IMG/VR virus record: IMGVR_UViG_3300007775_000157
Coordinates: 1 to 64,000 of that record
DNA from: a virus
Length of the DNA stretch: 64,000 bases
Direction: 5' to 3' (one strand)
How positions within the stretch are numbered: the first letter of the stretch is position 1; every line of letters begins with the position of its first letter. Shown here in pieces: positions 1 through 64,000 of the stretch. Below the pieces are notes generated by a model, which saw only the letters and a program-made list of their open reading frames with translations, had not been told where the DNA came from and made no database searches. The position numbers and the translations under genes were made by a program.

Positions 1-1
1 T

Positions 2-643
2 ATGACTATTTTATACGACGTTGGTGTTGTCGCAAACATTGCTCATAGACATGAAAGATTCAAAAAATTTCTTCAACCATTACTAGAAAGATTAAAGATG
101 TTGGGTCATACATACCAGGCGTTTGGAGATACATTCTGGCAACATACTGGTTTGGATTATAGTGGACCTTTGGTCGGAGATATAAAAAAGATTGCAGACG
201 TGTATTCGTCATCATTAGTTTGTCCAAATATTCATACCGAATCGCAGATATTCCACGAAGCTTTTTTGAACGAAAGATCATTTATGATATCTTTATGCGG
301 TGGCCTACAGGTATCAGACAATATATTGGCCAAAAAATATTTACACAACTCCTGTTTTGTATATCCGAATAATACAGATTTTATTAATGGTGTAATAGAT
401 CAGATTAATAACCCAACTCTACGTGAGAAAAATACAGTAGATAGTGTTTCACATATTGCTGAAAACCACACCTATTTCAATAGATTGTCTTTGATTTTTG
501 ATGTATTAACTATGCGTGATAGCAAGTTAGTATCAGACAAAGAAGGAAAGAGACTGTCACAAAAACATTGCTGGGAAATAGAAACAATGTTAATGGCAGC
601 GGAAAGGGGTATTTCGTATGGCGAAAACATCATCCAAACTTAG
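2..643 (+). CDS. Glycosyltransferase, CgeB/Glyco_trans_1_2-like (probably 5' partial)
   Basis: C-terminal GT-B half: YSSSLVCPNIH...NERSF...LCGGLQVSD and 'ENHTYFNRL' typical of CgeB-like proteins. Confidence 0.65.
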   Translation: MTILYDVGVVANIAHRHERFKKFLQPLLERLKMLGHTYQAFGDTFWQHTGLDYSGPLVGDIKKIADVYSSSLVCPNIHTESQIFHEAFLNERSFMISLCGGLQVSDNILAKKYLHNSCFVYPNNTDFINGVIDQINNPTLREKNTVDSVSHIAENHTYFNRLSLIFDVLTMRDSKLVSDKEGKRLSQKHCWEIETMLMAAERGISYGENIIQT

Positions 644-923
644 AAGTTTTAACAAAAGACTCATCGGTATTACGATGCCTATCAACAGAAAACGAGCGAA
701 ATGGGGCAGAAATTGGTTATGTATTTGTGGTAGTAAGCTTAAATACAAAAATTGTTGTCTTCCAGAAATTGATTCTCTTAAACAGGTTGACAACAACGCA
801 AGAGTTACGCAAGTGCCCTCAGATATTCAAACAATGATAGAGCAATATAAAAAAGCACAAGAAGAAAAGGAAAAAATGGCAAAAGCTAAGAGTAAAGCCG
901 ATGGAGAACAATCTAATGGGTAA
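618..923 (+). CDS. Small SEC-C (SecA-type zinc-binding) motif protein
   Basis: GRNWLCICGSKLKYKNCC matches the SEC-C consensus GRNxxCxCGSxxKYKxCC. Confidence 0.8.
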   Translation: MAKTSSKLRSFNKRLIGITMPINRKRAKWGRNWLCICGSKLKYKNCCLPEIDSLKQVDNNARVTQVPSDIQTMIEQYKKAQEEKEKMAKAKSKADGEQSNG

Positions 924-1968
924 AAAGGCATTTATAACCGGAACCACGGGGCAAGATGGAAGCTATTTATCTGAATTTTTGCTAGATAAAGGATATACTG
1001 TTTACGGTCTTGTTCGTCGATCTTCCACAGGCAGCACTCAAAGAATAGCTCATATTGTCGATCATCCTGAGTTCAATCTGGTAGATGGAGATGTAACAGA
1101 TGCTTCCTGTATGTCTAAGTTGATTTCAGGCATTAAGCCAGACGAAGTATATAATCTAGCGGCAATGAGTCATGTTGGAGATTCTTTCAATCAACCAATG
1201 ACTACCTGTCATATAGACGCAGTAGGGCCTTTAAATATTCTGGAAGCCATCAGACAGAATTCTCCAAGTACAAGGTTCTATCAAGCCAGTACGTCGGAAT
1301 TATTCGGAAATACACCGATGGCACCGCAAGGGGAAGACACCCCATTCTCTCCAGATTCTCCGTATGCGGTAGCTAAATTATACGCTCACCACATGGTAGG
1401 CCTTTATCGTCGTGCTTACGATATTTTCGCTTGTGCTGGCATTTTATTTAATCATGAATCACCTAGACGTGGGGAAGATTTTGTTACCCGTAAGATCACT
1501 AAATATGTAGCGTCTTTGGCGTATTGTATGGATCGTAATTATTCTGGATTTATACCTAAGATCAATATTGATACTCCACCTTTGTATCTGGGAAATTTAA
1601 GTGCCAAAAGAGATTGGTCTCATGCTAAGGATATGGTTCGTGGTATGTGGCTTATGATGCAGCAAGATGAGCCAATGGATTTTGTTCTTGGTTCGGGACA
1701 GACACGAAGTATTAAAGATTTTCTTGAAGTGGCTTTTGGTTGTATTGGTCTAGACTATAACGAATATGTTTTGATTGATCAAAAGTTCTATAGACCAGTG
1801 GATGTTAATTTGTTACAAGCAGATTTCTCTAACGCCAAAAAGATATTGCAATGGTCTCCAGAAATTAGCTTTGAAGAGATGGTAAGACAAATGATTACAA
1901 GTGATTATGATCTATGTGATAGAGAATTTAATTTTAAGAACAAGGGAGCGGTAAAGTGCCGAGATTAG
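916..1968 (+). CDS. gmd: GDP-mannose 4,6-dehydratase
   Basis: AFITGTTGQDGSYL, PDEVYNLAAMSHV, FYQASTSELFG, SPYAVAK, GILFNHESPRRG, RDWSHAKD; start moved to ATG 916 after GGAG. Confidence 0.96.
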   Translation: MGKKAFITGTTGQDGSYLSEFLLDKGYTVYGLVRRSSTGSTQRIAHIVDHPEFNLVDGDVTDASCMSKLISGIKPDEVYNLAAMSHVGDSFNQPMTTCHIDAVGPLNILEAIRQNSPSTRFYQASTSELFGNTPMAPQGEDTPFSPDSPYAVAKLYAHHMVGLYRRAYDIFACAGILFNHESPRRGEDFVTRKITKYVASLAYCMDRNYSGFIPKINIDTPPLYLGNLSAKRDWSHAKDMVRGMWLMMQQDEPMDFVLGSGQTRSIKDFLEVAFGCIGLDYNEYVLIDQKFYRPVDVNLLQADFSNAKKILQWSPEISFEEMVRQMITSDYDLCDREFNFKNKGAVKCRD

Positions 1969-2465
1969 TTTTACCAACTTATACCGTAATCAGAGATACC
2001 AGGGAACACGAAGGGCATGGATGGACATTCACCAAGCATCATCCAGATAGGAGGCCTCCCAACTGCAATGGAACGATAATAGATAAGTTAGACACAGGAG
2101 ATTATAGTCTCGTTGGATACCAAGACATATTGGCCATTGAGAGAAAAATGGGATTCTCAGAAATATGGGCTAATTATAGTTCTGCCAAAAGACAGGCTTT
2201 CGAGCGTGAGATGGATAGGATGTCAAAAATCAAACACAAATATATCATCATTGAATCTTCTTTTAATTCCGATGTTTTTGAACTATCACCTCCACAGTTT
2301 TCAAAGGGTGTTCCTGGAAAAGCGATGGTTAGATGGCTTATGTTTCTCTCTGCAAAATATGGCGTCAATATTATTCCGGCTGGTGACTGCGGACAGAGAG
2401 TAGCACAAATGATAATAGAAGAAGTAGTAAGGACAGAAAAGGATAGATGGGTAGAAAAATCTTAA
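1956..2465 (+). CDS. ERCC4/XPF-family endonuclease
   Basis: DTRE...LDTGDY...AIERK motifs of the ERCC4 nuclease domain. Confidence 0.85.
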   Translation: MPRLVLPTYTVIRDTREHEGHGWTFTKHHPDRRPPNCNGTIIDKLDTGDYSLVGYQDILAIERKMGFSEIWANYSSAKRQAFEREMDRMSKIKHKYIIIESSFNSDVFELSPPQFSKGVPGKAMVRWLMFLSAKYGVNIIPAGDCGQRVAQMIIEEVVRTEKDRWVEKS

Positions 2466-2485
2466 TTTTTATTGGAGATATTTAA

Positions 2486-4588
2486 TTGGTTGAAAATAAT
2501 ACAAGTCTACAAGAGCTTCTTTATGGAGACCAAGGTCTATATGGACATCTGTTCCCTTTCAGGGATAGAGTGCCAAAAATAGAGGATCATATCTTCACGA
2601 ATCTTACTCAGTCAGACCAAAAGATAGATGAACTTGTCATTGATCGTATGTTGGACATCGATTATATAGGATGGACAACCAAAGAGATTTTAAACATAGA
2701 CCTTTTCCCATTGCAAATAGCTATGTTGCAGATGATATGGAATACTCCTTTTCCGATGTTGGTTGCATGTCGTGGTGGTGGTAAATCTTATATACTCGCG
2801 GTATATGCTGTACTGAGAGCGCTTTTAGACCCAGGAACAAAAATCGTCATAGTCGGAGCCGGTTTAAGACAAGCCAAACTTGTTTTCAATTATATAGATA
2901 CTATTTGGAATAATGCTCCTGTGCTTAGAAATATTGTCGGTGGTGGGAAGAAAGCAGGACCGAGACAGAATGTAGATTTGTGCTATTTCAAGGTTGGAAA
3001 TAGTATAATATACGCACTGCCGATGGGAGATGGCACGAAGATTAGAGGTTTCCGTGCGAACGTAGTTATTGCTGACGAGTTCGCTAGTATCCCAGAAGAT
3101 GTTTTTGACATAGTCGTTCGTGGTTTTGCTGCAACAGCCAAAACCCCAATGGAAGAAGCAAAAAAAATAGCTTTTGATAAGTATCTGTCTAAATTAGACA
3201 TTCCCAATGACGTTAAAAAAGAACTGACTAAAGATGATAAGAAGATGCATGGAAACCAGATAGTTTATTCTGGTACTGCATATTATGCCTTTAATCATTT
3301 CTCCAAAAAATACCAGATGTGGTTAGATATCATAAAAAGCAAGGGTAGACCAGATAAGGTTGCACAAATATTTGGTGGGGAAAATTTAATCCCCGAAGGA
3401 TTCAATTACAAAGATTATTGTATAATAAGAATACCTCATACGCATTTGCCAGATGGATTACTAGACCAAAGACAGTTATCTCATGCGAAGGCTACTCTGC
3501 CAAGAAACATATATTTAATGGAATACGGAGCGGTGTTCGTTAAGGATTCGGATGGTTTTTATCCAAGAAGTCTAATAGAGGGGTGTACTGTTGGTCCCGG
3601 AAAGCCAATCTACACACCAGATGGCGAAGTTACGTTTTCTCCTGCCATGAAAGGGTCTAATGGTCCTAAGTATGTAATTGGTGTAGACCCAGCAGCCGAA
3701 AGAGATAATTTAGCAGTAATTGTGATAGAGGTTTGGCCAAACCATTATAGAATTGTTTATTGTTGGGCTGTCAACAAGAAAGAATTTATTAAAAGAAAAA
3801 AGGCTGGCTTGATTATTCAGGACGATTATTATGAGTATTGCTGTGCTAGACTCAGGGAAATCACCAGATTATTTAATCCCATTCGCATAGAGATGGATAG
3901 TCAAGGTGGTGGTTATGCTGTTTCTGAAATGCTAAGAAACAAGAAACTACTAAAACAAGATGAAGGAGATTTTCCTATCTATGAAATTATCGAGTTTGAT
4001 AATCCAAAAGCGACAGACGGAGAAACAGACGGTAGACATATACTTCATTTGGTTCAACAAAGCACTGAATACAACCAAAATGCAAATATTGCACTCCATA
4101 AAAGCCTTGAGACTCGCTCTTTATTGTTCCCTGCATTTGATAGCGTTAAAATGTATTCTGCACTTGAACTAGAGAAATCTTTAGGAATTCAGTGTGACAC
4201 ATACGAAGAGAATGTGTTCAATATAGAAGAACTCAAAAATGAACTTTGTACCATTCAGATGAGCGAGACATCGACAGGGAAGGAAAGATTTGACACGCCA
4301 CAAGTTGTCAGCCCTGGGGCTGTAGAAGGAAGAAAAAAGAAGGGCAGGCTTCGCAAAGATAGATATACCTCACTTTTGCTAGCACATAAGTTTGTTTATG
4401 ACTCAGACATAGCTCCTACAAATGATATAGATTATGACAATGTTGCTGGGAACATAGAGAAAAGATCAAAACCAGGAAAGGACGAACCGATGTATCGTGG
4501 TCCTGGTATCGGCAGGATGAGGAATGCCGGTTCGATAAAAACTGGGGGTAATTTTGGCGCTGTCAAAAAGGGTCAGAGGATCAGATAA
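2486..4588 (+). CDS. terL: Terminase large subunit
   Basis: Walker A ACRGGGKS, IRGFRANVVIADEF Walker B, RNase H-like YVIGVDPA and terminal KDRY; followed by portal. Confidence 0.92.
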   Translation: MVENNTSLQELLYGDQGLYGHLFPFRDRVPKIEDHIFTNLTQSDQKIDELVIDRMLDIDYIGWTTKEILNIDLFPLQIAMLQMIWNTPFPMLVACRGGGKSYILAVYAVLRALLDPGTKIVIVGAGLRQAKLVFNYIDTIWNNAPVLRNIVGGGKKAGPRQNVDLCYFKVGNSIIYALPMGDGTKIRGFRANVVIADEFASIPEDVFDIVVRGFAATAKTPMEEAKKIAFDKYLSKLDIPNDVKKELTKDDKKMHGNQIVYSGTAYYAFNHFSKKYQMWLDIIKSKGRPDKVAQIFGGENLIPEGFNYKDYCIIRIPHTHLPDGLLDQRQLSHAKATLPRNIYLMEYGAVFVKDSDGFYPRSLIEGCTVGPGKPIYTPDGEVTFSPAMKGSNGPKYVIGVDPAAERDNLAVIVIEVWPNHYRIVYCWAVNKKEFIKRKKAGLIIQDDYYEYCCARLREITRLFNPIRIEMDSQGGGYAVSEMLRNKKLLKQDEGDFPIYEIIEFDNPKATDGETDGRHILHLVQQSTEYNQNANIALHKSLETRSLLFPAFDSVKMYSALELEKSLGIQCDTYEENVFNIEELKNELCTIQMSETSTGKERFDTPQVVSPGAVEGRKKKGRLRKDRYTSLLLAHKFVYDSDIAPTNDIDYDNVAGNIEKRSKPGKDEPMYRGPGIGRMRNAGSIKTGGNFGAVKKGQRIR

Positions 4589-4589
4589 G

Positions 4590-4600
4590 TGGTGTATAAT
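4590..4600 (+). promoter_or_regulatory. Putative late promoter motif TGGTGTATAAT
   Basis: Recurring intergenic GTGTATAA motif, directly upstream of portal. Confidence 0.7.
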
Positions 4601-4648
4601 TAATTTGATTGCATTTATATTGTAATTTAATTGTATTTGGGGGATCAC

Positions 4649-6778
4649 ATGGCTGAAGGAAATAAGAAAAGCGACACAGTAAAAGATAAACCCACAGAAA
4701 ATCTATACACGACAGGGAAACAAAATATTGCTAAACATCAGCTTTCACCTGTATGTCATACCAATCATGGTCTGTCACACAGAACAGTCGCTGCCGATGT
4801 AAATAGTAGGGCAGGATTTAATAAGTTCGACAAAGACAACAAGAGGCCAGATGATAGAATTCCAACAGATCACGCAGACATAATAGCCGCTTGTCAAGCT
4901 GTTTATAGAAGAGTTGGTATGGTTAGGAATATTATCGATTTAATGACCGACTTTGCTGCCGAAGGTCTGGAATTGCAACACACAGTCAAGACGCAAGAAA
5001 AATTTTATAGAGAATGGGCAAAAAGAGTCAATCTTCAGGGCAGGGCACATGACTTTATGAAACTTTTGATGAGAGATGCTAATGTTATTGTCAGAAGAAA
5101 GAATGCAAAAATTAGCAGACCAGTTTTTAGGGAAATGACAAAAGGTGATGTAAAAATATCTGTAGACCTTGTGGATGAGACTCGTTATAACGAATCTCCA
5201 ACCAAGGTGAAAGTAGATCGTAACAAAATCAAAAAGAATGAGATACCATGGAAATACACCTTTTTATCTCCGACCTTAATAGAGAAAATAGGTGGGGAAG
5301 TTGGTAAGTTTTTCGGAGCAGATGCGCTTGGGATGAGACTGCCGAGAAAATTGGCCACAAGAATAGCTAATCCAAGAACTGATGCCGAAAAAGAATACAT
5401 TTCACAGTTGCCAAAAGAAGTTGTACAAGCGGCCAAAAGTGGGTCAACTTTAATTCGTCTTTCTATGGATAAAATCTATGTAGATTATTATAAGAAAGAC
5501 GACTGGGAAGACTGGGGGACTCCTTTCCTCTATGGAGTACTAGAAGACGTGATGCTGAAAGAAAAAATGCGGCTAGCAGATATGGCCGCATTAGACGGGG
5601 TTATCAATGTTATTCGTTTATGGAAACTTGGCAAGTCAGATCAGCAGATTTTACCTACCTCGGCGGCTGTGGATAAATTGATTGGTATTCTTCAGAACAA
5701 TGTCGGTGGCGGTGTTATGGATTTGGTCTGGGACGATATGATTGACCTTCAAGTAGAATATCCTCCTACAGATAAAATCCTTGGAGAAAAGAAATATATC
5801 GGCGTTAATGCAGATATCGTGAGAGGGCTAGGTATACCAGACTCACTCATCGGCGGTCAAGACCTTGGTACTAGAAATGCTCAGTCTGCCTTCGTACAAC
5901 TCAAGACATTGGTAGAAAGACTTGAATATGTGAGGGGAAGAGCAATCAGGTGGATGGAAGGAGAACTCAAATTGGTCGCCAAGGCAATGGGGTTTAAGAA
6001 AATTCCAGCCATCAATTTTGGTATCATGTCTCTTAGAGACGAGGCGGCAGAAAAGCAACTTATGATACAACTTCTTGATAGAGGCATCATCTCAGCAGAG
6101 AAGGCTTCTGAAACTTTTGGGACGAACTATATGATAGAACTAGAACGACTTAAAAGCGAGCAAGATATCAGAAATGGCAGTCCTGGTCTTTTAGAAAAGG
6201 CTGGACCTTATTATCGTCCAATTTCTGTTATGGAAAAACAATCAGAACTTGCAATAGAACTAGAAAGGGTAAAACAAAATCTCTCCAGTGGCCCAAGTTC
6301 GCAAGACGGCAATGGTGGTGGATCGAATCCTATAGGAGACCAACCAAAGAATGACGGGAACAATCCCTCTGGAAGACCACCTTCGACGAAAGATACAAAT
6401 CCAAGAGACACAAGAACGTCCAAGACCTTGTCTGTCTTGCATGTTGTAGCAGATAATTTTATGTCTAAGATTGACAATTTGTTTGATGTTGCATATTTGA
6501 ATCAAAATAATGCGAAAAACATAAGATCGTTGACAAAAGGCCAGAAAACCGAATTGGAAGGTATTAAGAGAAGCGTGATGTCTACTCTTAGAATTGGTGA
6601 TACAGTAGATATGGATATTATCAAGGACAAGATCGTGAATGACAAAACCTCTGCCAAGAAAATGAACAATATTTTCAATCAACTTTTGGACGATTTTACT
6701 AAGTCGACTAATCAATTACCAACGACGAGAGATAGACGTATTTTGACAAATTTGGCATGGATTTATCTTGTGAGCTAG
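4649..6778 (+). CDS. Portal protein
   Basis: Follows terminase, ~700 aa; VRNIIDLMTDFA, 'DWEDWGTPFL', RGLGIP; low-complexity C-terminal linker ending GRPP; ATG 4649 preferred to TTG 4631. Confidence 0.8.
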   Translation: MAEGNKKSDTVKDKPTENLYTTGKQNIAKHQLSPVCHTNHGLSHRTVAADVNSRAGFNKFDKDNKRPDDRIPTDHADIIAACQAVYRRVGMVRNIIDLMTDFAAEGLELQHTVKTQEKFYREWAKRVNLQGRAHDFMKLLMRDANVIVRRKNAKISRPVFREMTKGDVKISVDLVDETRYNESPTKVKVDRNKIKKNEIPWKYTFLSPTLIEKIGGEVGKFFGADALGMRLPRKLATRIANPRTDAEKEYISQLPKEVVQAAKSGSTLIRLSMDKIYVDYYKKDDWEDWGTPFLYGVLEDVMLKEKMRLADMAALDGVINVIRLWKLGKSDQQILPTSAAVDKLIGILQNNVGGGVMDLVWDDMIDLQVEYPPTDKILGEKKYIGVNADIVRGLGIPDSLIGGQDLGTRNAQSAFVQLKTLVERLEYVRGRAIRWMEGELKLVAKAMGFKKIPAINFGIMSLRDEAAEKQLMIQLLDRGIISAEKASETFGTNYMIELERLKSEQDIRNGSPGLLEKAGPYYRPISVMEKQSELAIELERVKQNLSSGPSSQDGNGGGSNPIGDQPKNDGNNPSGRPPSTKDTNPRDTRTSKTLSVLHVVADNFMSKIDNLFDVAYLNQNNAKNIRSLTKGQKTELEGIKRSVMSTLRIGDTVDMDIIKDKIVNDKTSAKKMNNIFNQLLDDFTKSTNQLPTTRDRRILTNLAWIYLVS

Positions 6779-6788
6779 GTGGTACGTT

Positions 6789-7172
6789 ATGAATTTTGAT
6801 GAATTTTTTCAGGTTTTAGGTTCGTACGGAGACAGAAGTTTCCCAGATGCAGCTTTCATCGTAGAGGTAGGCGCAGAAAAAGACAAGAATGGAAAGACGT
6901 TACAAAAGTATAGACATTTACCACATCACACTAAAAACGCAAAGTCTCCAACAGAAAATTCTAGCGTAGATATACCTCACCTCAGAAATGCGCTTGCTAG
7001 AGTTGGGCAAGTTAGTCCGGTCAAAGAAGGTTCGCAGAAGTTTAGAAAAAGAGCCCTGTCACACTTGCAGGCCCACGCAAGAAAACTCCTAGATACGTAT
7101 AAATCGAAAGCATCTTTGTCTCCAGAAGAGAAGGATTTTATTGTTTTTTACAAATCTTTTGAGGAAAAATAA
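6789..7172 (+). CDS. Head-morphogenesis-region hypothetical protein (RHLPHH...HLRNALAR motif)
   Basis: Motif recalled from phage head modules; lies between portal and protease. Confidence 0.5.
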   Translation: MNFDEFFQVLGSYGDRSFPDAAFIVEVGAEKDKNGKTLQKYRHLPHHTKNAKSPTENSSVDIPHLRNALARVGQVSPVKEGSQKFRKRALSHLQAHARKLLDTYKSKASLSPEEKDFIVFYKSFEEK

Positions 7173-7811
7173 ATGACACATTTTGATTTTGATCGTTGTG
7201 ACAAATATATGTATTTTGCGTCTAATTTTTTACCAGATAATCCTGTAATAGTAGAGGTTGGTTCTATTCATGGGGCTCATGGTGTTAAGTTGTGGAATAG
7301 ATTTAATGGACGCCTTAAGATGATTGCATATGAGGCTGGTTCTAAGAACTACAACACGCTCGTAGACGGCGTAAAGAAATCGTGCTTACCTATTATTACT
7401 CATAATGCTGCTGTGTCTGGTAAAGATGGTTTTGTAGACTTCTTTGAATTTCAAGAAATTTCCTCTAACAGTATCTTTCCCCGGCATAAGACAGAGGGAA
7501 GAAACTTGGCTGCGATCAATCGTATCAAGTCTGTCAGTCTTAAGACTATTATGGCAGATAATGATTGCGATAAAATAGATTTGCTATTTCTTAACTGCGA
7601 AGGTGCAGAATTAAGTATTCTCTCTGGGGTTTTAGAGGATTCAAATTTAAGAGACAAAATGAATCAACTTTGTGTATCTTTTCACGGGGGTAGAGTATAT
7701 CCACAGCAAGATACATTGGATATGGTAAATAGAATGTCAGAATTTTTTTGGGTTGTTGAAGAAGAAAATGATTGGCCGTGTCATCTTTTCATCAAGAAGA
7801 CACCAAAATAA
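7173..7811 (+). CDS. FkbM-family SAM methyltransferase
   Basis: IVEVGSIHG, IAYEA, HNAAVS, IDLLFLNCEGAE. Confidence 0.85.
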   Translation: MTHFDFDRCDKYMYFASNFLPDNPVIVEVGSIHGAHGVKLWNRFNGRLKMIAYEAGSKNYNTLVDGVKKSCLPIITHNAAVSGKDGFVDFFEFQEISSNSIFPRHKTEGRNLAAINRIKSVSLKTIMADNDCDKIDLLFLNCEGAELSILSGVLEDSNLRDKMNQLCVSFHGGRVYPQQDTLDMVNRMSEFFWVVEEENDWPCHLFIKKTPK

Positions 7812-7823
7812 CTGGAGGTTTTT

Positions 7824-8150
7824 ATGGCTACTGTAAATGTATCGCTGGACACCAAAACAAGACAGATGGTCCTCGTCGTAGATGGCATGATTGTCCCATT
7901 CAAAAATATGAATATGGGGAAATATGTGAATTACGACGGAGTAGAAGAAGCGTATTTTGAGTATACGACAGAGGTCAAGAATTCAGAAGGTTTCGTAGAA
8001 AACAGAAGATTTTATCTTCCTTCTATCGAGACTGGAGACTCAGTGTCTAATGCGAAGATTGACGAAAGGGGCCTTGCTTCTGCTAGTGTTAGAAATGACA
8101 CAAAAGTTGCTGCTGACATGATTACATTCTTTAAGAATCGTCATAAATAG
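7824..8150 (+). CDS. Hypothetical protein
   Basis: GGAGG RBS, operon position. Confidence 0.6.
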   Translation: MATVNVSLDTKTRQMVLVVDGMIVPFKNMNMGKYVNYDGVEEAYFEYTTEVKNSEGFVENRRFYLPSIETGDSVSNAKIDERGLASASVRNDTKVAADMITFFKNRHK

Positions 8151-8262
8151 ATATATATCCTGTAATATATTTAATTATCTCTCTAACTATATGGGTTAAA
8201 AAATTCATTTACACATGAAAGGTCTTTTATTATGTTGCTTTTCTCGTACTTTAGATTAATCA

Positions 8263-8272
8263 TTGTGTATAA
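8263..8272 (+). promoter_or_regulatory. Putative late promoter motif TTGTGTATAA
   Basis: Same motif, upstream of protease/scaffold. Confidence 0.65.
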
Positions 8273-8292
8273 CAAACTGATGGAGGTATACT

Positions 8293-9768
8293 GTGCATAT
8301 ATATAAGGCAGAAAAAGAAGCCGGTATAGATTTCCAGACCAATAAGTCTGGTAGTTCTGCTGCTTTAATTACTTCTAAAGCTCAGGTGTGCAATTTAGAC
8401 AAATATGTCGGAGATATTTGCATAGACTCTTTGCTGTCGTCAAAATCAACCATAAACAACATAGAAGAGCTAATAGGACAAGATCAACCCGATCTAGCTC
8501 TTGTGGTCTCAATACTTGTTAGTACTGGATGGAATGATAATGACGATTTTTTTGCTCCAGCAGAAGTTTGGAAAGCCAAGACAACTCCGATACACAAGCC
8601 AATGAACGACGGCCATAAAGCCAATAAAATTCTGGGACATATTGTTAAGTCACGAGTATTAGATAAAGACGGTAATGAGATCGATTCATCTGCCCCAGAA
8701 ATCTCTGTTGATGAATTTGACATAGAAGTTGCTGGAGTCTTATATAGGGCATTTCCAGAAATATCCGACAGAATAGAAGAAATCATTTCTAAGGCGAATA
8801 CTGGAGAAATGTTCGTTTCTATGGAAGCGTGGTTTCCTGATTTTGCTTATGCAGTTTTGGACGAAAAGACTGGTCAGACAAAATTCATCGAAAGAACAGA
8901 AGCAACGGCGTTTTTGACGAAACACCTTAGAGCGTATGGCGGAAGTGGAAATTATCAAAATTACAAACTAGGAAGAGTTCTTAAGAATATAATTTTTGGT
9001 GGTTTGGGATTTACTGATCAACCAGCAAATCCAGAATCAGTGATAAAGGTAGCAGCAACTAAAAAGTTGACTACTGAAGAATTTGTGGGTGCTGAGTTAT
9101 CCGAAATAACGGAAGGAGGTGTAGAGGAAATGGACGAGAATCAAGTAAAAGAACTTCAAACTCAATTGGAGGCTGTTAAGGCTGATTTGAAGGTAAAAGA
9201 ACAGGAGGTGTCCGATCTACAAAGTGAGGCCAAGGAAGCAAAAGAAAAGGATTATGAAGGAAAGATTTCTACCTTGGAGGCCGATATCGAAACTTTGAAA
9301 AAGACTGGGGCCGAAGCAGATGAGAAGATTAAAGCTCTCGAAAGTTCTAATAGTGATCTTCAGACTAAACTCGACGAAGCTACTGTGAGAGCAGATAAGA
9401 GCGAGGCTGAATTGACGGAGATTCAAAAGAAGGAGATGGCCAAGAGTCGTTTGGCGAAATTGACTGAAGTTAAGAGCATTGAGGACGAAGAGTCTACTTT
9501 GGCAGAACTTAAAGAAATGTCAGAAGAGACCTTTGCTGTCGTGCTGAAGTATGCTGGCCAAAAAGTTTCAGATGAAACCGATGAGAAAGAGATCGACAAG
9601 TCTAAATCGGAAGAACAGGAACTGAACCAGGCGGAAGCTGCTCTAGACAATGCCGAAGAAGATGGTAGTGATCCAGACTTTAATGCGGACGGAGCAAAAG
9701 AAACCGAAGCCGATAAGTGGCTCGGAATGGCTATCGCTATGTGCGATAAAAACCCAGAAGACGTATAG
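8293..9768 (+). CDS. Prohead protease/scaffold protein
   Basis: N-terminal globular domain (WNDNDDF, PMNDGH, VSMEAW, GLGFTDQPANPES) plus long acidic coiled coil; upstream of decoration and capsid genes. Confidence 0.75.
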   Translation: MHIYKAEKEAGIDFQTNKSGSSAALITSKAQVCNLDKYVGDICIDSLLSSKSTINNIEELIGQDQPDLALVVSILVSTGWNDNDDFFAPAEVWKAKTTPIHKPMNDGHKANKILGHIVKSRVLDKDGNEIDSSAPEISVDEFDIEVAGVLYRAFPEISDRIEEIISKANTGEMFVSMEAWFPDFAYAVLDEKTGQTKFIERTEATAFLTKHLRAYGGSGNYQNYKLGRVLKNIIFGGLGFTDQPANPESVIKVAATKKLTTEEFVGAELSEITEGGVEEMDENQVKELQTQLEAVKADLKVKEQEVSDLQSEAKEAKEKDYEGKISTLEADIETLKKTGAEADEKIKALESSNSDLQTKLDEATVRADKSEAELTEIQKKEMAKSRLAKLTEVKSIEDEESTLAELKEMSEETFAVVLKYAGQKVSDETDEKEIDKSKSEEQELNQAEAALDNAEEDGSDPDFNADGAKETEADKWLGMAIAMCDKNPEDV

Positions 9769-9796
9769 AAAAGAAAGATAAAGGAGGTGAATAGGG

Positions 9797-10276
9797 ATGG
9801 CTTTAAAACCAGATCGTGAATATAACGAAACGACCGATATTACGAATTTTTGGACTACCGCTGCCGCTGAAAAAGGTGGTTGCGCCAGTGTCGTAACTCA
9901 AGGTTCTGGAGCGGCAATTGGTGTTAATATCACCGATGAGCCAAACGTGGTTGGATATGTTGCCAATCCTTCTGGCGCTATAGCTAAGGGGATTTTGGTT
10001 CAGACTGTTTCGGCAGCTTTGAGCGCAACGAGAGATTTCGTTAACTACGAGAACCAAGAAATTAGACCAGGTGATAAGTGTACCCTAATTAAGAGGGGTT
10101 TTGTTGTAACGGATATGATTCCAACAGGCGTATCACCAACTGCTGGTGCGGCTGCATATCTCGCTGCAAGTGGTATGATTAGTTCTACGCAAGCAACTGG
10201 TGCTCCACAGATTGGTCGTTTTGAGACCACAAAGGATGCAAATGGGTTTGCTAGAGTATCTATTGATATAGGATAA
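9797..10276 (+). CDS. Capsid decoration/cement protein
   Basis: 159 aa Gly/Ala/Thr-rich beta protein immediately before major capsid; AGGAGGT RBS. Confidence 0.7.
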   Translation: MALKPDREYNETTDITNFWTTAAAEKGGCASVVTQGSGAAIGVNITDEPNVVGYVANPSGAIAKGILVQTVSAALSATRDFVNYENQEIRPGDKCTLIKRGFVVTDMIPTGVSPTAGAAAYLAASGMISSTQATGAPQIGRFETTKDANGFARVSIDIG

Positions 10277-10290
10277 GGAGGTGAAGAAGA

Positions 10291-11316
10291 ATGAAGCGTA
10301 AAATTGTAAAACCAACAGCAGAACAAGTTGAATTATTGAAAAGAACAGGGTCTCAGAATAAAGCTGAAGCTATCGAAGCCATGCATTCACTGGCTCAGGC
10401 ATTGCAGGTTCCACTGCGATCGGCTCTACTCGACGGAGACATTCTAAGCGGCATCTTCGCACCTGAAGTTCTGGACCCAAGTGCAACTGCGGAATATCCT
10501 TTGGATTTCTATCAGACCGCGCAAGAAAGTGATTACGTCGCTTATATGATTCCGAACGAAGGGGCTTTGCCGCTGAGAACGGTCGTTGGGGACGCTGTCA
10601 CAGTACAGACTTTTGATGTCGGTAATGCTATCGACTGGCCTCTGAAGTATGCTCAGCAGGCTAGATGGAATATCGTTGCAAGGGCTATGGAAGTTCTTGA
10701 AGCCGGTTTCGTCAAAAAGATGAATACCGATGGATGGAGAGTCATTATAGCTGCTGGTGCTGGACGTACAGATTATAGCGGAGGTGCGCCTTTGGTATAC
10801 GATACGGCCGCTACGGCGGGTCAATTCACGAAGAGACTTGTTTCTCTTATGAAGACGACCATGGTTCGTTTGTCGGGTGGAAACAGTGCTACTCCAAATC
10901 GTGGTCGGTTGACAGACCTGTTTATCAGCCACGAAGCTCTCGAAGATATTCGTGAGTGGGATTCTGACGAAGTTGATGACTTCACTCGTAGAGAAATCTT
11001 CCAGGCAAGCGAAGATGGTGGTCCAATGGCCGGTATCTACGGCGTAAGACTGCATCCTCTCGATGAGCTTGGTGTCGGTCAGGAATTCCAGACGTACTTC
11101 GATACGCTTGGACTTTCTATGGGAACTAACGACGAAGAAATCGTTGTTGGTCTCGATCTGTCTCACTCAGATTCGTTCGTTATGCCTGTCAAGAGACAAC
11201 TGGCTATCTTTGAAGACGACACTCTTCATCGTAGGCAGCGTGCAGGATTTTATGGTTGGCAGGAACATGGCTTTGCGGCGCTCGATGGTCGCAGGGTTCT
11301 TCTTGGAAGTTTCTAG
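10291..11316 (+). CDS. Major capsid protein (HK97 fold)
   Basis: 341 aa; 'TDLFISHEALEDI' and C-terminal 'GFYGWQEHGFAALD' patterns; strong RBS; followed by terminator. Confidence 0.85.
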   Translation: MKRKIVKPTAEQVELLKRTGSQNKAEAIEAMHSLAQALQVPLRSALLDGDILSGIFAPEVLDPSATAEYPLDFYQTAQESDYVAYMIPNEGALPLRTVVGDAVTVQTFDVGNAIDWPLKYAQQARWNIVARAMEVLEAGFVKKMNTDGWRVIIAAGAGRTDYSGGAPLVYDTAATAGQFTKRLVSLMKTTMVRLSGGNSATPNRGRLTDLFISHEALEDIREWDSDEVDDFTRREIFQASEDGGPMAGIYGVRLHPLDELGVGQEFQTYFDTLGLSMGTNDEEIVVGLDLSHSDSFVMPVKRQLAIFEDDTLHRRQRAGFYGWQEHGFAALDGRRVLLGSF

Positions 11317-11337
11317 TATAAAACAAAATATCACTTT

Positions 11338-11370
11338 AAGAGCGGTAGTTTATACTATCGCTCTTTTTTT
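11338..11370 (+). terminator. Rho-independent terminator after capsid gene
   Basis: AAGAGCGGTAGT-TTAT-ACTATCGCTCTT followed by T-run. Confidence 0.85.
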
Positions 11371-11443
11371 ATGCGCACACTGTTTTATGGATACAATACT
11401 GTACAATATATCTTACTGTCTCGAACCATGTATTAATAACTAA

Positions 11444-11454
11444 TGGTGTATAAT
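11444..11454 (+). promoter_or_regulatory. Putative late promoter motif TGGTGTATAAT
   Basis: Motif after terminator, upstream of HTH/neck operon. Confidence 0.7.
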
Positions 11455-11477
11455 TCTTCGGTGAAAGGTCTTTTAAT

Positions 11478-11861
11478 ATGAATTTGTCTGATATAGAGCT
11501 AGCTGAAAGATATTCTCTTGGAGAAAGTTGCGCTAATCTTGCGACTCTTTGCGAATGTAGCGAGACGAAGATATATTATAGATTGAAGAAATTGGGAATA
11601 AAGATCAGAAATCGATCAGAAGCAAATCAAATTTTTCCAGATTCTGTATTTGTAATTCTGTACAATCTCGGACTCTCATCTTCTCAAACTGGAGAACTCT
11701 TGGGAGTTGATCCTTCTACTGTGACAAAGAGATTGCATAAGCTTAGATTCCCTTTGCGGTCTCGCAATGTGGCTCGTAGGATTAGATATACCGATAAAGA
11801 ATTTCGTGAACATTTTATGGCTCCTGGTGTCATTGAAAGCATTATGGAGATGGCTAGTTAA
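11478..11861 (+). CDS. Tandem helix-turn-helix DNA-binding protein
   Basis: Two repeats of Y..G.S....A/G......S/P.T....RL.KL....R.R. Confidence 0.75.
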   Translation: MNLSDIELAERYSLGESCANLATLCECSETKIYYRLKKLGIKIRNRSEANQIFPDSVFVILYNLGLSSSQTGELLGVDPSTVTKRLHKLRFPLRSRNVARRIRYTDKEFREHFMAPGVIESIMEMAS

Positions 11862-11878
11862 TTTTATAGGGGGTTAAA

Positions 11879-12226
11879 GTGGCTTTAATAGGACAATCTA
11901 TAGCTGAATTTGATTTTTTCCCAGATTCACCGCCTGCAATTGTTGGAGAATTAGTTACTGGGGGAACGGTCAATATAGAACTTTGGGAAAGTGGAAGTCC
12001 GGTTTCTATATCTTCTAGTGGTTGTAGCGAGATAGGTTCTACTGGCAGATATAGCTGGTCTACAAGTGGCATACCAGTTTTAACAGCAAGTAGGCAACAA
12101 TTCCACTGGAGAATGTCGGACGGTTCCAATACCGATGAAGGTGATTTTGTGTTAATTTCTCACGAGAATAGAGATGGCGGTATGCCATCCCTAAACGACA
12201 AGTCTTCATATATCATAAAGAACTAG
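11879..12226 (+). CDS. Virion protein (SGCxxIGxTxxWxWS domain)
   Basis: Paralogous to 12235..12579 and to the C-terminus of 13146..15443. Confidence 0.6.
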   Translation: MALIGQSIAEFDFFPDSPPAIVGELVTGGTVNIELWESGSPVSISSSGCSEIGSTGRYSWSTSGIPVLTASRQQFHWRMSDGSNTDEGDFVLISHENRDGGMPSLNDKSSYIIKN

Positions 12227-12234
12227 GAGGCATT

Positions 12235-12579
12235 ATGGCTGCACAAGATTTGTCGATCAAGATCATACATAGGCTAACTCAAACTTCTGACTACAATCCA
12301 GAATTAGTAGAAGAATTTGTCAACTCGGCTTCCGGGGTTAATATTCAGGTTTGGGATATTACTAATGCACAGAATAATCTAATTGCAGTTTCAAACAGTG
12401 GTTGCTATCAGATAGGCGATACCAATCAGTGGGGCTGGTCAGTTGAAAACTTACAGTTTGATACAATGAAAAAGAAACAACACTACTTTTTTCGAATGAT
12501 TTCTAATGTTGGAGAGACACAAGATGGAGAATTCTTGATCAGCGTACCAGAAGACGGTATTCAATCTCATTCTGATTAG
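12235..12579 (+). CDS. Virion protein (SGCxxIGxTxxWxWS domain)
   Basis: VNIQVWDITN...SNSGCYQIGDTNQWGWS shared with 13146..15443. Confidence 0.6.
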   Translation: MAAQDLSIKIIHRLTQTSDYNPELVEEFVNSASGVNIQVWDITNAQNNLIAVSNSGCYQIGDTNQWGWSVENLQFDTMKKKQHYFFRMISNVGETQDGEFLISVPEDGIQSHSD

Positions 12580-12588
12580 GGGGAAAAG

Positions 12589-13131
12589 ATGGCTTGGACG
12601 ACAGACTTGGTGCTTATGACTAGAATTTTGATAAGCGATGTTACTGCTCCACAGACTTACAGTGATCAATACTTACAACAACTGGTTATTCTAGCTGGAA
12701 TTCAGGTGGATTCAGAATTTACTTTTCCTTATACCTACACGTATGATATTAGTGCTATCACAATATCTCCAGACCCAGTAACTAGTAATGATTCTAGTTT
12801 TATGGCGCTGATTCCTTTAAAGGCGGCTTGTATTTTGACTCAGGGTGAATTCAAGCAATCTCTTGGACAAGGTATCAAGGTTAGAGATGGAGATAGTGCC
12901 ATTGATACTAGCGTGAGTTTTCGTGGATATAGAGATATCTTAGAACTTGGCCCGTGTAAGTCTTATGAAAAACTAAAGTGGTCTCTCATTGCTGCTGGTT
13001 CAAGCGGTGCTGGCGTGGGCAAAGCAGTTCTTGGGCCATATAGGTCTCCAAACGCAAATTATTCTGATGCAATATCGTGGTATTACAATCAATTCCGTAC
13101 TGACATTGGTGTTAGAAGAGATAGATTTTAA
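12589..13131 (+). CDS. Head-tail adaptor/connector
   Basis: 'RILISD....YSD..L' N-terminus of gp6/gp15-like adaptors; position after capsid. Confidence 0.6.
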   Translation: MAWTTDLVLMTRILISDVTAPQTYSDQYLQQLVILAGIQVDSEFTFPYTYTYDISAITISPDPVTSNDSSFMALIPLKAACILTQGEFKQSLGQGIKVRDGDSAIDTSVSFRGYRDILELGPCKSYEKLKWSLIAAGSSGAGVGKAVLGPYRSPNANYSDAISWYYNQFRTDIGVRRDRF

Positions 13132-13145
13132 GGGAGAGGCTTCAT

Positions 13146-15443
13146 ATGTCTACGTCCGGAATACTAAGGTCAGACAATATTGTCTTTTATCATCCACTAG
13201 ATGATTTTACAGAATATACACAACCACAAACATGGGATGGTAGTGGAACATTTATTCCTGCAAGAATAGATTCTGGTGTTTCCGCACTTTCTAAGTCTAT
13301 TCTTTGGGGCACTCCCGTGTCTATAGATTCAGGAATGAATATAGGTCGAGGCGGTGCTTTATGTACTATAGACAGTAATACTGCTGTTCTTGTTGGTGTT
13401 GTCAATCCGTTCGGATCAACGCCAGTAACAGCCAAAGTAATTACTGTTTCTGGAACATCGGTTACTGTAGGCTCTGGATATACTGTCGGTTCTTCAAATG
13501 GAAGTTTTCAATTACCAAGATGCGCAACATTTGATACGGATAAGATAGTTATATTTTGGCGAAATAGCAACAACCTAAATGCTGTTGTCGGAACTGTTTC
13601 CGGTACATCAATCTCGTTTGGGACTCCTGTTGTTGGGCCGACGTATGGTCATTCCAACGGGAATATTATTTCCTTAAATAGTGTTAGTGGTATTATTACA
13701 TATGAGAGATTTAGTCCGACTTACTCAATGATGGCAGTTCCAATAACTGTTTCTGGCACAACTTTGTCTTTCGGAACAGAAACACAATTGGCAGATACTA
13801 CTGGTGATAGTGGTGGAGCATTTGCTTCTAAGCTAAATAATTCACAGGCTGTTTTGTCGTGGGATGAAGCAGATGGCTATTCTAGAACGGCGATAGCAAC
13901 AGTTTCTGGAACAGATTTGACATTGGGGCCAAAAACTGTAATAACAGATTCTGTTGAAGGTTTTGCTGGACAAACACAAGTCTTAGTTTTAGATAGTGAT
14001 AAAGTAGTTTATGGGTACAGCAGAACTACCCTTGGATTCAACACCAGAATAGGTAGCATATCTGGAACTACCATATCTATGGATGGAGAAACCCAACTAA
14101 CAGCCGGGGTAACACTTGGTGGGCTTGGGTATCTTAGCGCATCTGGTTTCGTTGCTGGATATACATACAGTACTGTCGGTAGACGGGCACAGGTTGTAGA
14201 AGTGCAAGGAACAGATATTTTCGGCGGAACAGAAACAACCACAACATATGCCGGTTCAACTGGCGGTTCAATGACGATGCTGGATGATACGAAACTATTA
14301 CACGCAACAGATAATGGAGACATAGCGGCTGGTCAATTAATTCAACTGGTCGATATTCTAGCTAGTACGCCAAATGATTATCCAAACGCATCTGGAGCAG
14401 ATAGATTAACAGTTCTTCTATGGGAACAGAATTTAACGAACCATATCTCCGAAGTAACTATTCAAAGAGATTATCTGATAGGAATGACTTCTGGATATAT
14501 TTATCTTGGAGATGCGTATTGGTCTGGCTCAAGTTTAACGGATGAAATAGCTCTTGCCAACAACGACTATCAACATTTATTTATAGCAGATTTTGAACAT
14601 GTAGCTTCTGGGATATGGAATCTAAGTACTTCCATAGATGGTTCTGGATGGGTTAACCATGGAAATCAAACATCTGGCGTACAAACAATAGTATCTGGAA
14701 CCGCTGATCCAAGATTTATGGTTCAAAGAGGTAATCCAGAGCAATGGTTTGATGAACTCGCCTTGTGGGCAGGCGACAAATCTACCTTTACTCAATTTAC
14801 AGACACAGAACTTCAAAAGGTATATGACCTTGGAATTATATTCTCTCAAACATTGCCTAAATATGATTCAACTACATATATGACATTATATATGCATGGG
14901 CCAGAACCAGCTTCTGGATCGTCTAATTTATACATAAATGGACATGGACTATTCCCTGGATCGGGAGACCTGTATATGTTCAGTTCTACTATCTATTCCG
15001 GGACAAAAGACCTGTATGTTAATGGTTCTCCCCCACAAAGTACTGGCACAACAGACTTGTACGTTTCTGGTTCTGGCGTTGCTTCTAGTGGGAGTGGTGT
15101 CGGCAGGCCACTTGATTGGTTTATTAGATATCCAGATTATAATCCACAACTACTAGGAGTATTTGATCTACCGGCTAGTTCTGTGAATATTAACGTGTGG
15201 GACATAACAAATGGACAAAATATAAAACTGTCCATATCTAATAGTGGATGTTACCATATAGGAGATACTGGTAGGTGGGGATGGTCTACCATCTACTTGT
15301 CGTCAAATACAACAAATACAAGACAATATTTGTATTCAATGGAATCTAATGTCGGAGAAACTTTCACTGGACAATTCTTCCTTGATGTACCAGAAGGGAA
15401 CAAATGGATTCATCCAAATAACCGTTCGGACTATCTTGTGTAG
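13146..15443 (+). CDS. Modular virion fibre/appendage: LamG-like domain with inserted beta-propeller, LYxxG repeats, C-terminal anchor domain
   Basis: Six or more TVSGT.....G repeats at ~48 aa spacing; homology to 42484..44214 and 12235..12579. Confidence 0.65.
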   Translation: MSTSGILRSDNIVFYHPLDDFTEYTQPQTWDGSGTFIPARIDSGVSALSKSILWGTPVSIDSGMNIGRGGALCTIDSNTAVLVGVVNPFGSTPVTAKVITVSGTSVTVGSGYTVGSSNGSFQLPRCATFDTDKIVIFWRNSNNLNAVVGTVSGTSISFGTPVVGPTYGHSNGNIISLNSVSGIITYERFSPTYSMMAVPITVSGTTLSFGTETQLADTTGDSGGAFASKLNNSQAVLSWDEADGYSRTAIATVSGTDLTLGPKTVITDSVEGFAGQTQVLVLDSDKVVYGYSRTTLGFNTRIGSISGTTISMDGETQLTAGVTLGGLGYLSASGFVAGYTYSTVGRRAQVVEVQGTDIFGGTETTTTYAGSTGGSMTMLDDTKLLHATDNGDIAAGQLIQLVDILASTPNDYPNASGADRLTVLLWEQNLTNHISEVTIQRDYLIGMTSGYIYLGDAYWSGSSLTDEIALANNDYQHLFIADFEHVASGIWNLSTSIDGSGWVNHGNQTSGVQTIVSGTADPRFMVQRGNPEQWFDELALWAGDKSTFTQFTDTELQKVYDLGIIFSQTLPKYDSTTYMTLYMHGPEPASGSSNLYINGHGLFPGSGDLYMFSSTIYSGTKDLYVNGSPPQSTGTTDLYVSGSGVASSGSGVGRPLDWFIRYPDYNPQLLGVFDLPASSVNINVWDITNGQNIKLSISNSGCYHIGDTGRWGWSTIYLSSNTTNTRQYLYSMESNVGETFTGQFFLDVPEGNKWIHPNNRSDYLV

Positions 15444-15457
15444 TGAAAGGTTGAAAC

Positions 15458-18400
15458 ATGTCATTAGCTTACTACACAGAAAAATTTCAAAGCTGGACAG
15501 CTAGTAGTCCTGGTGTTTGGGAACAGAAGGATTTATCTGCATATTTACCTTCTTCGGGAGATATTACGGCAGAAATCTTAATAGCAAACAGTAACACAGT
15601 AGATGCAACATATCCCGTTGGTGTCAGACAACTTGGTACATCTACTCCAAGGCTTGTCAATTTATTCAAATCAGAAAATGCTAGCGCATATAATTGTGTT
15701 ACTATGCATTCTAATGTTGTCAGTGGAAAAGTTGAATCTCAACTTCCTACAGGATGCACTGCATATCTCTTAGGTTATTGGACTGGCGCACAATATGTAG
15801 AAAAATTTTATAATCCATCAATTTCTACTAATTTTAATACTTGGGCCAATTTAGATTTGAGCGCTGGTGTTGGCAGTGGAGCACCAATAGTAGAAGTCAT
15901 TTGTGGTAGGCGAGAATCTGGTAGATATATCGGTGTTCGTTCTGTTGGCAATACAGCAGATAGACGCATAAAAATACATCAGGGTGGAGGACTTTCTAAT
16001 AAATACAGTTTTTTCCAGTCTTTTGTTAAGTCTAGCGGAACTACATCAACAATAGAAAGATATGTTCAGTCTTATACCAGTATTAGGGTTCCCATAATAG
16101 TAACTATTGGTTATTGGTCTACGCCCCCTGGGGATTATATAGATAGTTTCGATGAACATATATATGATACTAACAACCCTTCTATTTGGAAAAAAGCTTT
16201 AGTCTCAGGTTTATCTTCCGGAAACGTAGCGTCGTTCGGGTGTTTTAACAATGACGCCTCCAATAGTGTAATACTTGGTATGAGAGAATCTGGTAGTGTT
16301 TTATCTAGAAATCTAACTTTGTGTGACGCTGTGGCGTCTGGCAATAGCGTAGCCGCTAATTTTCATACAAATATTTTGAGCGGGGCAGAATTTGTCAGTG
16401 ATACGACAGACACTATTCAATATGATTTTACTCTTCTAGGGCATTGGGAAAATCTTATAGGACAAATTCATCCGTTAAATGATAATTGTGCTCTGTATAC
16501 AAACGGAATGAATAATAGTTCTGGTCAGTTAAATTTGTATATGAATGGTTCTCTCGGAACCTTGGTTGATACAAGTGCGGATTTTTATATTTTGGGACAC
16601 AGGTCTACACACACACAAAACTTGTACTATTCCGAAGATGCATCGAAGACACTTTTCAGGTCTGATTTACAGGGTGGAAATTCTACGGGAATAATTACAG
16701 AGGCCTCTGGGGCACCACGAAGCATATCTTACGATCATACAACTGAAAAAATTTATGCTACTTTTTCTAATCTAATAGATAATACCATAATTAAAAGCCT
16801 TAATCCCGATGGATCAAATACCGATCTTCTATATATATCAGGTTCAGTTCAAGCATTTGGAATAGCTCTACACGTAGAAAGTGGATATATTTATTTCACA
16901 AATATAGCCAAGGGGCATGTCGAGAGAATGGGCATAGAAATGCCGAGTGGAGAAACTGCCTACAACAGGACAGACATAGAGAATATAGTTGACTTCTTAA
17001 GTACCCCATTGGAAATAAAAATAGACCAAGTTAATGACAAACTTTATTACGTCGATGGAATAAGTCCGAATTGTAAAATTAATAGATGCGATCTTGATGG
17101 GTCCAATTTAGAAACCGTAGTCACGTCTGATAACCCGTCTCAATCCATTGGCGGAATAGCACTGGATATATTAGAAAATAAAATATATTTTGGAGTTTAT
17201 GGAATCGATCCAAGGATAATGGTCGCAAACATAGACGGAACAAACAAAGAAATAGTTTATAGTGGTTTCGTGGATGTAGGACGACAACCTCTTTATTTAA
17301 GTATAGATTACTTACGAAGCCAATTGTATTGGGGTGAAAGAATAGGTCATTTGGTAGAAAAGATAGACCTTGATGGCAGTAACCACGAGATAGTTATTAC
17401 TGGATCGTTTACGAACAATCGTATAGCACAAGTTTTGCCAGAGATAAAACCGACAGACATGTTTATACATGGACATCAGTCTTCGTCCGTTTCTGGCAAT
17501 CTTTATCTGTATGGCAACGAACAAATTTCTTCTTCCATAGATTTAATAATAGACGGAATAGATATTAGCGTTGACAATATTGATCTCTATGTAAAAGGTT
17601 ATACGGCAGAAAATGATCAAATAAATTTGTATATAGACGGCCATGAATCTGTTTTAAGTAATACAAATTTATATATATTAGGTGACGATTTTGCCTCTGT
17701 ATCTGGCGGTCATTTATTCGTTCATGGTTTTGATACGGGGACATCTGGATTAAATCTATATATAGATGGTATTAATAGGTCTCTGTCTAGCATGGAATTA
17801 TTTACACAAGCTTATGACATAATAAATATTTCTATCGATTTATATATTCATGCATTCAGTAAACTATCAGGATTTGTAAATTTATTAACAAAAGGTTCAG
17901 ATAGCAAGACTAATGAATGTAGTCTGTTTGTCTATGGAATAGACAGTGTCGCAAACCCAGGACAAAATCTTTATATTAATGGTAGTATTATATCAAATTC
18001 ACAAAATGACCTGTATCTATATGGGAAGAAACTTCATTCTGTGTCTGGCGATTTGTATACCCATGGAATATCTATTGAATCTGAGACTATAGATGCTTTC
18101 ATAACCGGACCAAGTGGAAATATTAATTCTTGTACATTAATTTTGTCTGGATTTGATGTAATAACTTCTCTTGTTCCAAATTTATACATACATGGTGTTG
18201 AAAGCAAAAATGACAACATTAATCTCTTTTTACTTAATTCTGGCCAGATTATTTCTATGTCTGGAAATACGTCTTTTCTTATTAATGGATATGTTGCTAA
18301 AACTCTGGTGTCCTGTCCAACGCTAGACGCAACAGCATCCATACAGATAGGCGACGAATTAATAGAAATATATCAATCTAGGATAGATGCGCTTATTAAT

Positions 18401-18838
18401 CAGATAGGTAAAAATGTCTACCTTGAATTTTCACCAATAATCGATCCTTGTCCCAACTGTACATATGACACTTTTAGAAAACGATCAACTGGAATATATA
18501 TACCTGGTGGCCCAAGACCATTCGAAAGAGGAAGAAGATGTCCGTACTGCAAAGGTGAAGGATTTTTAGAAACAGAAGTCAATAAATGTATCAAGGCTTT
18601 AATCAAATGGGGTGTTTCTGCTAATCAAAATTTTGGGTTGTCTCTTTCTGAAAGAAAAGGTGTTGTAAGATTAAAAACTCTCTTAACAGATGCGGACGAT
18701 ATAGCCAGAGCAAAAACGGCGATAGTTAATCACGACATTGTCGATCAAATGAAATTACGGGTTAAATTAATTCGTGGTCCTATACCTGCTGGCTTAAGAG
18801 AAGATAGGTATGCTCTAAGTTTTTGGAAGTTGGTGTAA
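15458..18838 (+). CDS. Neck-associated fibre: N domain, YWTD-like propeller, 14-aa LYIxG repeats, C-terminal CxxC/CxxC neck domain
   Basis: LYYSE/IYFTN/LYYVD/LYWGE blades with DLDGSN turns; CPNC...CPYCKG. Confidence 0.65.
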   Translation: MSLAYYTEKFQSWTASSPGVWEQKDLSAYLPSSGDITAEILIANSNTVDATYPVGVRQLGTSTPRLVNLFKSENASAYNCVTMHSNVVSGKVESQLPTGCTAYLLGYWTGAQYVEKFYNPSISTNFNTWANLDLSAGVGSGAPIVEVICGRRESGRYIGVRSVGNTADRRIKIHQGGGLSNKYSFFQSFVKSSGTTSTIERYVQSYTSIRVPIIVTIGYWSTPPGDYIDSFDEHIYDTNNPSIWKKALVSGLSSGNVASFGCFNNDASNSVILGMRESGSVLSRNLTLCDAVASGNSVAANFHTNILSGAEFVSDTTDTIQYDFTLLGHWENLIGQIHPLNDNCALYTNGMNNSSGQLNLYMNGSLGTLVDTSADFYILGHRSTHTQNLYYSEDASKTLFRSDLQGGNSTGIITEASGAPRSISYDHTTEKIYATFSNLIDNTIIKSLNPDGSNTDLLYISGSVQAFGIALHVESGYIYFTNIAKGHVERMGIEMPSGETAYNRTDIENIVDFLSTPLEIKIDQVNDKLYYVDGISPNCKINRCDLDGSNLETVVTSDNPSQSIGGIALDILENKIYFGVYGIDPRIMVANIDGTNKEIVYSGFVDVGRQPLYLSIDYLRSQLYWGERIGHLVEKIDLDGSNHEIVITGSFTNNRIAQVLPEIKPTDMFIHGHQSSSVSGNLYLYGNEQISSSIDLIIDGIDISVDNIDLYVKGYTAENDQINLYIDGHESVLSNTNLYILGDDFASVSGGHLFVHGFDTGTSGLNLYIDGINRSLSSMELFTQAYDIINISIDLYIHAFSKLSGFVNLLTKGSDSKTNECSLFVYGIDSVANPGQNLYINGSIISNSQNDLYLYGKKLHSVSGDLYTHGISIESETIDAFITGPSGNINSCTLILSGFDVITSLVPNLYIHGVESKNDNINLFLLNSGQIISMSGNTSFLINGYVAKTLVSCPTLDATASIQIGDELIEIYQSRIDALINQIGKNVYLEFSPIIDPCPNCTYDTFRKRSTGIYIPGGPRPFERGRRCPYCKGEGFLETEVNKCIKALIKWGVSANQNFGLSLSERKGVVRLKTLLTDADDIARAKTAIVNHDIVDQMKLRVKLIRGPIPAGLREDRYALSFWKLV

Positions 18839-18839
18839 T

Positions 18840-20912
18840 ATGGGAATAGCATACTACGAAGAATCATTTACTACTTGGCCAGCTACAGACCCAAGCGGTT
18901 GGACCACCAAAGATTTATCTGCGTATCTTCCGACATACGATGATATTACGGCAGAAATAGTCATAGCAAACTCAAATACTGCCGTTGGTAGTTATAGTGT
19001 TGGGGTTAGAACCAATGGGTCAACCTTAGACAGAAGATTCAATCTTGTTCCGGCATTATCTAACGGAGGCGCTAATTGCGCCACAATGAATGTTCAGGTT
19101 ACGAGCGGTGCCATAGAATATTATGGACCATCCGGGGTCGATTTTTACCTAGTAGGATTTTGGGCCGGTCCCAAGTATGTAGAGTTAGATACCAGACTTT
19201 CTCCTAGCGGGACAAATTCTTGGCTTACAATGAATCTGTCGGATGGCGGTGTTCCTAGTGGTGCATTGACAGAAATAATGTGTGCCCAGGGATGGGGTGG
19301 TCTGTTGATGGGTAATCGATCTATCGGTAATACGATAGATAGACGTATCCGCATGGAAATAGGCAGTGATTCTTTCGAGAGATACAATACTTGGACATCC
19401 TTTGTTCAGAGTAGCGGCTATAATGCTGCGATAGAACACTATGTTCAAACATACATTTTGAACAATAAATTTTATATATTAGGATACTGGGAAGTTCCTC
19501 CCGGAGATTTTACTGATGTCTTTCAATTGGACGAAGGAAATCCAACCTCTAACAATACATGGGAGGGCGTAGACATTTCCGGTATTCCGTCTGGAGCAGT
19601 TTGCTCTTTTGTTATGACAAATAGCGACATATCGACAAGTCGTGTATTAGGCATTCGGGAATCAGGAACATCTCTTGAAAGAAAAATAGACATAAGATTT
19701 GCCAATAATGCAACATATAAACTCGCTTGTTGTATGCATGTCATATCTAATTCTCCGATAGAAGCATTTTCAGAGGCAGCTACTGGTGTTAACGATGATT
19801 TCACACTAGCTGGATATTGGGATAATTTTGCTACCGTTCCATTACAAACTACTGTGTTTGATAATGCCGATCTGTTTATTGAAGGCATGTCTATCGGGAT
19901 ATCACAACAGGTTGACCTATATATGGACGGACTTGGGTCTAGTTCTGGCATAGTCAATCTTTTCACAATAAGTCATGATACAAATAATGATAATATTAAT
20001 GCTTATGTTTCTGGATCAGTTCCAGCAGTATCTTCAAATATGAACATGTTCGTTTCTGGCCTTGGATTATTTTCTGACACTCTTAATTTGTTTGTAAATG
20101 GAGACATAATCAGGGCGAATAATATTGATTTATATCTTGATGGATTTAGTTCTAGTTCTGGCCTTACGAATATTTTTATAGAAGGTTCTGAGACACTAAA
20201 CGACAGTCTTTCTATGTATGTGTCCGGATCAGTCAATATGTCGTCTGGTGACTTGAACCTGTATTTATGCGGAGGTTCCTTTGCGTTTGCGTCTGAAAAT
20301 CTGTTTATAAGTGGTCCATTCTCCACTTCTGTATCTGGAACTTGTGACTTAATCGTTAATGGGATAGTTCCGATTCCAGGAGTCTCTTGTCCAATTTTAG
20401 ACTCCACCGCTTCAATACAAATAAAATCTAGTTTAATACAAATCTATCAGTCTAGAATAGATGCACTCATTAACCAGCTTGGGAAAAATGTTTATCTTGA
20501 ATTTGATCCAATAATAGAACCTTGTCCAAATTGTGAATTTGATACAATTAGACACAGATCAAAAGGTATATATATAGTTGGTGGTCCTGTTCCTTTTGAG
20601 AGAGGAAGAAGGTGTCCTTACTGTAAAGGAAATGGTTTGTTGGAAACTCCTGTAAATAAGTGTATAAAATGTTTGCTTAAGTGGAACCCTAGAGATGCTG
20701 AAAATCATGGAATATCTCTGTCCCAAGGGAAGGGTATCGTTCGTCTGAAAACGTATCTAACAAACGCAGACGATTTATCTAGAGCAAGAACGGCATTAGT
20801 TAATCATGATATTGTGGATCAAATGAAATTAAAAGTTAAGCTATTGGAAGGCCCTATTCCCGTAGGGTTAAGAGAAGACAGATATTGTATAAGTTTTTGG
20901 GAATTGTTATAA
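18840..20912 (+). CDS. Paralogue of 15458..18838 lacking the propeller
   Basis: Shared KDLSAYLP..DITAEI.IANSNT and IYQSRIDALINQ.GKNVYLEF...CPNC...CPYCKG...GLREDRY. Confidence 0.65.
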   Translation: MGIAYYEESFTTWPATDPSGWTTKDLSAYLPTYDDITAEIVIANSNTAVGSYSVGVRTNGSTLDRRFNLVPALSNGGANCATMNVQVTSGAIEYYGPSGVDFYLVGFWAGPKYVELDTRLSPSGTNSWLTMNLSDGGVPSGALTEIMCAQGWGGLLMGNRSIGNTIDRRIRMEIGSDSFERYNTWTSFVQSSGYNAAIEHYVQTYILNNKFYILGYWEVPPGDFTDVFQLDEGNPTSNNTWEGVDISGIPSGAVCSFVMTNSDISTSRVLGIRESGTSLERKIDIRFANNATYKLACCMHVISNSPIEAFSEAATGVNDDFTLAGYWDNFATVPLQTTVFDNADLFIEGMSIGISQQVDLYMDGLGSSSGIVNLFTISHDTNNDNINAYVSGSVPAVSSNMNMFVSGLGLFSDTLNLFVNGDIIRANNIDLYLDGFSSSSGLTNIFIEGSETLNDSLSMYVSGSVNMSSGDLNLYLCGGSFAFASENLFISGPFSTSVSGTCDLIVNGIVPIPGVSCPILDSTASIQIKSSLIQIYQSRIDALINQLGKNVYLEFDPIIEPCPNCEFDTIRHRSKGIYIVGGPVPFERGRRCPYCKGNGLLETPVNKCIKCLLKWNPRDAENHGISLSQGKGIVRLKTYLTNADDLSRARTALVNHDIVDQMKLKVKLLEGPIPVGLREDRYCISFWELL

Positions 20913-21610
20913 TGACAAACTTTGGACTCGGATTAGATTTACCATCAAATTTTGATCGCCAATTAAAAAAGGGGATTAAGCAAGAGGGGTCTAAGAAATT
21001 TGCCTCAAGAGTTTTTGCAAAAGCTTCTATTATTTCTAAGGACATAGGTAATTTGTTGGTATATAAATTTGAATCTAGTATAGTAGCCAAAGCTCTTAGG
21101 GGACATAGTGCGACAGACCTTCCCGCACATCTTGGGTTATCTGATGCATTAGCTAACGCTTTCGTTGATGGTATGGCTGAACTGATCAGGTCTTCTGTTA
21201 AATTGTCTGCCCATTCCATTAATGGTCAAGTTGTTATAAACATTAAAGCCGTTGAAGACAACTGGGCGCAATATCTTAGTTTACCTGGCGCTGAATATAT
21301 TTCTCAGAAATCCGGCATAGTCATTCCTGTTGCAAAATGGTTGCTAATTGATCCTAATATAGATATAGGACAAGCATCATATGATATAGTTTTTCTGGGT
21401 GAGTCAACGAAATTTGACGCAAGAATCAGAAAAGTATCTAGAAGTGGGAGAGCTATTATGGTAGATTTAGAAACGCTTGGCGGAAGTGGAGGGTATGTTC
21501 TTCCTAATATCATATCCGGCCAAACCGGAGAGAATTTTATAGAATACACACTTCGACAGCCAAGAGTATCAAGCGAAGCTGTTCAGTTTTTACTTAAGAG
21601 GGTGAAATAA
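20912..21610 (+). CDS. Putative neck/tail-completion protein
   Basis: TAATG coupling on both sides; position between neck and tail terminator. Confidence 0.5.
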   Translation: MTNFGLGLDLPSNFDRQLKKGIKQEGSKKFASRVFAKASIISKDIGNLLVYKFESSIVAKALRGHSATDLPAHLGLSDALANAFVDGMAELIRSSVKLSAHSINGQVVINIKAVEDNWAQYLSLPGAEYISQKSGIVIPVAKWLLIDPNIDIGQASYDIVFLGESTKFDARIRKVSRSGRAIMVDLETLGGSGGYVLPNIISGQTGENFIEYTLRQPRVSSEAVQFLLKRVK

Positions 21611-22542
21611 TGGCTATAAATTTTAAAGGCACAAATATTGGTGGTTTCGGAGGTTATGAATTAACAGATCAGCTTCTATACAACCTAAAATGGTTTTTAG
21701 ACTGGGGCTTAGCCAATAGAGGTGCATTTGGCATATATGAATATGATTCCGAAAGTTATTTCGATGACGACGAATCCAGACTACATCCGGTGATAGATGA
21801 AAGATACACCTACGGACAGGTGTGGGAAGGAGCAGGACGTGAATGGGTCTGGGAAAGTGGCGTCACCCTTGGGAGCGGAACTGCTGATCCATTCCGTGTT
21901 TCCGGTGTTTATGTCGGAGGAAGCTTCGTACCGATATCTGATACGGGAATTTACAGACATCATATAGATTATCTGAATGGTAGAGTAATCTTTGACGAGC
22001 CACAAAATGACTCTGAAGATATCAGAGCGGAATACAGTAGACGATCTGTTCACGTTAGTTTTGCAGACAATAAAGACTTTAGGAGATTAATGCTGGAAGC
22101 CGTAGAAGAATTCTTGTCAGATAATTCTCCGTCTGGCACTCCCGCCAGAGAACATCAGATTTGGTTGCCGAGTATCTTTATCGAAATTAGGAAAGGGAGT
22201 CAGAGAGGGTTACAGCTTGGTGGTGGACAAACTAAGATAAAGGATGTTGTTTTTCATATTTTCGCAGACAATCCACAAGACAGGAATCTTTTGATGGACT
22301 GGCTAGATTATCAGAGTAGGAGTACCTTCTGGATGGCAGACCTAAATACGATAACATTTCCTTTTGATCAATATGGAGACATAGTATCTGGAACGACTAA
22401 TTGGCCAAACATGGTAGCATCTAACCCGTGGAAAAAATTACGAGTGATAGAAAGTAATTCAGAGACAATTAACTCTTTAAACTCTCAGTTGTTTAGGGCT
22501 AGAGTAACCTATAGGGTTGAGATAGATTTTGGTGGAATTTAA
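21610..22542 (+). CDS. Putative tail terminator/completion protein
   Basis: LPSIFIE...DVVFHIFA...RNLLMDWL pattern; directly upstream of major tail protein. Confidence 0.55.
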   Translation: MAINFKGTNIGGFGGYELTDQLLYNLKWFLDWGLANRGAFGIYEYDSESYFDDDESRLHPVIDERYTYGQVWEGAGREWVWESGVTLGSGTADPFRVSGVYVGGSFVPISDTGIYRHHIDYLNGRVIFDEPQNDSEDIRAEYSRRSVHVSFADNKDFRRLMLEAVEEFLSDNSPSGTPAREHQIWLPSIFIEIRKGSQRGLQLGGGQTKIKDVVFHIFADNPQDRNLLMDWLDYQSRSTFWMADLNTITFPFDQYGDIVSGTTNWPNMVASNPWKKLRVIESNSETINSLNSQLFRARVTYRVEIDFGGI

Positions 22543-22543
22543 T

Positions 22544-22554
22544 TGGTGTATAAT
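22544..22554 (+). promoter_or_regulatory. Putative late promoter motif TGGTGTATAAT
   Basis: Motif upstream of major tail protein. Confidence 0.7.
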
Positions 22555-22613
22555 ATTGTGACAATGGACAGAATTGGACAGAAAAGATTTATATTGAAAG
22601 GTTAGTGATATAA

Positions 22614-23729
22614 ATGGCTCAGAACCGTATATTTTATGCGATACAAGCACTAGGTTTTGCTCCGCATGAGCAATTATGCCCGTTGGATGCAGGCAATCTG
22701 CATACCGGATCGGGTACTCATCCGTCAGGCTTTATAACAGCCCATGGCGTTCAAAGTGTTGGACTCAACACGACTTTTAATCTAGAACAGATATTTGAAT
22801 TGGGTCAATTAGAGCTTTACGAAAACATTGAAGGTATTCCCGACATAGAAGTAACCTTGCAAAAGGTTCTTGACGGATATCCTCTATTATATCATTTGGC
22901 TACACCGAATGCAACGTCCGCGACTCTTGTTGGACGATCTAATGAAAGATGTTATGCCGCTCTCAACATTTATCCAGATACCAACGATAATGCATCGGGA
23001 ACCCCTTTGCAGTCTGTAGGCATGTCTGGTATGTACGTTTCTACTCTGACGTATACGCTGAACGTAGAAGGCAGTTCTACCGAAGATGTTACTCTTGTTG
23101 GTAACGATAAAGAGTGGATAGCCAGTGGGTTAAATCACTTCGCACCAAGTGTTTTTGATGGTTCCGACGAACCTCTATCTATTACTACGTCTGGTGGAGT
23201 AGCCCAGAGAGAGAATATTCTGATGGGTAGCGGAGTTTCTATGGGAAGCGACGGTACTATTACAGGGGTTAGCGGGAGTCTGTTCCCGGTTGCTATAGAT
23301 GGCATAGATGCCAATGGACATAATCTTGATTCGGGTGACGGATCATTTAGTGCCCACCTTCAAACTATTACTATTAGCACGGACCTTGGCAGAGACGAAT
23401 TATACGAACTCGGCCGTAGAGGCCCTTATCATAGATTTGTTTCATTCCCCGTTGAAGTTACTTGCGCGATAGACTCAACTTCTTCGGAAGGCGACTTAAT
23501 TGATGCCTTGGCTGATCCGCCAGGAGGCACTAATTTGTCTAACGAGAAGATTTTTGTTTGGGTGGAAGAAGGTACTCGTATTAATCTTGGAGCAAAGAAT
23601 AAGTTGGCTTCCGTGACCTACGGAGGCGGCGATGCAGGTGGAGGAAACGTGACAGTTACATATAATTATTCAAACTTTAATAGCTTAAAGGTCACTCACG
23701 TCCAAGACCCTGCTGGTTTGGCAACATAG
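22614..23729 (+). CDS. Major tail (tube) protein
   Basis: Own promoter and terminator; internal duplication QSVGL......EQIFELG / QTITI......DELYELG typical of tube folds. Confidence 0.7.
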   Translation: MAQNRIFYAIQALGFAPHEQLCPLDAGNLHTGSGTHPSGFITAHGVQSVGLNTTFNLEQIFELGQLELYENIEGIPDIEVTLQKVLDGYPLLYHLATPNATSATLVGRSNERCYAALNIYPDTNDNASGTPLQSVGMSGMYVSTLTYTLNVEGSSTEDVTLVGNDKEWIASGLNHFAPSVFDGSDEPLSITTSGGVAQRENILMGSGVSMGSDGTITGVSGSLFPVAIDGIDANGHNLDSGDGSFSAHLQTITISTDLGRDELYELGRRGPYHRFVSFPVEVTCAIDSTSSEGDLIDALADPPGGTNLSNEKIFVWVEEGTRINLGAKNKLASVTYGGGDAGGGNVTVTYNYSNFNSLKVTHVQDPAGLAT

Positions 23730-23753
23730 AGATCATAATATAAGCAGATTATG

Positions 23754-23789
23754 AATCGGGGTAGTTTTCGGACTATCCCGATTTTTTTT
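23754..23789 (+). terminator. Rho-independent terminator
   Basis: AATCGGGGTAGTT-TTCG-GACTATCCCGATT then T-run. Confidence 0.9.
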
Positions 23790-23850
23790 ATTTTCAACTA
23801 GAACCATCTTAGTCTTTTATCGTATAATCACAGTAAACGATTTGAATCAC

Positions 23851-24030
23851 ATGGGTAGAAGTATTTTAGTTAGTGGAAAGGCGACAGAATTAGGCAAGAT
23901 TATTGCAAATATTATTCAGATCGAATGTTATGATTCGTCTTCTGATAATTTTTCTTGTAAAAAAATCGTGGACCCGCTAGAGTCAGAAAAGAAACGAATC
24001 GACGATAATCTTAGAAGTGTTTTTGGGTAA
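23851..24030 (+). CDS. Hypothetical protein ending DDNLRSVFG
   Basis: Preceded by CGTATAAT at 23821; C-terminal motif shared with next gene. Confidence 0.6.
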   Translation: MGRSILVSGKATELGKIIANIIQIECYDSSSDNFSCKKIVDPLESEKKRIDDNLRSVFG

Positions 24031-24039
24031 GGAGTGTGT

Positions 24040-24498
24040 ATGAATATAACAAACACCCACCAATACTATGACAGAAGATGTAATCTACCATTCAACATAT
24101 TTTTGTATTACCGAGACAAGCAAGGGTATCGTCTATCACACAATCTGCGTCTTTCTATAGAAGACACAATAAGATTAACTAAATTTTTAAATAAAGACGA
24201 AAAAATCTCTTCGGAAACAATCATGATAAAATCAGATAATATTTTGTATTATTTTTCGTGGGACACAAATTATAATTATGTATTAATTACCACCATACCG
24301 GCTGGTATTTCTGTTTATCACCAAAGAGATAGATTTGAGTTATATGGTTTAACGGCAAAAGAGTTGTGTCGTCTTTTGTTGGTAAATTTATCAATCGAGA
24401 ATCTATATGAAAATACTACTGACGAAAATGCACAGACCAATTTTGCCGAAATGATAAAAAATAAAATGAACGACAATTTAAGGAGTGTTTTTGGATGA
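24040..24498 (+). CDS. Hypothetical protein ending NDNLRSVFG
   Basis: AGGAG RBS; shared C-terminal motif. Confidence 0.65.
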   Translation: MNITNTHQYYDRRCNLPFNIFLYYRDKQGYRLSHNLRLSIEDTIRLTKFLNKDEKISSETIMIKSDNILYYFSWDTNYNYVLITTIPAGISVYHQRDRFELYGLTAKELCRLLLVNLSIENLYENTTDENAQTNFAEMIKNKMNDNLRSVFG

Positions 24499-24812
24499 GA
24501 AAAATAGGTAGTTTCAAAACATCTCTTGGTCTTGTGACCATAGCTTTCGATACGAATGATTTAGTAGAACAAAAAATCAGAGGATTATGGTGCGAACGTA
24601 GAACATTTTTGTGTACCACCAAATTTGAATGGCTAGCAGGCAAGGAACATATTAAGTCCCTGTATGATGTAGGACTTTTCCACGAAGGCGAAATTGCCAT
24701 CATAGCAGATGAAGACTTTTGGTTACAATTGAGTTGCGAGATTCTTATCATGGATCACCAGAATATTTACTTAATTTTGATGGATAAGGTTTGGAAATTG
24801 TGTATAATATAG
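24495..24812 (+). CDS. Hypothetical protein
   Basis: ATGA overlap and AGGAG RBS. Confidence 0.55.
   Translation: MRKIGSFKTSLGLVTIAFDTNDLVEQKIRGLWCERRTFLCTTKFEWLAGKEHIKSLYDVGLFHEGEIAIIADEDFWLQLSCEILIMDHQNIYLILMDKVWKLCII
24798..24808 (+). promoter_or_regulatory. Putative late promoter motif TTGTGTATAAT
   Basis: Motif directly upstream of the structured noncoding element. Confidence 0.65.
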
Positions 24813-24914
24813 TAGACAACGAAAGCAAGCAGACGCCGAATTCGTTTAGTTGCGCCACCTTGCCGGAGTTCGTTACCTTAGTGACCTGGGGGCTATGAAC
24901 TAGCCCCCTTTTTT
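24813..24914 (+). ncRNA. Candidate structured small RNA or attenuator/riboswitch leader
   Basis: GC-richer noncoding ~100 nt between promoter motif and terminator; nested helices AACGAA/TTCGTT, GCAAG/CTTGC, AGACG/CGTTT. Confidence 0.5.
24888..24914 (+). terminator. Rho-independent terminator
   Basis: GGGGGCTA-TGAAC-TAGCCCCC-TTTTTT. Confidence 0.9.
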
Positions 24915-24926
24915 CATGGAACCGGC

Positions 24927-25253
24927 ATGAACAGAAAATGGTCCGTTATCATACCGTCTATTGTGTTCCTCGCATCAGTCTTCGATTTAATAGTTACACT
25001 CAAGGCCGAAAGAATATACGAACATTTCTATGAAGCTAATCCTGTCGTAAGATATGTATGGCAGGAATGTGGAGACGATGGAATTATAATATTTAAGATG
25101 ACACTCACTTTGTTGTCCTGCTTTGCTTCTTGGTATGTTCTATTTTACAAGAATAATATTTGGCAAATTTTCGTTGCTATTTTTGATTTATCGATTTCTT
25201 TTACTCTCATTCTTTGGTGGATTATTTGGTTTTTTTTAAACACGCCTCTATAA
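24927..25253 (+). CDS. Small membrane protein, DUF5658-like
   Basis: Three hydrophobic segments with D...T......EANP motif. Confidence 0.7.
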   Translation: MNRKWSVIIPSIVFLASVFDLIVTLKAERIYEHFYEANPVVRYVWQECGDDGIIIFKMTLTLLSCFASWYVLFYKNNIWQIFVAIFDLSISFTLILWWIIWFFLNTPL

Positions 25254-25309
25254 GATTCGTATAATGATGTGTCGTCTATTATTGCGGAAGAACACAAAAG
25301 GAAAACTGA

Positions 25310-25627
25310 ATGAAAAATGAAGTAAGTGACAGGTTTGTAGATTCTACGGCAGAAACAATAAAATTCGAAAAAGATATTCCGGCACGCTTATTGAAAGGTT
25401 GTACCTTTAGACATTATGGAATCAATGACCCATCGGGACTTTGTGATGGTGGAGATTATATTGATGAGGTGCAAATAAGGATAGACGACGACCATGGCAG
25501 TGTATATGTTAGTGTTAGGCCGAATGAACGCGGAGATTGGTGGTATCTTAAGTTGTCATGGGAAGATTTTGCTAAATGGTTTACTAATTGTGTCAAAAAA
25601 CACAAGCTTTCTGTTAAGGTAGATTAA
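25310..25627 (+). CDS. Hypothetical protein
   Basis: ORF with AAGGA RBS; CGTATAAT at ~25258. Confidence 0.55.
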   Translation: MKNEVSDRFVDSTAETIKFEKDIPARLLKGCTFRHYGINDPSGLCDGGDYIDEVQIRIDDDHGSVYVSVRPNERGDWWYLKLSWEDFAKWFTNCVKKHKLSVKVD

Positions 25628-25655
25628 GTTGCACATCACAAGATTGGAGATATAA

Positions 25656-25964
25656 ATGACAATAGAAGATGCTAAAAGAAAAGTAGACGAAATTATTAGG
25701 TCGAGTGGAACAACACATCCAAAGATTTCAGTAGTGCAATTGGCTGGTATAGTTAAATATCTTATAGGCGCACTAGATAGAATCAAAATGCCGAAAACGA
25801 CTGTGCTTAGTACGCTTCCATATGACAAGGTTGAAATTGATCCACAAAATCAACTTAATAGAACTCCACCTTTGACCCCAGATAGAAAAAGATATTTTGA
25901 TCAACCAAACAAGGATGGAAAAGAGGAAAATCCACTTCCTCCGATCCCACCGGAGACAGAATAA
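25656..25964 (+). CDS. Hypothetical protein, Pro-rich C-terminus
   Basis: GGAG RBS; TAATG coupling to ligase. Confidence 0.55.
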   Translation: MTIEDAKRKVDEIIRSSGTTHPKISVVQLAGIVKYLIGALDRIKMPKTTVLSTLPYDKVEIDPQNQLNRTPPLTPDRKRYFDQPNKDGKEENPLPPIPPETE

Positions 25965-26929
25965 TGTGTCAAATAAAAGAACATACGTGTGATGTCGTAC
26001 GAATCAAACTTGAGAATCATCCAAATGCAGATGCGCTTAGCATAGTACATGTTAAAGATTTTCAATGTGTTGTAAAAACATCTGATTGGAAGGATGGGGA
26101 GTTGGCTGTGTACATCCCCCCAGACAGCGTTGTTCCGAACACAAAACCGTTCGATTTTCTCAACGGTAATACAAGGATCAAGGCGAGAAGACTTCGGGGG
26201 GAATGGTCTATGGGATTATTGGTCCCAGCCCCAGACGGAGCTAAGGTGGGCGACGATTACATGGAGTGGATGGGTATTACACACTACGATCCTCCGATTA
26301 AGAGCCATTTTTCTACTGGGGGAGATAACACAAATGCGCCACCAGGGTTTATCCCAAAATATGACGTTCTGAATTTTCGAAAATACGCGCAAGTATTTCA
26401 GGATGGAGAAGAAGTTGTCGTGACAGAAAAAATTCACGGAGCAAATACTAGATTTGTTTGTCACAACGATCAAATGTTCTGTGGATCAAGGAACAACTGG
26501 AAAAAAGAAGACCCTAATAATCTATGGTGGAAAGCTTTGAATCAAAATCCAGCGCTCGAAGCATGGCTAAGACGCAATCAGGATTATGTAGTTTACGGGG
26601 AGATTTTCGGGAATGTTCAAAGTCTAAAATATGGTGCTACAAATGGTCAAATATTTTTCGCTGTTTTTGATATCATGAAAAATAATCAATGGCTTGACTA
26701 CGACGAAGCACACGAGATAGGTAAACCTTTGACTTGGGTTCCGTTGGTTTTTCGTGGTCCATTTAACAAAGAGCAAATACTTGAGTTTGCCGAAGGCGAT
26801 AGCATCTGGCCAGAAGCCAATCATCATGCAGAAGGTGTTGTTGTAAAGCCTGTGAAAGAGAGAACAGAAAGAAAAATAGGCAGAGTTCAGTTGAAGGTAG
26901 TAGGGAATAGATATTTGAGCAAAAGTTAA
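25964..26929 (+). CDS. ATP-dependent RNA ligase, DRB0094/Rnl5-like
   Basis: N-terminal HPNADALS OB-like module; motif I TEKIHGAN; YGEIFG, FAVFDI, EGVVVKP, LKVV. Confidence 0.88.
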   Translation: MCQIKEHTCDVVRIKLENHPNADALSIVHVKDFQCVVKTSDWKDGELAVYIPPDSVVPNTKPFDFLNGNTRIKARRLRGEWSMGLLVPAPDGAKVGDDYMEWMGITHYDPPIKSHFSTGGDNTNAPPGFIPKYDVLNFRKYAQVFQDGEEVVVTEKIHGANTRFVCHNDQMFCGSRNNWKKEDPNNLWWKALNQNPALEAWLRRNQDYVVYGEIFGNVQSLKYGATNGQIFFAVFDIMKNNQWLDYDEAHEIGKPLTWVPLVFRGPFNKEQILEFAEGDSIWPEANHHAEGVVVKPVKERTERKIGRVQLKVVGNRYLSKS

Positions 26930-26940
26930 AAGGAGAAAAA

Positions 26941-27231
26941 ATGCCGTACATATCCTTAAAAGATAGACAAAAATACGACCAATATATTAATGAGATTGCA
27001 AATTCTTTGTTGAAGTCTGAGAATAATGATGTTTTAAGCGGAGCAATGAACTACATACTTTTCCGTCTTGCAAAAATCCTGTGCGATGTTGATTCTGGTG
27101 GTTCCAGGAGCTATGCTCGAATGGCCGTTGTGTCTTCTGCTATGTCGGAGGCTCAAGCAGAATTTAGGCGAAGGATTATGGCTCCGTATGAAGATGAAAA
27201 GATAGAACAAAACGGTGATGTTGTATGTTAA
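26941..27231 (+). CDS. Conserved phage protein (MPYI...R family, DUF6899-like)
   Basis: MPYI....R...G.MNY...EFRRR..APYEDEKI..NGDV. Confidence 0.65.
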   Translation: MPYISLKDRQKYDQYINEIANSLLKSENNDVLSGAMNYILFRLAKILCDVDSGGSRSYARMAVVSSAMSEAQAEFRRRIMAPYEDEKIEQNGDVVC

Positions 27232-27271
27232 TTTTTTTGGAGAAATCCAGCAAAAAAGATTATATTAGTTT

Positions 27272-27344
27272 GCCCCTGTCTTCTAGAGGCCTAGGATGCT
27301 GGTTTTTCATGCCGGTGACGCGAGTTCGAATCTCGCCAGGGGTA
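27272..27344 (+). tRNA. tRNA-Glu(TTC)
   Basis: Acceptor GCCCCTG/CAGGGGT; anticodon arm CTGGT-TTTTCAT-GCCGG; GTTCGAATC T loop; no encoded CCA. Confidence 0.92.
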
Positions 27345-27360
27345 TTTTGAAAGGGGAAAA

Positions 27361-27663
27361 ATGATTAGGTTAGAATACAATGGTTGTGAGGTTAAGGTTA
27401 AATTTTATCATAAAACATTAAATGCATTAGAGGTTGAATGTGTGACTGGAATCTCTGTCGACAGTCCAAGGAGATGCACCTATGCTCAAATAGAGATTGG
27501 ACACAACAAAAGAGTGTATCAGGGAATTGCCGTTTGCCATTCATTGGACAATTTCTGTAAGGCGACAGGAAGAAAAAAGGCCTTAGAAGATGCCATCTTT
27601 TCTCTTAATAAAGAATTGAGAAAAGTTGTCTGGGAAGCCTACGGACAACAAATAGGATTTTAG
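27361..27663 (+). CDS. Hypothetical phage protein
   Basis: AVCH..DNFCK..GRKKAL motif seen in small phage proteins; GAAAGG RBS. Confidence 0.6.
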   Translation: MIRLEYNGCEVKVKFYHKTLNALEVECVTGISVDSPRRCTYAQIEIGHNKRVYQGIAVCHSLDNFCKATGRKKALEDAIFSLNKELRKVVWEAYGQQIGF

Positions 27664-27672
27664 GAGACAGCT

Positions 27673-28794
27673 ATGTCTTATACCTATTGTGTTTTTGGAG
27701 CAGGACGACAAGGTGTGGCTACGGTCTACGACCTAATAATCAACTGCGAGGCTAGCCGTGTCATATTGTGTGATCCAAACCAAAAGGTATTAGACGAAGC
27801 TAAGAATAGACTCGATGATCTTTTGCCAGAAAATAAATGTCCTATCGATACGTTTCAGGACGTATCATTAAAGGTTGATTTCAGTAGGGTGGACGTTATT
27901 CTTAGTTGCGCTACGTGGTCCGCGAATTTAGGCTTGGCTAGGTTCGCTGCGACATACAATGTTCCATACTGCGACCTGGGAGGAAATCCACATATCGTGA
28001 CACGACAGGGATTGATAGATACTCACACAGCCATTGTTCCTGAGTGCGGATTATCTCCAGGTATCTCAAATATATTGGCTATGGGATTAGCCAAAGAAGG
28101 TTTCCACGAAATACAGATTAAGTGCGGCGGAATACCCGTAGGGACATCTAGGGGTAATGACCCCCTAGAATACAAGCTTACTTTTGATGTAATGGGTCTA
28201 ATAAGTGAATATAGTGGCGTGGTCCCTACTATTCACGATGGACGAATAGTGAACAGAGATACTATATCTAGAATAGTCCCGTATATACGACCAGACGGAT
28301 CGAAATATGAATGTTCATATACGTCGAACAACTCACTCGCTGTGGTACAGTCGTTGTTAAATGCTGGCGTAAATAATTATGAATACATGACAATAAGGTA
28401 TCCAGGTCATTGGGATAAGGTAAAACAATGGAAAACTCTTGGATTCCTACAAGGAGACGATGAGTCAGACGCAACACTCGCAGATATTCTGAAACGTAGG
28501 CCTGGACTCAAATATAACAGAGACACAGACGAAGATAAAGTGATATTATCTATAGTAGGGAAAAATGGTAACGATTTTGTTTGTGGACTTTATGGATTTG
28601 ATATAGTCGTGTATTCAGATTGGAAAACTAAATTTTCAGCCATGGAAATGATGACTTCCTGGGGGATAACCATGGTGGCTCATTTCATTGCTTCTAACCC
28701 GTCTTTGGTGCCAAAGAGATTTTGCACTCCAGAAAATTTTGTTCCATCAGAATTTATTATGAACGGTATTAAGAAAAGAACTGGAGACAAGTAA
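27673..28794 (+). CDS. Saccharopine dehydrogenase-like NAD(P)-dependent oxidoreductase
   Basis: GAGRQG Rossmann loop, YCDLGG, ECGLSPGISN, CGGIP, GLISEY, TIRYPGH. Confidence 0.85.
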   Translation: MSYTYCVFGAGRQGVATVYDLIINCEASRVILCDPNQKVLDEAKNRLDDLLPENKCPIDTFQDVSLKVDFSRVDVILSCATWSANLGLARFAATYNVPYCDLGGNPHIVTRQGLIDTHTAIVPECGLSPGISNILAMGLAKEGFHEIQIKCGGIPVGTSRGNDPLEYKLTFDVMGLISEYSGVVPTIHDGRIVNRDTISRIVPYIRPDGSKYECSYTSNNSLAVVQSLLNAGVNNYEYMTIRYPGHWDKVKQWKTLGFLQGDDESDATLADILKRRPGLKYNRDTDEDKVILSIVGKNGNDFVCGLYGFDIVVYSDWKTKFSAMEMMTSWGITMVAHFIASNPSLVPKRFCTPENFVPSEFIMNGIKKRTGDK

Positions 28795-28796
28795 AT

Positions 28797-29165
28797 ATGA
28801 AGATTTTTATACTAGAAGACGACCCCAATAGAATGAAGACATTCAAGAAAGCCTTGTCTGGGCATTCAATAGACCATGCGACCAACTGCGAAGAGGGAAG
28901 AACAATAGTATCGTCGAACACCTACGATCTTATCTTCCTTGATCATGACCTGGGAGGGGAGCAGATGGTAGATTCTTCTCACGAGAATACTGGTTATCAA
29001 TTGGCTAAATTCATGAAAGAGAACGGATACAACACCGAAGTCCCATGTATTGTTCATTCGTGTAATCCAGACGGGGCAGATAATATAGCATCCCTTTTGT
29101 GTCATGCTGTTAAAATCCCTTTCCCTTTTATAGATTTTATTAAAGTGTTATCGTATTTTGGGTAA
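28797..29165 (+). CDS. Stand-alone receiver-fold protein, cyclic-phosphate-processing type
   Basis: ILEDD..R, FLDHDLG, TGY, IVHSCNP.GA. Confidence 0.75.
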   Translation: MKIFILEDDPNRMKTFKKALSGHSIDHATNCEEGRTIVSSNTYDLIFLDHDLGGEQMVDSSHENTGYQLAKFMKENGYNTEVPCIVHSCNPDGADNIASLLCHAVKIPFPFIDFIKVLSYFG

Positions 29166-29175
29166 TGTGTATAAT
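29165..29175 (+). promoter_or_regulatory. Putative late promoter motif ATGTGTATAAT
   Basis: Motif upstream of small-gene cluster. Confidence 0.6.
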
Positions 29176-29190
29176 TGATAAGGTAGGAAT

Positions 29191-29382
29191 ATGGAAAAAG
29201 AAAAACCAGATCAGACTATTTTGGATTCAATCGGCAGTCCTAACGTATGGACCCCAGCAAAAGAAGATGCTTGGCATGAGCAGTTGAATAAATTGTCTTC
29301 TGGTGCCATATATCAAAGATTCCCACCATTGAAAAAGCCTGGGAATGTTCGCAGGCGTGGAAAATCTAGTGGATGGACATAG
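29191..29382 (+). CDS. Hypothetical protein
   Basis: AGGTAGGA RBS after promoter motif. Confidence 0.5.
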   Translation: MEKEKPDQTILDSIGSPNVWTPAKEDAWHEQLNKLSSGAIYQRFPPLKKPGNVRRRGKSSGWT

Positions 29383-29395
29383 AAAGAGGTGCGAG

Positions 29396-29575
29396 ATGCG
29401 ATTTTTGAGTAAGTTGTCTTTTGTTGCGATTTTGTTTGTTGGAGCAGCTATTTTGTCTGGTTGCGATAAATCCAAGTTTTTGGATGTTAGTGTTGGGGAT
29501 TCGGCCAGCGTTGTATGTGTGAGAGGCACTGATCTTTGCTGGAACGTGGAAGTCGGAAAAGACACTTTAAATTAA
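29396..29575 (+). CDS. Small lipoprotein
   Basis: MRFLSKLSFVAILFVGAAILSG-C signal peptide II lipobox; GAGGTG RBS. Confidence 0.7.
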   Translation: MRFLSKLSFVAILFVGAAILSGCDKSKFLDVSVGDSASVVCVRGTDLCWNVEVGKDTLN

Positions 29576-29585
29576 GGTGTAACAA

Positions 29586-29819
29586 ATGACTGATTGGAAC
29601 GAAGAATTGAAGAAGGCGAGCGAGAAGGCCATGGAGGGCACTTCCGCCATTATACGTAAGGATGGTCCATCAGATAAACCTTATTGTGTTTATAGTGAAA
29701 CAACAGGAAAAAAGTTCGGTTGTTATCCCAGCAAAAAGAAAGCCCAAGAAAGACTCAATCAGATAAAAATGTTTAAACACATAAAGGGAGAAAACGCCAA
29801 TGGTGAATGTGAAGGTTAG
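29586..29819 (+). CDS. Small conserved phage protein (YCVYS..GK.FGCY..K..A..RL motif)
   Basis: Motif recalled from phage head-associated proteins. Confidence 0.6.
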   Translation: MTDWNEELKKASEKAMEGTSAIIRKDGPSDKPYCVYSETTGKKFGCYPSKKKAQERLNQIKMFKHIKGENANGECEG

Positions 29820-29856
29820 CTGAGCCATACCAGAGACATATTTTAGGGGGACTAAG

Positions 29857-30282
29857 GTGCAAGCGAACTACAGAGAATTAAAGGGTTATAAATATGAATT
29901 GGTAGAAGATTACAGAGTCGTTATTCCAATTTTTGGCATGAGTATCGACCACAGATTTATCCAACTACATCCTAGTGGCTTGCTAATTATTAAAAAAGAA
30001 TATGCTTGGGATGGGCCAAGTGGGCCGACGATAGATACTCCAACATTCATGAGAGGTTCTTTGGTCCACGATGCGCTTTACCAATTAATTAGATCGGAAG
30101 CCTTAGACGTATCTTTTAGAGAACAGGCGGATAAGATACTTAGAGATATCTGTTTAGAAGATGGCATGAATAGTATAAGGGCTTGGTACGTGTATTGGTC
30201 TGTTAGACTGTTCGCTGCCAACTGCGCCAAACCAGGGACACAAAAGCCATATAAAGTTTATAGTGTGCCATCTAAAAAATAA
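29857..30282 (+). CDS. DUF1353-like protein
   Basis: YAWDGPS...SLVHDALY...ADKILR...VY..VR. Confidence 0.75.
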   Translation: MQANYRELKGYKYELVEDYRVVIPIFGMSIDHRFIQLHPSGLLIIKKEYAWDGPSGPTIDTPTFMRGSLVHDALYQLIRSEALDVSFREQADKILRDICLEDGMNSIRAWYVYWSVRLFAANCAKPGTQKPYKVYSVPSKK

Positions 30283-30301
30283 TAATATTAGGAGATTCAA
30301 T

Positions 30302-30859
30302 GTGTCTAAAAGCAGTAGTTGGATTCAAACTTTTACAGGCAAACAATTTTTTCTAGAAACAGCAGAGACAATAGACATAGAAGATATAGCTCATTCCTTA
30401 TCTATGACATGTAGGTTTAATGGTCATTGCACAAGATTTTATTCTGTAGCAGAACACTCCATACGTGTATCGGACATGTTGAGTGCCGATCTTGCTCTTT
30501 GGGGTCTTATACACGATGCGGCAGAAGCATATATCGGAGACATTCCTTCTCCGATCAAAAGAAATCTAATGTATTATGCGCCAAATGAATATAGTACCAG
30601 TATCAAGACTGTTGAAGCGAGAATAATGAGAAAAATTTCTGAAAAATTTGGTCTCAGATGGCCAATGCCAAAAGAGGTTACACATGCTGATTTAGTTATG
30701 TTGGCAACAGAAAAGCGAGACCTGATGAAACAAGAACCTGCTCCATGGCTACCTTTACCGGACCCACTAGAGGAAAGGATAGTAGTTACAATGTGTCCAC
30801 AAGAAGCTAAAGAAAAATTTCTTAGATTATTCAGAAGTTTTAACAAGACATACAGATAA
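30302..30859 (+). CDS. HD-domain phosphohydrolase (YfbR-like nucleotidase)
   Basis: IEDIAHSLS..CRFNGH...YSVAEHS...LIHDAAEAYIGD. Confidence 0.88.
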   Translation: MSKSSSWIQTFTGKQFFLETAETIDIEDIAHSLSMTCRFNGHCTRFYSVAEHSIRVSDMLSADLALWGLIHDAAEAYIGDIPSPIKRNLMYYAPNEYSTSIKTVEARIMRKISEKFGLRWPMPKEVTHADLVMLATEKRDLMKQEPAPWLPLPDPLEERIVVTMCPQEAKEKFLRLFRSFNKTYR

Positions 30860-30866
30860 TTAGCCT

Positions 30867-31511
30867 ATGAACAAAACGTCAGTCGTAAATATACGCAGAA
30901 ACGAATACGATATCTATATTGGAAGACCAAGAAAAGGTAGTATGGATGATGGATATTTTGGGAATCCATTTAGCATAACAAGCGATGGAGGTCGTAGCAA
31001 CGCTATCGAATTGTTCAGATCATATTTTGTACAAAGAATCAATAACGATACAGAGTTTGCTACGAAAATAGAATCGTTGCGAGGTAAGACTCTTGGGTGC
31101 TTCTGTAAACCAAAGCTATGCCATGGAGACGTTATAGCGGATTATCTGGATAGAAAAATGAAGGTTGTTGTCTGCGGAAGTCGTAAATGGTTAAATATTG
31201 AAATTATTAAAAAGCGTTTGACAAAGCTATCTTGCAATGCTATAGTAATAGAAGGTGGATGCGAAGGTGCTGATTTAATGGCGAGAAACATCGCTTTAGA
31301 TGTTGGTTTAGAAATTGTAGAATTTCCAGCAGCATGGAAAAAATATGGTAACTCAGCAGGACCGATAAGGAATATCAAAATGCTTGATACTAGACCAGAA
31401 CTGGTGATAGCATTCCATAATGACATACAAAACTCCAAGGGCACCAAACATATAGTAGGAGAAGCTAGGAAAAGAGGAATACCGACAGAGGTCATACGGA
31501 GTATAATATAA
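30867..31511 (+). CDS. DUF4326 domain fused to SLOG (YspA/DUF2493-like) domain
   Basis: YIGR..FGNPF...LGCFCKPKLCHGD then VVCGSR...EGGCEGAD...AGPIRN..ML...SKGT. Confidence 0.8.
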   Translation: MNKTSVVNIRRNEYDIYIGRPRKGSMDDGYFGNPFSITSDGGRSNAIELFRSYFVQRINNDTEFATKIESLRGKTLGCFCKPKLCHGDVIADYLDRKMKVVVCGSRKWLNIEIIKKRLTKLSCNAIVIEGGCEGADLMARNIALDVGLEIVEFPAAWKKYGNSAGPIRNIKMLDTRPELVIAFHNDIQNSKGTKHIVGEARKRGIPTEVIRSII

Positions 31512-31512
31512 T

Positions 31513-31818
31513 ATGAAAATTCTATTAGACATAGATGATACCGTCTTTATTCGTGGCGATCTTCATCCTTCTTGGTCTGATTTCGTGGAATTGGTAAAGA
31601 GAGAAGATTATCGTGTTGTTGTGTGGTCCTCTAACGAAGACGGCTTGGCTATAGCAAAACTTATGGGATTTGATTTTGTGTCTAAAAATGAATATGATTC
31701 ACATCCATTAGCAAAGGTGTTAATAGATGATTGCTGCGACTTAAATAAACAATGTTGTCGAGTGGAAGAAACATTCGAATCCTTGGATAGCTTTATGGAA
31801 AAATACGACAGAGTGTAG
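31513..31818 (+). CDS. Minimal HAD-superfamily phosphatase
   Basis: LLDIDDT motif I, VVVWSS motif II, LIDD motif IV. Confidence 0.65.
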   Translation: MKILLDIDDTVFIRGDLHPSWSDFVELVKREDYRVVVWSSNEDGLAIAKLMGFDFVSKNEYDSHPLAKVLIDDCCDLNKQCCRVEETFESLDSFMEKYDRV

Positions 31819-31884
31819 CTCAACTGGCTTTAGAGCGCCTGGTCTGGAGCCAGGAGGCTGGGGGTTCGAGTCCCTCCACTCTGA
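31809..31884 (+). tRNA. tRNA-Pro(TGG), atypical anticodon loop
   Basis: CAGAGTG/CACTCTG-A acceptor; CCTGG-TCTGGAG-CCAGG; GGTTCGAGTCC; overlaps end of HAD gene. Confidence 0.82.
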
Positions 31885-31898
31885 TTGATGTCGATATT

Positions 31899-32279
31899 TT
31901 GGATGTAGAAACAATGGATTTATCTTGTGTGCATACTTTTATATGGGACATGCAATCGCGGGGTATAGACCCCAAAGATGTCGCCTATCTTCTGGTAAAT
32001 GACGATGATTACATAGATTTACTCAAAGATTATCAAGGGAAAAATTTTGCTCAAACCACCTTTAGTTCTTCGTCCGATTTCGTATTACATGGAATACCAA
32101 TTATAAAAAGTCCAGTGGTCGGTAAGGCAGAAATCTTTACAGTGATGAAAGATATGATAAATACATATGGAAACAATGCAATATTCCAATACGATATTCC
32201 TCCTGTAGTCCCGACCAACAAAAAACCAGAACAACAAGAAAAAAAACAAAAATCAGACAAGAGAATAATAAGGCTTTAG
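31899..32279 (+). CDS. Hypothetical protein
   Basis: ORF between tRNAs; start uncertain. Confidence 0.5.
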   Translation: MDVETMDLSCVHTFIWDMQSRGIDPKDVAYLLVNDDDYIDLLKDYQGKNFAQTTFSSSSDFVLHGIPIIKSPVVGKAEIFTVMKDMINTYGNNAIFQYDIPPVVPTNKKPEQQEKKQKSDKRIIRL

Positions 32280-32350
32280 GGGAGGTAGCTCAATGGGAGA
32301 GCATCGGCTTTGCAAGCCGGAGGTTGCGGGTTCGAGTCCCGTTCTTTCCA
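32279..32350 (+). tRNA. tRNA-Ala(TGC)
   Basis: G3:U70 acceptor pair; TCGGC-TTTGCAA-GCCGG; GTTCGAGTC. Confidence 0.92.
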
Positions 32351-32352
32351 TA

Positions 32353-32433
32353 CCCCTGGTGGCGGAATGGCAGACGCGACGGTCTTAAAAGCCGTTGTCA
32401 AAAGACGTGTAGGTTCGAGTCCTACTCAGGGGA
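32353..32433 (+). tRNA. tRNA-Leu(TAA)
   Basis: CCCCTGG/TCAGGGG-A; ACGGT-CTTAAAA-GCCGT; long variable arm GTC-AAAA-GAC. Confidence 0.92.
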
Positions 32434-32451
32434 TTAGCAGAAAGGAATCTT

Positions 32452-32934
32452 ATGGCAACAGAACTAGCCTTGGCAAAACAATCAATGAATAAAACTATTT
32501 CTATTCTAAGAGAAAGAACGACGGGAATAGACAACAATGTCAACGATATACTCGTATCTACGGTATTCGTTTCTATAAATGGACAAAAAACAGCACTGAA
32601 AGAACTTAGTGCAATAAACCAAAATACGAAAACAAGGACAATAAGTATTATACCATATGACAGGACTATGTTACCAGAGATTACCAAAGAATTGATCCGG
32701 CAGGGATTTGACGCCTATCAATTTTCTCCAACAAATATATCTGTCAATATACCTTTGCCGTCTGGCGAAAACTACAAGAAGGTTCTTGCGCATATTAAAA
32801 GTCTTGGAGAAGAAGCCAAAGTAGCAATTCGGAATATTAGACGTAAGTATATGAAAAAATGCGACAGAGAAGAACTTCAGAAAGTAACCGATAATTCTAT
32901 AAATAGAATAGACGAAATAATAAAAAGAACTTAG
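32452..32934 (+). CDS. frr: Ribosome recycling factor homologue
   Basis: ISIIPYD...I.KEL, I.VNIPLPSGE, GEEAKVAIRNIRR, LQKVTD..I..IDE. Confidence 0.85.
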   Translation: MATELALAKQSMNKTISILRERTTGIDNNVNDILVSTVFVSINGQKTALKELSAINQNTKTRTISIIPYDRTMLPEITKELIRQGFDAYQFSPTNISVNIPLPSGENYKKVLAHIKSLGEEAKVAIRNIRRKYMKKCDREELQKVTDNSINRIDEIIKRT

Positions 32935-32949
32935 CAGACTGGAGATTGT

Positions 32950-33153
32950 ATGACTAAGAAAGCGTATAGTTTTGGAGATAATAGATTAAAGAGAATTACA
33001 AGATTTTTGTATAAGTGGTTGTTCTGTGCGTGGTTACACAAAAAGAATCGTTGTAGTCCTTCTAATCCAAAAAGTTGGCATTGCACCAAGTGTCATCCGT
33101 GTGGAGAAGAATTTGATTTGGTTTCAGGAAACAAGAGAATGAGATGGTTATAA
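32950..33153 (+). CDS. Hypothetical Cys/His-rich protein
   Basis: GGAG RBS; HCTKCHPC. Confidence 0.5.
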   Translation: MTKKAYSFGDNRLKRITRFLYKWLFCAWLHKKNRCSPSNPKSWHCTKCHPCGEEFDLVSGNKRMRWL

Positions 33154-33159
33154 TTGTTT

Positions 33160-33262
33160 GGGCTGGTAGCTCAATGGGTAGAGCGTCCTGCTATTCCGAT
33201 GATGGCTCGTAAGAGTCAGCTTAGGTTCAGGAAGGTTGCGGGTTCGAATCCCGTCCAGCCAA
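33160..33262 (+). ncRNA. tRNA-like RNA with 37-nt structured anticodon region (intron-containing tRNA or tRNA mimic)
   Basis: Canonical acceptor, D arm, anticodon stem TCCTG/CAGGA, variable loop and T arm, but 37 nt (33191-33227) in place of a 7-nt loop. Confidence 0.85.
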
Positions 33263-33392
33263 TTTAAAACACACAAAGTAAACTAGAATAGAACAAAAAA
33301 GGAAATTGCAGTTAGTAAAATACTAAGTATAGCATTTACTGTAGTCTATTTTAGAACTTACATTATGGAAAGTTGTCTATACGGGGTTTAAT

Positions 33393-33590
33393 ATGGATAA
33401 AATAGAACAAAATGTTTTGGATGGATTAATGGTAGCGTGGAATAACTTTGTTAAACTAAAATCAACACATCCAGACGACTTAAACGACTTTCGCAGATCA
33501 TTGCATGAATGTGAGCGTATTATTGGTATGCGACAATTAAGAAAAATTGATCCAGATAGGTGGATAACTTTAGAAAATGTTGATGAATGA
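33393..33590 (+). CDS. Hypothetical phage protein
   Basis: AWN.F..L...HPDD...F motif; ATGA overlap with ligase. Confidence 0.6.
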   Translation: MDKIEQNVLDGLMVAWNNFVKLKSTHPDDLNDFRRSLHECERIIGMRQLRKIDPDRWITLENVDE

Positions 33591-34657
33591 ATGTTATGGA
33601 TCATATGAACGCATATATCAAAGAGAGAGACGATTACGTAACTAGGGGATTGCTCAGATGCGACGATCTCGATGATCTTAGAGTCTATACATATACTAAC
33701 TCGTGCAAACATTGGGATTACATTACTATGAACAGCAGAGGCATAATTGTTAATAGGAAAACAGGTGAGATAGTATCGCAACCCTTTCCCAAGTTTTTTA
33801 ACATGGGCCAAAGACAGGAGACTCAAGAACATAACCTCCCCTGGCACGAAGGTTTTAGAATTTTTGAAAAATGTGACGGATGGCTTGGAATTTTATATAG
33901 ACATAACGGGCAGTATAAAATAGCTACGAGAGGGTCTTTCAAGAGTACTGGGGCTTTATGGGCTACTAAGATTCTTAATGAATGTTATCGTCTAGATGGT
34001 TTACCAGACGAAGTAACTTTGTTGTTTGAACTTATATCTCCGTTAACTAAAATAGTTGTAGATTATGGGCAACGAGAAGATTTAGTTTTACTAGGAGCAT
34101 ACAATAGACATACAGGAGAAGAATACCAATGGGACCAAGTACAGTCGTGGGGAGAAGAGTTCGGATTCCTCACTGCAAATTCGTGGCCGAAAGAGTATCT
34201 TGGATATTGTAGGGGACTTCTAAAATCTAAACCAGGAAATGAACTTGAAGGGTTCATAATTCGTTTTGCTAATGGTCTTAGAATAAAAATAAAATCAGAA
34301 GACTACTTTAGAAGAAGTAAGATTTTACAACAAATAAATCCGCTTGGTATCTGGGACATAATGCAAAATGGTAATTTACCAGAATATATCTGGAATATGG
34401 TTGATAAGGACTACCACGAAGATATCGAGAAAATATATCATACTCTTGCATCCAGATATCGGACCATAAGAGAAGAAATAGATAATCAATACAAGGTTTG
34501 CACAGGTGCTTCCAGTAGAAATGTTTTTGCTAAAATAGCTAAAACAATGTCCCATGCACCAGCCATGTTTTGTCTCCTAGACAAACAAGACAACAAAGTG
34601 GATGAATATATTATGAAAAAGATACGACCCAAAAATAATATTTTGGAGAACGAATAA
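33587..34657 (+). CDS. T4 Rnl1-family RNA ligase
   Basis: SRGIIVN, PFPKFFN, motif I EKCDG, IATRGSF, LLFELI, EGFII, KIKSEDY. Confidence 0.9.
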   Translation: MNVMDHMNAYIKERDDYVTRGLLRCDDLDDLRVYTYTNSCKHWDYITMNSRGIIVNRKTGEIVSQPFPKFFNMGQRQETQEHNLPWHEGFRIFEKCDGWLGILYRHNGQYKIATRGSFKSTGALWATKILNECYRLDGLPDEVTLLFELISPLTKIVVDYGQREDLVLLGAYNRHTGEEYQWDQVQSWGEEFGFLTANSWPKEYLGYCRGLLKSKPGNELEGFIIRFANGLRIKIKSEDYFRRSKILQQINPLGIWDIMQNGNLPEYIWNMVDKDYHEDIEKIYHTLASRYRTIREEIDNQYKVCTGASSRNVFAKIAKTMSHAPAMFCLLDKQDNKVDEYIMKKIRPKNNILENE

Positions 34658-34998
34658 TGAATGTTGGGAAATCTGTTTGGTTAATTTATGATATAAAATG
34701 GAAATGTATAGCTGATAGCAGTGAAAATGGATTGCCATTAATTTTTGATAACGAACTTGATGCAAAAGATGTCGCATCAGAAAGAAAGACGTGGATTGTC
34801 GTACAAGCCGACATTGTCCCAAGAGGGATAGAAGAATGTCTTGGTGAAAAAATCATAACAACTAATCTTTTATGTTTTGAATGCGGTGAAAGACCTGGGA
34901 TAGAATGTGCTGGTAGAAAATTGAACGAACCAACTCGTTGCCAAATTTGTCTATACAGGTTCCTCAAAATGGACAATAATGCTGACACATTAAAATAA
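34657..34998 (+). CDS. Hypothetical protein with C-terminal Cys cluster
   Basis: TAATG coupling; CFEC...C...CQIC. Confidence 0.55.
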   Translation: MNVGKSVWLIYDIKWKCIADSSENGLPLIFDNELDAKDVASERKTWIVVQADIVPRGIEECLGEKIITTNLLCFECGERPGIECAGRKLNEPTRCQICLYRFLKMDNNADTLK

Positions 34999-35046
34999 GT
35001 GACGGTAAAACTATCCATCTAATAAAATATTGTAAAATAAATTGCT

Positions 35047-35073
35047 AAGCGACCAATATTGGTCGCTTTTTTT
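35047..35073 (+). terminator. Rho-independent terminator closing the accessory island
   Basis: Perfect palindrome AAGCGACCAATATTGGTCGCTT plus T-run. Confidence 0.88.
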
Positions 35074-35080
35074 GTGCGCA

Positions 35081-35090
35081 TTGTGTATAA
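35081..35090 (+). promoter_or_regulatory. Putative late promoter motif TTGTGTATAA
   Basis: Motif immediately after terminator. Confidence 0.7.
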
Positions 35091-35173
35091 ACCTAGTGAT
35101 GGTGAATCTGTATAGCCTTCGTTTCTAGGTTGATTCGGAATCTATGCAGCCTTATCGTACTGGGAGGTATGAA

Positions 35174-35722
35174 ATGAGTTTAGTAACTGACAATTGGGCG
35201 AGTAATCTCAATCCTACTCCAAAAACTTTCAAGATGTATAAGACACTTTCTGTAACCGCCGTTTCTGGCTCTGCTGTTACAGATACACAGAATTTTTTCA
35301 ACAAGGATTGTCCGTTTGATGTAGATGTAATTGGTTTTGAAGTTCATTCTGTTTCCGTTTCTGGTGCTGGTTTTAACGGTAGTGGATCAAATCTTACAGT
35401 AGCACTTCAAAGTTCTGATGAAGTAGATACGTCTCCTGCGCAACCGACTTCTGTTTCCTGGGACAATATTATGTCTGTTGATGCTTCTGGTAAAGTTGCA
35501 AGTACCGACAAGATGCTTCTTCGTGCTCCAGCGAATTCTGGCGATGTCATAAATGCCAGTCTAGATAAGACATACGTTTCTGTACCTGCTGGAGGGTCTC
35601 TGAGAACGACTTTGTCTGCACAGGCTCATGATGCTATAGGCGCGGCTGGATCAACTCCTGTACAGCTTCTGGCCATCGTAGAATGCATTCCTACTCAAGT
35701 TAAGGATCAGCGATACTTCTAG
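35174..35722 (+). CDS. Putative virion structural protein
   Basis: Ser/Thr/Ala-rich beta protein; GGGAGGT RBS before ATG 35174; own promoter and terminator. Confidence 0.6.
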   Translation: MSLVTDNWASNLNPTPKTFKMYKTLSVTAVSGSAVTDTQNFFNKDCPFDVDVIGFEVHSVSVSGAGFNGSGSNLTVALQSSDEVDTSPAQPTSVSWDNIMSVDASGKVASTDKMLLRAPANSGDVINASLDKTYVSVPAGGSLRTTLSAQAHDAIGAAGSTPVQLLAIVECIPTQVKDQRYF

Positions 35723-35750
35723 GTCGTTAGCACAAGAACAGACTCATATG

Positions 35751-35785
35751 GGAGCCTGGAGCTTTGCTCTGGGCTCCATTTTTTT
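35751..35785 (+). terminator. Rho-independent terminator
   Basis: GGAGCCTGGAGC-TTT-GCTCTGGGCTCC-ATTTTTTT. Confidence 0.88.
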
Positions 35786-35786
35786 A

Positions 35787-35796
35787 TGGTGTATAA
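35787..35796 (+). promoter_or_regulatory. Putative late promoter motif TGGTGTATAA
   Basis: Motif right after terminator, heading the tail chaperone/TMP operon. Confidence 0.7.
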
Positions 35797-35864
35797 AACG
35801 ATGGATAGACAAGGCTTCGGTCTGGATAGCAGTACCACTTTATTTGGGACTGGGAAGACATACT

Positions 35865-36950
35865 ATGAACAACGACGAAAAAGAACGAATTATTTCCAAA
35901 ATAATTTGCAGTGAAACCATAGCGAACGTAAGAAGCCGGAATGGATCACTTCTATCTTTCTCCCTAAAAACCCCAACCCCAAAGCAACAAGCAAAATCTT
36001 CGTCTGTGTACGAGAAAGCGTTTGAGCAGGCTATTCTGTCTGGATTGCTAGACAAGGAAAGTTTGCTGATTAATATGATTGAAATTGGGAGATGGACAGA
36101 AAAGAAAGAACAAGAAATCAAAGGCTTACAGGAAGATATTTACAAGATAAGGCGTAGTCTGTTGGATTTTATATTCAATAAAACCAAGCTAGAGAAAGTA
36201 CGCTCTCTTTTGCGTCGTGCTGAATCTGCATTAGTTGAAAGATTGTCTGCTAAGCATGAATTATTATCTACCAGCGCAGAGTCTCAAGCCATACTAGAAC
36301 AACAAAGATATTTGATTAGGCATATTACATACAATGATGACGAAACTTTGGTGTGGTCAACAGATAGCAATTTTGACAATTTCGGAGATATAGGTATTAT
36401 TATACAATTATGCACATTTTTCTTTCTCGAATCGCATTTTTCTAGTAAAGTTATCAGAGAATTGGCGAGGTCACAGCAGTGGAGAAGCTACTGGGAAGTT
36501 GCTAAAGTAACCAATCAATTGTTTGAGAATCCAGTATCTCATTGGTCTTGGAACCAGAAGGAATTAGCATATTGGTCTACTATTTACGATTCAGTCTACG
36601 AGGCGTATGAAAAACCATCAAAGTCAGTAATAGGAGACGACGACTTACTCGATTCTTGGTTCATTAGACAGACAGAAAAAAATGATAAGACCAATAAGTC
36701 CAGTTCTATTCCTCAATCTAATAAAAGCGGTAGAAATGAAATGTTTATTATGACAGACAAAGCTGGAGCTAAAGAAGTCTACAATATGAACGATCCAGCT
36801 TCTAGGGTACGAATAAAAGCGAAACAAAAAATGTTAGCTCAGAAAGGGTCTGTTAAAGAACAACATATGCCAGATAGTCAGAGAGAGATGCGGGAATCTT
36901 TGTTAGCAAAACAGAGTAGACATGTAAAAGACATACGTAGCAAAAGGTAA
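35865..36950 (+). CDS. Putative tail assembly chaperone
   Basis: C-terminal 'YDSVYE..EKP...VI.DDDLLDSW' pattern; upstream of TMP; ATG 35748 lies in the terminator so 35865 is preferred. Confidence 0.55.
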   Translation: MNNDEKERIISKIICSETIANVRSRNGSLLSFSLKTPTPKQQAKSSSVYEKAFEQAILSGLLDKESLLINMIEIGRWTEKKEQEIKGLQEDIYKIRRSLLDFIFNKTKLEKVRSLLRRAESALVERLSAKHELLSTSAESQAILEQQRYLIRHITYNDDETLVWSTDSNFDNFGDIGIIIQLCTFFFLESHFSSKVIRELARSQQWRSYWEVAKVTNQLFENPVSHWSWNQKELAYWSTIYDSVYEAYEKPSKSVIGDDDLLDSWFIRQTEKNDKTNKSSSIPQSNKSGRNEMFIMTDKAGAKEVYNMNDPASRVRIKAKQKMLAQKGSVKEQHMPDSQREMRESLLAKQSRHVKDIRSKR

Positions 36951-36954
36951 TATC

Positions 36955-37329
36955 ATGACACGCAAAGAAAGAGAATTGTATAATCTTCGTGAAGACAACA
37001 GGAGGCGTCAAAATAGTAGGCTTTCTGAAGATTCTAAAGATAGATTGAAAAAAATCTCTGACAAAAAATTTAGAACCTGTTTTGTGTTTGCAATATGCGA
37101 GTTTGAAAATGCTTTTGGAGAACAGATATGGGGACACGGGCTTGATGAATCCCAGTTAACAGAACAGCAAAAACAAAATAGAGAAAAATGGGCGAAAGTA
37201 AGGAAGAATATTCTCGATAAAGGCAATACTCAGTCGCGTGCTCTGAGTATGGAAATCGATTTACATAGGGTCGATTTCATGGGATATAGGATAGAATTTG
37301 GAGGAAAGTTAAATGACTCAAGAAAATGA
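36955..37329 (+). CDS. Conserved hypothetical tail-region protein
   Basis: FE..FG..WGHG...W..VR..ILD.GN motif; operon position. Confidence 0.55.
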   Translation: MTRKERELYNLREDNRRRQNSRLSEDSKDRLKKISDKKFRTCFVFAICEFENAFGEQIWGHGLDESQLTEQQKQNREKWAKVRKNILDKGNTQSRALSMEIDLHRVDFMGYRIEFGGKLNDSRK

Positions 37330-38197
37330 ACGATTTTTTGTTCAAACTATGAACACGAATAATGAGAAGATAAAACTTACCGTTAAAATGCCAGGACATA
37401 AACTCTTACAAGACGCACAGATGGTTTACAATGTTGCTATGACAGCTTTTATTAAACAAAGTGCTAACGGAGAAAGCTTGCTGTCAAGGGATCAACTAGA
37501 AAGATATTTGTCTGAAATTGGTGTTTGGACCCAAGATGATGCAAAGAAATTTCTACAATTACAAATAGAACTGAGAGAATGTGAATTAAAGTTAAAAACA
37601 GGGGGAATGAAAGTATCAGAAGCGAGACAGCTTGCCTTAAGGATGAAAATAAAGAGAAACATGTTATTCTCTTTGTATACAAAGCGTTCTCAGTTCGACA
37701 GTATAACGATGGAGTCAATGGCGGAAAACAAAAAATTCAAATTTTTAATAACCAAGTGTGTATTTTATGAAGATGAAGATGTCTTGTTTTTCAAGAACAT
37801 CGAAGACTATGAGAATCGACAAGAAGAGAAAGCTGTTATAGATGTTACCACTGCTTTTGCTGGTCGGATGTATGGATATCAATCTGATCATGAATCTAAT
37901 TTGACAGAAAACGAATGGTTAAAAAAATACGGTTTTTCTGATGACCAGGGACGTCTTGTTGATGATTGTGGCAGATTAGTAGATGAATCTGGTCGACTGA
38001 TAGATGAAGAAGGAAGATTTATAGACCAAGATGGTAATTTTGTGGATAATCAAGGTAGGCGCATAGATCAATATGGAGAGTTTGTGATTGAAAATCCAAA
38101 ACCATTTATAGATGATCTTGGGGTAACAAAAAAAACAAGGACTACGAAAAAGAAAAAGACAAAGAAACAAAATAAAAAAATAATTACAAAGAAGTAG
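37313..38197 (+). CDS. Putative tail assembly chaperone with heptad DxxGx(L/F)(V/I) repeats
   Basis: Directly upstream of TMP; N-terminal half resembles 35865 product; seven 7-aa repeats. Confidence 0.55.
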   Translation: MTQENERFFVQTMNTNNEKIKLTVKMPGHKLLQDAQMVYNVAMTAFIKQSANGESLLSRDQLERYLSEIGVWTQDDAKKFLQLQIELRECELKLKTGGMKVSEARQLALRMKIKRNMLFSLYTKRSQFDSITMESMAENKKFKFLITKCVFYEDEDVLFFKNIEDYENRQEEKAVIDVTTAFAGRMYGYQSDHESNLTENEWLKKYGFSDDQGRLVDDCGRLVDESGRLIDEEGRFIDQDGNFVDNQGRRIDQYGEFVIENPKPFIDDLGVTKKTRTTKKKKTKKQNKKIITKK

Positions 38198-38206
38198 GTG
38201 GATTAA

Positions 38207-41200
38207 GTGGCTTTTATTATAGATGCAAATTTAAGAATTCAAAAGGTCTTAGGGCTCCAACAGGTCAAACAACAGCTTGCCAATATTCAAGTTGGTGGAA
38301 TTGGACAAATAAATAAGGTTGCTAGCGGCCTTGGACTTGTAAGCAAAAACGCTTCTGGTGCTGCTGAAAAAATCTTTTCTGCATCCAAGGCCACAAAGAA
38401 TCTTGGTTCGGCTGCTGGAAAAACTGGTTCACAATTAAAAGATGGTGCCAATAAAGCGAAAAATTTTGGAGACCAAATCTTTCTAGCGGGAAAAAGATAT
38501 GCCGCCTTCTTGAGCGCAACGGTTGGTGCCTTTAAGGCATTTCAATTAATTTCAGAAGGTGCAAAATCTGTTGTTGAATTTGATCAAGCACTAGTTTCCT
38601 TGGCCCAAATAATAGGTACTACCGTTGACAATTTAGGCAATCTACGTCAACAATTTTTAGACTTATCTGTTGCTACAGGTACCAGCGCCTCTGATATTGC
38701 TAATGCGGCTAAGTTGTTGGCTCAGGCCGGATTTAGAGGGAGAGAATTAACAGAAGCTGTTGAGCAATTAGCTAAGACTCCGCTAACACCAATCTTCGAA
38801 AGTATGGAACAAGCTGTTGCTGGTGCGGTCGCTGCACTAGAGCAATTTTCTGATGAAGGATTAACTGTCGAAACCGTCTTCGATAAACTAACAAAAGTAT
38901 CTAATAATTATGCCGCATCTTTCCCAGATATTATAGAAGGTATTAGGAGAGGTGGTTCTGCGTTTCAGGCCATAGGTGGTAATCTAGACGAATTTATCGC
39001 AGCTTTTACAACCATACGATCTGTAACACAAGAAAGCGCATCTGCCGTAGGAACATCGCTCAAGACGATATCTAGTCGTTTGGCTGATCCAAAAATTATT
39101 GATTTTTTACAGACTAAAAATATCAGGTTAATAGAGGAGGGTCAATTTGTTGGACCAATCGAAGCAATCAGAAGAATTGGAGAAGGTCTTGACAAAGTAA
39201 AGACCACCCAAGAGGCGGTAAACATAGCAACGCAGCTTGGTGGTAGAAGACAGATTAGTCGTTTTCTAGCTTTAGCTAAAAATGTTGATACTTTTAACGA
39301 AATTTTAGGAGTTTCTGAAACTTCTTTTGGTGAGTTTGATCGAGTTGCAGAACAGGGATTACAAGCTGTCAGCAAACAAATTGATGTTTTAATTTCTCAG
39401 GCGAAGAAATTAGCTATAGATTTGGGTTCGGATTTATTTTTGCCTGTTATTAAAGGCCTAAACACAGCAGCCACTGCTGCAATAGGGCTTCTTGACGCAT
39501 TAAAACCAATTATTCCAGCTTTGGGAACTATCGGTGCCGCCTTCGCCGGAGGTGCTCTTTTTCGTGGTTTGAGTGCTTTTGGCGGATCACAGATAGGTCG
39601 CTTAGCTGGTCCAGCAGCTTTTTCTGCTGCTGGTGGTCGTAGAGCGGGTGTTACTGCTGGTATCACAGCCAGTCCTTTTGCTCAAGCCGGACTATTAATT
39701 GCTGCATCAGAAGCCGCTGCTTCATTGACCAAAACAGCTTTGGGAGCAGATTCATTTACTGCCACGTTAATAACATCCATAGCCAGCATTACTGCTGCCA
39801 TAGCTTTGTTTCGAAATCAAACAATCGCGCAATTTGCTGCTGGTGGCGGAATTTTTACAAGTCTAGGTAAAAAGGGTATACTTGGTGGTCTAGCTGGTTC
39901 TCTTGCTACGATTGGTACATTAGCTGTTCCTTTAGCCTTATCTCAAGCGAATAAAAGCGCCAAAGAACTCTCCGATAAAATAATTGACAGTGCAATACAA
40001 TCAATATCAGAAATACAAATAGATAAAACTGATCCGAAATCAGTGACTGATGGAGTTGGCAAACTTTTTGACGTTATCACAAATAGTGTAGATGAATTGA
40101 CTAACGGAGTAGATATCAAGCAAAATCCAAGTATATTGAAATTTTTTGAAGGTGTTTCTAGGGCTATTGGAAATGCTTTAGAAGGGGATTTTTCAGGGCT
40201 CGTCAGTAGGGGCGGATTAACAAGAAGAAACGTAGATAGTCAAATACAAAAATTACTCAAACAAAGTTCTCAAATTACCCAGATATTGATTGACAATATT
40301 GCAGCAGACCTTGGTGATTCCGCGCAACAAATAGCAAGACCGGGAAGGGTTCAGTTAATACAGCAGGGCGTACAAAATGGATTAACAGTTGAAGAATCTG
40401 CGCAATTTGCTTCTTCTATAATAGAATCTGTTGGAGGAATAGATGCATGGACAGAGAAAATTAGGAAAAGTGCTGAGACTATTGCCAAAGAGACCAAAGA
40501 AAGAGAAAAGGTTTCTAATCTTGTAAAGAACTTTCTCCCAAATAGATTAGTTGGACAACTTTCGCAGTTCTCAAAAGCTGTTGATAAGACAGTTAACAGT
40601 ATCAATAATTCTGCCCAATTGTTTCAGTCTCAAATTGCTGAGATAGCCGGTGGTATTAGAGCACCTTCATTTGATTTTCAATTTAATGATTTGCAGGTCA
40701 AAGATTTGATCCAGACTGGTGGTCTTAATGATTTATTTCAATTTACGCCAGATATACCTAAGTTTGTTGGAGCCTTTTCTGAGATAGAAAACTTGTTAGA
40801 TCAATTCGTTTTGAGTGTTAGCAATGTTTCTGTTCCTAATGTAGACATATCTTCTACTATAGATCAATTTTTTGCTTCTCAGAGCAATGTTCCCCAAACT
40901 GTGAGGGATAATTTTGAAGAATTTTTCACCACAATAGGCAATGATCTGGCCAGCGTATCTACTGGTAAATTTATAGACGCCAACAAGATTAAGGAAAGAT
41001 TCAGAGAAGAGTTTCAAGATATTGGTGCTGGCGCAACAGATTCTGTTGTTCAGTCCGTGAGAGGATTTTTGCAAGCGACGTTTAAGCAAATAGAAGATGA
41101 AGCCAATAGATTAGCAACGGTGAGACAATTTGAAATTGCTGCACCTGTGCGTCCAGAATCTCAAGCCGCTTTCCTTGAGCAACAATTGCGAAGGGTTGGT

Positions 41201-42484
41201 ATTACTGCTCCTTCTAGAACCCAAGGGAATCAGGTAAGAGGAACTATAGAAGAGCTAGACCTTATTAGAAGAGAATTGGAAAGTCGTTCTGGTCCAGGCA
41301 ATATTCCTGGCAGACTACCAACTCCTGGAGTAGGCTTTTTCAGAGGAAGAGACCAAAGACTTGTCGATATTGCAGGAAACGAAAGAGTTAGACAAGAGGT
41401 TAGGGATCAGTTTAAGGGTATCATAACAGAATCGTCTGCTCTGAAACAAAGTCTTGCAGAATTAAAGCCAGGGACAGAGGGTTTTATAGAAGCCTCTAAC
41501 AGGGCGAGAGAGTTGGCACGGTCAACAGTGGAATTACAGACGACCCTAGAAGCATTAGACAAAGCTACTGGTCAAGCCCTAAAGTCAGAACTAGAAACTT
41601 TGTCAAGGCGACAACAGTTTGAAACGGCTCAGACTAGAGCTACTCTGGCAGAACAAGTAAGAACAGGAGCGATCGATCCGCTACAAGCGGAACGTCGACT
41701 TTTCGACTTATCAAAAGAACAACAAAAAGAACAACTGGCTGTTCAGGATAAGTTTGATGCCATTGTTGAGAAAGATAATTCTCTTAGAGTTGATTTAGCT
41801 AAGCAAGTTAGCGAGAACACAAAGACTCAACAGGAAATTATAGCAGATTTTGGAACGTCAGCAAGTTTATTCGCTGATTCTACAAAAATACAAGCCACCT
41901 CTATACAATTAATGCAGCGATCTATTATTGATTTTGGACAGAGTGTGGTAGATTTTAGCAATTTTAATTCAATAGGACCGACAACAAGTCAAGGTAATTC
42001 GGCAGAAATAATTCCTTCTCAGATTAGGTCTGGCGGGATAACCGTACAGCAAGGATTTGATGAGTTTAACAGACTGATAAAAGAAGGTAATACAAGCCAG
42101 CAACAAATGACAGATATTTTAGAAGCCATATATGAGCGTCAAGATCAGATTAAATCTACTAGCGAAGAATCAAACACAATACAAAGAGACCAAGAGAAAA
42201 ATGCTGCCGTTGGAGATAAAATTAGTCAATTAAATGAAAGCCTAGATAATCTTAGAAATGTATTGTCGTCCCCCAACGAACTAAGGATTGTATCTGATCA
42301 AAGGGTTGTACTTGACTTGTCTACTCTGCCAGATGATATTGTCAATGAAGTTAAGCCATTGTTTGAAGAGGCTGGCATAGTCATTGCCAAAACAGTTACC
42401 AGACAAGCTATGGAAAGTCTGGCCGCTAAAACTGATTCTGAAGTATCTATTTCTGCCGGAAGTGTAGCCCAGGAGCTTGCATAA
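38207..42484 (+). CDS. Tail tape measure protein
   Basis: 1425 aa, Ala/Gly/Gln-rich helical; TP901-type core (LAQAGF, SASAVGTSLKTISSRL); hydrophobic mid segment. Confidence 0.9.
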   Translation: MAFIIDANLRIQKVLGLQQVKQQLANIQVGGIGQINKVASGLGLVSKNASGAAEKIFSASKATKNLGSAAGKTGSQLKDGANKAKNFGDQIFLAGKRYAAFLSATVGAFKAFQLISEGAKSVVEFDQALVSLAQIIGTTVDNLGNLRQQFLDLSVATGTSASDIANAAKLLAQAGFRGRELTEAVEQLAKTPLTPIFESMEQAVAGAVAALEQFSDEGLTVETVFDKLTKVSNNYAASFPDIIEGIRRGGSAFQAIGGNLDEFIAAFTTIRSVTQESASAVGTSLKTISSRLADPKIIDFLQTKNIRLIEEGQFVGPIEAIRRIGEGLDKVKTTQEAVNIATQLGGRRQISRFLALAKNVDTFNEILGVSETSFGEFDRVAEQGLQAVSKQIDVLISQAKKLAIDLGSDLFLPVIKGLNTAATAAIGLLDALKPIIPALGTIGAAFAGGALFRGLSAFGGSQIGRLAGPAAFSAAGGRRAGVTAGITASPFAQAGLLIAASEAAASLTKTALGADSFTATLITSIASITAAIALFRNQTIAQFAAGGGIFTSLGKKGILGGLAGSLATIGTLAVPLALSQANKSAKELSDKIIDSAIQSISEIQIDKTDPKSVTDGVGKLFDVITNSVDELTNGVDIKQNPSILKFFEGVSRAIGNALEGDFSGLVSRGGLTRRNVDSQIQKLLKQSSQITQILIDNIAADLGDSAQQIARPGRVQLIQQGVQNGLTVEESAQFASSIIESVGGIDAWTEKIRKSAETIAKETKEREKVSNLVKNFLPNRLVGQLSQFSKAVDKTVNSINNSAQLFQSQIAEIAGGIRAPSFDFQFNDLQVKDLIQTGGLNDLFQFTPDIPKFVGAFSEIENLLDQFVLSVSNVSVPNVDISSTIDQFFASQSNVPQTVRDNFEEFFTTIGNDLASVSTGKFIDANKIKERFREEFQDIGAGATDSVVQSVRGFLQATFKQIEDEANRLATVRQFEIAAPVRPESQAAFLEQQLRRVGITAPSRTQGNQVRGTIEELDLIRRELESRSGPGNIPGRLPTPGVGFFRGRDQRLVDIAGNERVRQEVRDQFKGIITESSALKQSLAELKPGTEGFIEASNRARELARSTVELQTTLEALDKATGQALKSELETLSRRQQFETAQTRATLAEQVRTGAIDPLQAERRLFDLSKEQQKEQLAVQDKFDAIVEKDNSLRVDLAKQVSENTKTQQEIIADFGTSASLFADSTKIQATSIQLMQRSIIDFGQSVVDFSNFNSIGPTTSQGNSAEIIPSQIRSGGITVQQGFDEFNRLIKEGNTSQQQMTDILEAIYERQDQIKSTSEESNTIQRDQEKNAAVGDKISQLNESLDNLRNVLSSPNELRIVSDQRVVLDLSTLPDDIVNEVKPLFEEAGIVIAKTVTRQAMESLAAKTDSEVSISAGSVAQELA

Positions 42485-44214
42485 TGTCTCTTTTACGCCA
42501 TGATAATGTAACATTCTATCATCCACTAGATGATTATACAGAATACATACAAAATCATGTTTGGAATGATAGCCAGGCTAACGTAGGTATTAGCGGTGGT
42601 GTCATAGTAAGCGGTATGATTAATACTGGCGGGGCTGTTTACGCTACGCTTGGAGAGTCTGTTTCTGCCGGTGGATATAGTGGCGTTGCTGGAGCCACAA
42701 GATTAACCACATGTTTTTGGGCTAGTGGATTTTATCAAAACGGTTCAGATACAAGAATTGTGCTGATTGGGTATGGATCATCTGCCACAAATGGCGACAC
42801 CAATATTTTAAGATTAACAAAAAGTTCATCAAACACATGTGACTTCAGACTGACCATTGGTACCGCTGGAGTTGGTACAAAAAATATCCCCACCAAACCC
42901 AGTGATAACGATAAACACTTTGTTGTTCTGGACGCCGAGGACGAAGGCAGCGTCTGGAGATATCGTATCAGTTTCGATGGCGCAGATTGGCAGGACTTAG
43001 GAACACTTTCTAGTGCAGCTAGTCCAACAAGTGCTAACTCTGTTATAATTCATCTTTTTGACAATGGTTCGGTTAGTTCTGTTATAGACGAAGTTGTATT
43101 CTGGAGTGGTGCCAGTCTATTCTCCGCTCAAGAATTATCAAATCTATATGAATTGGCCAACACGTATGGTCGATCTATGGATGAATATTCTACCACATTC
43201 GGTACTTTAACTAGCGGTAGTATAGATCAGTTCACAAAAGGGTACGATGTGTCTTCTGGCAATTTACCCCTATATATTCCAGGACAAAAGGAAGTAGATT
43301 CCATTGCTCTTTTTGCGTCTGGTAGTCCAACTTCTATATCCGATACAATAGATTTGTATATGAGCGGCTCTGTATCTACGTCGTCTTCTGGTGTAGATTT
43401 GTTTATTTTACCTCCTGTGCTATCGAGTGGCAATGTCGATTTATATGAATATGGTTTTGATATTGCTTCGGGAGAAACTACCCTTTATATAGCTGGTTTA
43501 TTCCCAAGTTTTGACGCTTTTGTTTCGGTTGATAGTAATACCCCAACCACTAGTGCTAATCTTTTTATCTATGGTTTTGCAAGTGGTTCGCCAACTCCAA
43601 GTTATGTCGCAGACTCGGTTTCTCTATATATCAATGATTCTGGAAACTTAGTCACAGTCAATAAGAATTTTTCTGGTTTTGTGCATGTAGATGATCCCAT
43701 TTTAACATCATATAGTGGAATTTGGTCTTCTTTTGTTAAGGTTGGAAATAGTTCTGACAAAAACTGTACTTTTTATATGTATGGACATGCTTCCGGAGAA
43801 TCACCTCATGGAACCTTAAATACAAACGATAAGAATTTGTTCGTCCGTGGAAGGTCTGCGTTCTCTGGAGACGAAGGGTTGCTTTTCGACAATTACATTG
43901 GGTTGTTTAGTGATTTTTCGTCCTTTGCCAAAGTTCATCTTGGAACTTCTGGATTATCGAATTTATATGTGTCTGGCTATATTCCAATAGAACCACCATC
44001 TGGATATCTTGATTTTTATGTCTTTGGAATTAGTGGGATTACGTTTGATTCTATCGACTATTATATCTCTGGGAAGGATGTTCCAAGTGGAGATTGTGAT
44101 TTGTTTATGTTCGGCATACAAGGGATACCTTCTGGAAGTGTTCCATTTTATCTCGCCGTAACTACTCTTGGTGATTTAACTGGTTCTGATACTCTGTATA
44201 CTCATGGATTCTAA
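42484..44214 (+). CDS. Virion protein: LamG-like N domain plus LYxxG repeat stalk
   Basis: FYHPLDDYTEY...VIDEVVFW...ELSNLY; paralogous to 13146..15443. Confidence 0.6.
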   Translation: MSLLRHDNVTFYHPLDDYTEYIQNHVWNDSQANVGISGGVIVSGMINTGGAVYATLGESVSAGGYSGVAGATRLTTCFWASGFYQNGSDTRIVLIGYGSSATNGDTNILRLTKSSSNTCDFRLTIGTAGVGTKNIPTKPSDNDKHFVVLDAEDEGSVWRYRISFDGADWQDLGTLSSAASPTSANSVIIHLFDNGSVSSVIDEVVFWSGASLFSAQELSNLYELANTYGRSMDEYSTTFGTLTSGSIDQFTKGYDVSSGNLPLYIPGQKEVDSIALFASGSPTSISDTIDLYMSGSVSTSSSGVDLFILPPVLSSGNVDLYEYGFDIASGETTLYIAGLFPSFDAFVSVDSNTPTTSANLFIYGFASGSPTPSYVADSVSLYINDSGNLVTVNKNFSGFVHVDDPILTSYSGIWSSFVKVGNSSDKNCTFYMYGHASGESPHGTLNTNDKNLFVRGRSAFSGDEGLLFDNYIGLFSDFSSFAKVHLGTSGLSNLYVSGYIPIEPPSGYLDFYVFGISGITFDSIDYYISGKDVPSGDCDLFMFGIQGIPSGSVPFYLAVTTLGDLTGSDTLYTHGF

Positions 44215-44228
44215 TAAGAGGTGGCAAA

Positions 44229-45896
44229 ATGTCGGTTATTTATACAAAATCTGATGGAATAGGAAGAAAAATCGTTCCTGCCCCGGTTGTATCCGTGAAT
44301 AAAACTTACGATACGACTCAAGATGGCAAAAAAATAGGCTCCAAATACTCCTTGACGTTAACTGGTACTTTATTGCCGTTTAGAGGTTCTCCTAGTGGGT
44401 CATATACTGCTTTGTCTGGCGCTTTTCATACTACGGGTGGATATCCTGCCGACGAAACCTATGCTGCTAATAACGAAGATTTTAATCACATTCTAAGAAA
44501 ACAAGAAGCTCTCAGATGGTTATTTAGTGATGACGGTGGAATTTTAGAATGGCAACCATCTAATGGTCAACCACCAGTCAAATGTTATCCGCGTATACTG
44601 TCAATCAATTTTTCGGAAGGCCAGTGGGCAGATCGTTGTGATTACACCATACAACTCGAAGCTCCGTGGATTTACATCAATGGAACGCTAGACGTAGAAG
44701 ATAGTGTGGCTACGGACCTCGTAAATGGTTCGTCTGAAACATGGTCTTTTGAAGAAGCAACTGGAAGAAATGACAAACAATATAGAGTTACTCATGACGT
44801 GAGTGCTGATGGAAAATTAGAATATGATGGATTAGGTAATCCATACGGCAACAAACAGGCATGGGAAAATGCGAAAACTTTTGTTGATGCGAAAATCAGC
44901 GGATTTGTAGATAGCAACACCATGTTTGCAGCACTAGGTGCGTCTGGTAAAATCACTGGTCATTACAGTACAGTCACCAGAATAGATGAAGATGCTGGTT
45001 CTTACAATGTCACAGAAGAATGGCTTCTGTCTGATTCGGCAGCTTATGAAGAGAGACAATTTACCGTAGACTACAATCAGTCTCAAGATGAGTATACGAT
45101 CACATATCAAGGAACTATTTACGGTGTCGGTACAGATAGTCGTGCTGGCGCAGACTCGAATATAACTGCGGCGAAAGCAGCTATCCCTTCTATCTCTGCG
45201 GCTAGAACAACTGCAATTTCCTATGTCAGTTCTCTGATTGGCGGTAAAACAATACCTAGTTCTCCAGATAAAAAAACATTCAACATCAATAAACAGGATG
45301 GAACGGTTAACTTTACGTATATCTGGAATACGTCAGATGATACGGATGTTCTCATTACCGAGGAAGGTCAGTTAACATATTCGTTAGACAATCAGTCTAA
45401 TACACTTGTATTTACACAAACCGTTGAAGGTAAGGGAGATACGGCAGCAGAAAAACTAACCAATGCGAAGGCCGCTATATACACAAACGCAGAAGCACTT
45501 GTCGCTGCTAAAACACTGGTTGGAACAAGTTTGAGTTTTGACTTAGGTTCTGTATTGAAGTCCTTTAATAGTCGAGACGGGTCTGCTCGTGCAAGTTGGA
45601 CATGGAATGATATAGATTCTAACAATACAGATATTACGATTCAAACCCAAATGGCTGTTGACGTTATAGCAAGCATAGCTATTCCAGGAAGAAGTGCTGG
45701 TCCAATTATTCAAAATATGGGGACTAAGAATTCTGAAATTATAACAGTGTCTATTCGGTCTACAAGAAATACATCGAAACCAACTGTTGATACTACAGCT
45801 TACGGGGACGGTGGAACGATAGTAGACGATTCAGACAACTGGAATCCGATTACTGGTGTCTACAGTAGAACTACTCGGTTTTTGAAGGAGACATAA
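44229..45896 (+). CDS. Distal tail/baseplate protein
   Basis: Post-TMP position; Thr/Ser-rich beta structure. Confidence 0.55.
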   Translation: MSVIYTKSDGIGRKIVPAPVVSVNKTYDTTQDGKKIGSKYSLTLTGTLLPFRGSPSGSYTALSGAFHTTGGYPADETYAANNEDFNHILRKQEALRWLFSDDGGILEWQPSNGQPPVKCYPRILSINFSEGQWADRCDYTIQLEAPWIYINGTLDVEDSVATDLVNGSSETWSFEEATGRNDKQYRVTHDVSADGKLEYDGLGNPYGNKQAWENAKTFVDAKISGFVDSNTMFAALGASGKITGHYSTVTRIDEDAGSYNVTEEWLLSDSAAYEERQFTVDYNQSQDEYTITYQGTIYGVGTDSRAGADSNITAAKAAIPSISAARTTAISYVSSLIGGKTIPSSPDKKTFNINKQDGTVNFTYIWNTSDDTDVLITEEGQLTYSLDNQSNTLVFTQTVEGKGDTAAEKLTNAKAAIYTNAEALVAAKTLVGTSLSFDLGSVLKSFNSRDGSARASWTWNDIDSNNTDITIQTQMAVDVIASIAIPGRSAGPIIQNMGTKNSEIITVSIRSTRNTSKPTVDTTAYGDGGTIVDDSDNWNPITGVYSRTTRFLKET

Positions 45897-48622
45897 TGGC
45901 TGCTCAGCAAATTTCTGGTTACGAATTGTTTGGTGGTCGAGTGAGAAGTCTGAACGCTTCTTTGGGTATCAACCAATCCCCAACGACCGTAACGGTTGAT
46001 ATCGTTAAGGATGATAATCCCATATCTGTTTCTAATAGACAAATCACAGATATATCTATAGGAGCATTTGATTTTAGAGGCATAGTACAATCATGGAGTC
46101 AAGCCAAGATAGATATTAATGGTACTGGCGTGTATCAGGTAAGACTGACGGACACCAAACCAGTTTTAAATGCTGCTCAAGTAATCATAGGGTCTGCTTT
46201 CGATTCTACCAAAACCACATCTTACGACTATGGAGATAATGTTATACCAGTTACTTTTGAATCTGCCACACAAATCAGCAATGGAGTACCATTTAGTACG
46301 ATACAAACTGTCATTGAAAACGCATCTATCAGATACGGTAGCCAGACATATACAGTAGAATTCAATTTCACACTACCAGACAGGGGAAGCTTGGTCGAGT
46401 ATTCAATCAGTGGAAGAGCATTGTCCTTACTGGAACTTATCTCTCAAATTGCCAATGATCACGGTTTAAATTGGTACGTTTCTACGTCTAGCGACAATGT
46501 TATATCTGTTAATATGTTTGGTAGAAGCAACCTTACTAATCTTACCGTCAATCAATTGGCTGCTTTACATCCAAGTGCTATAGTTCGCAGACACGAGGGT
46601 CTGGAGAACAGGGATGCTATTCAGAAAGTAGTTCTTGTCGGTGGGTATAAAACATATCTGAATAAAACTAATGGTTCTTTGTGGGAACAATTTTGGGGTT
46701 TTGAATCTGACGGCAACAAAAGGTCTGAACCAGTTTATTCTAACGATATAATGGAACAAATTATTAACAACGATTTCACCTATGAAGATTATACAGAGGA
46801 AGATGCGCAAAAAATTATATCATATGCTAATGAGTATTGGGGTAGAAAATTTATAGGTTTGATTACGCCAGCATCTGCTGTCAGTTCTGATGGTATTTCT
46901 TGGGTTAGCCCTGTCACGTCTGCATGGAATAATTCAGATAGTTTTCCACTCGATTTTAATAGAGATGGACAGTTAAAATTTCAAACAGAAGACGGTCGAT
47001 GGATAACTTTTGTTACATTACCATTGCCAGGATCACGATATGACACATCGAATACGAAAGTTAGTTATCAATGGGATGACGAATTGTTTTCTAATCCAAA
47101 TACACACATAGATGATGATGGCAATATCACTGTCAAGGCTTCTTTGGAAATCATAGATGGTTTTTCGGAAATAGAATATTGGCTTGAATTATTTATAGTA
47201 TATTTATTAAATCTAGAAACATTTACCAGTATTTCATCTGCTTTGACTGGTTTTCTAATAGAAAATTCAGATATTTCGACTATCGTAAAGTTAAACCTGA
47301 TACGTTTGGTTGGGGAGATATCTTCTGATTTGACAGATATAGCTAATGGGAATTTAATATATACAGATGCAGTCAAAAATACATTTTCAAAAAGTTTTGG
47401 TGATCAATATTTTCTTTTGACACTTGCTACTCCACTGAGAGTTAAGTCTATAACAAAAGATAGCGCTGTTAATGAAGATACTGGTTTCGTAGAACAATCA
47501 GATGTAATAACGAGAACAAGAGTAGAATCTATAGAAGAGGCATATCTAGCATTGAGCGATCAAAGAGAAACATATGGTCCTTGGTCAAATAGAGAAAATG
47601 CAATAGGTAGAACAGAAGTAATTATTGATCCATCCTTAACACCATGGTCTTTTGGCTACAGAGGGATTACCAATGCAACTGGGACAGACCTTATGGATCA
47701 AGTTGCTAGAGCCAAAATAAGAACTGTCGCAGATATAACTCTTGATGCAAAAACAGCGGAACTAGAAGTAGCTGGATTGCCAGCTATTAATCTTGGAAGT
47801 CAGATACAGACTACAGGAGCCGTAACATCTATAAGTATCACATTTTCGGTACAAGGAGTCAAGACCATTTATAAGGCTTTACAATATACAAACGATTTGT
47901 CTAAATATATCAGACAACAACAAGAGTTAATAGATAAACTACGAAGACAAGCAGCAGAATTTAACAACACACAACTACCTCCACAAAACGATTGGAAATT
48001 AGATAGAACATTGCGCAATTTGAAAAAAGAATTGCCAGACCCATCAGTTGGATCAAAAAACGAGGGTAATAGACGTTCGGCGAGAAGACTTTTGGGAAGA
48101 ATAGATGAAAGAGCTAGCGACACAGAGCCTAAATATCATATCTTACCAATGGCTTGGGTTTCCGATGCTTTTGGCGAATTAACGCTTGTAAGAGACCCAA
48201 AGGTTTTTGGGAGATATCTCAACGTAGTAAATATGTCTGAAAAACAAACAGCCCCTGGTAGATTGCCAGTTGGGACAGATGTTCAGGTTAATGAATTTTT
48301 GACTACAGATGGTGGTGTCACTGCTTATTACATAGAAGTTTCTGCGCCAAAACCTCCAACATTCAAAGCTACTATAATAGATTTTGTAAGTGATTCTTCT
48401 CCTATCTATGAAGTAGAACCAGTTGTAAACGGTGTGCAAGAAATAAACTTGTTAAGTACCGAACTTCTTGCATTACAAGCTGTTACCAATATTGGCGAAC
48501 CAGAGAATTATAGAGGTTATTTATCAATAGGCGCAGAAGTAACAATTTCGTGGAATGAAAATTCGGATGGAACATATACGCCTTTTATAGAACAACAAGT
48601 TAATTTGTTCAAGCCAGTATAG
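45896..48622 (+). CDS. Tail hub/baseplate protein
   Basis: FRGIVQSW, LLELISQIA.D.G..WYV hub-like pattern; duplicated C-terminal V.N..E....G.L..G..V module. Confidence 0.6.
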   Translation: MAAQQISGYELFGGRVRSLNASLGINQSPTTVTVDIVKDDNPISVSNRQITDISIGAFDFRGIVQSWSQAKIDINGTGVYQVRLTDTKPVLNAAQVIIGSAFDSTKTTSYDYGDNVIPVTFESATQISNGVPFSTIQTVIENASIRYGSQTYTVEFNFTLPDRGSLVEYSISGRALSLLELISQIANDHGLNWYVSTSSDNVISVNMFGRSNLTNLTVNQLAALHPSAIVRRHEGLENRDAIQKVVLVGGYKTYLNKTNGSLWEQFWGFESDGNKRSEPVYSNDIMEQIINNDFTYEDYTEEDAQKIISYANEYWGRKFIGLITPASAVSSDGISWVSPVTSAWNNSDSFPLDFNRDGQLKFQTEDGRWITFVTLPLPGSRYDTSNTKVSYQWDDELFSNPNTHIDDDGNITVKASLEIIDGFSEIEYWLELFIVYLLNLETFTSISSALTGFLIENSDISTIVKLNLIRLVGEISSDLTDIANGNLIYTDAVKNTFSKSFGDQYFLLTLATPLRVKSITKDSAVNEDTGFVEQSDVITRTRVESIEEAYLALSDQRETYGPWSNRENAIGRTEVIIDPSLTPWSFGYRGITNATGTDLMDQVARAKIRTVADITLDAKTAELEVAGLPAINLGSQIQTTGAVTSISITFSVQGVKTIYKALQYTNDLSKYIRQQQELIDKLRRQAAEFNNTQLPPQNDWKLDRTLRNLKKELPDPSVGSKNEGNRRSARRLLGRIDERASDTEPKYHILPMAWVSDAFGELTLVRDPKVFGRYLNVVNMSEKQTAPGRLPVGTDVQVNEFLTTDGGVTAYYIEVSAPKPPTFKATIIDFVSDSSPIYEVEPVVNGVQEINLLSTELLALQAVTNIGEPENYRGYLSIGAEVTISWNENSDGTYTPFIEQQVNLFKPV

Positions 48623-49720
48623 GTGGTTGATATGACAAGGACTGGACCAAATCAAGATGTAAATGATCCCACAACGATCATAGAACTCGCTTATGAATAT
48701 AATGCCACAAGTCAATCCCTTGGAGACTTTTTGGCTCAATCAATTGCAGAAGACCCCAGTGTCACTGGTAGTCCAATTGTAGATGTATCTATCCCGCTAA
48801 AGATAGAAGATGGTTCTAGTGTCTTATTGTACGGTAGTGATATTACATACGATGGGACATATCATTACGACCAAGATGTGGTTGCAAAAGCGAATATTTT
48901 AACCTATGTAGGTCTAGCTGAAAGATTTCGAGATTATTGGGAATCACTGAACGCCGTTATAGATTCTTTGTCCGATTTCACTACTATCTCTGAAACCGGA
49001 ATAAGTCCTGAGATATATGGATCGGGCATTAGTGTTTTTCCATACACGAGAACATATGGAACTTCTGGTGGAATTTCATACACCTTGAATTCTTTTACAC
49101 ACTCACCAACTTCATCCTTAGAAACACCAGAATGGTACGGTTCTGGAGACACAAACTATAATCAAGCAACTTATCCACAGCTTTTATCCGAATTACAATT
49201 GATAGAAGTGACAAGAACTTTCGCCATAGAAGATACCTGGGAAACCAATTATAGATTTGAATTATTGGTCGACGACAGTGGATCGCAAAGAAGTGCGAGT
49301 CTTTCATGTCCTTTGACAAATGCTTATACTTCAGTTCTTGAAAACCAATATGTACAAATCTACAATTCTACTACTTCTGCCATAAATATCAGCTTGTCGG
49401 CAGATGTAACAATAAGCACCGATGATATATGTAGTTTAGGCGTAGGTTCTTTTGGAGAAATAGACGACCTAAATATTTATCCAGACCCACTTTTGGGTGA
49501 TAAAAGTTTATTATCGTCCTATATGTCATCTTCTAAAACAACCTCTGGCGCAGACAGCCTAAGCCACACGCGAAACATCTCTATTCCCGCTGGCAAATCT
49601 GCGTTTATAGGAGTCGGTGCTTCTGTCAATTTTGCCGCTTTTGTTGGGACATACGCTATCGTGGATATAGTTGTCACATTAAATGGGTATACATTTTCAT
49701 ATTCAGGTAATATCGCTTAA
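48623..49720 (+). CDS. Putative tail tip protein
   Basis: Acidic Ser/Thr-rich protein in tail operon. Confidence 0.5.
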   Translation: MVDMTRTGPNQDVNDPTTIIELAYEYNATSQSLGDFLAQSIAEDPSVTGSPIVDVSIPLKIEDGSSVLLYGSDITYDGTYHYDQDVVAKANILTYVGLAERFRDYWESLNAVIDSLSDFTTISETGISPEIYGSGISVFPYTRTYGTSGGISYTLNSFTHSPTSSLETPEWYGSGDTNYNQATYPQLLSELQLIEVTRTFAIEDTWETNYRFELLVDDSGSQRSASLSCPLTNAYTSVLENQYVQIYNSTTSAINISLSADVTISTDDICSLGVGSFGEIDDLNIYPDPLLGDKSLLSSYMSSSKTTSGADSLSHTRNISIPAGKSAFIGVGASVNFAAFVGTYAIVDIVVTLNGYTFSYSGNIA

Positions 49721-49721
49721 A

Positions 49722-49732
49722 ATGTGTATAAT
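49722..49732 (+). promoter_or_regulatory. Putative late promoter motif ATGTGTATAAT
   Basis: Motif upstream of 49753. Confidence 0.65.
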
Positions 49733-49752
49733 AAAGACGAAAGGCAATACTT

Positions 49753-50367
49753 ATGTCAGAAATTAATATCTATTTCGCTGAAACAGATGTCAGAATAGAA
49801 ACTGGTGAAGCTCTTGGCTTTTTTGGTCCAGAAGGCTATGGAGACCCATTGTCTATTGGAGAATATAATGGAAGAACCTTTGTAACAAGTACAGATGGCG
49901 ACACTCCGTACGAAGAATGTGATAACTGTAAGAAGATATCCTCTTCTGGAGTTGTTATCGGCCAGACAGGAAATGGTATCAATCTAAGGAATTTGCCGAA
50001 TTACCTGGCTACCATAAATATAAGGTTCACTCATCCACAGGAGGTTCTTGTTCAAAACGCTAGATTGATAGCTTTTGATGGGAATGATCAGGCAGTCGCT
50101 CCTGTAGGCCTAGACGTGTACGGTGCGGAGATTATACATACCAGCAGGCTTCAGAGCGACACGGGCGTAGGAGACACTTCCTGGCTTAAAATGGAGGGGT
50201 CCGGAGTACAACTGGATTTAGTCGATTCTCCAGCTACATCTGGCATCAGTCCTCTTGGACCAGCCAGTCTAGATACGAGACATGACTGGTTCGTAGCTTT
50301 GTCTGTCACGCCTACTACTCCTGGGGATAAGACGTTCAGTTTTAGGGCAGAACTTGAATATGTGTAA
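49753..50367 (+). CDS. Virion protein, paralogue of 50437..51072
   Basis: Shared LGFFG, TF.T, T.N.RFT, QNA.L, RHDW.V.LS..P...G.K, LEY. Confidence 0.6.
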   Translation: MSEINIYFAETDVRIETGEALGFFGPEGYGDPLSIGEYNGRTFVTSTDGDTPYEECDNCKKISSSGVVIGQTGNGINLRNLPNYLATINIRFTHPQEVLVQNARLIAFDGNDQAVAPVGLDVYGAEIIHTSRLQSDTGVGDTSWLKMEGSGVQLDLVDSPATSGISPLGPASLDTRHDWFVALSVTPTTPGDKTFSFRAELEYV

Positions 50368-50380
50368 ATAAGTTTGAATT

Positions 50381-50390
50381 TGGTGTATAA
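50381..50390 (+). promoter_or_regulatory. Putative late promoter motif TGGTGTATAA
   Basis: Motif upstream of 50437. Confidence 0.7.
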
Positions 50391-50436
50391 AAAGTTGGAT
50401 TTTTTAACTTTTAAGCTATAAAAGGGAGGTGAAAAA

Positions 50437-51072
50437 ATGGCAGCAGCAATTACATTTTATGCCGGTCAGGGCGGTGGAGTTTGGCAGAATCTGAATTCAT
50501 CTGGTCTTGGATTTTTCGGTGCATCTTTTGGGACTTCGGTTCAAGTTGGGCAGTATCAAGATAGCACTTTCATTACCACCAGCAATGGTTCTTCTCAAGG
50601 TCCACAGGCTACTAACTGTAAATTTGAAACTCCTTCGGGTGTCATCATAAATGGAGATTCGTCGATTCAGCCGTCCGCTGTACCGATCAACTCTGGAACG
50701 ATGAACGTCAGGTTTACGTTTGATTCGGCAGTTCAGACACAAAATGCGGAACTGAGGATTTTTGATAGGTCTAATATCAATACTGGCGCAACAGGCGTCA
50801 CGACCAAGGTTTTGCAAGTCTGTAATGGTGGGTCTGGAGTTAGTTCTAGTGGAACGGCAATCGCTCCAGGTAGTCATTCCGGTTGGTTTACCCCGGTAGG
50901 TTCTAGCGTTACTGTCCCGTTGCTTAGCAGCGCTGGTACTAGTGGTACGAGCATTTCGGGTGTTGCAACCCAGGACGATCGTCACGATTGGTACGTTTGT
51001 CTATCAGCAAGTCCGGATAGTATTGGAGCTAAAGAGGCTTTTGGTCTCTACGTACAATTAGAATATCTCTAA
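50437..51072 (+). CDS. Putatively abundant virion protein, paralogue of 49753..50367
   Basis: GGGAGGTG RBS; own promoter and terminator; Ser/Gly-rich. Confidence 0.6.
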   Translation: MAAAITFYAGQGGGVWQNLNSSGLGFFGASFGTSVQVGQYQDSTFITTSNGSSQGPQATNCKFETPSGVIINGDSSIQPSAVPINSGTMNVRFTFDSAVQTQNAELRIFDRSNINTGATGVTTKVLQVCNGGSGVSSSGTAIAPGSHSGWFTPVGSSVTVPLLSSAGTSGTSISGVATQDDRHDWYVCLSASPDSIGAKEAFGLYVQLEYL

Positions 51073-51092
51073 TATCTTAATGACCGAAATAC

Positions 51093-51139
51093 GGGGGAAT
51101 GTGTTGATTGACCCAACGATCATAGCTTCCCCCTTTTTT
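51093..51139 (+). terminator. Rho-independent terminator (long irregular hairpin)
   Basis: GGGGGAA...TTCCCCC-TTTTTT. Confidence 0.75.
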
Positions 51140-51154
51140 ATTTGAAGGATTATT

Positions 51155-51472
51155 ATGTGGTCAAAAACGATGGGACTAGATGGTAATATGTATGATTCGT
51201 CTTCAGAGGCGAATGTTGCTGATTGGTTGTATTTAAACGATATAGAATATGTACCACATAAAAAACTCCCTAAGCCAAGCCGAGGCATATGTGATTTTTA
51301 TCTGCCAGACTGTAAATTATGGATAGAATATGACGGTTTGATGGAAGTAAGGAAAGATGATAAACTGTTAAAAAAACAACAGTTTTATGAAGATCACAAT
51401 ATGAATTTTCTTATTATCACAAGAGACAACTGGCAAAGAGATTTGCTGGAACAAATAGAATTAGGGGCATAA
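51155..51472 (+). CDS. PD-(D/E)XK endonuclease-like protein
   Basis: S..EA.VADWL...CDFYLP...WIEYDG. Confidence 0.75.
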   Translation: MWSKTMGLDGNMYDSSSEANVADWLYLNDIEYVPHKKLPKPSRGICDFYLPDCKLWIEYDGLMEVRKDDKLLKKQQFYEDHNMNFLIITRDNWQRDLLEQIELGA

Positions 51473-51473
51473 G

Positions 51474-51869
51474 ATGGGCATAACTAAAAAATCTAATGCA
51501 ATCTATGGCGTTATATTCACGATAATTGGTATTATTGGTGGGGCGACAGGTACAGCTTTTAGTATTGGCGCAGACAAACAAAGAATAAATGATCAATTAA
51601 ATAACAATACTCGTGCAGTCTCTCTCGTAGAAGGGAAACTACAAGACTATAAAACTAAAATAGAGAAAGAGACAAAAGAACAAAGACAAAATTTACAAGA
51701 CGAACTAGATCGGCTGGTGAAAGTTATGTCCTCTCAAGTATCTTCTATACAAAACAGTTTAGTAGACATAAACGGCAATGTTTCTAATCTGAGAACGGAC
51801 GTAAAAGTAATTCAAGCCATAGTAGAAAGACTAGAAAAACAATTGAAATCGTCTAGAACGTCAAATTAG
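51474..51869 (+). CDS. Membrane-anchored coiled-coil protein (holin/spanin-like, uncertain)
   Basis: One N-terminal TM helix then coiled coil; last gene before strand switch. Confidence 0.5.
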   Translation: MGITKKSNAIYGVIFTIIGIIGGATGTAFSIGADKQRINDQLNNNTRAVSLVEGKLQDYKTKIEKETKEQRQNLQDELDRLVKVMSSQVSSIQNSLVDINGNVSNLRTDVKVIQAIVERLEKQLKSSRTSN

Positions 51870-52342
51870 TTCCAGTTGTAGCAAACAACTACAGCCCTTT
51901 CCAAGATGGTTTTTAAAATACAGGATTCACCAATAGTAATGTTGTGACTGGCTACGCAGATGTTGGGTTGATCGCTTCTTTTAACGCTTAGATGGATTCT
52001 GAGAACACCCTGGTCATCCTTACCGAAGTAAAGAACTGAATTCCCATTCTGGTTGGAATGAAACAGCCCTTTGTGTTTTCCTTTCTGGCTGTCGAATGGT
52101 CCAACCGCTGGTTTCATACCATTTAATACCGACAGAATTTCTCCAATATCACTATCGCCTAATTTGAAAGAGATTTTTTTGTCCCAATCAAATTTAGCAT
52201 TTCCGTCTTCTGTCTTTCCGCATTGCTTAGCCATTTCTAGAAATACACAATCTTTTTTAGAAGATATGCTCCATTGAGATGCACAGCCGTCACAACTTCT
52301 ACGCGGTTTATACATTATGTATGATTTCGGGAAATTACTCAT
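51866..52342 (-). CDS. Whirly-like ssDNA-binding protein
   Basis: SYIMYK...VFLEMA....FDWDKKISFKLGDSDIG...LFH resembles Whirly pattern YSIYK...LLQFA...YDW.RKQ.F.LS..EIG...FFH. Confidence 0.7.
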   Translation of the reverse strand: MSNFPKSYIMYKPRRSCDGCASQWSISSKKDCVFLEMAKQCGKTEDGNAKFDWDKKISFKLGDSDIGEILSVLNGMKPAVGPFDSQKGKHKGLFHSNQNGNSVLYFGKDDQGVLRIHLSVKRSDQPNICVASHNITIGESCILKTILERAVVVCYNWN

Positions 52343-52344
52343 TA

Positions 52345-53298
52345 TTATGTTCCTTTCTCTGTTTTGGGGGTTGTTGATTCTTCTTTTAATTCTCTCATTC
52401 TTTTCGCTGTCAATAAAGCGTCTTCATATGTAAGAGATTGAAGGTTCACGTCTCCAGTATTTTCATCCATTTTATATTCAATTCCAAGATCATCCAATAC
52501 ATCAGAAATGATAAAATTATTCCTCGTAGCCATCATCCTTATCATGGTAATTTGACTTGTATGTATTGAACCACCACTTTGCACATCAGAAGAGTTAGCT
52601 ACAGTCTTGCTAATTTCTTCAGCAGACACCACTCTTTTCAAACAAAGTGCATTTCTGAACATACGACCCTTAGCCCTTGTGTCTGCCATAGCAACTAGAT
52701 AAGTTGCATAATCTTCTATGCAATTTTCTGGATGAGCATCTGCTAGCGCCTCGAATCTTTTGGTAATCCCGGTATTTCTGTTCATAAAAATACCCCAGGC
52801 CTTGACAGCAGCCCTAAAACCATTCTCTGAAGTTGGCGAACACACAAGATCACAACCTTCTTCAATCATTTCTCCAAGAATTAATCCCGCTATACGTCTC
52901 AACCCTTCTACTCTTGGATTTTGACCATCGACTTCGTCATCCATAAATTGTCCAAGAACATATTGAGTCCATTCAGGATCGCAAGGGTCAGGTGGTGATT
53001 TCGGCAAATCATCGCCTGCCGTCTCTATCTCTACTGTCTCTTGTTGTGAACTTATTTTTTCTGGCATGTTTATTTCAACTCCAAGGTCATCTTCGTCATC
53101 TATTTCTTCTACGTTGCCCAAAATCGATATTATTTTTTCATTCTCTAGACATAGCTTAAGTTGCTTCAATAATTCTGGTCTCTTAAAAAGTTTCCCGTTC
53201 TCATCGGAAAGCTGTTCTTTTGTATACCCCTTGCTTATAAGAACTTTGTATAATTGTTTTTTGTCCATCCTGGTCGGCGGCACATTTATATCTGACAT
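52345..53298 (-). CDS. Putative ssDNA-annealing protein (Rad52/Sak-like)
   Basis: EGLRRIA...AAV....F..LADA...N....VAMADTRAKGRMFRNAL...VSAEEI. Confidence 0.55.
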   Translation of the reverse strand: MSDINVPPTRMDKKQLYKVLISKGYTKEQLSDENGKLFKRPELLKQLKLCLENEKIISILGNVEEIDDEDDLGVEINMPEKISSQQETVEIETAGDDLPKSPPDPCDPEWTQYVLGQFMDDEVDGQNPRVEGLRRIAGLILGEMIEEGCDLVCSPTSENGFRAAVKAWGIFMNRNTGITKRFEALADAHPENCIEDYATYLVAMADTRAKGRMFRNALCLKRVVSAEEISKTVANSSDVQSGGSIHTSQITMIRMMATRNNFIISDVLDDLGIEYKMDENTGDVNLQSLTYEDALLTAKRMRELKEESTTPKTEKGT

Positions 53299-53879
53299 TT
53301 TTTCATCTCCAACAATATGAATTTAACAAAATTTTCTATATGAAAATCTGGAATAATTATTTCGCATGTTTTTATTCCAAATTCTGATTCTACTAATTTC
53401 TTATGATCTTCATGTCTAACTACAACAGAAATTCTTGGATCAATAAAAGTCTGTTCTATTTCTGTGATACTTGTGTTTGTATTGTATAAAAATTCTGGAT
53501 CAAATGCATAATAATAAATTCTTGATGCATTACTAGACAAAGCCAGTTTTGTTGTCGTTATATCTGTTGATATCAATGGATAATTGTTCCATCTAATTAG
53601 TGACGATATATTGAATACTGGACACAGAGGTTGTACGCACGGTGGTATCATGTGTTGAGAAAAAATTGAAATATCTACTCCAGAATATGATCTGCACAAA
53701 TTGTTTATATTCACTATACCTGTGTAGTTTAAATGAGAAATACCTAAGTGATTGAAAATAATCCCTATAGTAGTCAAGTCGTCAGATAAATCAAGACCTA
53801 TATTCGCCATTTCTTCTGACGCTATCGCTTTTCTTTTAAGGGATTCTAATCTACCTTTGTTTTTTTGTTTTTTAGCCAT
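53286..53879 (-). CDS. Hypothetical protein of glycosyltransferase cluster
   Basis: Operon context; weak Rossmann-like pattern. Confidence 0.5.
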   Translation of the reverse strand: MAKKQKNKGRLESLKRKAIASEEMANIGLDLSDDLTTIGIIFNHLGISHLNYTGIVNINNLCRSYSGVDISIFSQHMIPPCVQPLCPVFNISSLIRWNNYPLISTDITTTKLALSSNASRIYYYAFDPEFLYNTNTSITEIEQTFIDPRISVVVRHEDHKKLVESEFGIKTCEIIIPDFHIENFVKFILLEMKKCQI

Positions 53880-54669
53880 TGTTATTCCTATTTTGCTCTA
53901 TTATTGATCTTCGAATAAGATTTTCTTGAGCTTGAATAAATTCTTTTTCGGAATCATCTAGGTCTACAACGAGATTATTGTGTAGTGGTTCTGGTATATG
54001 ATATATCAACCCTACATTAGATATTCGCAATAACAAATCATACGCCTCACTTTTCTGTATGTTGTCGTTAAATGCGCTCCGAAGTTTTATTAAGGCTTCT
54101 ATTCTTATCATAAAATTTAAATCATATGTAAATTCAGACAAGAGTCTCTGGGCGTCGAATGAACTCAGAAACAATCTTGTTTTCAAACCATTTCGTCCGT
54201 GTTGTATATAATCATTTACTACACATGCGACATAAGAATGTTTATTGAAGATATCTAGAGACCTTTGAATTTTATTTTCTTCGTACCAACTTGTTGGGTC
54301 CAAAAACCCAAAGATGTTTGTAGGCCTATTATTCATCCTCATTGCAACATTCATAGTGTTGGCAATAGTGTTCTTTCTTTGGCGAAAGATAGTTACCGGG
54401 ACACCATGTAATGTTCCGTCAAATTTTGGTGGTAATCCAGTTTGCCCGTCTATTGTAACACTTTCTGCCCCCAATAATTCGCACAGCTTATCATACGTTC
54501 CATCCGTACTATCGTTGTCTCCAATGATCACCTTATTTGCCGGACGATTACCGGATATTACGGATAGAATAGCTCTTTCTATGGTATCTGCGTTATTCTG
54601 TGTCGCAGTTATAACGGTTACTATTTTGTCGTCTTGCATCGTGATATACATGATCCTTCGCAAAGCCAA
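53872..54669 (-). CDS. Glycosyltransferase family 2
   Basis: VTVIT...N...IERAI.SV, IIGDNDSTDGT, YDLLLRI; true start probably ~54639. Confidence 0.85.
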   Translation of the reverse strand: MALRRIMYITMQDDKIVTVITATQNNADTIERAILSVISGNRPANKVIIGDNDSTDGTYDKLCELLGAESVTIDGQTGLPPKFDGTLHGVPVTIFRQRKNTIANTMNVAMRMNNRPTNIFGFLDPTSWYEENKIQRSLDIFNKHSYVACVVNDYIQHGRNGLKTRLFLSSFDAQRLLSEFTYDLNFMIRIEALIKLRSAFNDNIQKSEAYDLLLRISNVGLIYHIPEPLHNNLVVDLDDSEKEFIQAQENLIRRSIIEQNRNNNG

Positions 54670-55400
54670 GAAAGCTTTATATGAGTCGTTTTACTTTCTT
54701 CTTCAAGCACATTTGTGAACGTATCTGAGACCTTATTTGCCATTAATGTCCTGTATGGCACTGTGATAAATAAACCAGAATGTATGAAGTTTTCATGAAG
54801 AAATGTCTGATGCGTCATATATGGAACAGACCAATGAATTACTCTGGCAGGTATTTGCTGCACTCTGACAGCCAGTTCATCGATGTTACGAACAATGCTA
54901 CCGGCCCTAATCACAAAGAAAAATGGAGATTTGACCATCTTGACAATTCTTCTTATAGTCTGTTCTGTCTGCAAAGGAGGTTCATGATCTACACTACTAT
55001 TTGCAACAATTTCAATTGGTGTTTGTTTGTTATTCTGGAGATATTGCATGGCTAGATTTTTTCTATCTCCAAACCCGGTGGTATCTGCTATAATAACTTT
55101 TTTTGCATAATTCTTATACCAAGACGAATTACCAATTGTAGTTTCAAGGTCTTTTATGGTATCTCTGTGTTCGTCAAATATAACAATTAGATCGAACACC
55201 AATTTATTATCAGCTATTATTGCTTGTATCATTGCTTCAGTCTCTGTTAGGCCTTTATCTTTAGCCCAAGAAATACTTCGGCAGCATCGACAATATCCTG
55301 GAGCGACCATCTTGCCATTCAGGTCAATGTTAAATTGACCTATCGCACACTGCTTGTTAGCCTTGAGAAAACAACAACCTTCACATCCTGTGGTTAACAT
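54621..55400 (-). CDS. Hypothetical protein, Cys-rich N-terminus plus degenerate GT-A-like domain
   Basis: CEGCCF...C...CRCC; cluster context. Confidence 0.5.
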   Translation of the reverse strand: MLTTGCEGCCFLKANKQCAIGQFNIDLNGKMVAPGYCRCCRSISWAKDKGLTETEAMIQAIIADNKLVFDLIVIFDEHRDTIKDLETTIGNSSWYKNYAKKVIIADTTGFGDRKNLAMQYLQNNKQTPIEIVANSSVDHEPPLQTEQTIRRIVKMVKSPFFFVIRAGSIVRNIDELAVRVQQIPARVIHWSVPYMTHQTFLHENFIHSGLFITVPYRTLMANKVSDTFTNVLEEESKTTHIKLSWLCEGSCISRCKTTK

Positions 55401-55867
55401 TTGACACCCTCTACGTAAATAGCTATACCCTCATACCTTTTTAAAGTCAATTTTATCCTAAATTTTTCTAATAAATTAATAAGGGTTCCGGCATCTATCA
55501 TAGAAACTCTTACATCGTTGTTTTTCCTGAAACCAAAAACGATATTAGAATATTCTTCCAAACTAATTTGTCCTTGATAAAAGGATTTCGCTGTCAAAAG
55601 ACAGTCTGGAACGAGAATTTTTATTACTCCACCAATAGCAAGTTTTTCTATCCAGTTTTCAATAGTAGAAGACAAACGATCAGACTGAATATACTGTAGA
55701 CAATCGATAGCGATTATTTGTTCTACAGAAGAACTTTTAGTTAACCAATCTATGTTAGTAATATCCCCTTGTCTATAAATAGAATCGGGAAAATCGCCTG
55801 GCGGCATTTTATCGATATTAACACAATCTGTCCTGATATCTTGTCCACAACCTAGGTTTACTTTCAT
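55394..55867 (-). CDS. SAM-dependent methyltransferase
   Basis: VNLGCG, NID, LAIGGVIKILVPD. Confidence 0.85.
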   Translation of the reverse strand: MKVNLGCGQDIRTDCVNIDKMPPGDFPDSIYRQGDITNIDWLTKSSSVEQIIAIDCLQYIQSDRLSSTIENWIEKLAIGGVIKILVPDCLLTAKSFYQGQISLEEYSNIVFGFRKNNDVRVSMIDAGTLINLLEKFRIKLTLKRYEGIAIYVEGVKC

Positions 55868-55880
55868 CTTACTTCCTTTT

Positions 55881-56900
55881 CTAATCTAAGCATCCAACAG
55901 GACATTCTGCGACTTTCCAAAATGCCTTATTCCATGCATCAATAAATTGTTGTTGTCCAAACATATCTATTACAGTCTGCCTTCCAGCAGCCCCTATTTC
56001 TGCTGCCATGTCTTGGTCATCTATTAAATTCTTTAACGCCTTTTTCATTTGTACTGGATCATTAGTTATAAAACCATTTTTTCCATTCTCAATAAATTCG
56101 GGGAGAGAAGTTGTGGCGGTCGTAACAACCGGACAGCCAACGGACATTGCTTCTAGTATCGCGAATGGGCAAGACGACCAAAGTGTGGTATTGAGGAATA
56201 CAGAGGCGTGTCTATATAGTTCTCTAAGATGGTCTGTGTTGTCAGCCATTACAGAAAATCCCGGACTATCGCCCCATGGATTAACTTCTAGGCCATCGGT
56301 TACTTCTTTCCATATTGAAAAACCACAAATCCTATCTCTTGTCAAATAATTCCAGACGGCAGTCATAACCTTGCCGTCTCCACCAACCCATCCATTCCAA
56401 TAATCTGTGTCCATACCGTGTCTAATTATTTGTACATTCTTGTCTTCTGGGTCTCTAAACCAGGCGAAGGCAGAAAAATCTGCCACGAATATATCGTGAT
56501 TGGTCTTGAGGTTTCCTATTTGTTCTATCGTTTGATCTGTCCAGTCTGGCCATGGTAATGTGTGTTCCATTTGCAATAAAGGTGCATTGATTTGTTTAGC
56601 TATTTGGCTCATGATTGGATAATGATCTATTCTGTTTTGGGTTAACACTAGATCAAAAGCAATATCTATTTTGAGTTGTCGAGACAAATCCCCATTTCCG
56701 AGAGGGATTATATTGGCTGGCATGGCTCTTTCTCTCTGGTCCCATTGATGAAACTTAGGATGATTCAACATATAAAAATTGTGGCCAGTCTTTGCCAAAG
56801 TCGCTTGATATGCTTCGTGATTTAGGGCAAACAAAATATTGAGAGGTTTGCTTTTATCTCTGTTTACGCTTCGTAAGGCGGTAGAAATTGGTGTAACCAT
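55881..56900 (-). CDS. Glycosyltransferase family 4
   Basis: HGMD, LYRHASVFLN, LEAMSVGCPVVTT, GKNGFI. Confidence 0.9.
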   Translation of the reverse strand: MVTPISTALRSVNRDKSKPLNILFALNHEAYQATLAKTGHNFYMLNHPKFHQWDQRERAMPANIIPLGNGDLSRQLKIDIAFDLVLTQNRIDHYPIMSQIAKQINAPLLQMEHTLPWPDWTDQTIEQIGNLKTNHDIFVADFSAFAWFRDPEDKNVQIIRHGMDTDYWNGWVGGDGKVMTAVWNYLTRDRICGFSIWKEVTDGLEVNPWGDSPGFSVMADNTDHLRELYRHASVFLNTTLWSSCPFAILEAMSVGCPVVTTATTSLPEFIENGKNGFITNDPVQMKKALKNLIDDQDMAAEIGAAGRQTVIDMFGQQQFIDAWNKAFWKVAECPVGCLD

Positions 56901-58090
56901 TAGTTTTCGCTCTCCAAGTTTTTCTTAGCTATCATGCCTATCTTTTCATAAGAGAATTCTTTTGCCCTTTGTTTTGCCAAGTTACCACGACGTTGTAGTT
57001 TGCCGCTTGCCCATTCTTCGTAAGCTTCTTGCATATGAGACACTAGAGTGCCTATATTGGGCTCGTACCACATTTCTTGTCCAGTATATAGGTCTGGAAA
57101 CGTGTCCACTTGACCGAAACATGGAGTTAACTGACCATTTATTAACCATCCAATTTTTGTATCACGCGGATATCCATGGAACAACTGAATATCTTCTTGC
57201 CAATAATCTTCGGCGTCTTTCAGCATCAATTCTGGATAAGCACCCCAAGCACTAAGTATCGCTGGATTTCCAAACCCCATGGCGTCGTGAGCCGGTATTC
57301 CCCATGCTTCACCATGACTAGCCGAAACAAAAACATCTCCAGTTCTGTGTAGCTCACATATTTGTTGTTCCGATACTGGATTTGTAATACAAATAACCGG
57401 AGGGTAATAATTATGCCTCATATATATATGCATGGATTTTTTTATATCATCTATCGTTGATTTAAGGATATTTGTTGCTTCTTCGGAAGTTTTGCCAGGG
57501 AGATTTGTTTTAATAACTAAGACAACATCATCCCGAACACTAAAAGCGCTGTAAAAAGCTCTTATAATTGCTATAATATTTTTACGTCTAGTCATTTCTC
57601 CTATTGTATAAAAAACACATTTACCATCGGTGCGTGGAATCTTTAATGATTCATATTCTTTGTCAAATCTTTCTGTATCGCATGAACATGGCAATATTTT
57701 AACAGGCAAAGACACACCACTTTTTTTAACGGCAGCAACATTCTGTATCGAAGGTACCCAAATTTCATCTAACATATTACAGCAATGAGACCAATTTGAT
57801 CGCAAGAAATTTGTAGTCTCCCAGTCAAATAATCCTATATTTTTGACGCCACCCTTAAATTCAAATTGATGTGGTAAAACGTGTTGAATAACCACATCAA
57901 CGTCATCGGTAGACTTGTCTTCTAGGTGTTTGACCTTTTTTGCCATAGTAGAATTGATGTTTTGAGAAAGTCTAATTGATCTTGCAACGACATTTATCCC
58001 GACTCGGTCCATGGCTAACATATTGTTTACAGCTTGATTGCCGTAGCCAGTACCATCTTTAAATACTCCAAGATAACAAACTTTCATCAA
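56900..58090 (-). CDS. Glycosyltransferase family 4
   Basis: TGYG, EIWVPS, RRKN, DVFVSASHGEAWGIP. Confidence 0.9.
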   Translation of the reverse strand: MMKVCYLGVFKDGTGYGNQAVNNMLAMDRVGINVVARSIRLSQNINSTMAKKVKHLEDKSTDDVDVVIQHVLPHQFEFKGGVKNIGLFDWETTNFLRSNWSHCCNMLDEIWVPSIQNVAAVKKSGVSLPVKILPCSCDTERFDKEYESLKIPRTDGKCVFYTIGEMTRRKNIIAIIRAFYSAFSVRDDVVLVIKTNLPGKTSEEATNILKSTIDDIKKSMHIYMRHNYYPPVICITNPVSEQQICELHRTGDVFVSASHGEAWGIPAHDAMGFGNPAILSAWGAYPELMLKDAEDYWQEDIQLFHGYPRDTKIGWLINGQLTPCFGQVDTFPDLYTGQEMWYEPNIGTLVSHMQEAYEEWASGKLQRRGNLAKQRAKEFSYEKIGMIAKKNLESEN

Positions 58091-58102
58091 ATAAGAACCT
58101 TT

Positions 58103-59803
58103 CTAGAAAATATTTACGCTAACAGAATTAGATTTTGATTCTTGTAATCCATGGATTCTTTGCATTTCCAAATTATTAGATTCTTTAACCATACCCATAA
58201 AATGTTCTATCATCATCCTTCTGTCGAACGGGACTGTTTTGTCGCCTATCGTCCTAGAACCGCTATTAAGGGCTTTTAGCCAATCTGCCGCAAAATATGT
58301 ATTTATCATATCTGGTCTTTTCCATATCTTGCCTATAACCCAATTAACGAATTCGCTATTATTCATATTATTGCTTGGTGCAGTTAGGTCGGGTTCGTTA
58401 ATGTCCACATCTGGTTTGAGCCAAGTATTGTTCTGATCATATATTTCTGTTTCCTTGATTACTTGTATCCAGATCGCAGCAGTTCTTTCCCAACTTCTTC
58501 GTCTCATTTTTGCAGTTTGGCCATATGTTTCAACAAGTTCTTCTACATACTGTCTGGTTTGTAGGTTTTTTTCATTTCTTCTGGATTCATTCTGTTTAAG
58601 AAACTTATTTAATTTTTGAATAAAATCTCTATTATCTGGTAATGCTCTTTTCTGTTCTGTTTCTATTATCGCTTCCCAGAAGAATCTTTCTACTTCGACA
58701 GGAATAGCGGTAGGACACTGTAGATGATCTTCCATGGCCGAATAGTTGACAGCCATAGTTGGGACTCCACAAGCCTGTGCTTCTGTTAGAGGCATACCCC
58801 AACCCTCGCATATTGAATACTGAACATACAAATCAAAAGATTTCATAATGTCGGCTAAAACATTCCTCGGACACGAATGATTTGCATTGGGTGGATGCGC
58901 AGACAATTTTCCGCATTTACGACAAACAGCCAGTTCTCCAGTAAAAAATGAAGGATATGCGGTTTGACAATTTGTACATAAATATGTCATAATTACCTTA
59001 TTTCCTACCTTAAAATCAATAATCGCTTTTCCTATATCGTACCCAACATCTGGATAGCTTGTGTGAAGATACAAAAAAGTTCTTTTAGCTAATTCTGTAT
59101 GTCCCCTTGAGTTAGAATGATTAACCCAATTACTGAATGCTTCTATCAGGTCATAATACAATTTACGCTTTTGATTGCGCATAACAGTACCTACAATATT
59201 GGAATTAGGATCAATACCCATTCTAGCTTTGTGATCCCTTTTGTTTTCTGGTGGCTTAAACATTTCTAGGTCTGCTCCAGGAGAAGCTACCGTAATTAAT
59301 TTAGTTCCGGGACGAGCCGTTTTGCGCAATAAATTCATACCATATTCTGAATAAGTCAAAATTTTATCACACTGTTTATATGAATCTAACCACAATTCTC
59401 TTTGTGGTTCTCCATCTATCGTTGGCATCCATATTACCTTAAATTTATCCCTTAATGGAGAACGCAAAACAAATTCGTCCATCCACCAGTCACGAATCAT
59501 AAGAACAATATCTGGCTTGAAATCCAGGCAGACGTGATTAAATCTCCATTCTCCGAATTGATTTGTTGGTCTAGACATATATTGTTGAATAGATTTTTGG
59601 TCGTTACGAGATGGGGCAACGGGATAAAATTTCCACAAAACTTGCTGACATCTGGGGTCGTCGTCATGAGCATATGATCCGAGTTCCGCTATCTCAAATT
59701 CACCAGTTTCATGAATTCTTTTTATGACTTCATGCCAATAGGTAGAGAATCCAGTAGCAAGAAATGATGCTTCTCCCACGAACAAAATTCGTTTTTTAGC
59801 CAC
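58103..59803 (-). CDS. Glycosyltransferase family 4 with zinc-ribbon insertion
   Basis: TGFS, RNQKRK, CTNC...CRKC, CEGWGMPLTEAQACG. Confidence 0.9.
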   Translation of the reverse strand: MAKKRILFVGEASFLATGFSTYWHEVIKRIHETGEFEIAELGSYAHDDDPRCQQVLWKFYPVAPSRNDQKSIQQYMSRPTNQFGEWRFNHVCLDFKPDIVLMIRDWWMDEFVLRSPLRDKFKVIWMPTIDGEPQRELWLDSYKQCDKILTYSEYGMNLLRKTARPGTKLITVASPGADLEMFKPPENKRDHKARMGIDPNSNIVGTVMRNQKRKLYYDLIEAFSNWVNHSNSRGHTELAKRTFLYLHTSYPDVGYDIGKAIIDFKVGNKVIMTYLCTNCQTAYPSFFTGELAVCRKCGKLSAHPPNANHSCPRNVLADIMKSFDLYVQYSICEGWGMPLTEAQACGVPTMAVNYSAMEDHLQCPTAIPVEVERFFWEAIIETEQKRALPDNRDFIQKLNKFLKQNESRRNEKNLQTRQYVEELVETYGQTAKMRRRSWERTAAIWIQVIKETEIYDQNNTWLKPDVDINEPDLTAPSNNMNNSEFVNWVIGKIWKRPDMINTYFAADWLKALNSGSRTIGDKTVPFDRRMMIEHFMGMVKESNNLEMQRIHGLQESKSNSVSVNIF

Positions 59804-59821
59804 AGAATAATTCCTCTCCAG

Positions 59822-60418
59822 TTAAACAGACGTCATCCGATATCCTATCTTGTTCATTTTAGTACGTAATCTCTTCAATTTTCTCCACAAAGATTTAGCG
59901 GACACTCTTCCACTTGTCTCAAGATGATATATTTTGCTTAAAATCAATCTCTTGTCTCTTATTCGAAGATGTTTAGAAGATAAAATATCTGATAAAAAAT
60001 AATACGGTTGTTGATCAAATGACGGTTCAAAATATAATTGGTCGAACGATTTACATTTAACGATTGTTTTTATTTTAGATAGCTTTGCTTTCGTTATATC
60101 TAGAATATCACAAATCTCTGTCTCATTCAATCCACTAGCTATCATATTTCTTATTTTATAGAATAAGATTTTATCCTTATACGGCGCAGAAACAGAACTG
60201 GTCGATTTGATAGCCGCTTCTCTCATAGCACGAGATATCGCGGTTATTGCATATGAATGGAAATTCTTGATAGTGTCTTTGCGACAACTAATTTCGGCTA
60301 ATTTTAAATAGCCTTCTTGTTCTAAATCGTCCTGATCCATAGAGGAATACGAATATAATGCCGCATTTTTTCTAGCTAGGCGTTGTATGATTATTTTTAA
60401 GTCATCCTTGTATTCCAT
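59822..60418 (-). CDS. Phage sigma-70-family RNA polymerase sigma factor
   Basis: Region 2 DDLEQEGYLKL...FHSYA...ISRAM; HTH 'ETEICDILDIT'. Confidence 0.75.
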   Translation of the reverse strand: MEYKDDLKIIIQRLARKNAALYSYSSMDQDDLEQEGYLKLAEISCRKDTIKNFHSYAITAISRAMREAAIKSTSSVSAPYKDKILFYKIRNMIASGLNETEICDILDITKAKLSKIKTIVKCKSFDQLYFEPSFDQQPYYFLSDILSSKHLRIRDKRLILSKIYHLETSGRVSAKSLWRKLKRLRTKMNKIGYRMTSV

Positions 60419-60429
60419 TATTGCCTTTA

Positions 60430-60864
60430 CTAGAACGGGATTTCACTATCCGAATAATCTGATTGCTGTACCGGATCAACACCTTGACCAGCACCAACGG
60501 GTGCCGACTTCTTACCATCACTCTTTTGTGTCTTGCTATACTTAGTACAAACTTGGAAATCCTTAAGATTGATAGAAAACGCAACCTTCTTTTGTCCGCT
60601 ATCGTCTTCCCATGAATCTTGCTTCATAAAGCCACAGACGTAAACTGGAGTACCTTTCTTTACAGTCTCTCTCATCTTTTCTGCCTTTTTGCCCCAAACT
60701 TGCGCACGCAAAAAACAGACTTCGTTTTTCCATTCCTTGTTTTTGTCCTGAAAACCACGATTAAATGCTAAGTTAACTGTACAAACCTTGTTGTTACCGG
60801 CGATTTCCCGGAACTCAGCGTCAGCAACTGCAACACCTACTCCAAACACACCCAATTCAGCCAT
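60430..60864 (-). CDS. ssb: Single-stranded DNA-binding protein
   Basis: LAFNR, WGKKAE, KGTPVYVCG, acidic C-terminal tail DSEIPF. Confidence 0.92.
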   Translation of the reverse strand: MAELGVFGVGVAVADAEFREIAGNNKVCTVNLAFNRGFQDKNKEWKNEVCFLRAQVWGKKAEKMRETVKKGTPVYVCGFMKQDSWEDDSGQKKVAFSINLKDFQVCTKYSKTQKSDGKKSAPVGAGQGVDPVQQSDYSDSEIPF

Positions 60865-60901
60865 TTTTTTTCCTTTCTAAAATATAACCAGTTCTTTTTA
60901 C

Positions 60902-60909
60902 ATTATACG
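60902..60909 (-). promoter_or_regulatory. CGTATAAT -10-like element upstream of ssb
   Basis: Same CGTATAAT variant precedes island genes at 23821 and 25258. Confidence 0.45.
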
Positions 60910-60933
60910 TTTAAGTCTCGTATTTGTTTCAAT

Positions 60934-62784
60934 TTAAATAAGTTTTTTGATATCTTCTACGATAAAACTACCGTTTTTCTTTGTTCCGTAGACCAAACAA
61001 ATGGTATCTTCTTTGCATAGACCTTTTAATTTCTGGAACGAATCAGGAAAAACAACAGCGTGATCTATCGAATACGTAGAATCAGAAATGGTGAGGAAGC
61101 ACATCGGCTGTCCAGGATTTCTACCCCTTTTTGTCTTTGTATGTTTGACTAAGTCTATAATAGCACAAACAACGGCACTAGTATTATTGAACATCTTTGC
61201 TACGTCAAGACATGTATGCGTGGCCAAACTATCATCAGCATCGTCCGCTTGTGAGCAAGACAAAGAAATACCTAGGAAATGTTTTTCTGCTGTTGCATTA
61301 GCTCTGTTGGTGTCGAAAATATCTGGTTCGAGTTTTTTTGCCTTTTGTGCCATTATATTTCTTCGTCTATCGCTTGAACAAGGTGGTTTAACGACAGATT
61401 GTTGATATCCATTTTTATTGAGTATGTCTGTTATCTGTTTTTTTGTTAACTTGGTAAATGAATTAATCCAGTCATTTGAGTTTTGTTCTAATGCAAATTT
61501 AACATTTTGTTCTCCCACACATATTGCTGTATTTTGCTCTATTTTGTTTCTCATGTACGTCTGTGCAACAGAAACTAATTCGGACTTAGACATCTGTGTG
61601 ATAGATTTAGATTTCTCTCCAGGTGATTCCGACATTTGTTGTAATATCTCTCTGGTTGTCATATTAGATTTTCTTAGTTTGTCAAAGAAATATTGTTTTT
61701 CTTTATCTGTTAAACCTTTTATTTCCTGTTTTTTCCCTTCGTGATCACGGGTCGTAGTCCCAAGTATAGTTTCTAACTCTCTGACCATTTCATTCCTGTG
61801 CATTCCATAACAATCGCACGCACCAGATTTGATTAATGCTATTCCGACATTTCTATGAAAGTGAGGAACTGAAGCCAAAAAGTCTGGCCAAGTCTTGAGG
61901 CCAATTTGCTGATCAAGACTATTGTCTATCGCACCAGTAATTTTAGTGATAGCGGATTGACCAACCCCTCTGATGTGAGACAATCCATAAGCTATCCCGA
62001 CAGAAGGATTTTCTATCATTCTGAAATTAGTATTGCCTCTTCTTATGTCCGGAGGAAATACGTCAATTCCAAATAATCTAGCATCTTGAACCAATCTGTA
62101 TATTTCTTCTTTGTGATCACTCTTGTACTGAGAGTATATCAAAAAACTCGTGAAAAATTCTTGGGGGAAATGACATTTTAGCCAAGAAGTCATGTACCCG
62201 GTTGTCGCATAACATATTGCGTGAGATTTATTGAAACTGTAGCGTTGACACTTTTCAATCCAGTGGAAAATTTCTTCTGCTATGTTGCTGTCTATATTTG
62301 AATGATTTTTACATCCTTCGACAAATATGTTTTTGAGTTTTTGGATTACTTCTGGTAATTTTTTGCCAATACCTTTCCTGAGAGTGTCTGCCTCAATAGG
62401 GTTGAATCCAGCAAGGTCCGTGGCGATAGACAATGCTTGTTCTTGGTAGACCATGATACCGTGTGTGTCGCCCAGAATTGTCTCTAGTTTAGGATGAAGA
62501 TAACTCGGTTTTTTTCTGCCAAATTTAATGTCGACATATTCTTGGCTTAATCCTGCTTCTAAGGGTCCAGGTCTCAAGATAGAAATCAAAACCCCAAGTT
62601 CGCTAATACTTTTAGGCTTTACTTTCTTAGCCCAATCTTGACCAAGCTTTTTCTCCAATTGAAATATTCCTACTGTATATCCACTAGATATCAACCTCCA
62701 AACAGAGGAACAGTCTCTTGGGATTTTCTTTATGTCGAAATTACCTTTGTCTACTACACAATTGCATTGCGAAAACTTTATCAT
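60934..62784 (-). CDS. dnaE: DNA polymerase III alpha, C-terminal part (fingers/HhH/OB) of a split gene
   Basis: GIFQLE, LRPGP, VYQEQ, AD.LRK..GKK, YSFNKSHA, GLSHIRGVG, LIKSGACD, C-terminal OB; PHP domain and catalytic Asp motifs absent. Confidence 0.9.
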   Translation of the reverse strand: MIKFSQCNCVVDKGNFDIKKIPRDCSSVWRLISSGYTVGIFQLEKKLGQDWAKKVKPKSISELGVLISILRPGPLEAGLSQEYVDIKFGRKKPSYLHPKLETILGDTHGIMVYQEQALSIATDLAGFNPIEADTLRKGIGKKLPEVIQKLKNIFVEGCKNHSNIDSNIAEEIFHWIEKCQRYSFNKSHAICYATTGYMTSWLKCHFPQEFFTSFLIYSQYKSDHKEEIYRLVQDARLFGIDVFPPDIRRGNTNFRMIENPSVGIAYGLSHIRGVGQSAITKITGAIDNSLDQQIGLKTWPDFLASVPHFHRNVGIALIKSGACDCYGMHRNEMVRELETILGTTTRDHEGKKQEIKGLTDKEKQYFFDKLRKSNMTTREILQQMSESPGEKSKSITQMSKSELVSVAQTYMRNKIEQNTAICVGEQNVKFALEQNSNDWINSFTKLTKKQITDILNKNGYQQSVVKPPCSSDRRRNIMAQKAKKLEPDIFDTNRANATAEKHFLGISLSCSQADDADDSLATHTCLDVAKMFNNTSAVVCAIIDLVKHTKTKRGRNPGQPMCFLTISDSTYSIDHAVVFPDSFQKLKGLCKEDTICLVYGTKKNGSFIVEDIKKLI

Positions 62785-62824
62785 ACAATATTATACCTTC
62801 AAATAACAAAACCATTTTCAGAAA

Positions 62825-63646
62825 TTAGAATTTTTCATACGCAGATGCTGTAACCCTAAGTAGATTGCCTATATCCGGAGACATTGCAGATAATCTTTGA
62901 AATTTCTGTGTTTTCACAGATTCGATTATCTGGTCTTTATGGTACTGATAATTATTAGCAAAACTTAATCCCCTAATCCCCTGATGTTCTGCTAGCCTAA
63001 TATGAGTTCCATGATGATTTGATGTAACAAGAGAACTCCAGTAAGACTCAGAAAGATTCGGGGGTGGGGTACCAAGAGAAGATTCTTCTATCATTTTTAA
63101 CAGAAGTTGTTCATTGAAACCTTGGCTAGGCAAATCTATTGAACCGTTTTTCAAAAGCGCTCTGTACTTACACATAATAGGTCTCATAATGTCGAACCAC
63201 TCCTTTGGCTGTACTACATGAATCCCGCACACTCTTCTTGGAGCAGTTGGGCGAATAAAATTGCTGTAAGGAAGACCAGTTTTTTTACAATGATTGAGAT
63301 GCTGGTCCATGTAAGACGGTTCTTCTCTGTATATCGCCATGTCAATATCCCCTATGGATAAACATTTGAATTCATTGAATTCTTCGAGAAAAGTTAGCCA
63401 TCTTAGACATTTTATTTGTTTTCCGCTTGTAAGAAGATATTCTGGGAAAGCATTTTCTATAACGCGAAAATTCCCAGACAGAAGATTCATCATATCTTTA
63501 ACATTTTGTTTAAGCTGTCTATCAACCATTACTATTTTTCTAGCTTCTGGATATGCCCTGTTCAAAAAATATAAATACCAGGGTATATACTTTTGATAAG
63601 GATCATTTGCCACAGACATAAAACACATTTCATTCGATTTGCTCAT
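62825..63646 (-). CDS. GT-A-like (DxD) glycosyltransferase-like protein
   Basis: LRWL...SIGDIDM DxD motif; EQLL. Confidence 0.55.
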   Translation of the reverse strand: MSKSNEMCFMSVANDPYQKYIPWYLYFLNRAYPEARKIVMVDRQLKQNVKDMMNLLSGNFRVIENAFPEYLLTSGKQIKCLRWLTFLEEFNEFKCLSIGDIDMAIYREEPSYMDQHLNHCKKTGLPYSNFIRPTAPRRVCGIHVVQPKEWFDIMRPIMCKYRALLKNGSIDLPSQGFNEQLLLKMIEESSLGTPPPNLSESYWSSLVTSNHHGTHIRLAEHQGIRGLSFANNYQYHKDQIIESVKTQKFQRLSAMSPDIGNLLRVTASAYEKF

Positions 63647-63655
63647 TTGATACTC

Positions 63656-64000
63656 CTACAAGTCTATACCCAAAGCCTTGAATTGAGAACTAATATCGGA
63701 CCACATATTCTCTGTCATACCTCCGTCGTCCATCAGGCGATAATAAGATTGATATAGTCCGTATGCATTTTCAGCTATACTTTTTGTCTCATCGATATTT
63801 TTCATTGCTATATCGCATACTTCCTCTAGATTGGATAGGTCTGGTTTTATCTCTAAATAATCTCTTCCAGCGACTAATTTGTTCATCCATTGAAAATCGT
63901 CCAAAGAACATGTAATAATGCACGATTTTAATCCCATACTTTCAAAATGTCTATATGTCAGAACACTGTTCCCAGGGAGACAAAGAGACACAAGAGAATT
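63656..64000 (-). CDS. Glycosyltransferase C-terminal domain (5' end outside window)
   Basis: SLCLPG...YRHFESM...DYLEIKPDLSNL...IAENAY, GT90/CgeB-like. Confidence 0.6.
   Translation of the reverse strand, partial: NSLVSLCLPGNSVLTYRHFESMGLKSCIITCSLDDFQWMNKLVAGRDYLEIKPDLSNLEEVCDIAMKNIDETKSIAENAYGLYQSYYRLMDDGGMTENMWSDISSQFKALGIDL

Follow-up and report, generated by a model that had tools for sequence, protein, structure and literature searches.

In an uncultured phage of ~170 kb, known from an IMG/VR contig, four large fibre proteins contain the dipeptide Ser-Gly (SG) about 2.5 times as often as their composition predicts. An earlier note on this DNA had read SG in exposed virion proteins as a candidate glycosylation sequon and, together with the sugar-related genes encoded nearby, as the sign of a phage-encoded glycan coat on the virion. 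Here we describe the distribution, conservation and modelled placement of SG in the window, by which we mean the whole stretch of 64,000 nucleotides that was analysed, and compare it with homologous proteins and with other phages. The SG excess is probably the structural turn signature of one modular, receptor-binding-type fibre family, multiplied by internal repeats and paralogy. The glycosyltransferase (GT) set of the phage is a real feature that is separate from the SG excess.

Results

SG is over-represented in four fibre proteins

Pooled and corrected for composition, the fibre proteins g13146, g15458, g18840 and g42484 (Table 1) contain 95 SG where 37.4 are expected (z 10.4), and among all 400 dipeptides SG is the strongest. 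Individually, the ratio of observed to expected SG (O/E) is 2.70, 2.31, 2.47 and 2.68, respectively, with shuffle z values of 4.2-6.3. The comparison with the reverse dipeptide that the earlier note had called for gives a GS O/E of 0.9-1.45 in the same four proteins and a pooled GS count close to expectation. NG, DG and AG are near 1, SS is not enriched, and both TG and GG are depleted. Residues that precede the fibre SG are typically A, V, P, I or T and those that follow it T, S, N or V, with Asp depleted at positions -3 to -1 and both Lys and Arg strongly depleted beside the dipeptide.

Ser and Gly each make up 10-15% of the residues of the fibre proteins. Compositional patchiness is ruled out as a source of the excess by block shuffles that keep local composition over 10, 20 or 40 residues, under which the excess persists (z 3.4-6.1). 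A DNA-level motif or codon artefact is likewise ruled out, as the serines of SG use both TCN and AGY codons and are spread over many hexamers with none preferred. Selection for SG acts at the protein level. A repeat of 14 residues that occurs in these fibres is not the sole cause, since no more than 23 of the 95 SG lie within repeat zones, outside of which the O/E is still ~2.5.

The manual SG counts that had been reported for 42484..44214, 50437..51072 and 22614..23729, and the GS count for the first of these, are exact, but the enrichment holds for the four large fibres and is only marginal in the latter two. For the tail-tube-like protein at 22614..23729 the SG p value is 0.011 by whole-protein shuffle and 0.014-0.027 under the local null, and for the protein at 50437..51072 it is 0.035 and 0.036-0.10, respectively; neither is significant across the 67 proteins of the window. 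The other 63 proteins have a pooled SG O/E of 1.14, with the non-structural proteins at 0.90. There is also no SG bias in the tape measure protein, the portal, 8293, the capsid protein (MCP), 35748, 44229 and 45896 (pooled O/E 0.76). The tape measure protein, identified through PF10145, serves as an internal control with 5 SG, as had been counted, against 10 expected (O/E 0.5).

Table 1. Coordinates of the features discussed, with dipeptide counts or supporting matches
Feature	Coordinates	Strand	Remarks
GT-like gene	2..643	+	Pfam match; just upstream of terminase, late strand
gmd, GDP-mannose 4,6-dehydratase	901..1968	+	E 1.6e-116; just upstream of terminase, late strand
FkbM-family methyltransferase	7173..7811	+	TIGR01444, E 2.8e-15; between portal and capsid-assembly genes
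g13146 fibre, 765 aa	13146..15443	+	28 SG, 15 GS
g13146 propeller blades, aa 96-345	13431..14180	+	motif [VI]-S-G-T-x-[ILV]-x-x-G, ~51-aa spacing
g13146 14-residue stalk repeats, aa 576-660	14871..15125	+	
g15458 fibre, 1126 aa	15458..18838	+	25 SG, 10 GS
g18840 fibre, 690 aa, g15458 paralogue	18840..20912	+	17 SG, 8 GS
Tail-tube-like protein, 371 aa	22614..23729	+	9 SG, 7 GS
Tape measure protein, 1425 aa	38207..42484	+	PF10145, E 3.5e-23
g42484 fibre, 576 aa	42484..44214	+	25 SG, 10 GS
Ser/Gly-rich protein, 211 aa	50437..51072	+	8 SG, 4 GS
GT cluster	53872..59803	-	GT2 53872-54669; GT4-type GT1 55881-56900, 56900-58090, 58103-59803; two unannotated ORFs

The biased proteins share a modular architecture

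Searches of the fibre proteins returned no Pfam or PHROG family and no sequence relatives in the PDB. Their modules are nevertheless well delimited, and the SG bias is spread over about six different ones. Protein g13146 consists of an FYHP N-terminus, a propeller of ~51-residue blades, a ConA-like sandwich, 14-residue stalk repeats and a C-terminal module. The serine of its blade motif falls at S102, S152, S203, S254 and S306, and the motif is nearly invariant among homologues. In g15458, a conserved N-domain of 340 residues is accompanied by a YWTD/LDL-receptor-B propeller, 14-residue repeats (at about aa 341-400 and 661-940) and a Cys-rich C-terminal domain. Its paralogue g18840 has the N-domain, repeats at aa 341-505 (nt 19860-20354) and a Cys-rich C-terminal domain with zero SG; the Cys-rich C-terminal domains of the fibres are without SG bias. 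In g42484, a ConA-like lectin-fold domain (aa 1-245) is followed by 14-residue repeats (aa 246-576, nt 43219-44211). As for the two marginal proteins, Atlas look-alikes of 22614..23729 bear Phage_tube_2 or Phi812 tail-tube families, which provides a lead to its function, and 50437..51072 has neither a Pfam nor a PHROG match.

The placement of SG was read from the secondary structure of AF2 models. The model of g13146 has a pLDDT of 79.8 and that of g42484 exceeds 90 at residues 1-243, but the 14-residue repeat region, which holds many SG sites, falls below 50 in the monomer model, so that the placement covers confident regions only. In these regions SG is predicted to lie at strand-to-turn junctions and in tight loops. 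For example, in all five g13146 blades the modelled Ser is the last residue of a strand and Gly-Thr forms a two-residue hairpin loop, and half of the two-residue loops of this protein (8/16) involve SG. Of 20 SG sites, 7 show the modelled pattern of a strand end followed by a loop, versus 9% of all positions. Foldseek matches the g13146 model to architectures that combine a propeller with a lectin domain, such as trans-sialidase and GH43, and the N-terminal domain of g42484 to lectin domains of calreticulin, to lectin-like jelly rolls and to the tailspike of cyanophage Pan3 (E about 1e-6). Thus, the N-terminal domain of g42484 and the middle domain of g13146 are predicted to be ConA-like/LamG-type jelly-roll beta-sandwiches, an assignment that holds at the level of the fold only because no Pfam family reached threshold.

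The excess resides in positionally conserved sites

The SG excess is a family trait. Across 149 homologues, taken as one representative per 50%-identity cluster, the SG O/E is 2.44 and the GS O/E 1.21, with SG exceeding GS in 94% of them, and roughly one quarter of all Gly residues in the fibre family come after Ser. Homologues bear CBM96, RCC1 and YWTD modules. The g42484 family has 196 matches, and a search of 50,697 cultured phage records at the DNA and protein level gave no homologue of g42484.

In three domain families, 31%, 51% and 33% of SG occurrences lie in columns that are at least 70% conserved, versus 0-9% of GS; for other dipeptides the share is mostly 0%, although DG attains 45% in one of the families. 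The conserved sites are the V-S-G-T hairpin of the blades, strand ends of the ConA-like domain and the turn of the 14-residue stalk repeat. Non-conserved SG and GS occur in similar numbers (36 vs 46, 81 vs 75 and 12 vs 9 in the three families), and the lack of an SG surplus among these sites indicates that site density as such is not under selection. Positionally conserved sites account for the excess.

Within the conserved SG columns Gly is retained more often than Ser, in 123/124 vs 109/124 and in 240/277 vs 208/277 cases, so that conservation ranges over 87-99% for Gly vs 75-88% for Ser. Where Ser is replaced, the substitutes are mainly Asp (21), Thr (15) and Asn (11). All three are known to cap turns, and neither Asp nor Asn can accept an O-glycan. 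The stalk repeat, with the consensus G-[HY]-[DE]-x-x-[STN]-[GDN]-[SND]-[IL]-[DN]-L-[FY]-[IV]-x and a strict period of 14, 28 or 42, has SG as its turn pair in 26% of 759 units, where it alternates with NN, TD, ND, SD and TG.

Comparison with virion proteins of other phages

A generic property of phage fibres is ruled out by T4 gp34/37/12, T5 pb1 and T7 gp17, in which no SG bias is seen (O/E 0.4-1.7), and by 28 reference tail proteins with a pooled SG O/E of 1.21. NG and DG stand at 0.90 and 1.02 in the fibre family vs 1.23 and 1.24 in these references. The preference of the family is unusually Ser-specific and leaves the classic turn pairs NG and DG unenriched, an observation that forms a counterpoint to a structural reading. 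Phage lambda, which encodes no GT, has more SG than GS (66 vs 36), with O/E values of 1.86 in J and 1.95 in H, which favors the structural reading. The major capsid (gp6) and major tail (gp11) proteins of mycobacteriophage Che8 are without SG bias (O/E 1.36 and 0.69).

A conserved set of soluble glycan enzymes

The sugar-related genes that had been listed for the window are partly confirmed. The gmd gene is present. Five GT-like genes, rather than the six or more that had been counted, are supported by Pfam within the window (2..643 and those starting at 53872, 55881, 56900 and 58103); a sixth, GT32/Caps_synth-like, is located just outside of it on the same contig. A single methyltransferase, of the FkbM family, lies in the window, and a TylF-type O-methyltransferase is found just beyond its end. 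Altogether, the sugar genes occupy 2-1968, 7173-7811 and 52345-59803 of the window and 62825-71318 of the contig. The GTs are accompanied by nucleotide-sugar-like pathway genes. The unannotated ORFs of the cluster have no PHROG match, and the GTs have no useful relatives among cultured phages.

All 22 glycan-related proteins look soluble, and the 77.5 kb of contig sequence analysed encodes no membrane protein of the flippase, polymerase or lipid-carrier type. The searches placed the fibre family in a single clade, that of GT-bearing environmental phages of ~165-180 kb, in which the GT cluster is present and syntenic in every assessable relative. Relative G005 has homologues of the genes at 2..1968 and lacks the GT cluster because its contig ends early. 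A thymidylate-synthase-type hydroxymethylase, which would point to DNA-base glycosylation, was not found in four complete relatives, and a search for GT9/BAHT-type enzymes with PF01075 gave no match over the cut-off in G000, G001, G002, G004 and G006. Because the sugar genes are genuinely there, with products that look soluble, and are retained throughout the clade, virion glycosylation is plausible. The GT set may glycosylate something cytoplasmic, possibly virion proteins.

Discussion

A probable structural origin of the SG excess

We infer that turn geometry is the reason why SG recurs in these fibres. The proteins would be built of all-beta modules, namely a propeller of ~51-residue blades, a ConA-like sandwich, a 340-residue N-domain and a stalk of 14-residue repeats, in each of which a few fixed positions would hold SG. 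At such positions Ser would close a beta-strand and Gly would start a tight turn, often of two residues, for which the backbone freedom of glycine is required. The blade motif would then read as V-S at the strand end, G-T in the loop and x beyond it. General turn statistics associate a two-residue hairpin loop of Gly followed by Asn, Ser or Thr with type II' turns, and the blade motif fits this pattern. Blades, 14-residue units and whole genes appear to have been duplicated repeatedly; through these duplications about ten ancestral SG sites would appear as 17-28 copies per protein and inflate the statistics. Explanation by beta-turn repeats, which the earlier note had set against its own proposal, is thus what the data favor, by way of conserved turn sites within repeats. 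Generic beta-turn rules do not predict an SG bias, given that the T4, T5 and T7 fibres are unbiased, the references stand at 1.21 and several modules of the present family are biased.

If the structural reading is true, it cautions against interpreting a dipeptide bias as a sequon without chemistry, as a z above 10 (above 50 across homologues) can stem from some ten conserved positions in turns once repeats and paralogy have multiplied them. The analysis also defines a previously unannotated modular fibre family, for which Pfam and PHROG have no model, with an FYHP(L)D N-terminus, a propeller whose blade hairpin reads V-S-G-T, a ConA-like domain and a stalk in which a 14-residue unit recurs strictly.

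Weighing the alternatives

It is doubtful, though conceivable, that SG marks Ser-specific O-glycosylation sites, with soluble phage GTs adding sugars to exposed turns within the repeats while the fibres are still unassembled in the cytoplasm, in the manner of TibC or Aah. Such a reading fits the directionality of the bias and its restriction to Ser (TG is depleted), the scarcity of Lys and Arg around SG and the unbiased internal tape measure and portal proteins. It also fits a soluble GT/gmd/methyltransferase set that is kept in all assessable relatives and partly in the late operon, the failure to find a hydroxymethylase for DNA-sugar modification in complete relatives, and the precedent of TibC, which modifies Ser rather than Thr and has a mapped Ser-Gly site (PMC4358343). 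However, a sequon does not sit well with a Gly that is better conserved than the supposed acceptor Ser, with the exchange of Ser for Asp or Asn, or with the lack of excess among non-conserved sites. MCP, 44229 and 45896 are unbiased, so there is no general enrichment on exposed virion proteins. The clade lacks a GT9/BAHT-type enzyme, SG is not abundant in the major capsid and major tail proteins of Che8, and the co-occurrence of GTs and fibre family amounts to a single phylogenetic event because the family was found in one clade only. The sequon part of the earlier proposal is therefore not supported; the broader proposal of a phage-encoded glycan coat keeps its circumstantial basis in gmd, the five or six GTs and the two methyltransferases, soluble and conserved as they are. 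Since hairpin tips are usually exposed, a structural Ser could double as an acceptor. We give a low probability to the combined case, in which the conserved SG turns would be both structural and the acceptors of a phage-encoded, Ser-specific cytoplasmic hyperglycosylation by GT4/GT2-type enzymes, with methylated deoxy-sugar glycans coating the receptor-binding fibres; such a system would be the phage equivalent of the heptosylation of autotransporters. If the sequon reading were true, phage virion glycosylation would extend beyond the mycobacteriophages, with a testable acceptor rule.

Other explanations fare less well. Asn-Gly deamidates and Asp-Gly isomerises quickly, and SG could be a chemically stable stand-in for these pairs at tight turns, selected for durability of the virion outside the cell. 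Both pairs are indeed lower in the family than in the references while SG is doubled, and a given column may hold Ser, Asp or Asn in different proteins. Yet NG and DG are not below expectation, they fall short by only about 400 pairs against an SG surplus of about 1850, and this surplus is also at the expense of GG, PG, TG and AG, which makes the idea quite improbable. We hold it to be very improbable that conserved SG serves ligand binding or catalysis: the folds do resemble sialidase/GH43 propellers with lectin domains and carbohydrate-binding jelly rolls, and homologues carry CBM96, RCC1 and YWTD modules, but SG recurs in each blade and in the stalk repeats, whereas a binding site should be confined to a single place or very few. 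Chance, a by-product of Ser- and Gly-rich composition or a DNA-level motif has virtually no standing. Such richness is real in these fibres, but the z values under global and local shuffling, the unenriched GS, SS and GG, the mixed codon families without a favored hexamer and the recurrence of the bias in 149 homologues refute it.

Comparison with known systems

The proteoglycan xylosyltransferase of eukaryotes acts on Ser-Gly flanked by acidic residues. The phage sites, which the earlier note had related to this system, share only the dipeptide, as their flanks are aliphatic or hydroxylic with Asp depleted at -3 to -1, and no xylosyltransferase-related enzyme was seen in the phage. Chloroviruses encode gmd, GTs and sugar methyltransferases of their own and place N-linked glycans on the capsid protein of a eukaryotic giant virus. 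Like them, the phage has gmd, several soluble GTs and methyltransferases that suggest host-independent cytoplasmic glycan synthesis, but it is not a eukaryotic giant virus and its glycan acceptor is putative.

In Che8 the major capsid and major tail (tail-tube) proteins are reportedly glycosylated. These targets have no SG bias themselves, and in the present phage the capsid protein is unbiased and the motif is confined to one fibre family. The likeness to Che8-type mycobacteriophages, for which papers citing Freeman et al. 2023 name the capsid protein as the target of virion O-glycosylation, lies in the phage's own GTs and in virion proteins as their proposed targets.

For the sequon reading, the TibC/TibA system would be the nearest precedent. 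TibC modifies serine in a beta-helix adhesin, with Ser-313 mapped within QNSGGAV (PMC4358343). As with TibC and Aah acting on TibA and AIDA-I, the phage combines enzymes that look soluble and would act in the cytoplasm with a long repetitive structure, predicted to be exposed and of beta type, that would present many Ser at repeat turns. Unlike TibC and Aah, its GTs are of GT4/GT2 type with no GT9/BAHT-type enzyme in the clade, and its repeat of 14 residues, whose modification is putative, is unrelated in sequence.

For the preferred, structural reading the sialidase Asp-box, S-x-D-x-G-x-T-W, offers a parallel as a repeat motif of propeller beta-hairpins. The phage motif differs in its sequence, an Asp-box/BNR Pfam match was not found, and SG also dominates a separate 14-residue stalk repeat and other domains. 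Like the Asp-box propellers, however, the phage blades carry one short motif per hairpin with an invariant turn Gly and a Ser/Asp-type residue before it, and the modelled architecture of g13146, a propeller joined to a lectin-like domain, resembles that of trans-sialidase.

Ser-Gly is over-represented in four large fibre proteins

All of the Ser-Gly (SG) and Gly-Ser (GS) counts in an earlier note on this DNA, which proposed SG as a candidate glycosylation sequon of exposed virion proteins, were exact on recount, and the underlying observation is confirmed. After correction for composition, SG is 2.3-2.7 times the expectation (z 4.2-6.3) in the fibre proteins g13146, g15458, g18840 and g42484, named by start coordinate, while GS is at expectation. 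Its list of SG-rich proteins holds for these four, but the small proteins 22614 and 50437 are marginal only (p 0.01-0.1). When the four fibres are pooled, SG is the top outlier of the 400 dipeptides (95 versus 37.4 expected, z 10.4), with NG, DG and AG near 1 and TG and GG depleted, and the excess persists under shuffling confined to 10-40-residue blocks (z 3.4-6.1). The observed/expected ratio (O/E) of SG is 1.14 in a pool of the remaining 63 window proteins, 0.90 in non-structural proteins and 0.76 in a pool of the tape measure, portal, major capsid protein, 8293, 35748, 44229 and 45896. Serine codons within SG are of both the TCN and AGY families, near their usual proportions, and lie in many different hexamers; thus the bias acts at the protein level and a DNA motif is ruled out as its source.

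The bias is also not generic to phage fibres, as fibre, baseplate and tail proteins of T4, T5, T7, lambda and Che8 range from 0.3 to 2.3 in SG O/E (z at most 2.4), with a pooled value of 1.21. A mild preference for SG over GS may be common in some proteomes: lambda, which has no glycosyltransferase (GT), has 66 SG versus 36 GS in ORFs of at least 250 aa (locus extract L021), with values of about 2.7 for C and E, 1.95 for H and 1.86 for J. Che8 is cited as a phage that glycosylates its capsid protein; its major capsid and major tail proteins exhibit no SG bias. Two Che8 hypothetical proteins have the reverse bias (Table).

Table. Coordinates of individual features
Feature	Location	Strand	Detail
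ORF with HTH and sigma-70 region 4 matches	window 11478-11861	+	small ORF
YWTD/LDL-receptor-B propeller	window 16658-17437	+	in g15458
Cys-rich C-terminal domain, g15458	window 18278-18838	+	~185 aa, conserved
Cys-rich C-terminal domain, g18840	window 20355-20912	+	~185 aa, conserved
DNA polymerase III alpha, one gene	window 60934-62784	-	
DNA polymerase III alpha, other gene	contig 71290-73635 (L027:8291-10636)	-	
g58103 homologue, related phage G002	L035:4279-7206	-	975 aa, one intein
g58103 homologue, related phage G008	L034:887-4843	+	1318 aa, apparently two inteins
Che8 gp57	L022:39191-40054	+	12 GS, 1 SG
Che8 gp59	L022:40410-41216	+	10 GS, 1 SG

Modular architecture and conservation of the fibre family

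LY, the dipeptide ranked second in the pooled fibres, pointed to a strict tandem repeat of 14 residues present in all four, with spacings of 14, 28 and 42 and the consensus G-[HY]-[DE]-x-x-[STN]-[GDN]-[SND]-[IL]-[DN]-L-[FY]-[IV]-x (759 homologue units). SG is the commonest pair (26%) in its polar turn, where it alternates with NN, TD, ND, SD and TG, and repeat zones account for 23 of the 95 SG. AlphaFold monomer models of these regions have pLDDT below 50, as one would expect if they form a stalk of several chains. Five repeats of ~51 aa in g13146 each carry [VI]-S-G-T-x-[ILV]-x-x-G, and g13146 and g42484 have an FYHP N-terminus and a jelly-roll domain in common. The paralogues g15458 and g18840 have a 340-aa N-domain in common. 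Both also carry a Cys-rich C-terminal domain in which two Cys pairs (CPNC ... CPYCKG) occur and SG and GS are absent; it may serve as a metal-binding anchor or as a chaperone module. Receptor-binding-type modules are exchanged within the family: g15458 bears a YWTD/LDL-receptor-B propeller, and RCC1, SGL, CBM96 and NHL domains occur in homologues P0007-P0156.

AlphaFold predicts a ConA-like lectin sandwich for g42484 residues 1-243 (pLDDT >90), with Foldseek matches to calreticulin lectin domains, lectin-like jelly rolls and a cyanophage tailspike. For g13146 residues 5-573 it predicts a beta-propeller with a lectin-like sandwich C-terminal to it (pLDDT about 80-95), the architecture of trans-sialidases and GH43 enzymes. 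In this model a Ser ends a strand, a two-residue Gly-Thr loop follows and the next strand begins in five of five blades; SG occurs at 8 of 16 two-residue loops and is about 4-fold over-represented at such strand-end positions.

An exhaustive search of 1.8 billion representatives recovered 196 relatives of g42484. Among the 149 listed, with the query left out, O/E is 2.44 for SG, 1.21 for GS, 0.77 for TG and 0.90 for NG, SG exceeds GS in 94% and a quarter of all Gly is preceded by Ser; SG bias is thus a property of the whole family. When three domain families were aligned, 31-51% of SG versus 0-9% of GS fall in columns that are at least 70% conserved and the two are equally frequent elsewhere, so the SG excess resides wholly in conserved columns. 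Duplication of blades, stalk units and genes means that independent conserved SG sites number about ten rather than ninety-five.

Contig layout and glycan genes

The parent IMG/VR viral contig is 77.5 kb (CheckV completeness 46%), and the window is its bases 1-64000. Its plus strand carries a late module with a GT-like gene, gmd (GDP-mannose 4,6-dehydratase), large terminase, an FkbM methyltransferase, a weak major-capsid match, the very large proteins 13146, 15458 and 18840 and the tail-tube-like 22614. RNA ligases are encoded in an 11-kb island of this module, which also includes tape measure 38207 (PF10145) and five more tail proteins. Within the structural operon, a small ORF with HTH and sigma-70 region 4 matches separates the capsid gene from the fibres. 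From 51.8 kb the minus strand has replication genes interspersed with a GT2, three GT1 genes of GT4 type and unannotated ORFs. Two genes encode DNA polymerase III alpha, one the finger/HhH/OB part and the other the PHP/NTPase part, with ~8 kb of sugar genes (GT32-like, TylF O-methyltransferase, kinase and GatZ-like), located past the window end, between them.

Where at least six GT-like genes and two methyltransferases had been claimed, Pfam supports five and one in the window, with the rest just outside. By a crude hydropathy scan 22 of 22 glycan-related contig proteins look soluble; the scan gave a single borderline hydrophobic segment and no protein with multiple membrane spans. No thymidylate-synthase-type hydroxymethylase was found in four complete relatives, and a search for a GT9/BAHT (TibC/Aah-type autotransporter heptosyltransferase) enzyme gave none. 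The GT cluster is syntenic in 8 of 8 assessable related IMG/VR contigs; G005, a related genome, lacks it only since its contig ends early, and retains gmd and GT homologues. Inteins tend to settle in conserved, important genes and are unusual in a GT gene. GT g58103 (566 aa) is intein-free in the window, and its homologues in relatives contain one or two inteins, which have Hint and LAGLIDADG domains. Given these features together, a cytoplasmic acceptor could plausibly be glycosylated step by step, with virion proteins as candidate acceptors.

Interpretation of the Ser-Gly excess

The best-supported explanation, and one we hold to be somewhat probable, is that SG is a structural motif of turns, conserved across a modular fibre family first delineated here. 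At conserved SG columns Ser varies more than Gly, with Asp, Thr and Asn as its main replacements. A capped tight turn shows such a pattern, which is not expected of a Ser selected as acceptor. The pattern counts against SG being a sequon read by the phage GTs, which we regard as unlikely. Of the glycan coat proposed earlier, glycosylation itself is plausible from the GT set, but no test run here supports Ser-Gly as its acceptor site. The SG-rich fibre family and GT cluster were found only together, in a single clade; as this is one event, the co-occurrence carries no statistical weight. That SG replaces chemically labile NG and DG turns is weakly suggested by NG and DG being slightly lower in the fibre family than in reference proteins.

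There is a precedent for serine-specific modification at a Ser-Gly site. In TibA, an adhesin with a beta-helix fold, TibC heptosylates serine and spares threonine, and one mapped site, Ser-313, is a Ser-Gly (PMC4358343). Consequently, a structural turn Ser can double as an acceptor, and the turn and sequon readings are not exclusive.

Follow-up and report, generated by a model that had tools for sequence, protein, structure and literature searches.

An uncultured soil phage encodes a tRNA-shaped RNA whose 7-nt anticodon loop is replaced by a structured arm of 37 nt, leaving an RNA without a usable anticodon that is unable to read codons. The gene lies in a stretch of 64,000 nucleotides (hereafter the window), which is part of a 77.5-kb IMG/VR record with a CheckV completeness of 46%, and it sits within an island of RNA-repair and translation genes. 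In the sequence collections that we scanned, the insert is at present a singleton and specific to this lineage. We tentatively read the RNA as a working, non-decoding tRNA mimic of lineage-specific origin, an interpretation that we hold to be somewhat short of probable.

The RNA scored 50.3 bits (cut-off 29 bits) with the Rfam tRNA model RF00005, which it matched from end to end (model positions 1–71). With the same model, the window's four ordinary tRNAs reached 49.4–67.1 bits, so the score of the RNA falls within their range; in the alignment, 35 nt of the anticodon loop were treated as inserted. The gene is composed of the following parts:

33160–33262 (+), tRNA-shaped RNA gene of 103 nt without an encoded CCA (Rfam RF00005 and RNAfold).
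33160–33166 (+), 5′ strand of the acceptor stem, GGGCUGG, paired to CCAGCCA at 33255–33261, with A73 at 33262 (sequence and fold).
33169–33184 (+), D arm, GCUC / AAUGGGUA / GAGC, with G18 and G19 (Rfam alignment and fold).
33186–33190 (+), 5′ strand of the anticodon stem, UCCUG, in perfect pairing with CAGGA at 33228–33232 (fold).
33191–33227 (+), segment of 37 nt that replaces the 7-nt anticodon loop, starting with CUAUU and ending with UU (Rfam alignment and fold).
33196–33225 (+), putative irregular helix of 13 steps: C-G, C-G, G.A, A-U, U.U, G-C and A.G, then a 6-bp stem (fold and sequence).
33203–33208 with 33213–33218 (+), apical 6-bp stem, capped by GUAA at 33209–33212 (minimum-free-energy fold).
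33238–33254 (+), T arm, GCGGG / UUCGAAU / CCCGU (Rfam alignment and fold).

The minimum-free-energy fold of the whole RNA (RNAfold) was a cloverleaf with an extended anticodon arm (−39.3 kcal/mol, z = −2.2), comprising 6 of 7 acceptor pairs, a D stem of 4 bp, a perfect anticodon stem of 5 bp and a T stem of 5 bp. The sole unpaired stem position is 1:72, where G1 faces A72. Positions of the tRNA core were also present, including U8, A14, A15 with U48, G18, G19 and the T-loop UUCGAAU. Within the insert, RNAfold formed a CC/GG step, a 5×5 internal loop, a 6-bp stem and the GUAA loop; when the arm was folded alone (z = −2.4), 3 of 200 shuffles folded equally well. The 5×5 loop may itself be ordered as G.A, A-U, U.U, G-C and A.G, which would produce a near-continuous 13-step helix stacked on the anticodon stem. 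The apical stem includes a G.U pair, which is neutral in RNA and a mismatch in a DNA palindrome. The tRNA shape with its 37-nt structured arm, the GNRA-capped insert on an irregular helix and the G-A mismatch at 1:72 had all been described in the first-pass annotation, and the RF00005 score, the fold and the sequence bear them out.

The cloverleaf thus scores as a tRNA, but where a canonical tRNA has a 7-nt loop that includes U33, the anticodon and, at position 37, a purine, this RNA has its 37-nt loop, and ARAGORN at its default settings did not call the gene. Nor does the RNA belong with tmRNAs, as the tmRNA mode of ARAGORN returned nothing and no tmRNA was among the Rfam matches kept for the tRNA clan. 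The CCA is absent from the gene, as it is from the neighbouring tRNA-Ala, the one tRNA checked in this respect. An 801-nt stretch around the gene was found with zero differences in contigs of two soil-metagenome runs from two studies. Both of these are DNA runs, and no RNA run holding the stretch was found. Because both may be sources of the record, they are not independent and exclude only a one-off assembly error.

The surroundings of the gene are rich in functions related to RNA repair and translation. Its neighbours in the window include the following:

25964–26929, second RNA ligase, an Rnl with a PHA02142 OB domain.
27271–27345, tRNA-Glu(UUC).
28797–29165, cyclic-phosphate-processing receiver domain.
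31809–31884 (+), tRNA-Pro(UGG), with the loop UCUGGAG (C33 for U33 and A37 for G37) and otherwise good stems (57.7 bits).
32279–32350 (+), tRNA-Ala(UGC).
32353–32433 (+), tRNA-Leu(UAA).
32452–32934 (+), ribosome recycling factor (RRF) homologue of 160 aa, inside the tRNA cluster (Pfam PF01765, E = 3.8e-20).
32950–33153 (+), Cys-rich ORF of 67 aa that ends 6 nt before the tRNA-shaped RNA, without a family match.
33393–33590 (+), ORF of 65 aa that overlaps the start of the Rnl1 gene and matches phrog_13916, a small family labelled 'DNA ligase'.
33587–34657 (+), Rnl1-type RNA ligase of 356 aa (Pfam PF09511 RNA_lig_T4_1, E = 3.1e-20).

Further members of the island are DUF6899, an HD protein and a DUF4326 plus SLOG protein. 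The order around the gene is therefore Pro(UGG), Ala(UGC), Leu(UAA), RRF, the 67-aa ORF, the tRNA-shaped RNA, the 65-aa ORF and Rnl1. The ligase, which the initial reading of the sequence had placed 325 nt downstream, indeed matches PF09511 and starts at 33587; 1,237 homologues of it were found at E ≤ 1e-10. Searches of IMG/VR for loci with RRF and Rnl1 as single-protein queries did not find close relatives. The phage is AT-rich (38.6% GC), and its retained tRNAs match the favoured A-ending codons CCA, GCA, UUA and GAA. AAA is used 36.5 times per thousand codons, and the 46%-complete record has no working tRNA-Lys. The spacer downstream of the RNA (33263–33392) was not notably structured (z = −1.2), and no promoter or terminator stood out beside the gene. 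We also observed a 15-nt word, TA(G/A)AATAGAACAAAA, twice within 115 nt on the plus strand, at 33284–33298 just past the RNA and at 33398–33412 at the start of the 65-aa ORF. With up to two mismatches it has six matches in the window compared with 1.3 expected, and it may be a regulatory word of the phage.

To assess the origin of the tRNA body, we compared the locus with 80 IMG/VR and 80 metagenome loci centred on Rnl1 homologues (31–66% protein identity). In the nearer relatives, a tRNA cluster surrounds the ligase and has the recurring order Pro(UGG), Asn, Ala(UGC), Leu(UAA), ..., Tyr, Lys(CUU), Lys(UUU) and Rnl1, and four loci (L200, L202, L212 and L213) share the order Lys(CUU)-Lys(UUU)-Rnl1. 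By comparison of these gene orders, the RNA occupies the slot of the relatives' tRNA-Lys(UUU). A covariance model of the RNA gave its top scores to the Lys(UUU) genes of relatives (57.6, 55.9 and 54.5 bits), with one Arg(CCU) and one Gln scoring similarly. Across 178 distinct tRNAs of the loci, the acceptor stem agreed best with Lys(UUU) of L202 and Arg(UCU) of L005 (13 of 14 positions each) and with Lys(UUU) of L200 (12 of 14), whereas the 154 that were not Lys(UUU) agreed at 5.4 of 14 positions on average. The 5′ strand GGGCUGG is identical in the tRNA-Lys(UUU) of L200 and L202. Taken together, the acceptor stem, the model score and the gene order suggest that the body was most likely derived from the tRNA-Lys(UUU) that relatives keep just upstream of Rnl1; an origin from Arg(UCU) is less likely.

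Other parts of the gene resemble the tRNA-Ala of the window. The near-identity of the D and T arms to this tRNA, reported in the first-pass annotation, was confirmed at 17 of 19 positions over 8–26 and at 21 of 22 positions over the variable loop and T arm, and both genes have the leader word ACAAGAGAAT 22–29 nt before their start. A simple Lys origin is hard to square with this Ala-like T arm, variable loop and leader, or with the equally good fit of the Arg(UCU) acceptor. We read the gene as one of Lys(UUU) type (less likely of Arg(UCU) type) whose arms were homogenised with those of its neighbour; a chimeric origin is equally possible. Alanine identity follows the G3.U70 rule, and for this RNA it is ruled out by G3-C70. 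The Lys(UUU) genes of relatives (L200:2861–2935, L202:1667–1740, L212:222–297 and L213:4431–4503) share with the RNA the slot upstream of Rnl1, a class-I body and a 5-nt variable loop, but they have a CUUUUAA or CUUUUAC loop and a G1-C72 pair where the RNA has its 37-nt hairpin and A72, and they lack its Ala-like T arm. A scan of IMG/VR with the 5′ half returned 22 matches, which were mostly ordinary Lys, Ala and Phe tRNAs, with no ancestor with an empty site among them.

The insert itself had no counterpart in any collection scanned. It was absent from all 160 related Rnl1 loci. The covariance model, run over the 80 IMG/VR loci, 50 of the 80 metagenome loci and five related records (complete or partial), found only ordinary tRNAs of up to 91 nt. 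Scans of IMG/VR for the exact 27-nt insert and for the motif plus T-loop each gave 0 matches; megablast and blastn (with a 151-nt query for the latter) against 50,697 phage records gave no match; and blastn-short of the arm against 279 loci gave chance words only. A motif scan of one genome per species (185,579 species) yielded 64 matches, none of which was tRNA-like. The first-pass annotation had named absence of the insert from reads or relatives as evidence against its reading. As far as these data reach, the insert is indeed absent from relatives.

Two resemblances within the insert were considered and rejected. A partial duplicate of the D arm (GCUC...GAGU) was dismissed since the repeat alignment was carried by the T arm, with the insert part near chance, and a likeness of the CCGAU/UUAGG steps to loop E of bacterial 5S rRNA was not accompanied by a 5S match in Rfam.

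Long inserts in tRNA shapes are nevertheless a recurrent kind. In at least 117 phage stretches in IMG/VR (loci L083–L199), 45–75 nt separate the D arm GGTAGAGC from the T arm GGTTCGAATCC, and recurrent insert families among them include one with ACAGCAA, one starting with GGTGCAGGGATGCGAAATAGAAGC and one with CATGGTGAAGGACC. Another long-insert shape, with an insert of ~50 nt, is found in L299. None of the insert families of these 117 or more stretches resembles the insert in the window, suggesting that the RNA described here is an isolated new variant of a recurrent kind.

Irregular tRNA-like genes also occur near Rnl1 in relatives. In the closest relative (L201, 64% Rnl1 identity), an 87-nt tRNA-shaped gene just downstream of Rnl1 (L201:6153–6239, +) scores 49.9 bits with the Rfam tRNA model and is not called by ARAGORN. 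Its anticodon arm is doubled, with a 4-bp outer stem, a 3×3 internal loop and a 5-bp stem with the loop CUUAUGUA; the inner stem-loop resembles the anticodon stem-loop of tRNA-Ile(UAU). With this gene, the phage group shows a second kind of arm extension, unlike the first. Between Rnl1 and the 87-nt gene lies an element of ~97 nt (L201:6054–6150, +) that is closed by a 7-bp stem, GACAGCG/CGCTGTC, and in which two hairpins, GGTTCGAATCC and GGTTCGATTCC, resemble T arms; it was called by neither Rfam nor ARAGORN. In the same locus, the tRNA-Tyr immediately preceding Rnl1 (L201:4893–4976, +) has the anticodon AUA, with A34, compared with GUA in relatives, and the RNA in the window likewise has an A at the position of the wobble base. 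In L202, an 82-nt 'Pro(GGG)' near Rnl1 (L202:2877–2958, +) has a mismatched T stem and a long variable region, and a 93-nt tRNA-like gene, also near Rnl1 (L202:832–924, +), is labelled by ARAGORN with a four-base anticodon (gtgg).

Two of the explanations put forward in the first-pass annotation, a protein-spliced intron and a Y-RNA mimic, found little in their favour. As an intron-containing pre-tRNA, the transcript would lose ~30 nt to a host or phage endonuclease and be sealed by Rnl1 or by the ligase at 25964–26929 into an unorthodox working tRNA, for example tRNA-Pro(AGG). With introns allowed, ARAGORN does return tRNA-Pro(AGG) with a 30-nt intron after U33, the island has two RNA ligases and a cyclic-phosphate-processing domain, and small unexplained introns are on record in phage tRNAs (PMC6784885). 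The tRNA-Pro(UGG) of the window, with its UCUGGAG loop, also violates the U33 and G37 rules, suggesting that unorthodox loops may be tolerated here. However, when we enumerated all single excisions that leave an anticodon arm of 17, 18 or 19 nt, the 7-nt loops obtained were UUAGGUU, CUAGGUU, CUAUGUU, CUAUUUU, CUAUUCU and CUAUUCC. Every product has A34 and a pyrimidine (U or C) at position 37, with only AGG, AUG or AUU as the anticodon; the earlier observation that no 30-nt excision gives a purine at 37 therefore stands. The body and acceptor are not Pro-like either (2 of 7 acceptor positions shared with the tRNA-Pro of the window). By inspection, the arm has a 5/2 loop and a 5×5 loop rather than the two 3-nt bulges 4 bp apart of a bulge-helix-bulge, and neither tRNA_int_endo (PF01974) nor RtcB (PF01139) was present in the 77.5-kb record, which is 46% complete. 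All 160 related loci carry Rnl1, yet in none of them does an interrupted tRNA occupy the slot, which argues that the ligase is not there to serve the insert. Self-splicing introns are much larger than 30 nt, and the insert falls far below that size. The introns in tRNAs of Lak megaphages (Devoto et al. 2019, PMC6784885) are similar in being short anticodon-loop inserts below self-splicing size. In those tRNAs, regarding the insert as an intron allows a type and an anticodon to be assigned, and mostly identical introns turn up from one cohort to the next (PMC6784885), whereas here excision leaves no canonical loop and no second genome has the insert. We consequently regard splicing as quite unlikely. 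A Y-RNA-like partner of Ro60/Rsr, with the Ro-binding helix at the place of the anticodon, is far less likely still. UCCGA in the insert is similar to a portion of the Ro site of vertebrates, GGUCCGA (quoted in PMC4201824), and YrlA RNAs are tRNA mimics that are present in some phages (PMC4201824). They are non-decoding, have tRNA-like D and T arms and a Levitt pair, and serve as substrates for the enzymes that process and modify tRNAs (Chen et al. 2014, PMC4201824), and in their lack of decoding, their arms and their Levitt pair they are like the RNA described here. Yet cmscan of 33060–33400 with E values up to 10 returned the tRNA and chance-level others but no Y_RNA or YrlA match, and UCCGAUG agrees with the YrlA motif GNCGAA(N)G (PMC4201824) at just 5 of 7 positions. 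In topology the RNA is the reverse of YrlA, whose acceptor end is closed and whose opening lies on the anticodon side, whereas the ends of this RNA are at the acceptor stem, and TROVE/Ro60 (PF05731) is absent from the 46%-complete record, with control genomes giving the expected matches; a Ro60 copy in the host is conceivable. With neither the intron nor the Y-RNA interpretation supported, what stands is an RNA that is tRNA-shaped, does not decode and is specific to its lineage, encoded within an island of RNA-repair and translation genes.

A recently disabled tRNA gene is a serious possibility, if one that we consider a little harder to sustain than a working RNA. An insertion or rearrangement would have destroyed a Lys- or Arg-type anticodon loop in a lineage that is shedding tRNAs, and the rest would be intact for want of time. 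The absence of the insert from the 160 related Rnl1 loci and all collections scanned is consistent with this, as are the lack of a usable anticodon and the G1-A72 mismatch, which could be a first sign of decay. The window has 4 ordinary tRNAs, compared with up to 17 in relatives, and is without the Asn, Tyr, Val and Lys(CUU) tRNAs that relatives keep, suggesting that gene loss is under way; other degenerate tRNA-like genes, such as L202:2877–2958, lie near Rnl1 in relatives. Moreover, the insert exists in one sequence version, so it offers no covariation and no sign of selection. Against a disabled gene, the tertiary core and each of the four helices are intact and the RNA scores as well with the model as its working neighbours do, which argues instead for a working mimic, as does an arm that forms a helix coaxial with the anticodon stem, includes a G.U pair and folds better than shuffles, rather than random sequence. 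Changes are also unevenly spread. Starting from the Lys loop CUUUUAA, the insert and at least three loop substitutions are needed, and the loop flanks depart from any canonical loop at several sites, while a single change disturbs a stem in the otherwise almost untouched 66-nt body; such a concentration in the loop resembles remodelling around a preserved body more than even decay. Phage genomes usually delete useless DNA quickly, which also tells against a dead gene. The setting, with two RNA ligases, a receiver domain, an HD protein and RRF, and the heavy use of AAA without a working tRNA-Lys in the record likewise favour a working mimic.

If the RNA is such a working mimic, the phage would have remodelled the 7-nt anticodon loop of its own class-I tRNA gene; in its place, an irregular hairpin of 37 nt with a GNRA cap would stack on the intact anticodon stem. 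The gene would be transcribed together with the tRNA and RNA-repair island and the transcript trimmed by RNase P and 3′ processing, with the CCA presumably added post-transcriptionally, as for the neighbouring tRNAs. The product would be a stable RNA that is unable to decode and, because the anticodon is a major identity element for LysRS, is probably not charged by this enzyme. Its likeliest job would be to occupy a factor that binds tRNA bodies. An obvious candidate partner would be a host nuclease directed at tRNA-Lys or another tRNA-targeting defence, in which case the RNA would complement repair by the ligase.

A decoy without an anticodon, the remaining proposal of the first-pass annotation, is possible and fits this context. 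In its specific form, in which a tRNA-Lys(UUU) was turned into an anticodon-less body that acts beside Rnl1 repair as a competitive inhibitor or decoy of a PrrC-, RloC- or PARIS-like nuclease or of another defence factor binding tRNA bodies, we consider it rather unlikely. T4 Rnl1 repairs tRNA-Lys cut by PrrC, and PrrC recognises the anticodon stem-loop. AriB of PARIS, which cleaves host tRNA-Lys and which phage T5 escapes through a resistant tRNA-Lys of its own, is likewise reported to recognise the anticodon stem-loop (PMC11464382). As the loop is missing here, this recognition presents a real difficulty for a decoy mechanism. Phage tRNAs with changes in the anticodon loop have been proposed to evade such nucleases (PMC10264068). 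Such nuclease-resistant phage tRNAs (PMC11464382; PMC10264068) are similarly of tRNA-Lys type, have an altered anticodon stem-loop and come from genomes equipped for tRNA repair, but their anticodon still works and they stand in for the host tRNA that is cleaved, whereas the RNA described here cannot decode.

A different parallel comes from stable RNAs of well-known phages. The species 1 and 2 RNAs of T4 and RNA1 and RNA2 of T5, encoded in the tRNA clusters of these phages, are stable tRNA-like RNAs whose function is not known; at ~120–140 nt they are longer, and none is a full cloverleaf in which just the loop has been exchanged. Like them, the RNA described here lies among phage tRNA genes, has tRNA-like ends that would be expected to allow processing and does not decode, although it has no sequence similarity to them (blastn, 151 nt, 50,697 phage records). 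If it works, it may, by analogy, act like these stable RNAs of T4 and T5.

The case is made from one sequence and is suggestive only, and its meaning differs with the reading. If the gene is merely freshly broken, it is a record of the erosion of a tRNA set in a phage lineage. If it works, it would be one more case in the long-standing riddle of the stable tRNA-like RNAs that phages encode in their tRNA clusters. Defences that cleave host tRNAs, including tRNA-Lys, are now known to be opposed by tRNAs of phage origin. A body of tRNA-Lys type that has given up decoding, encoded beside a ligase of the family that in T4 repairs cut tRNA-Lys, would, if true, point to a second, RNA-based route against such defences, and should the decoy reading hold, the RNA would be an anti-defence factor that evolved from a tRNA.
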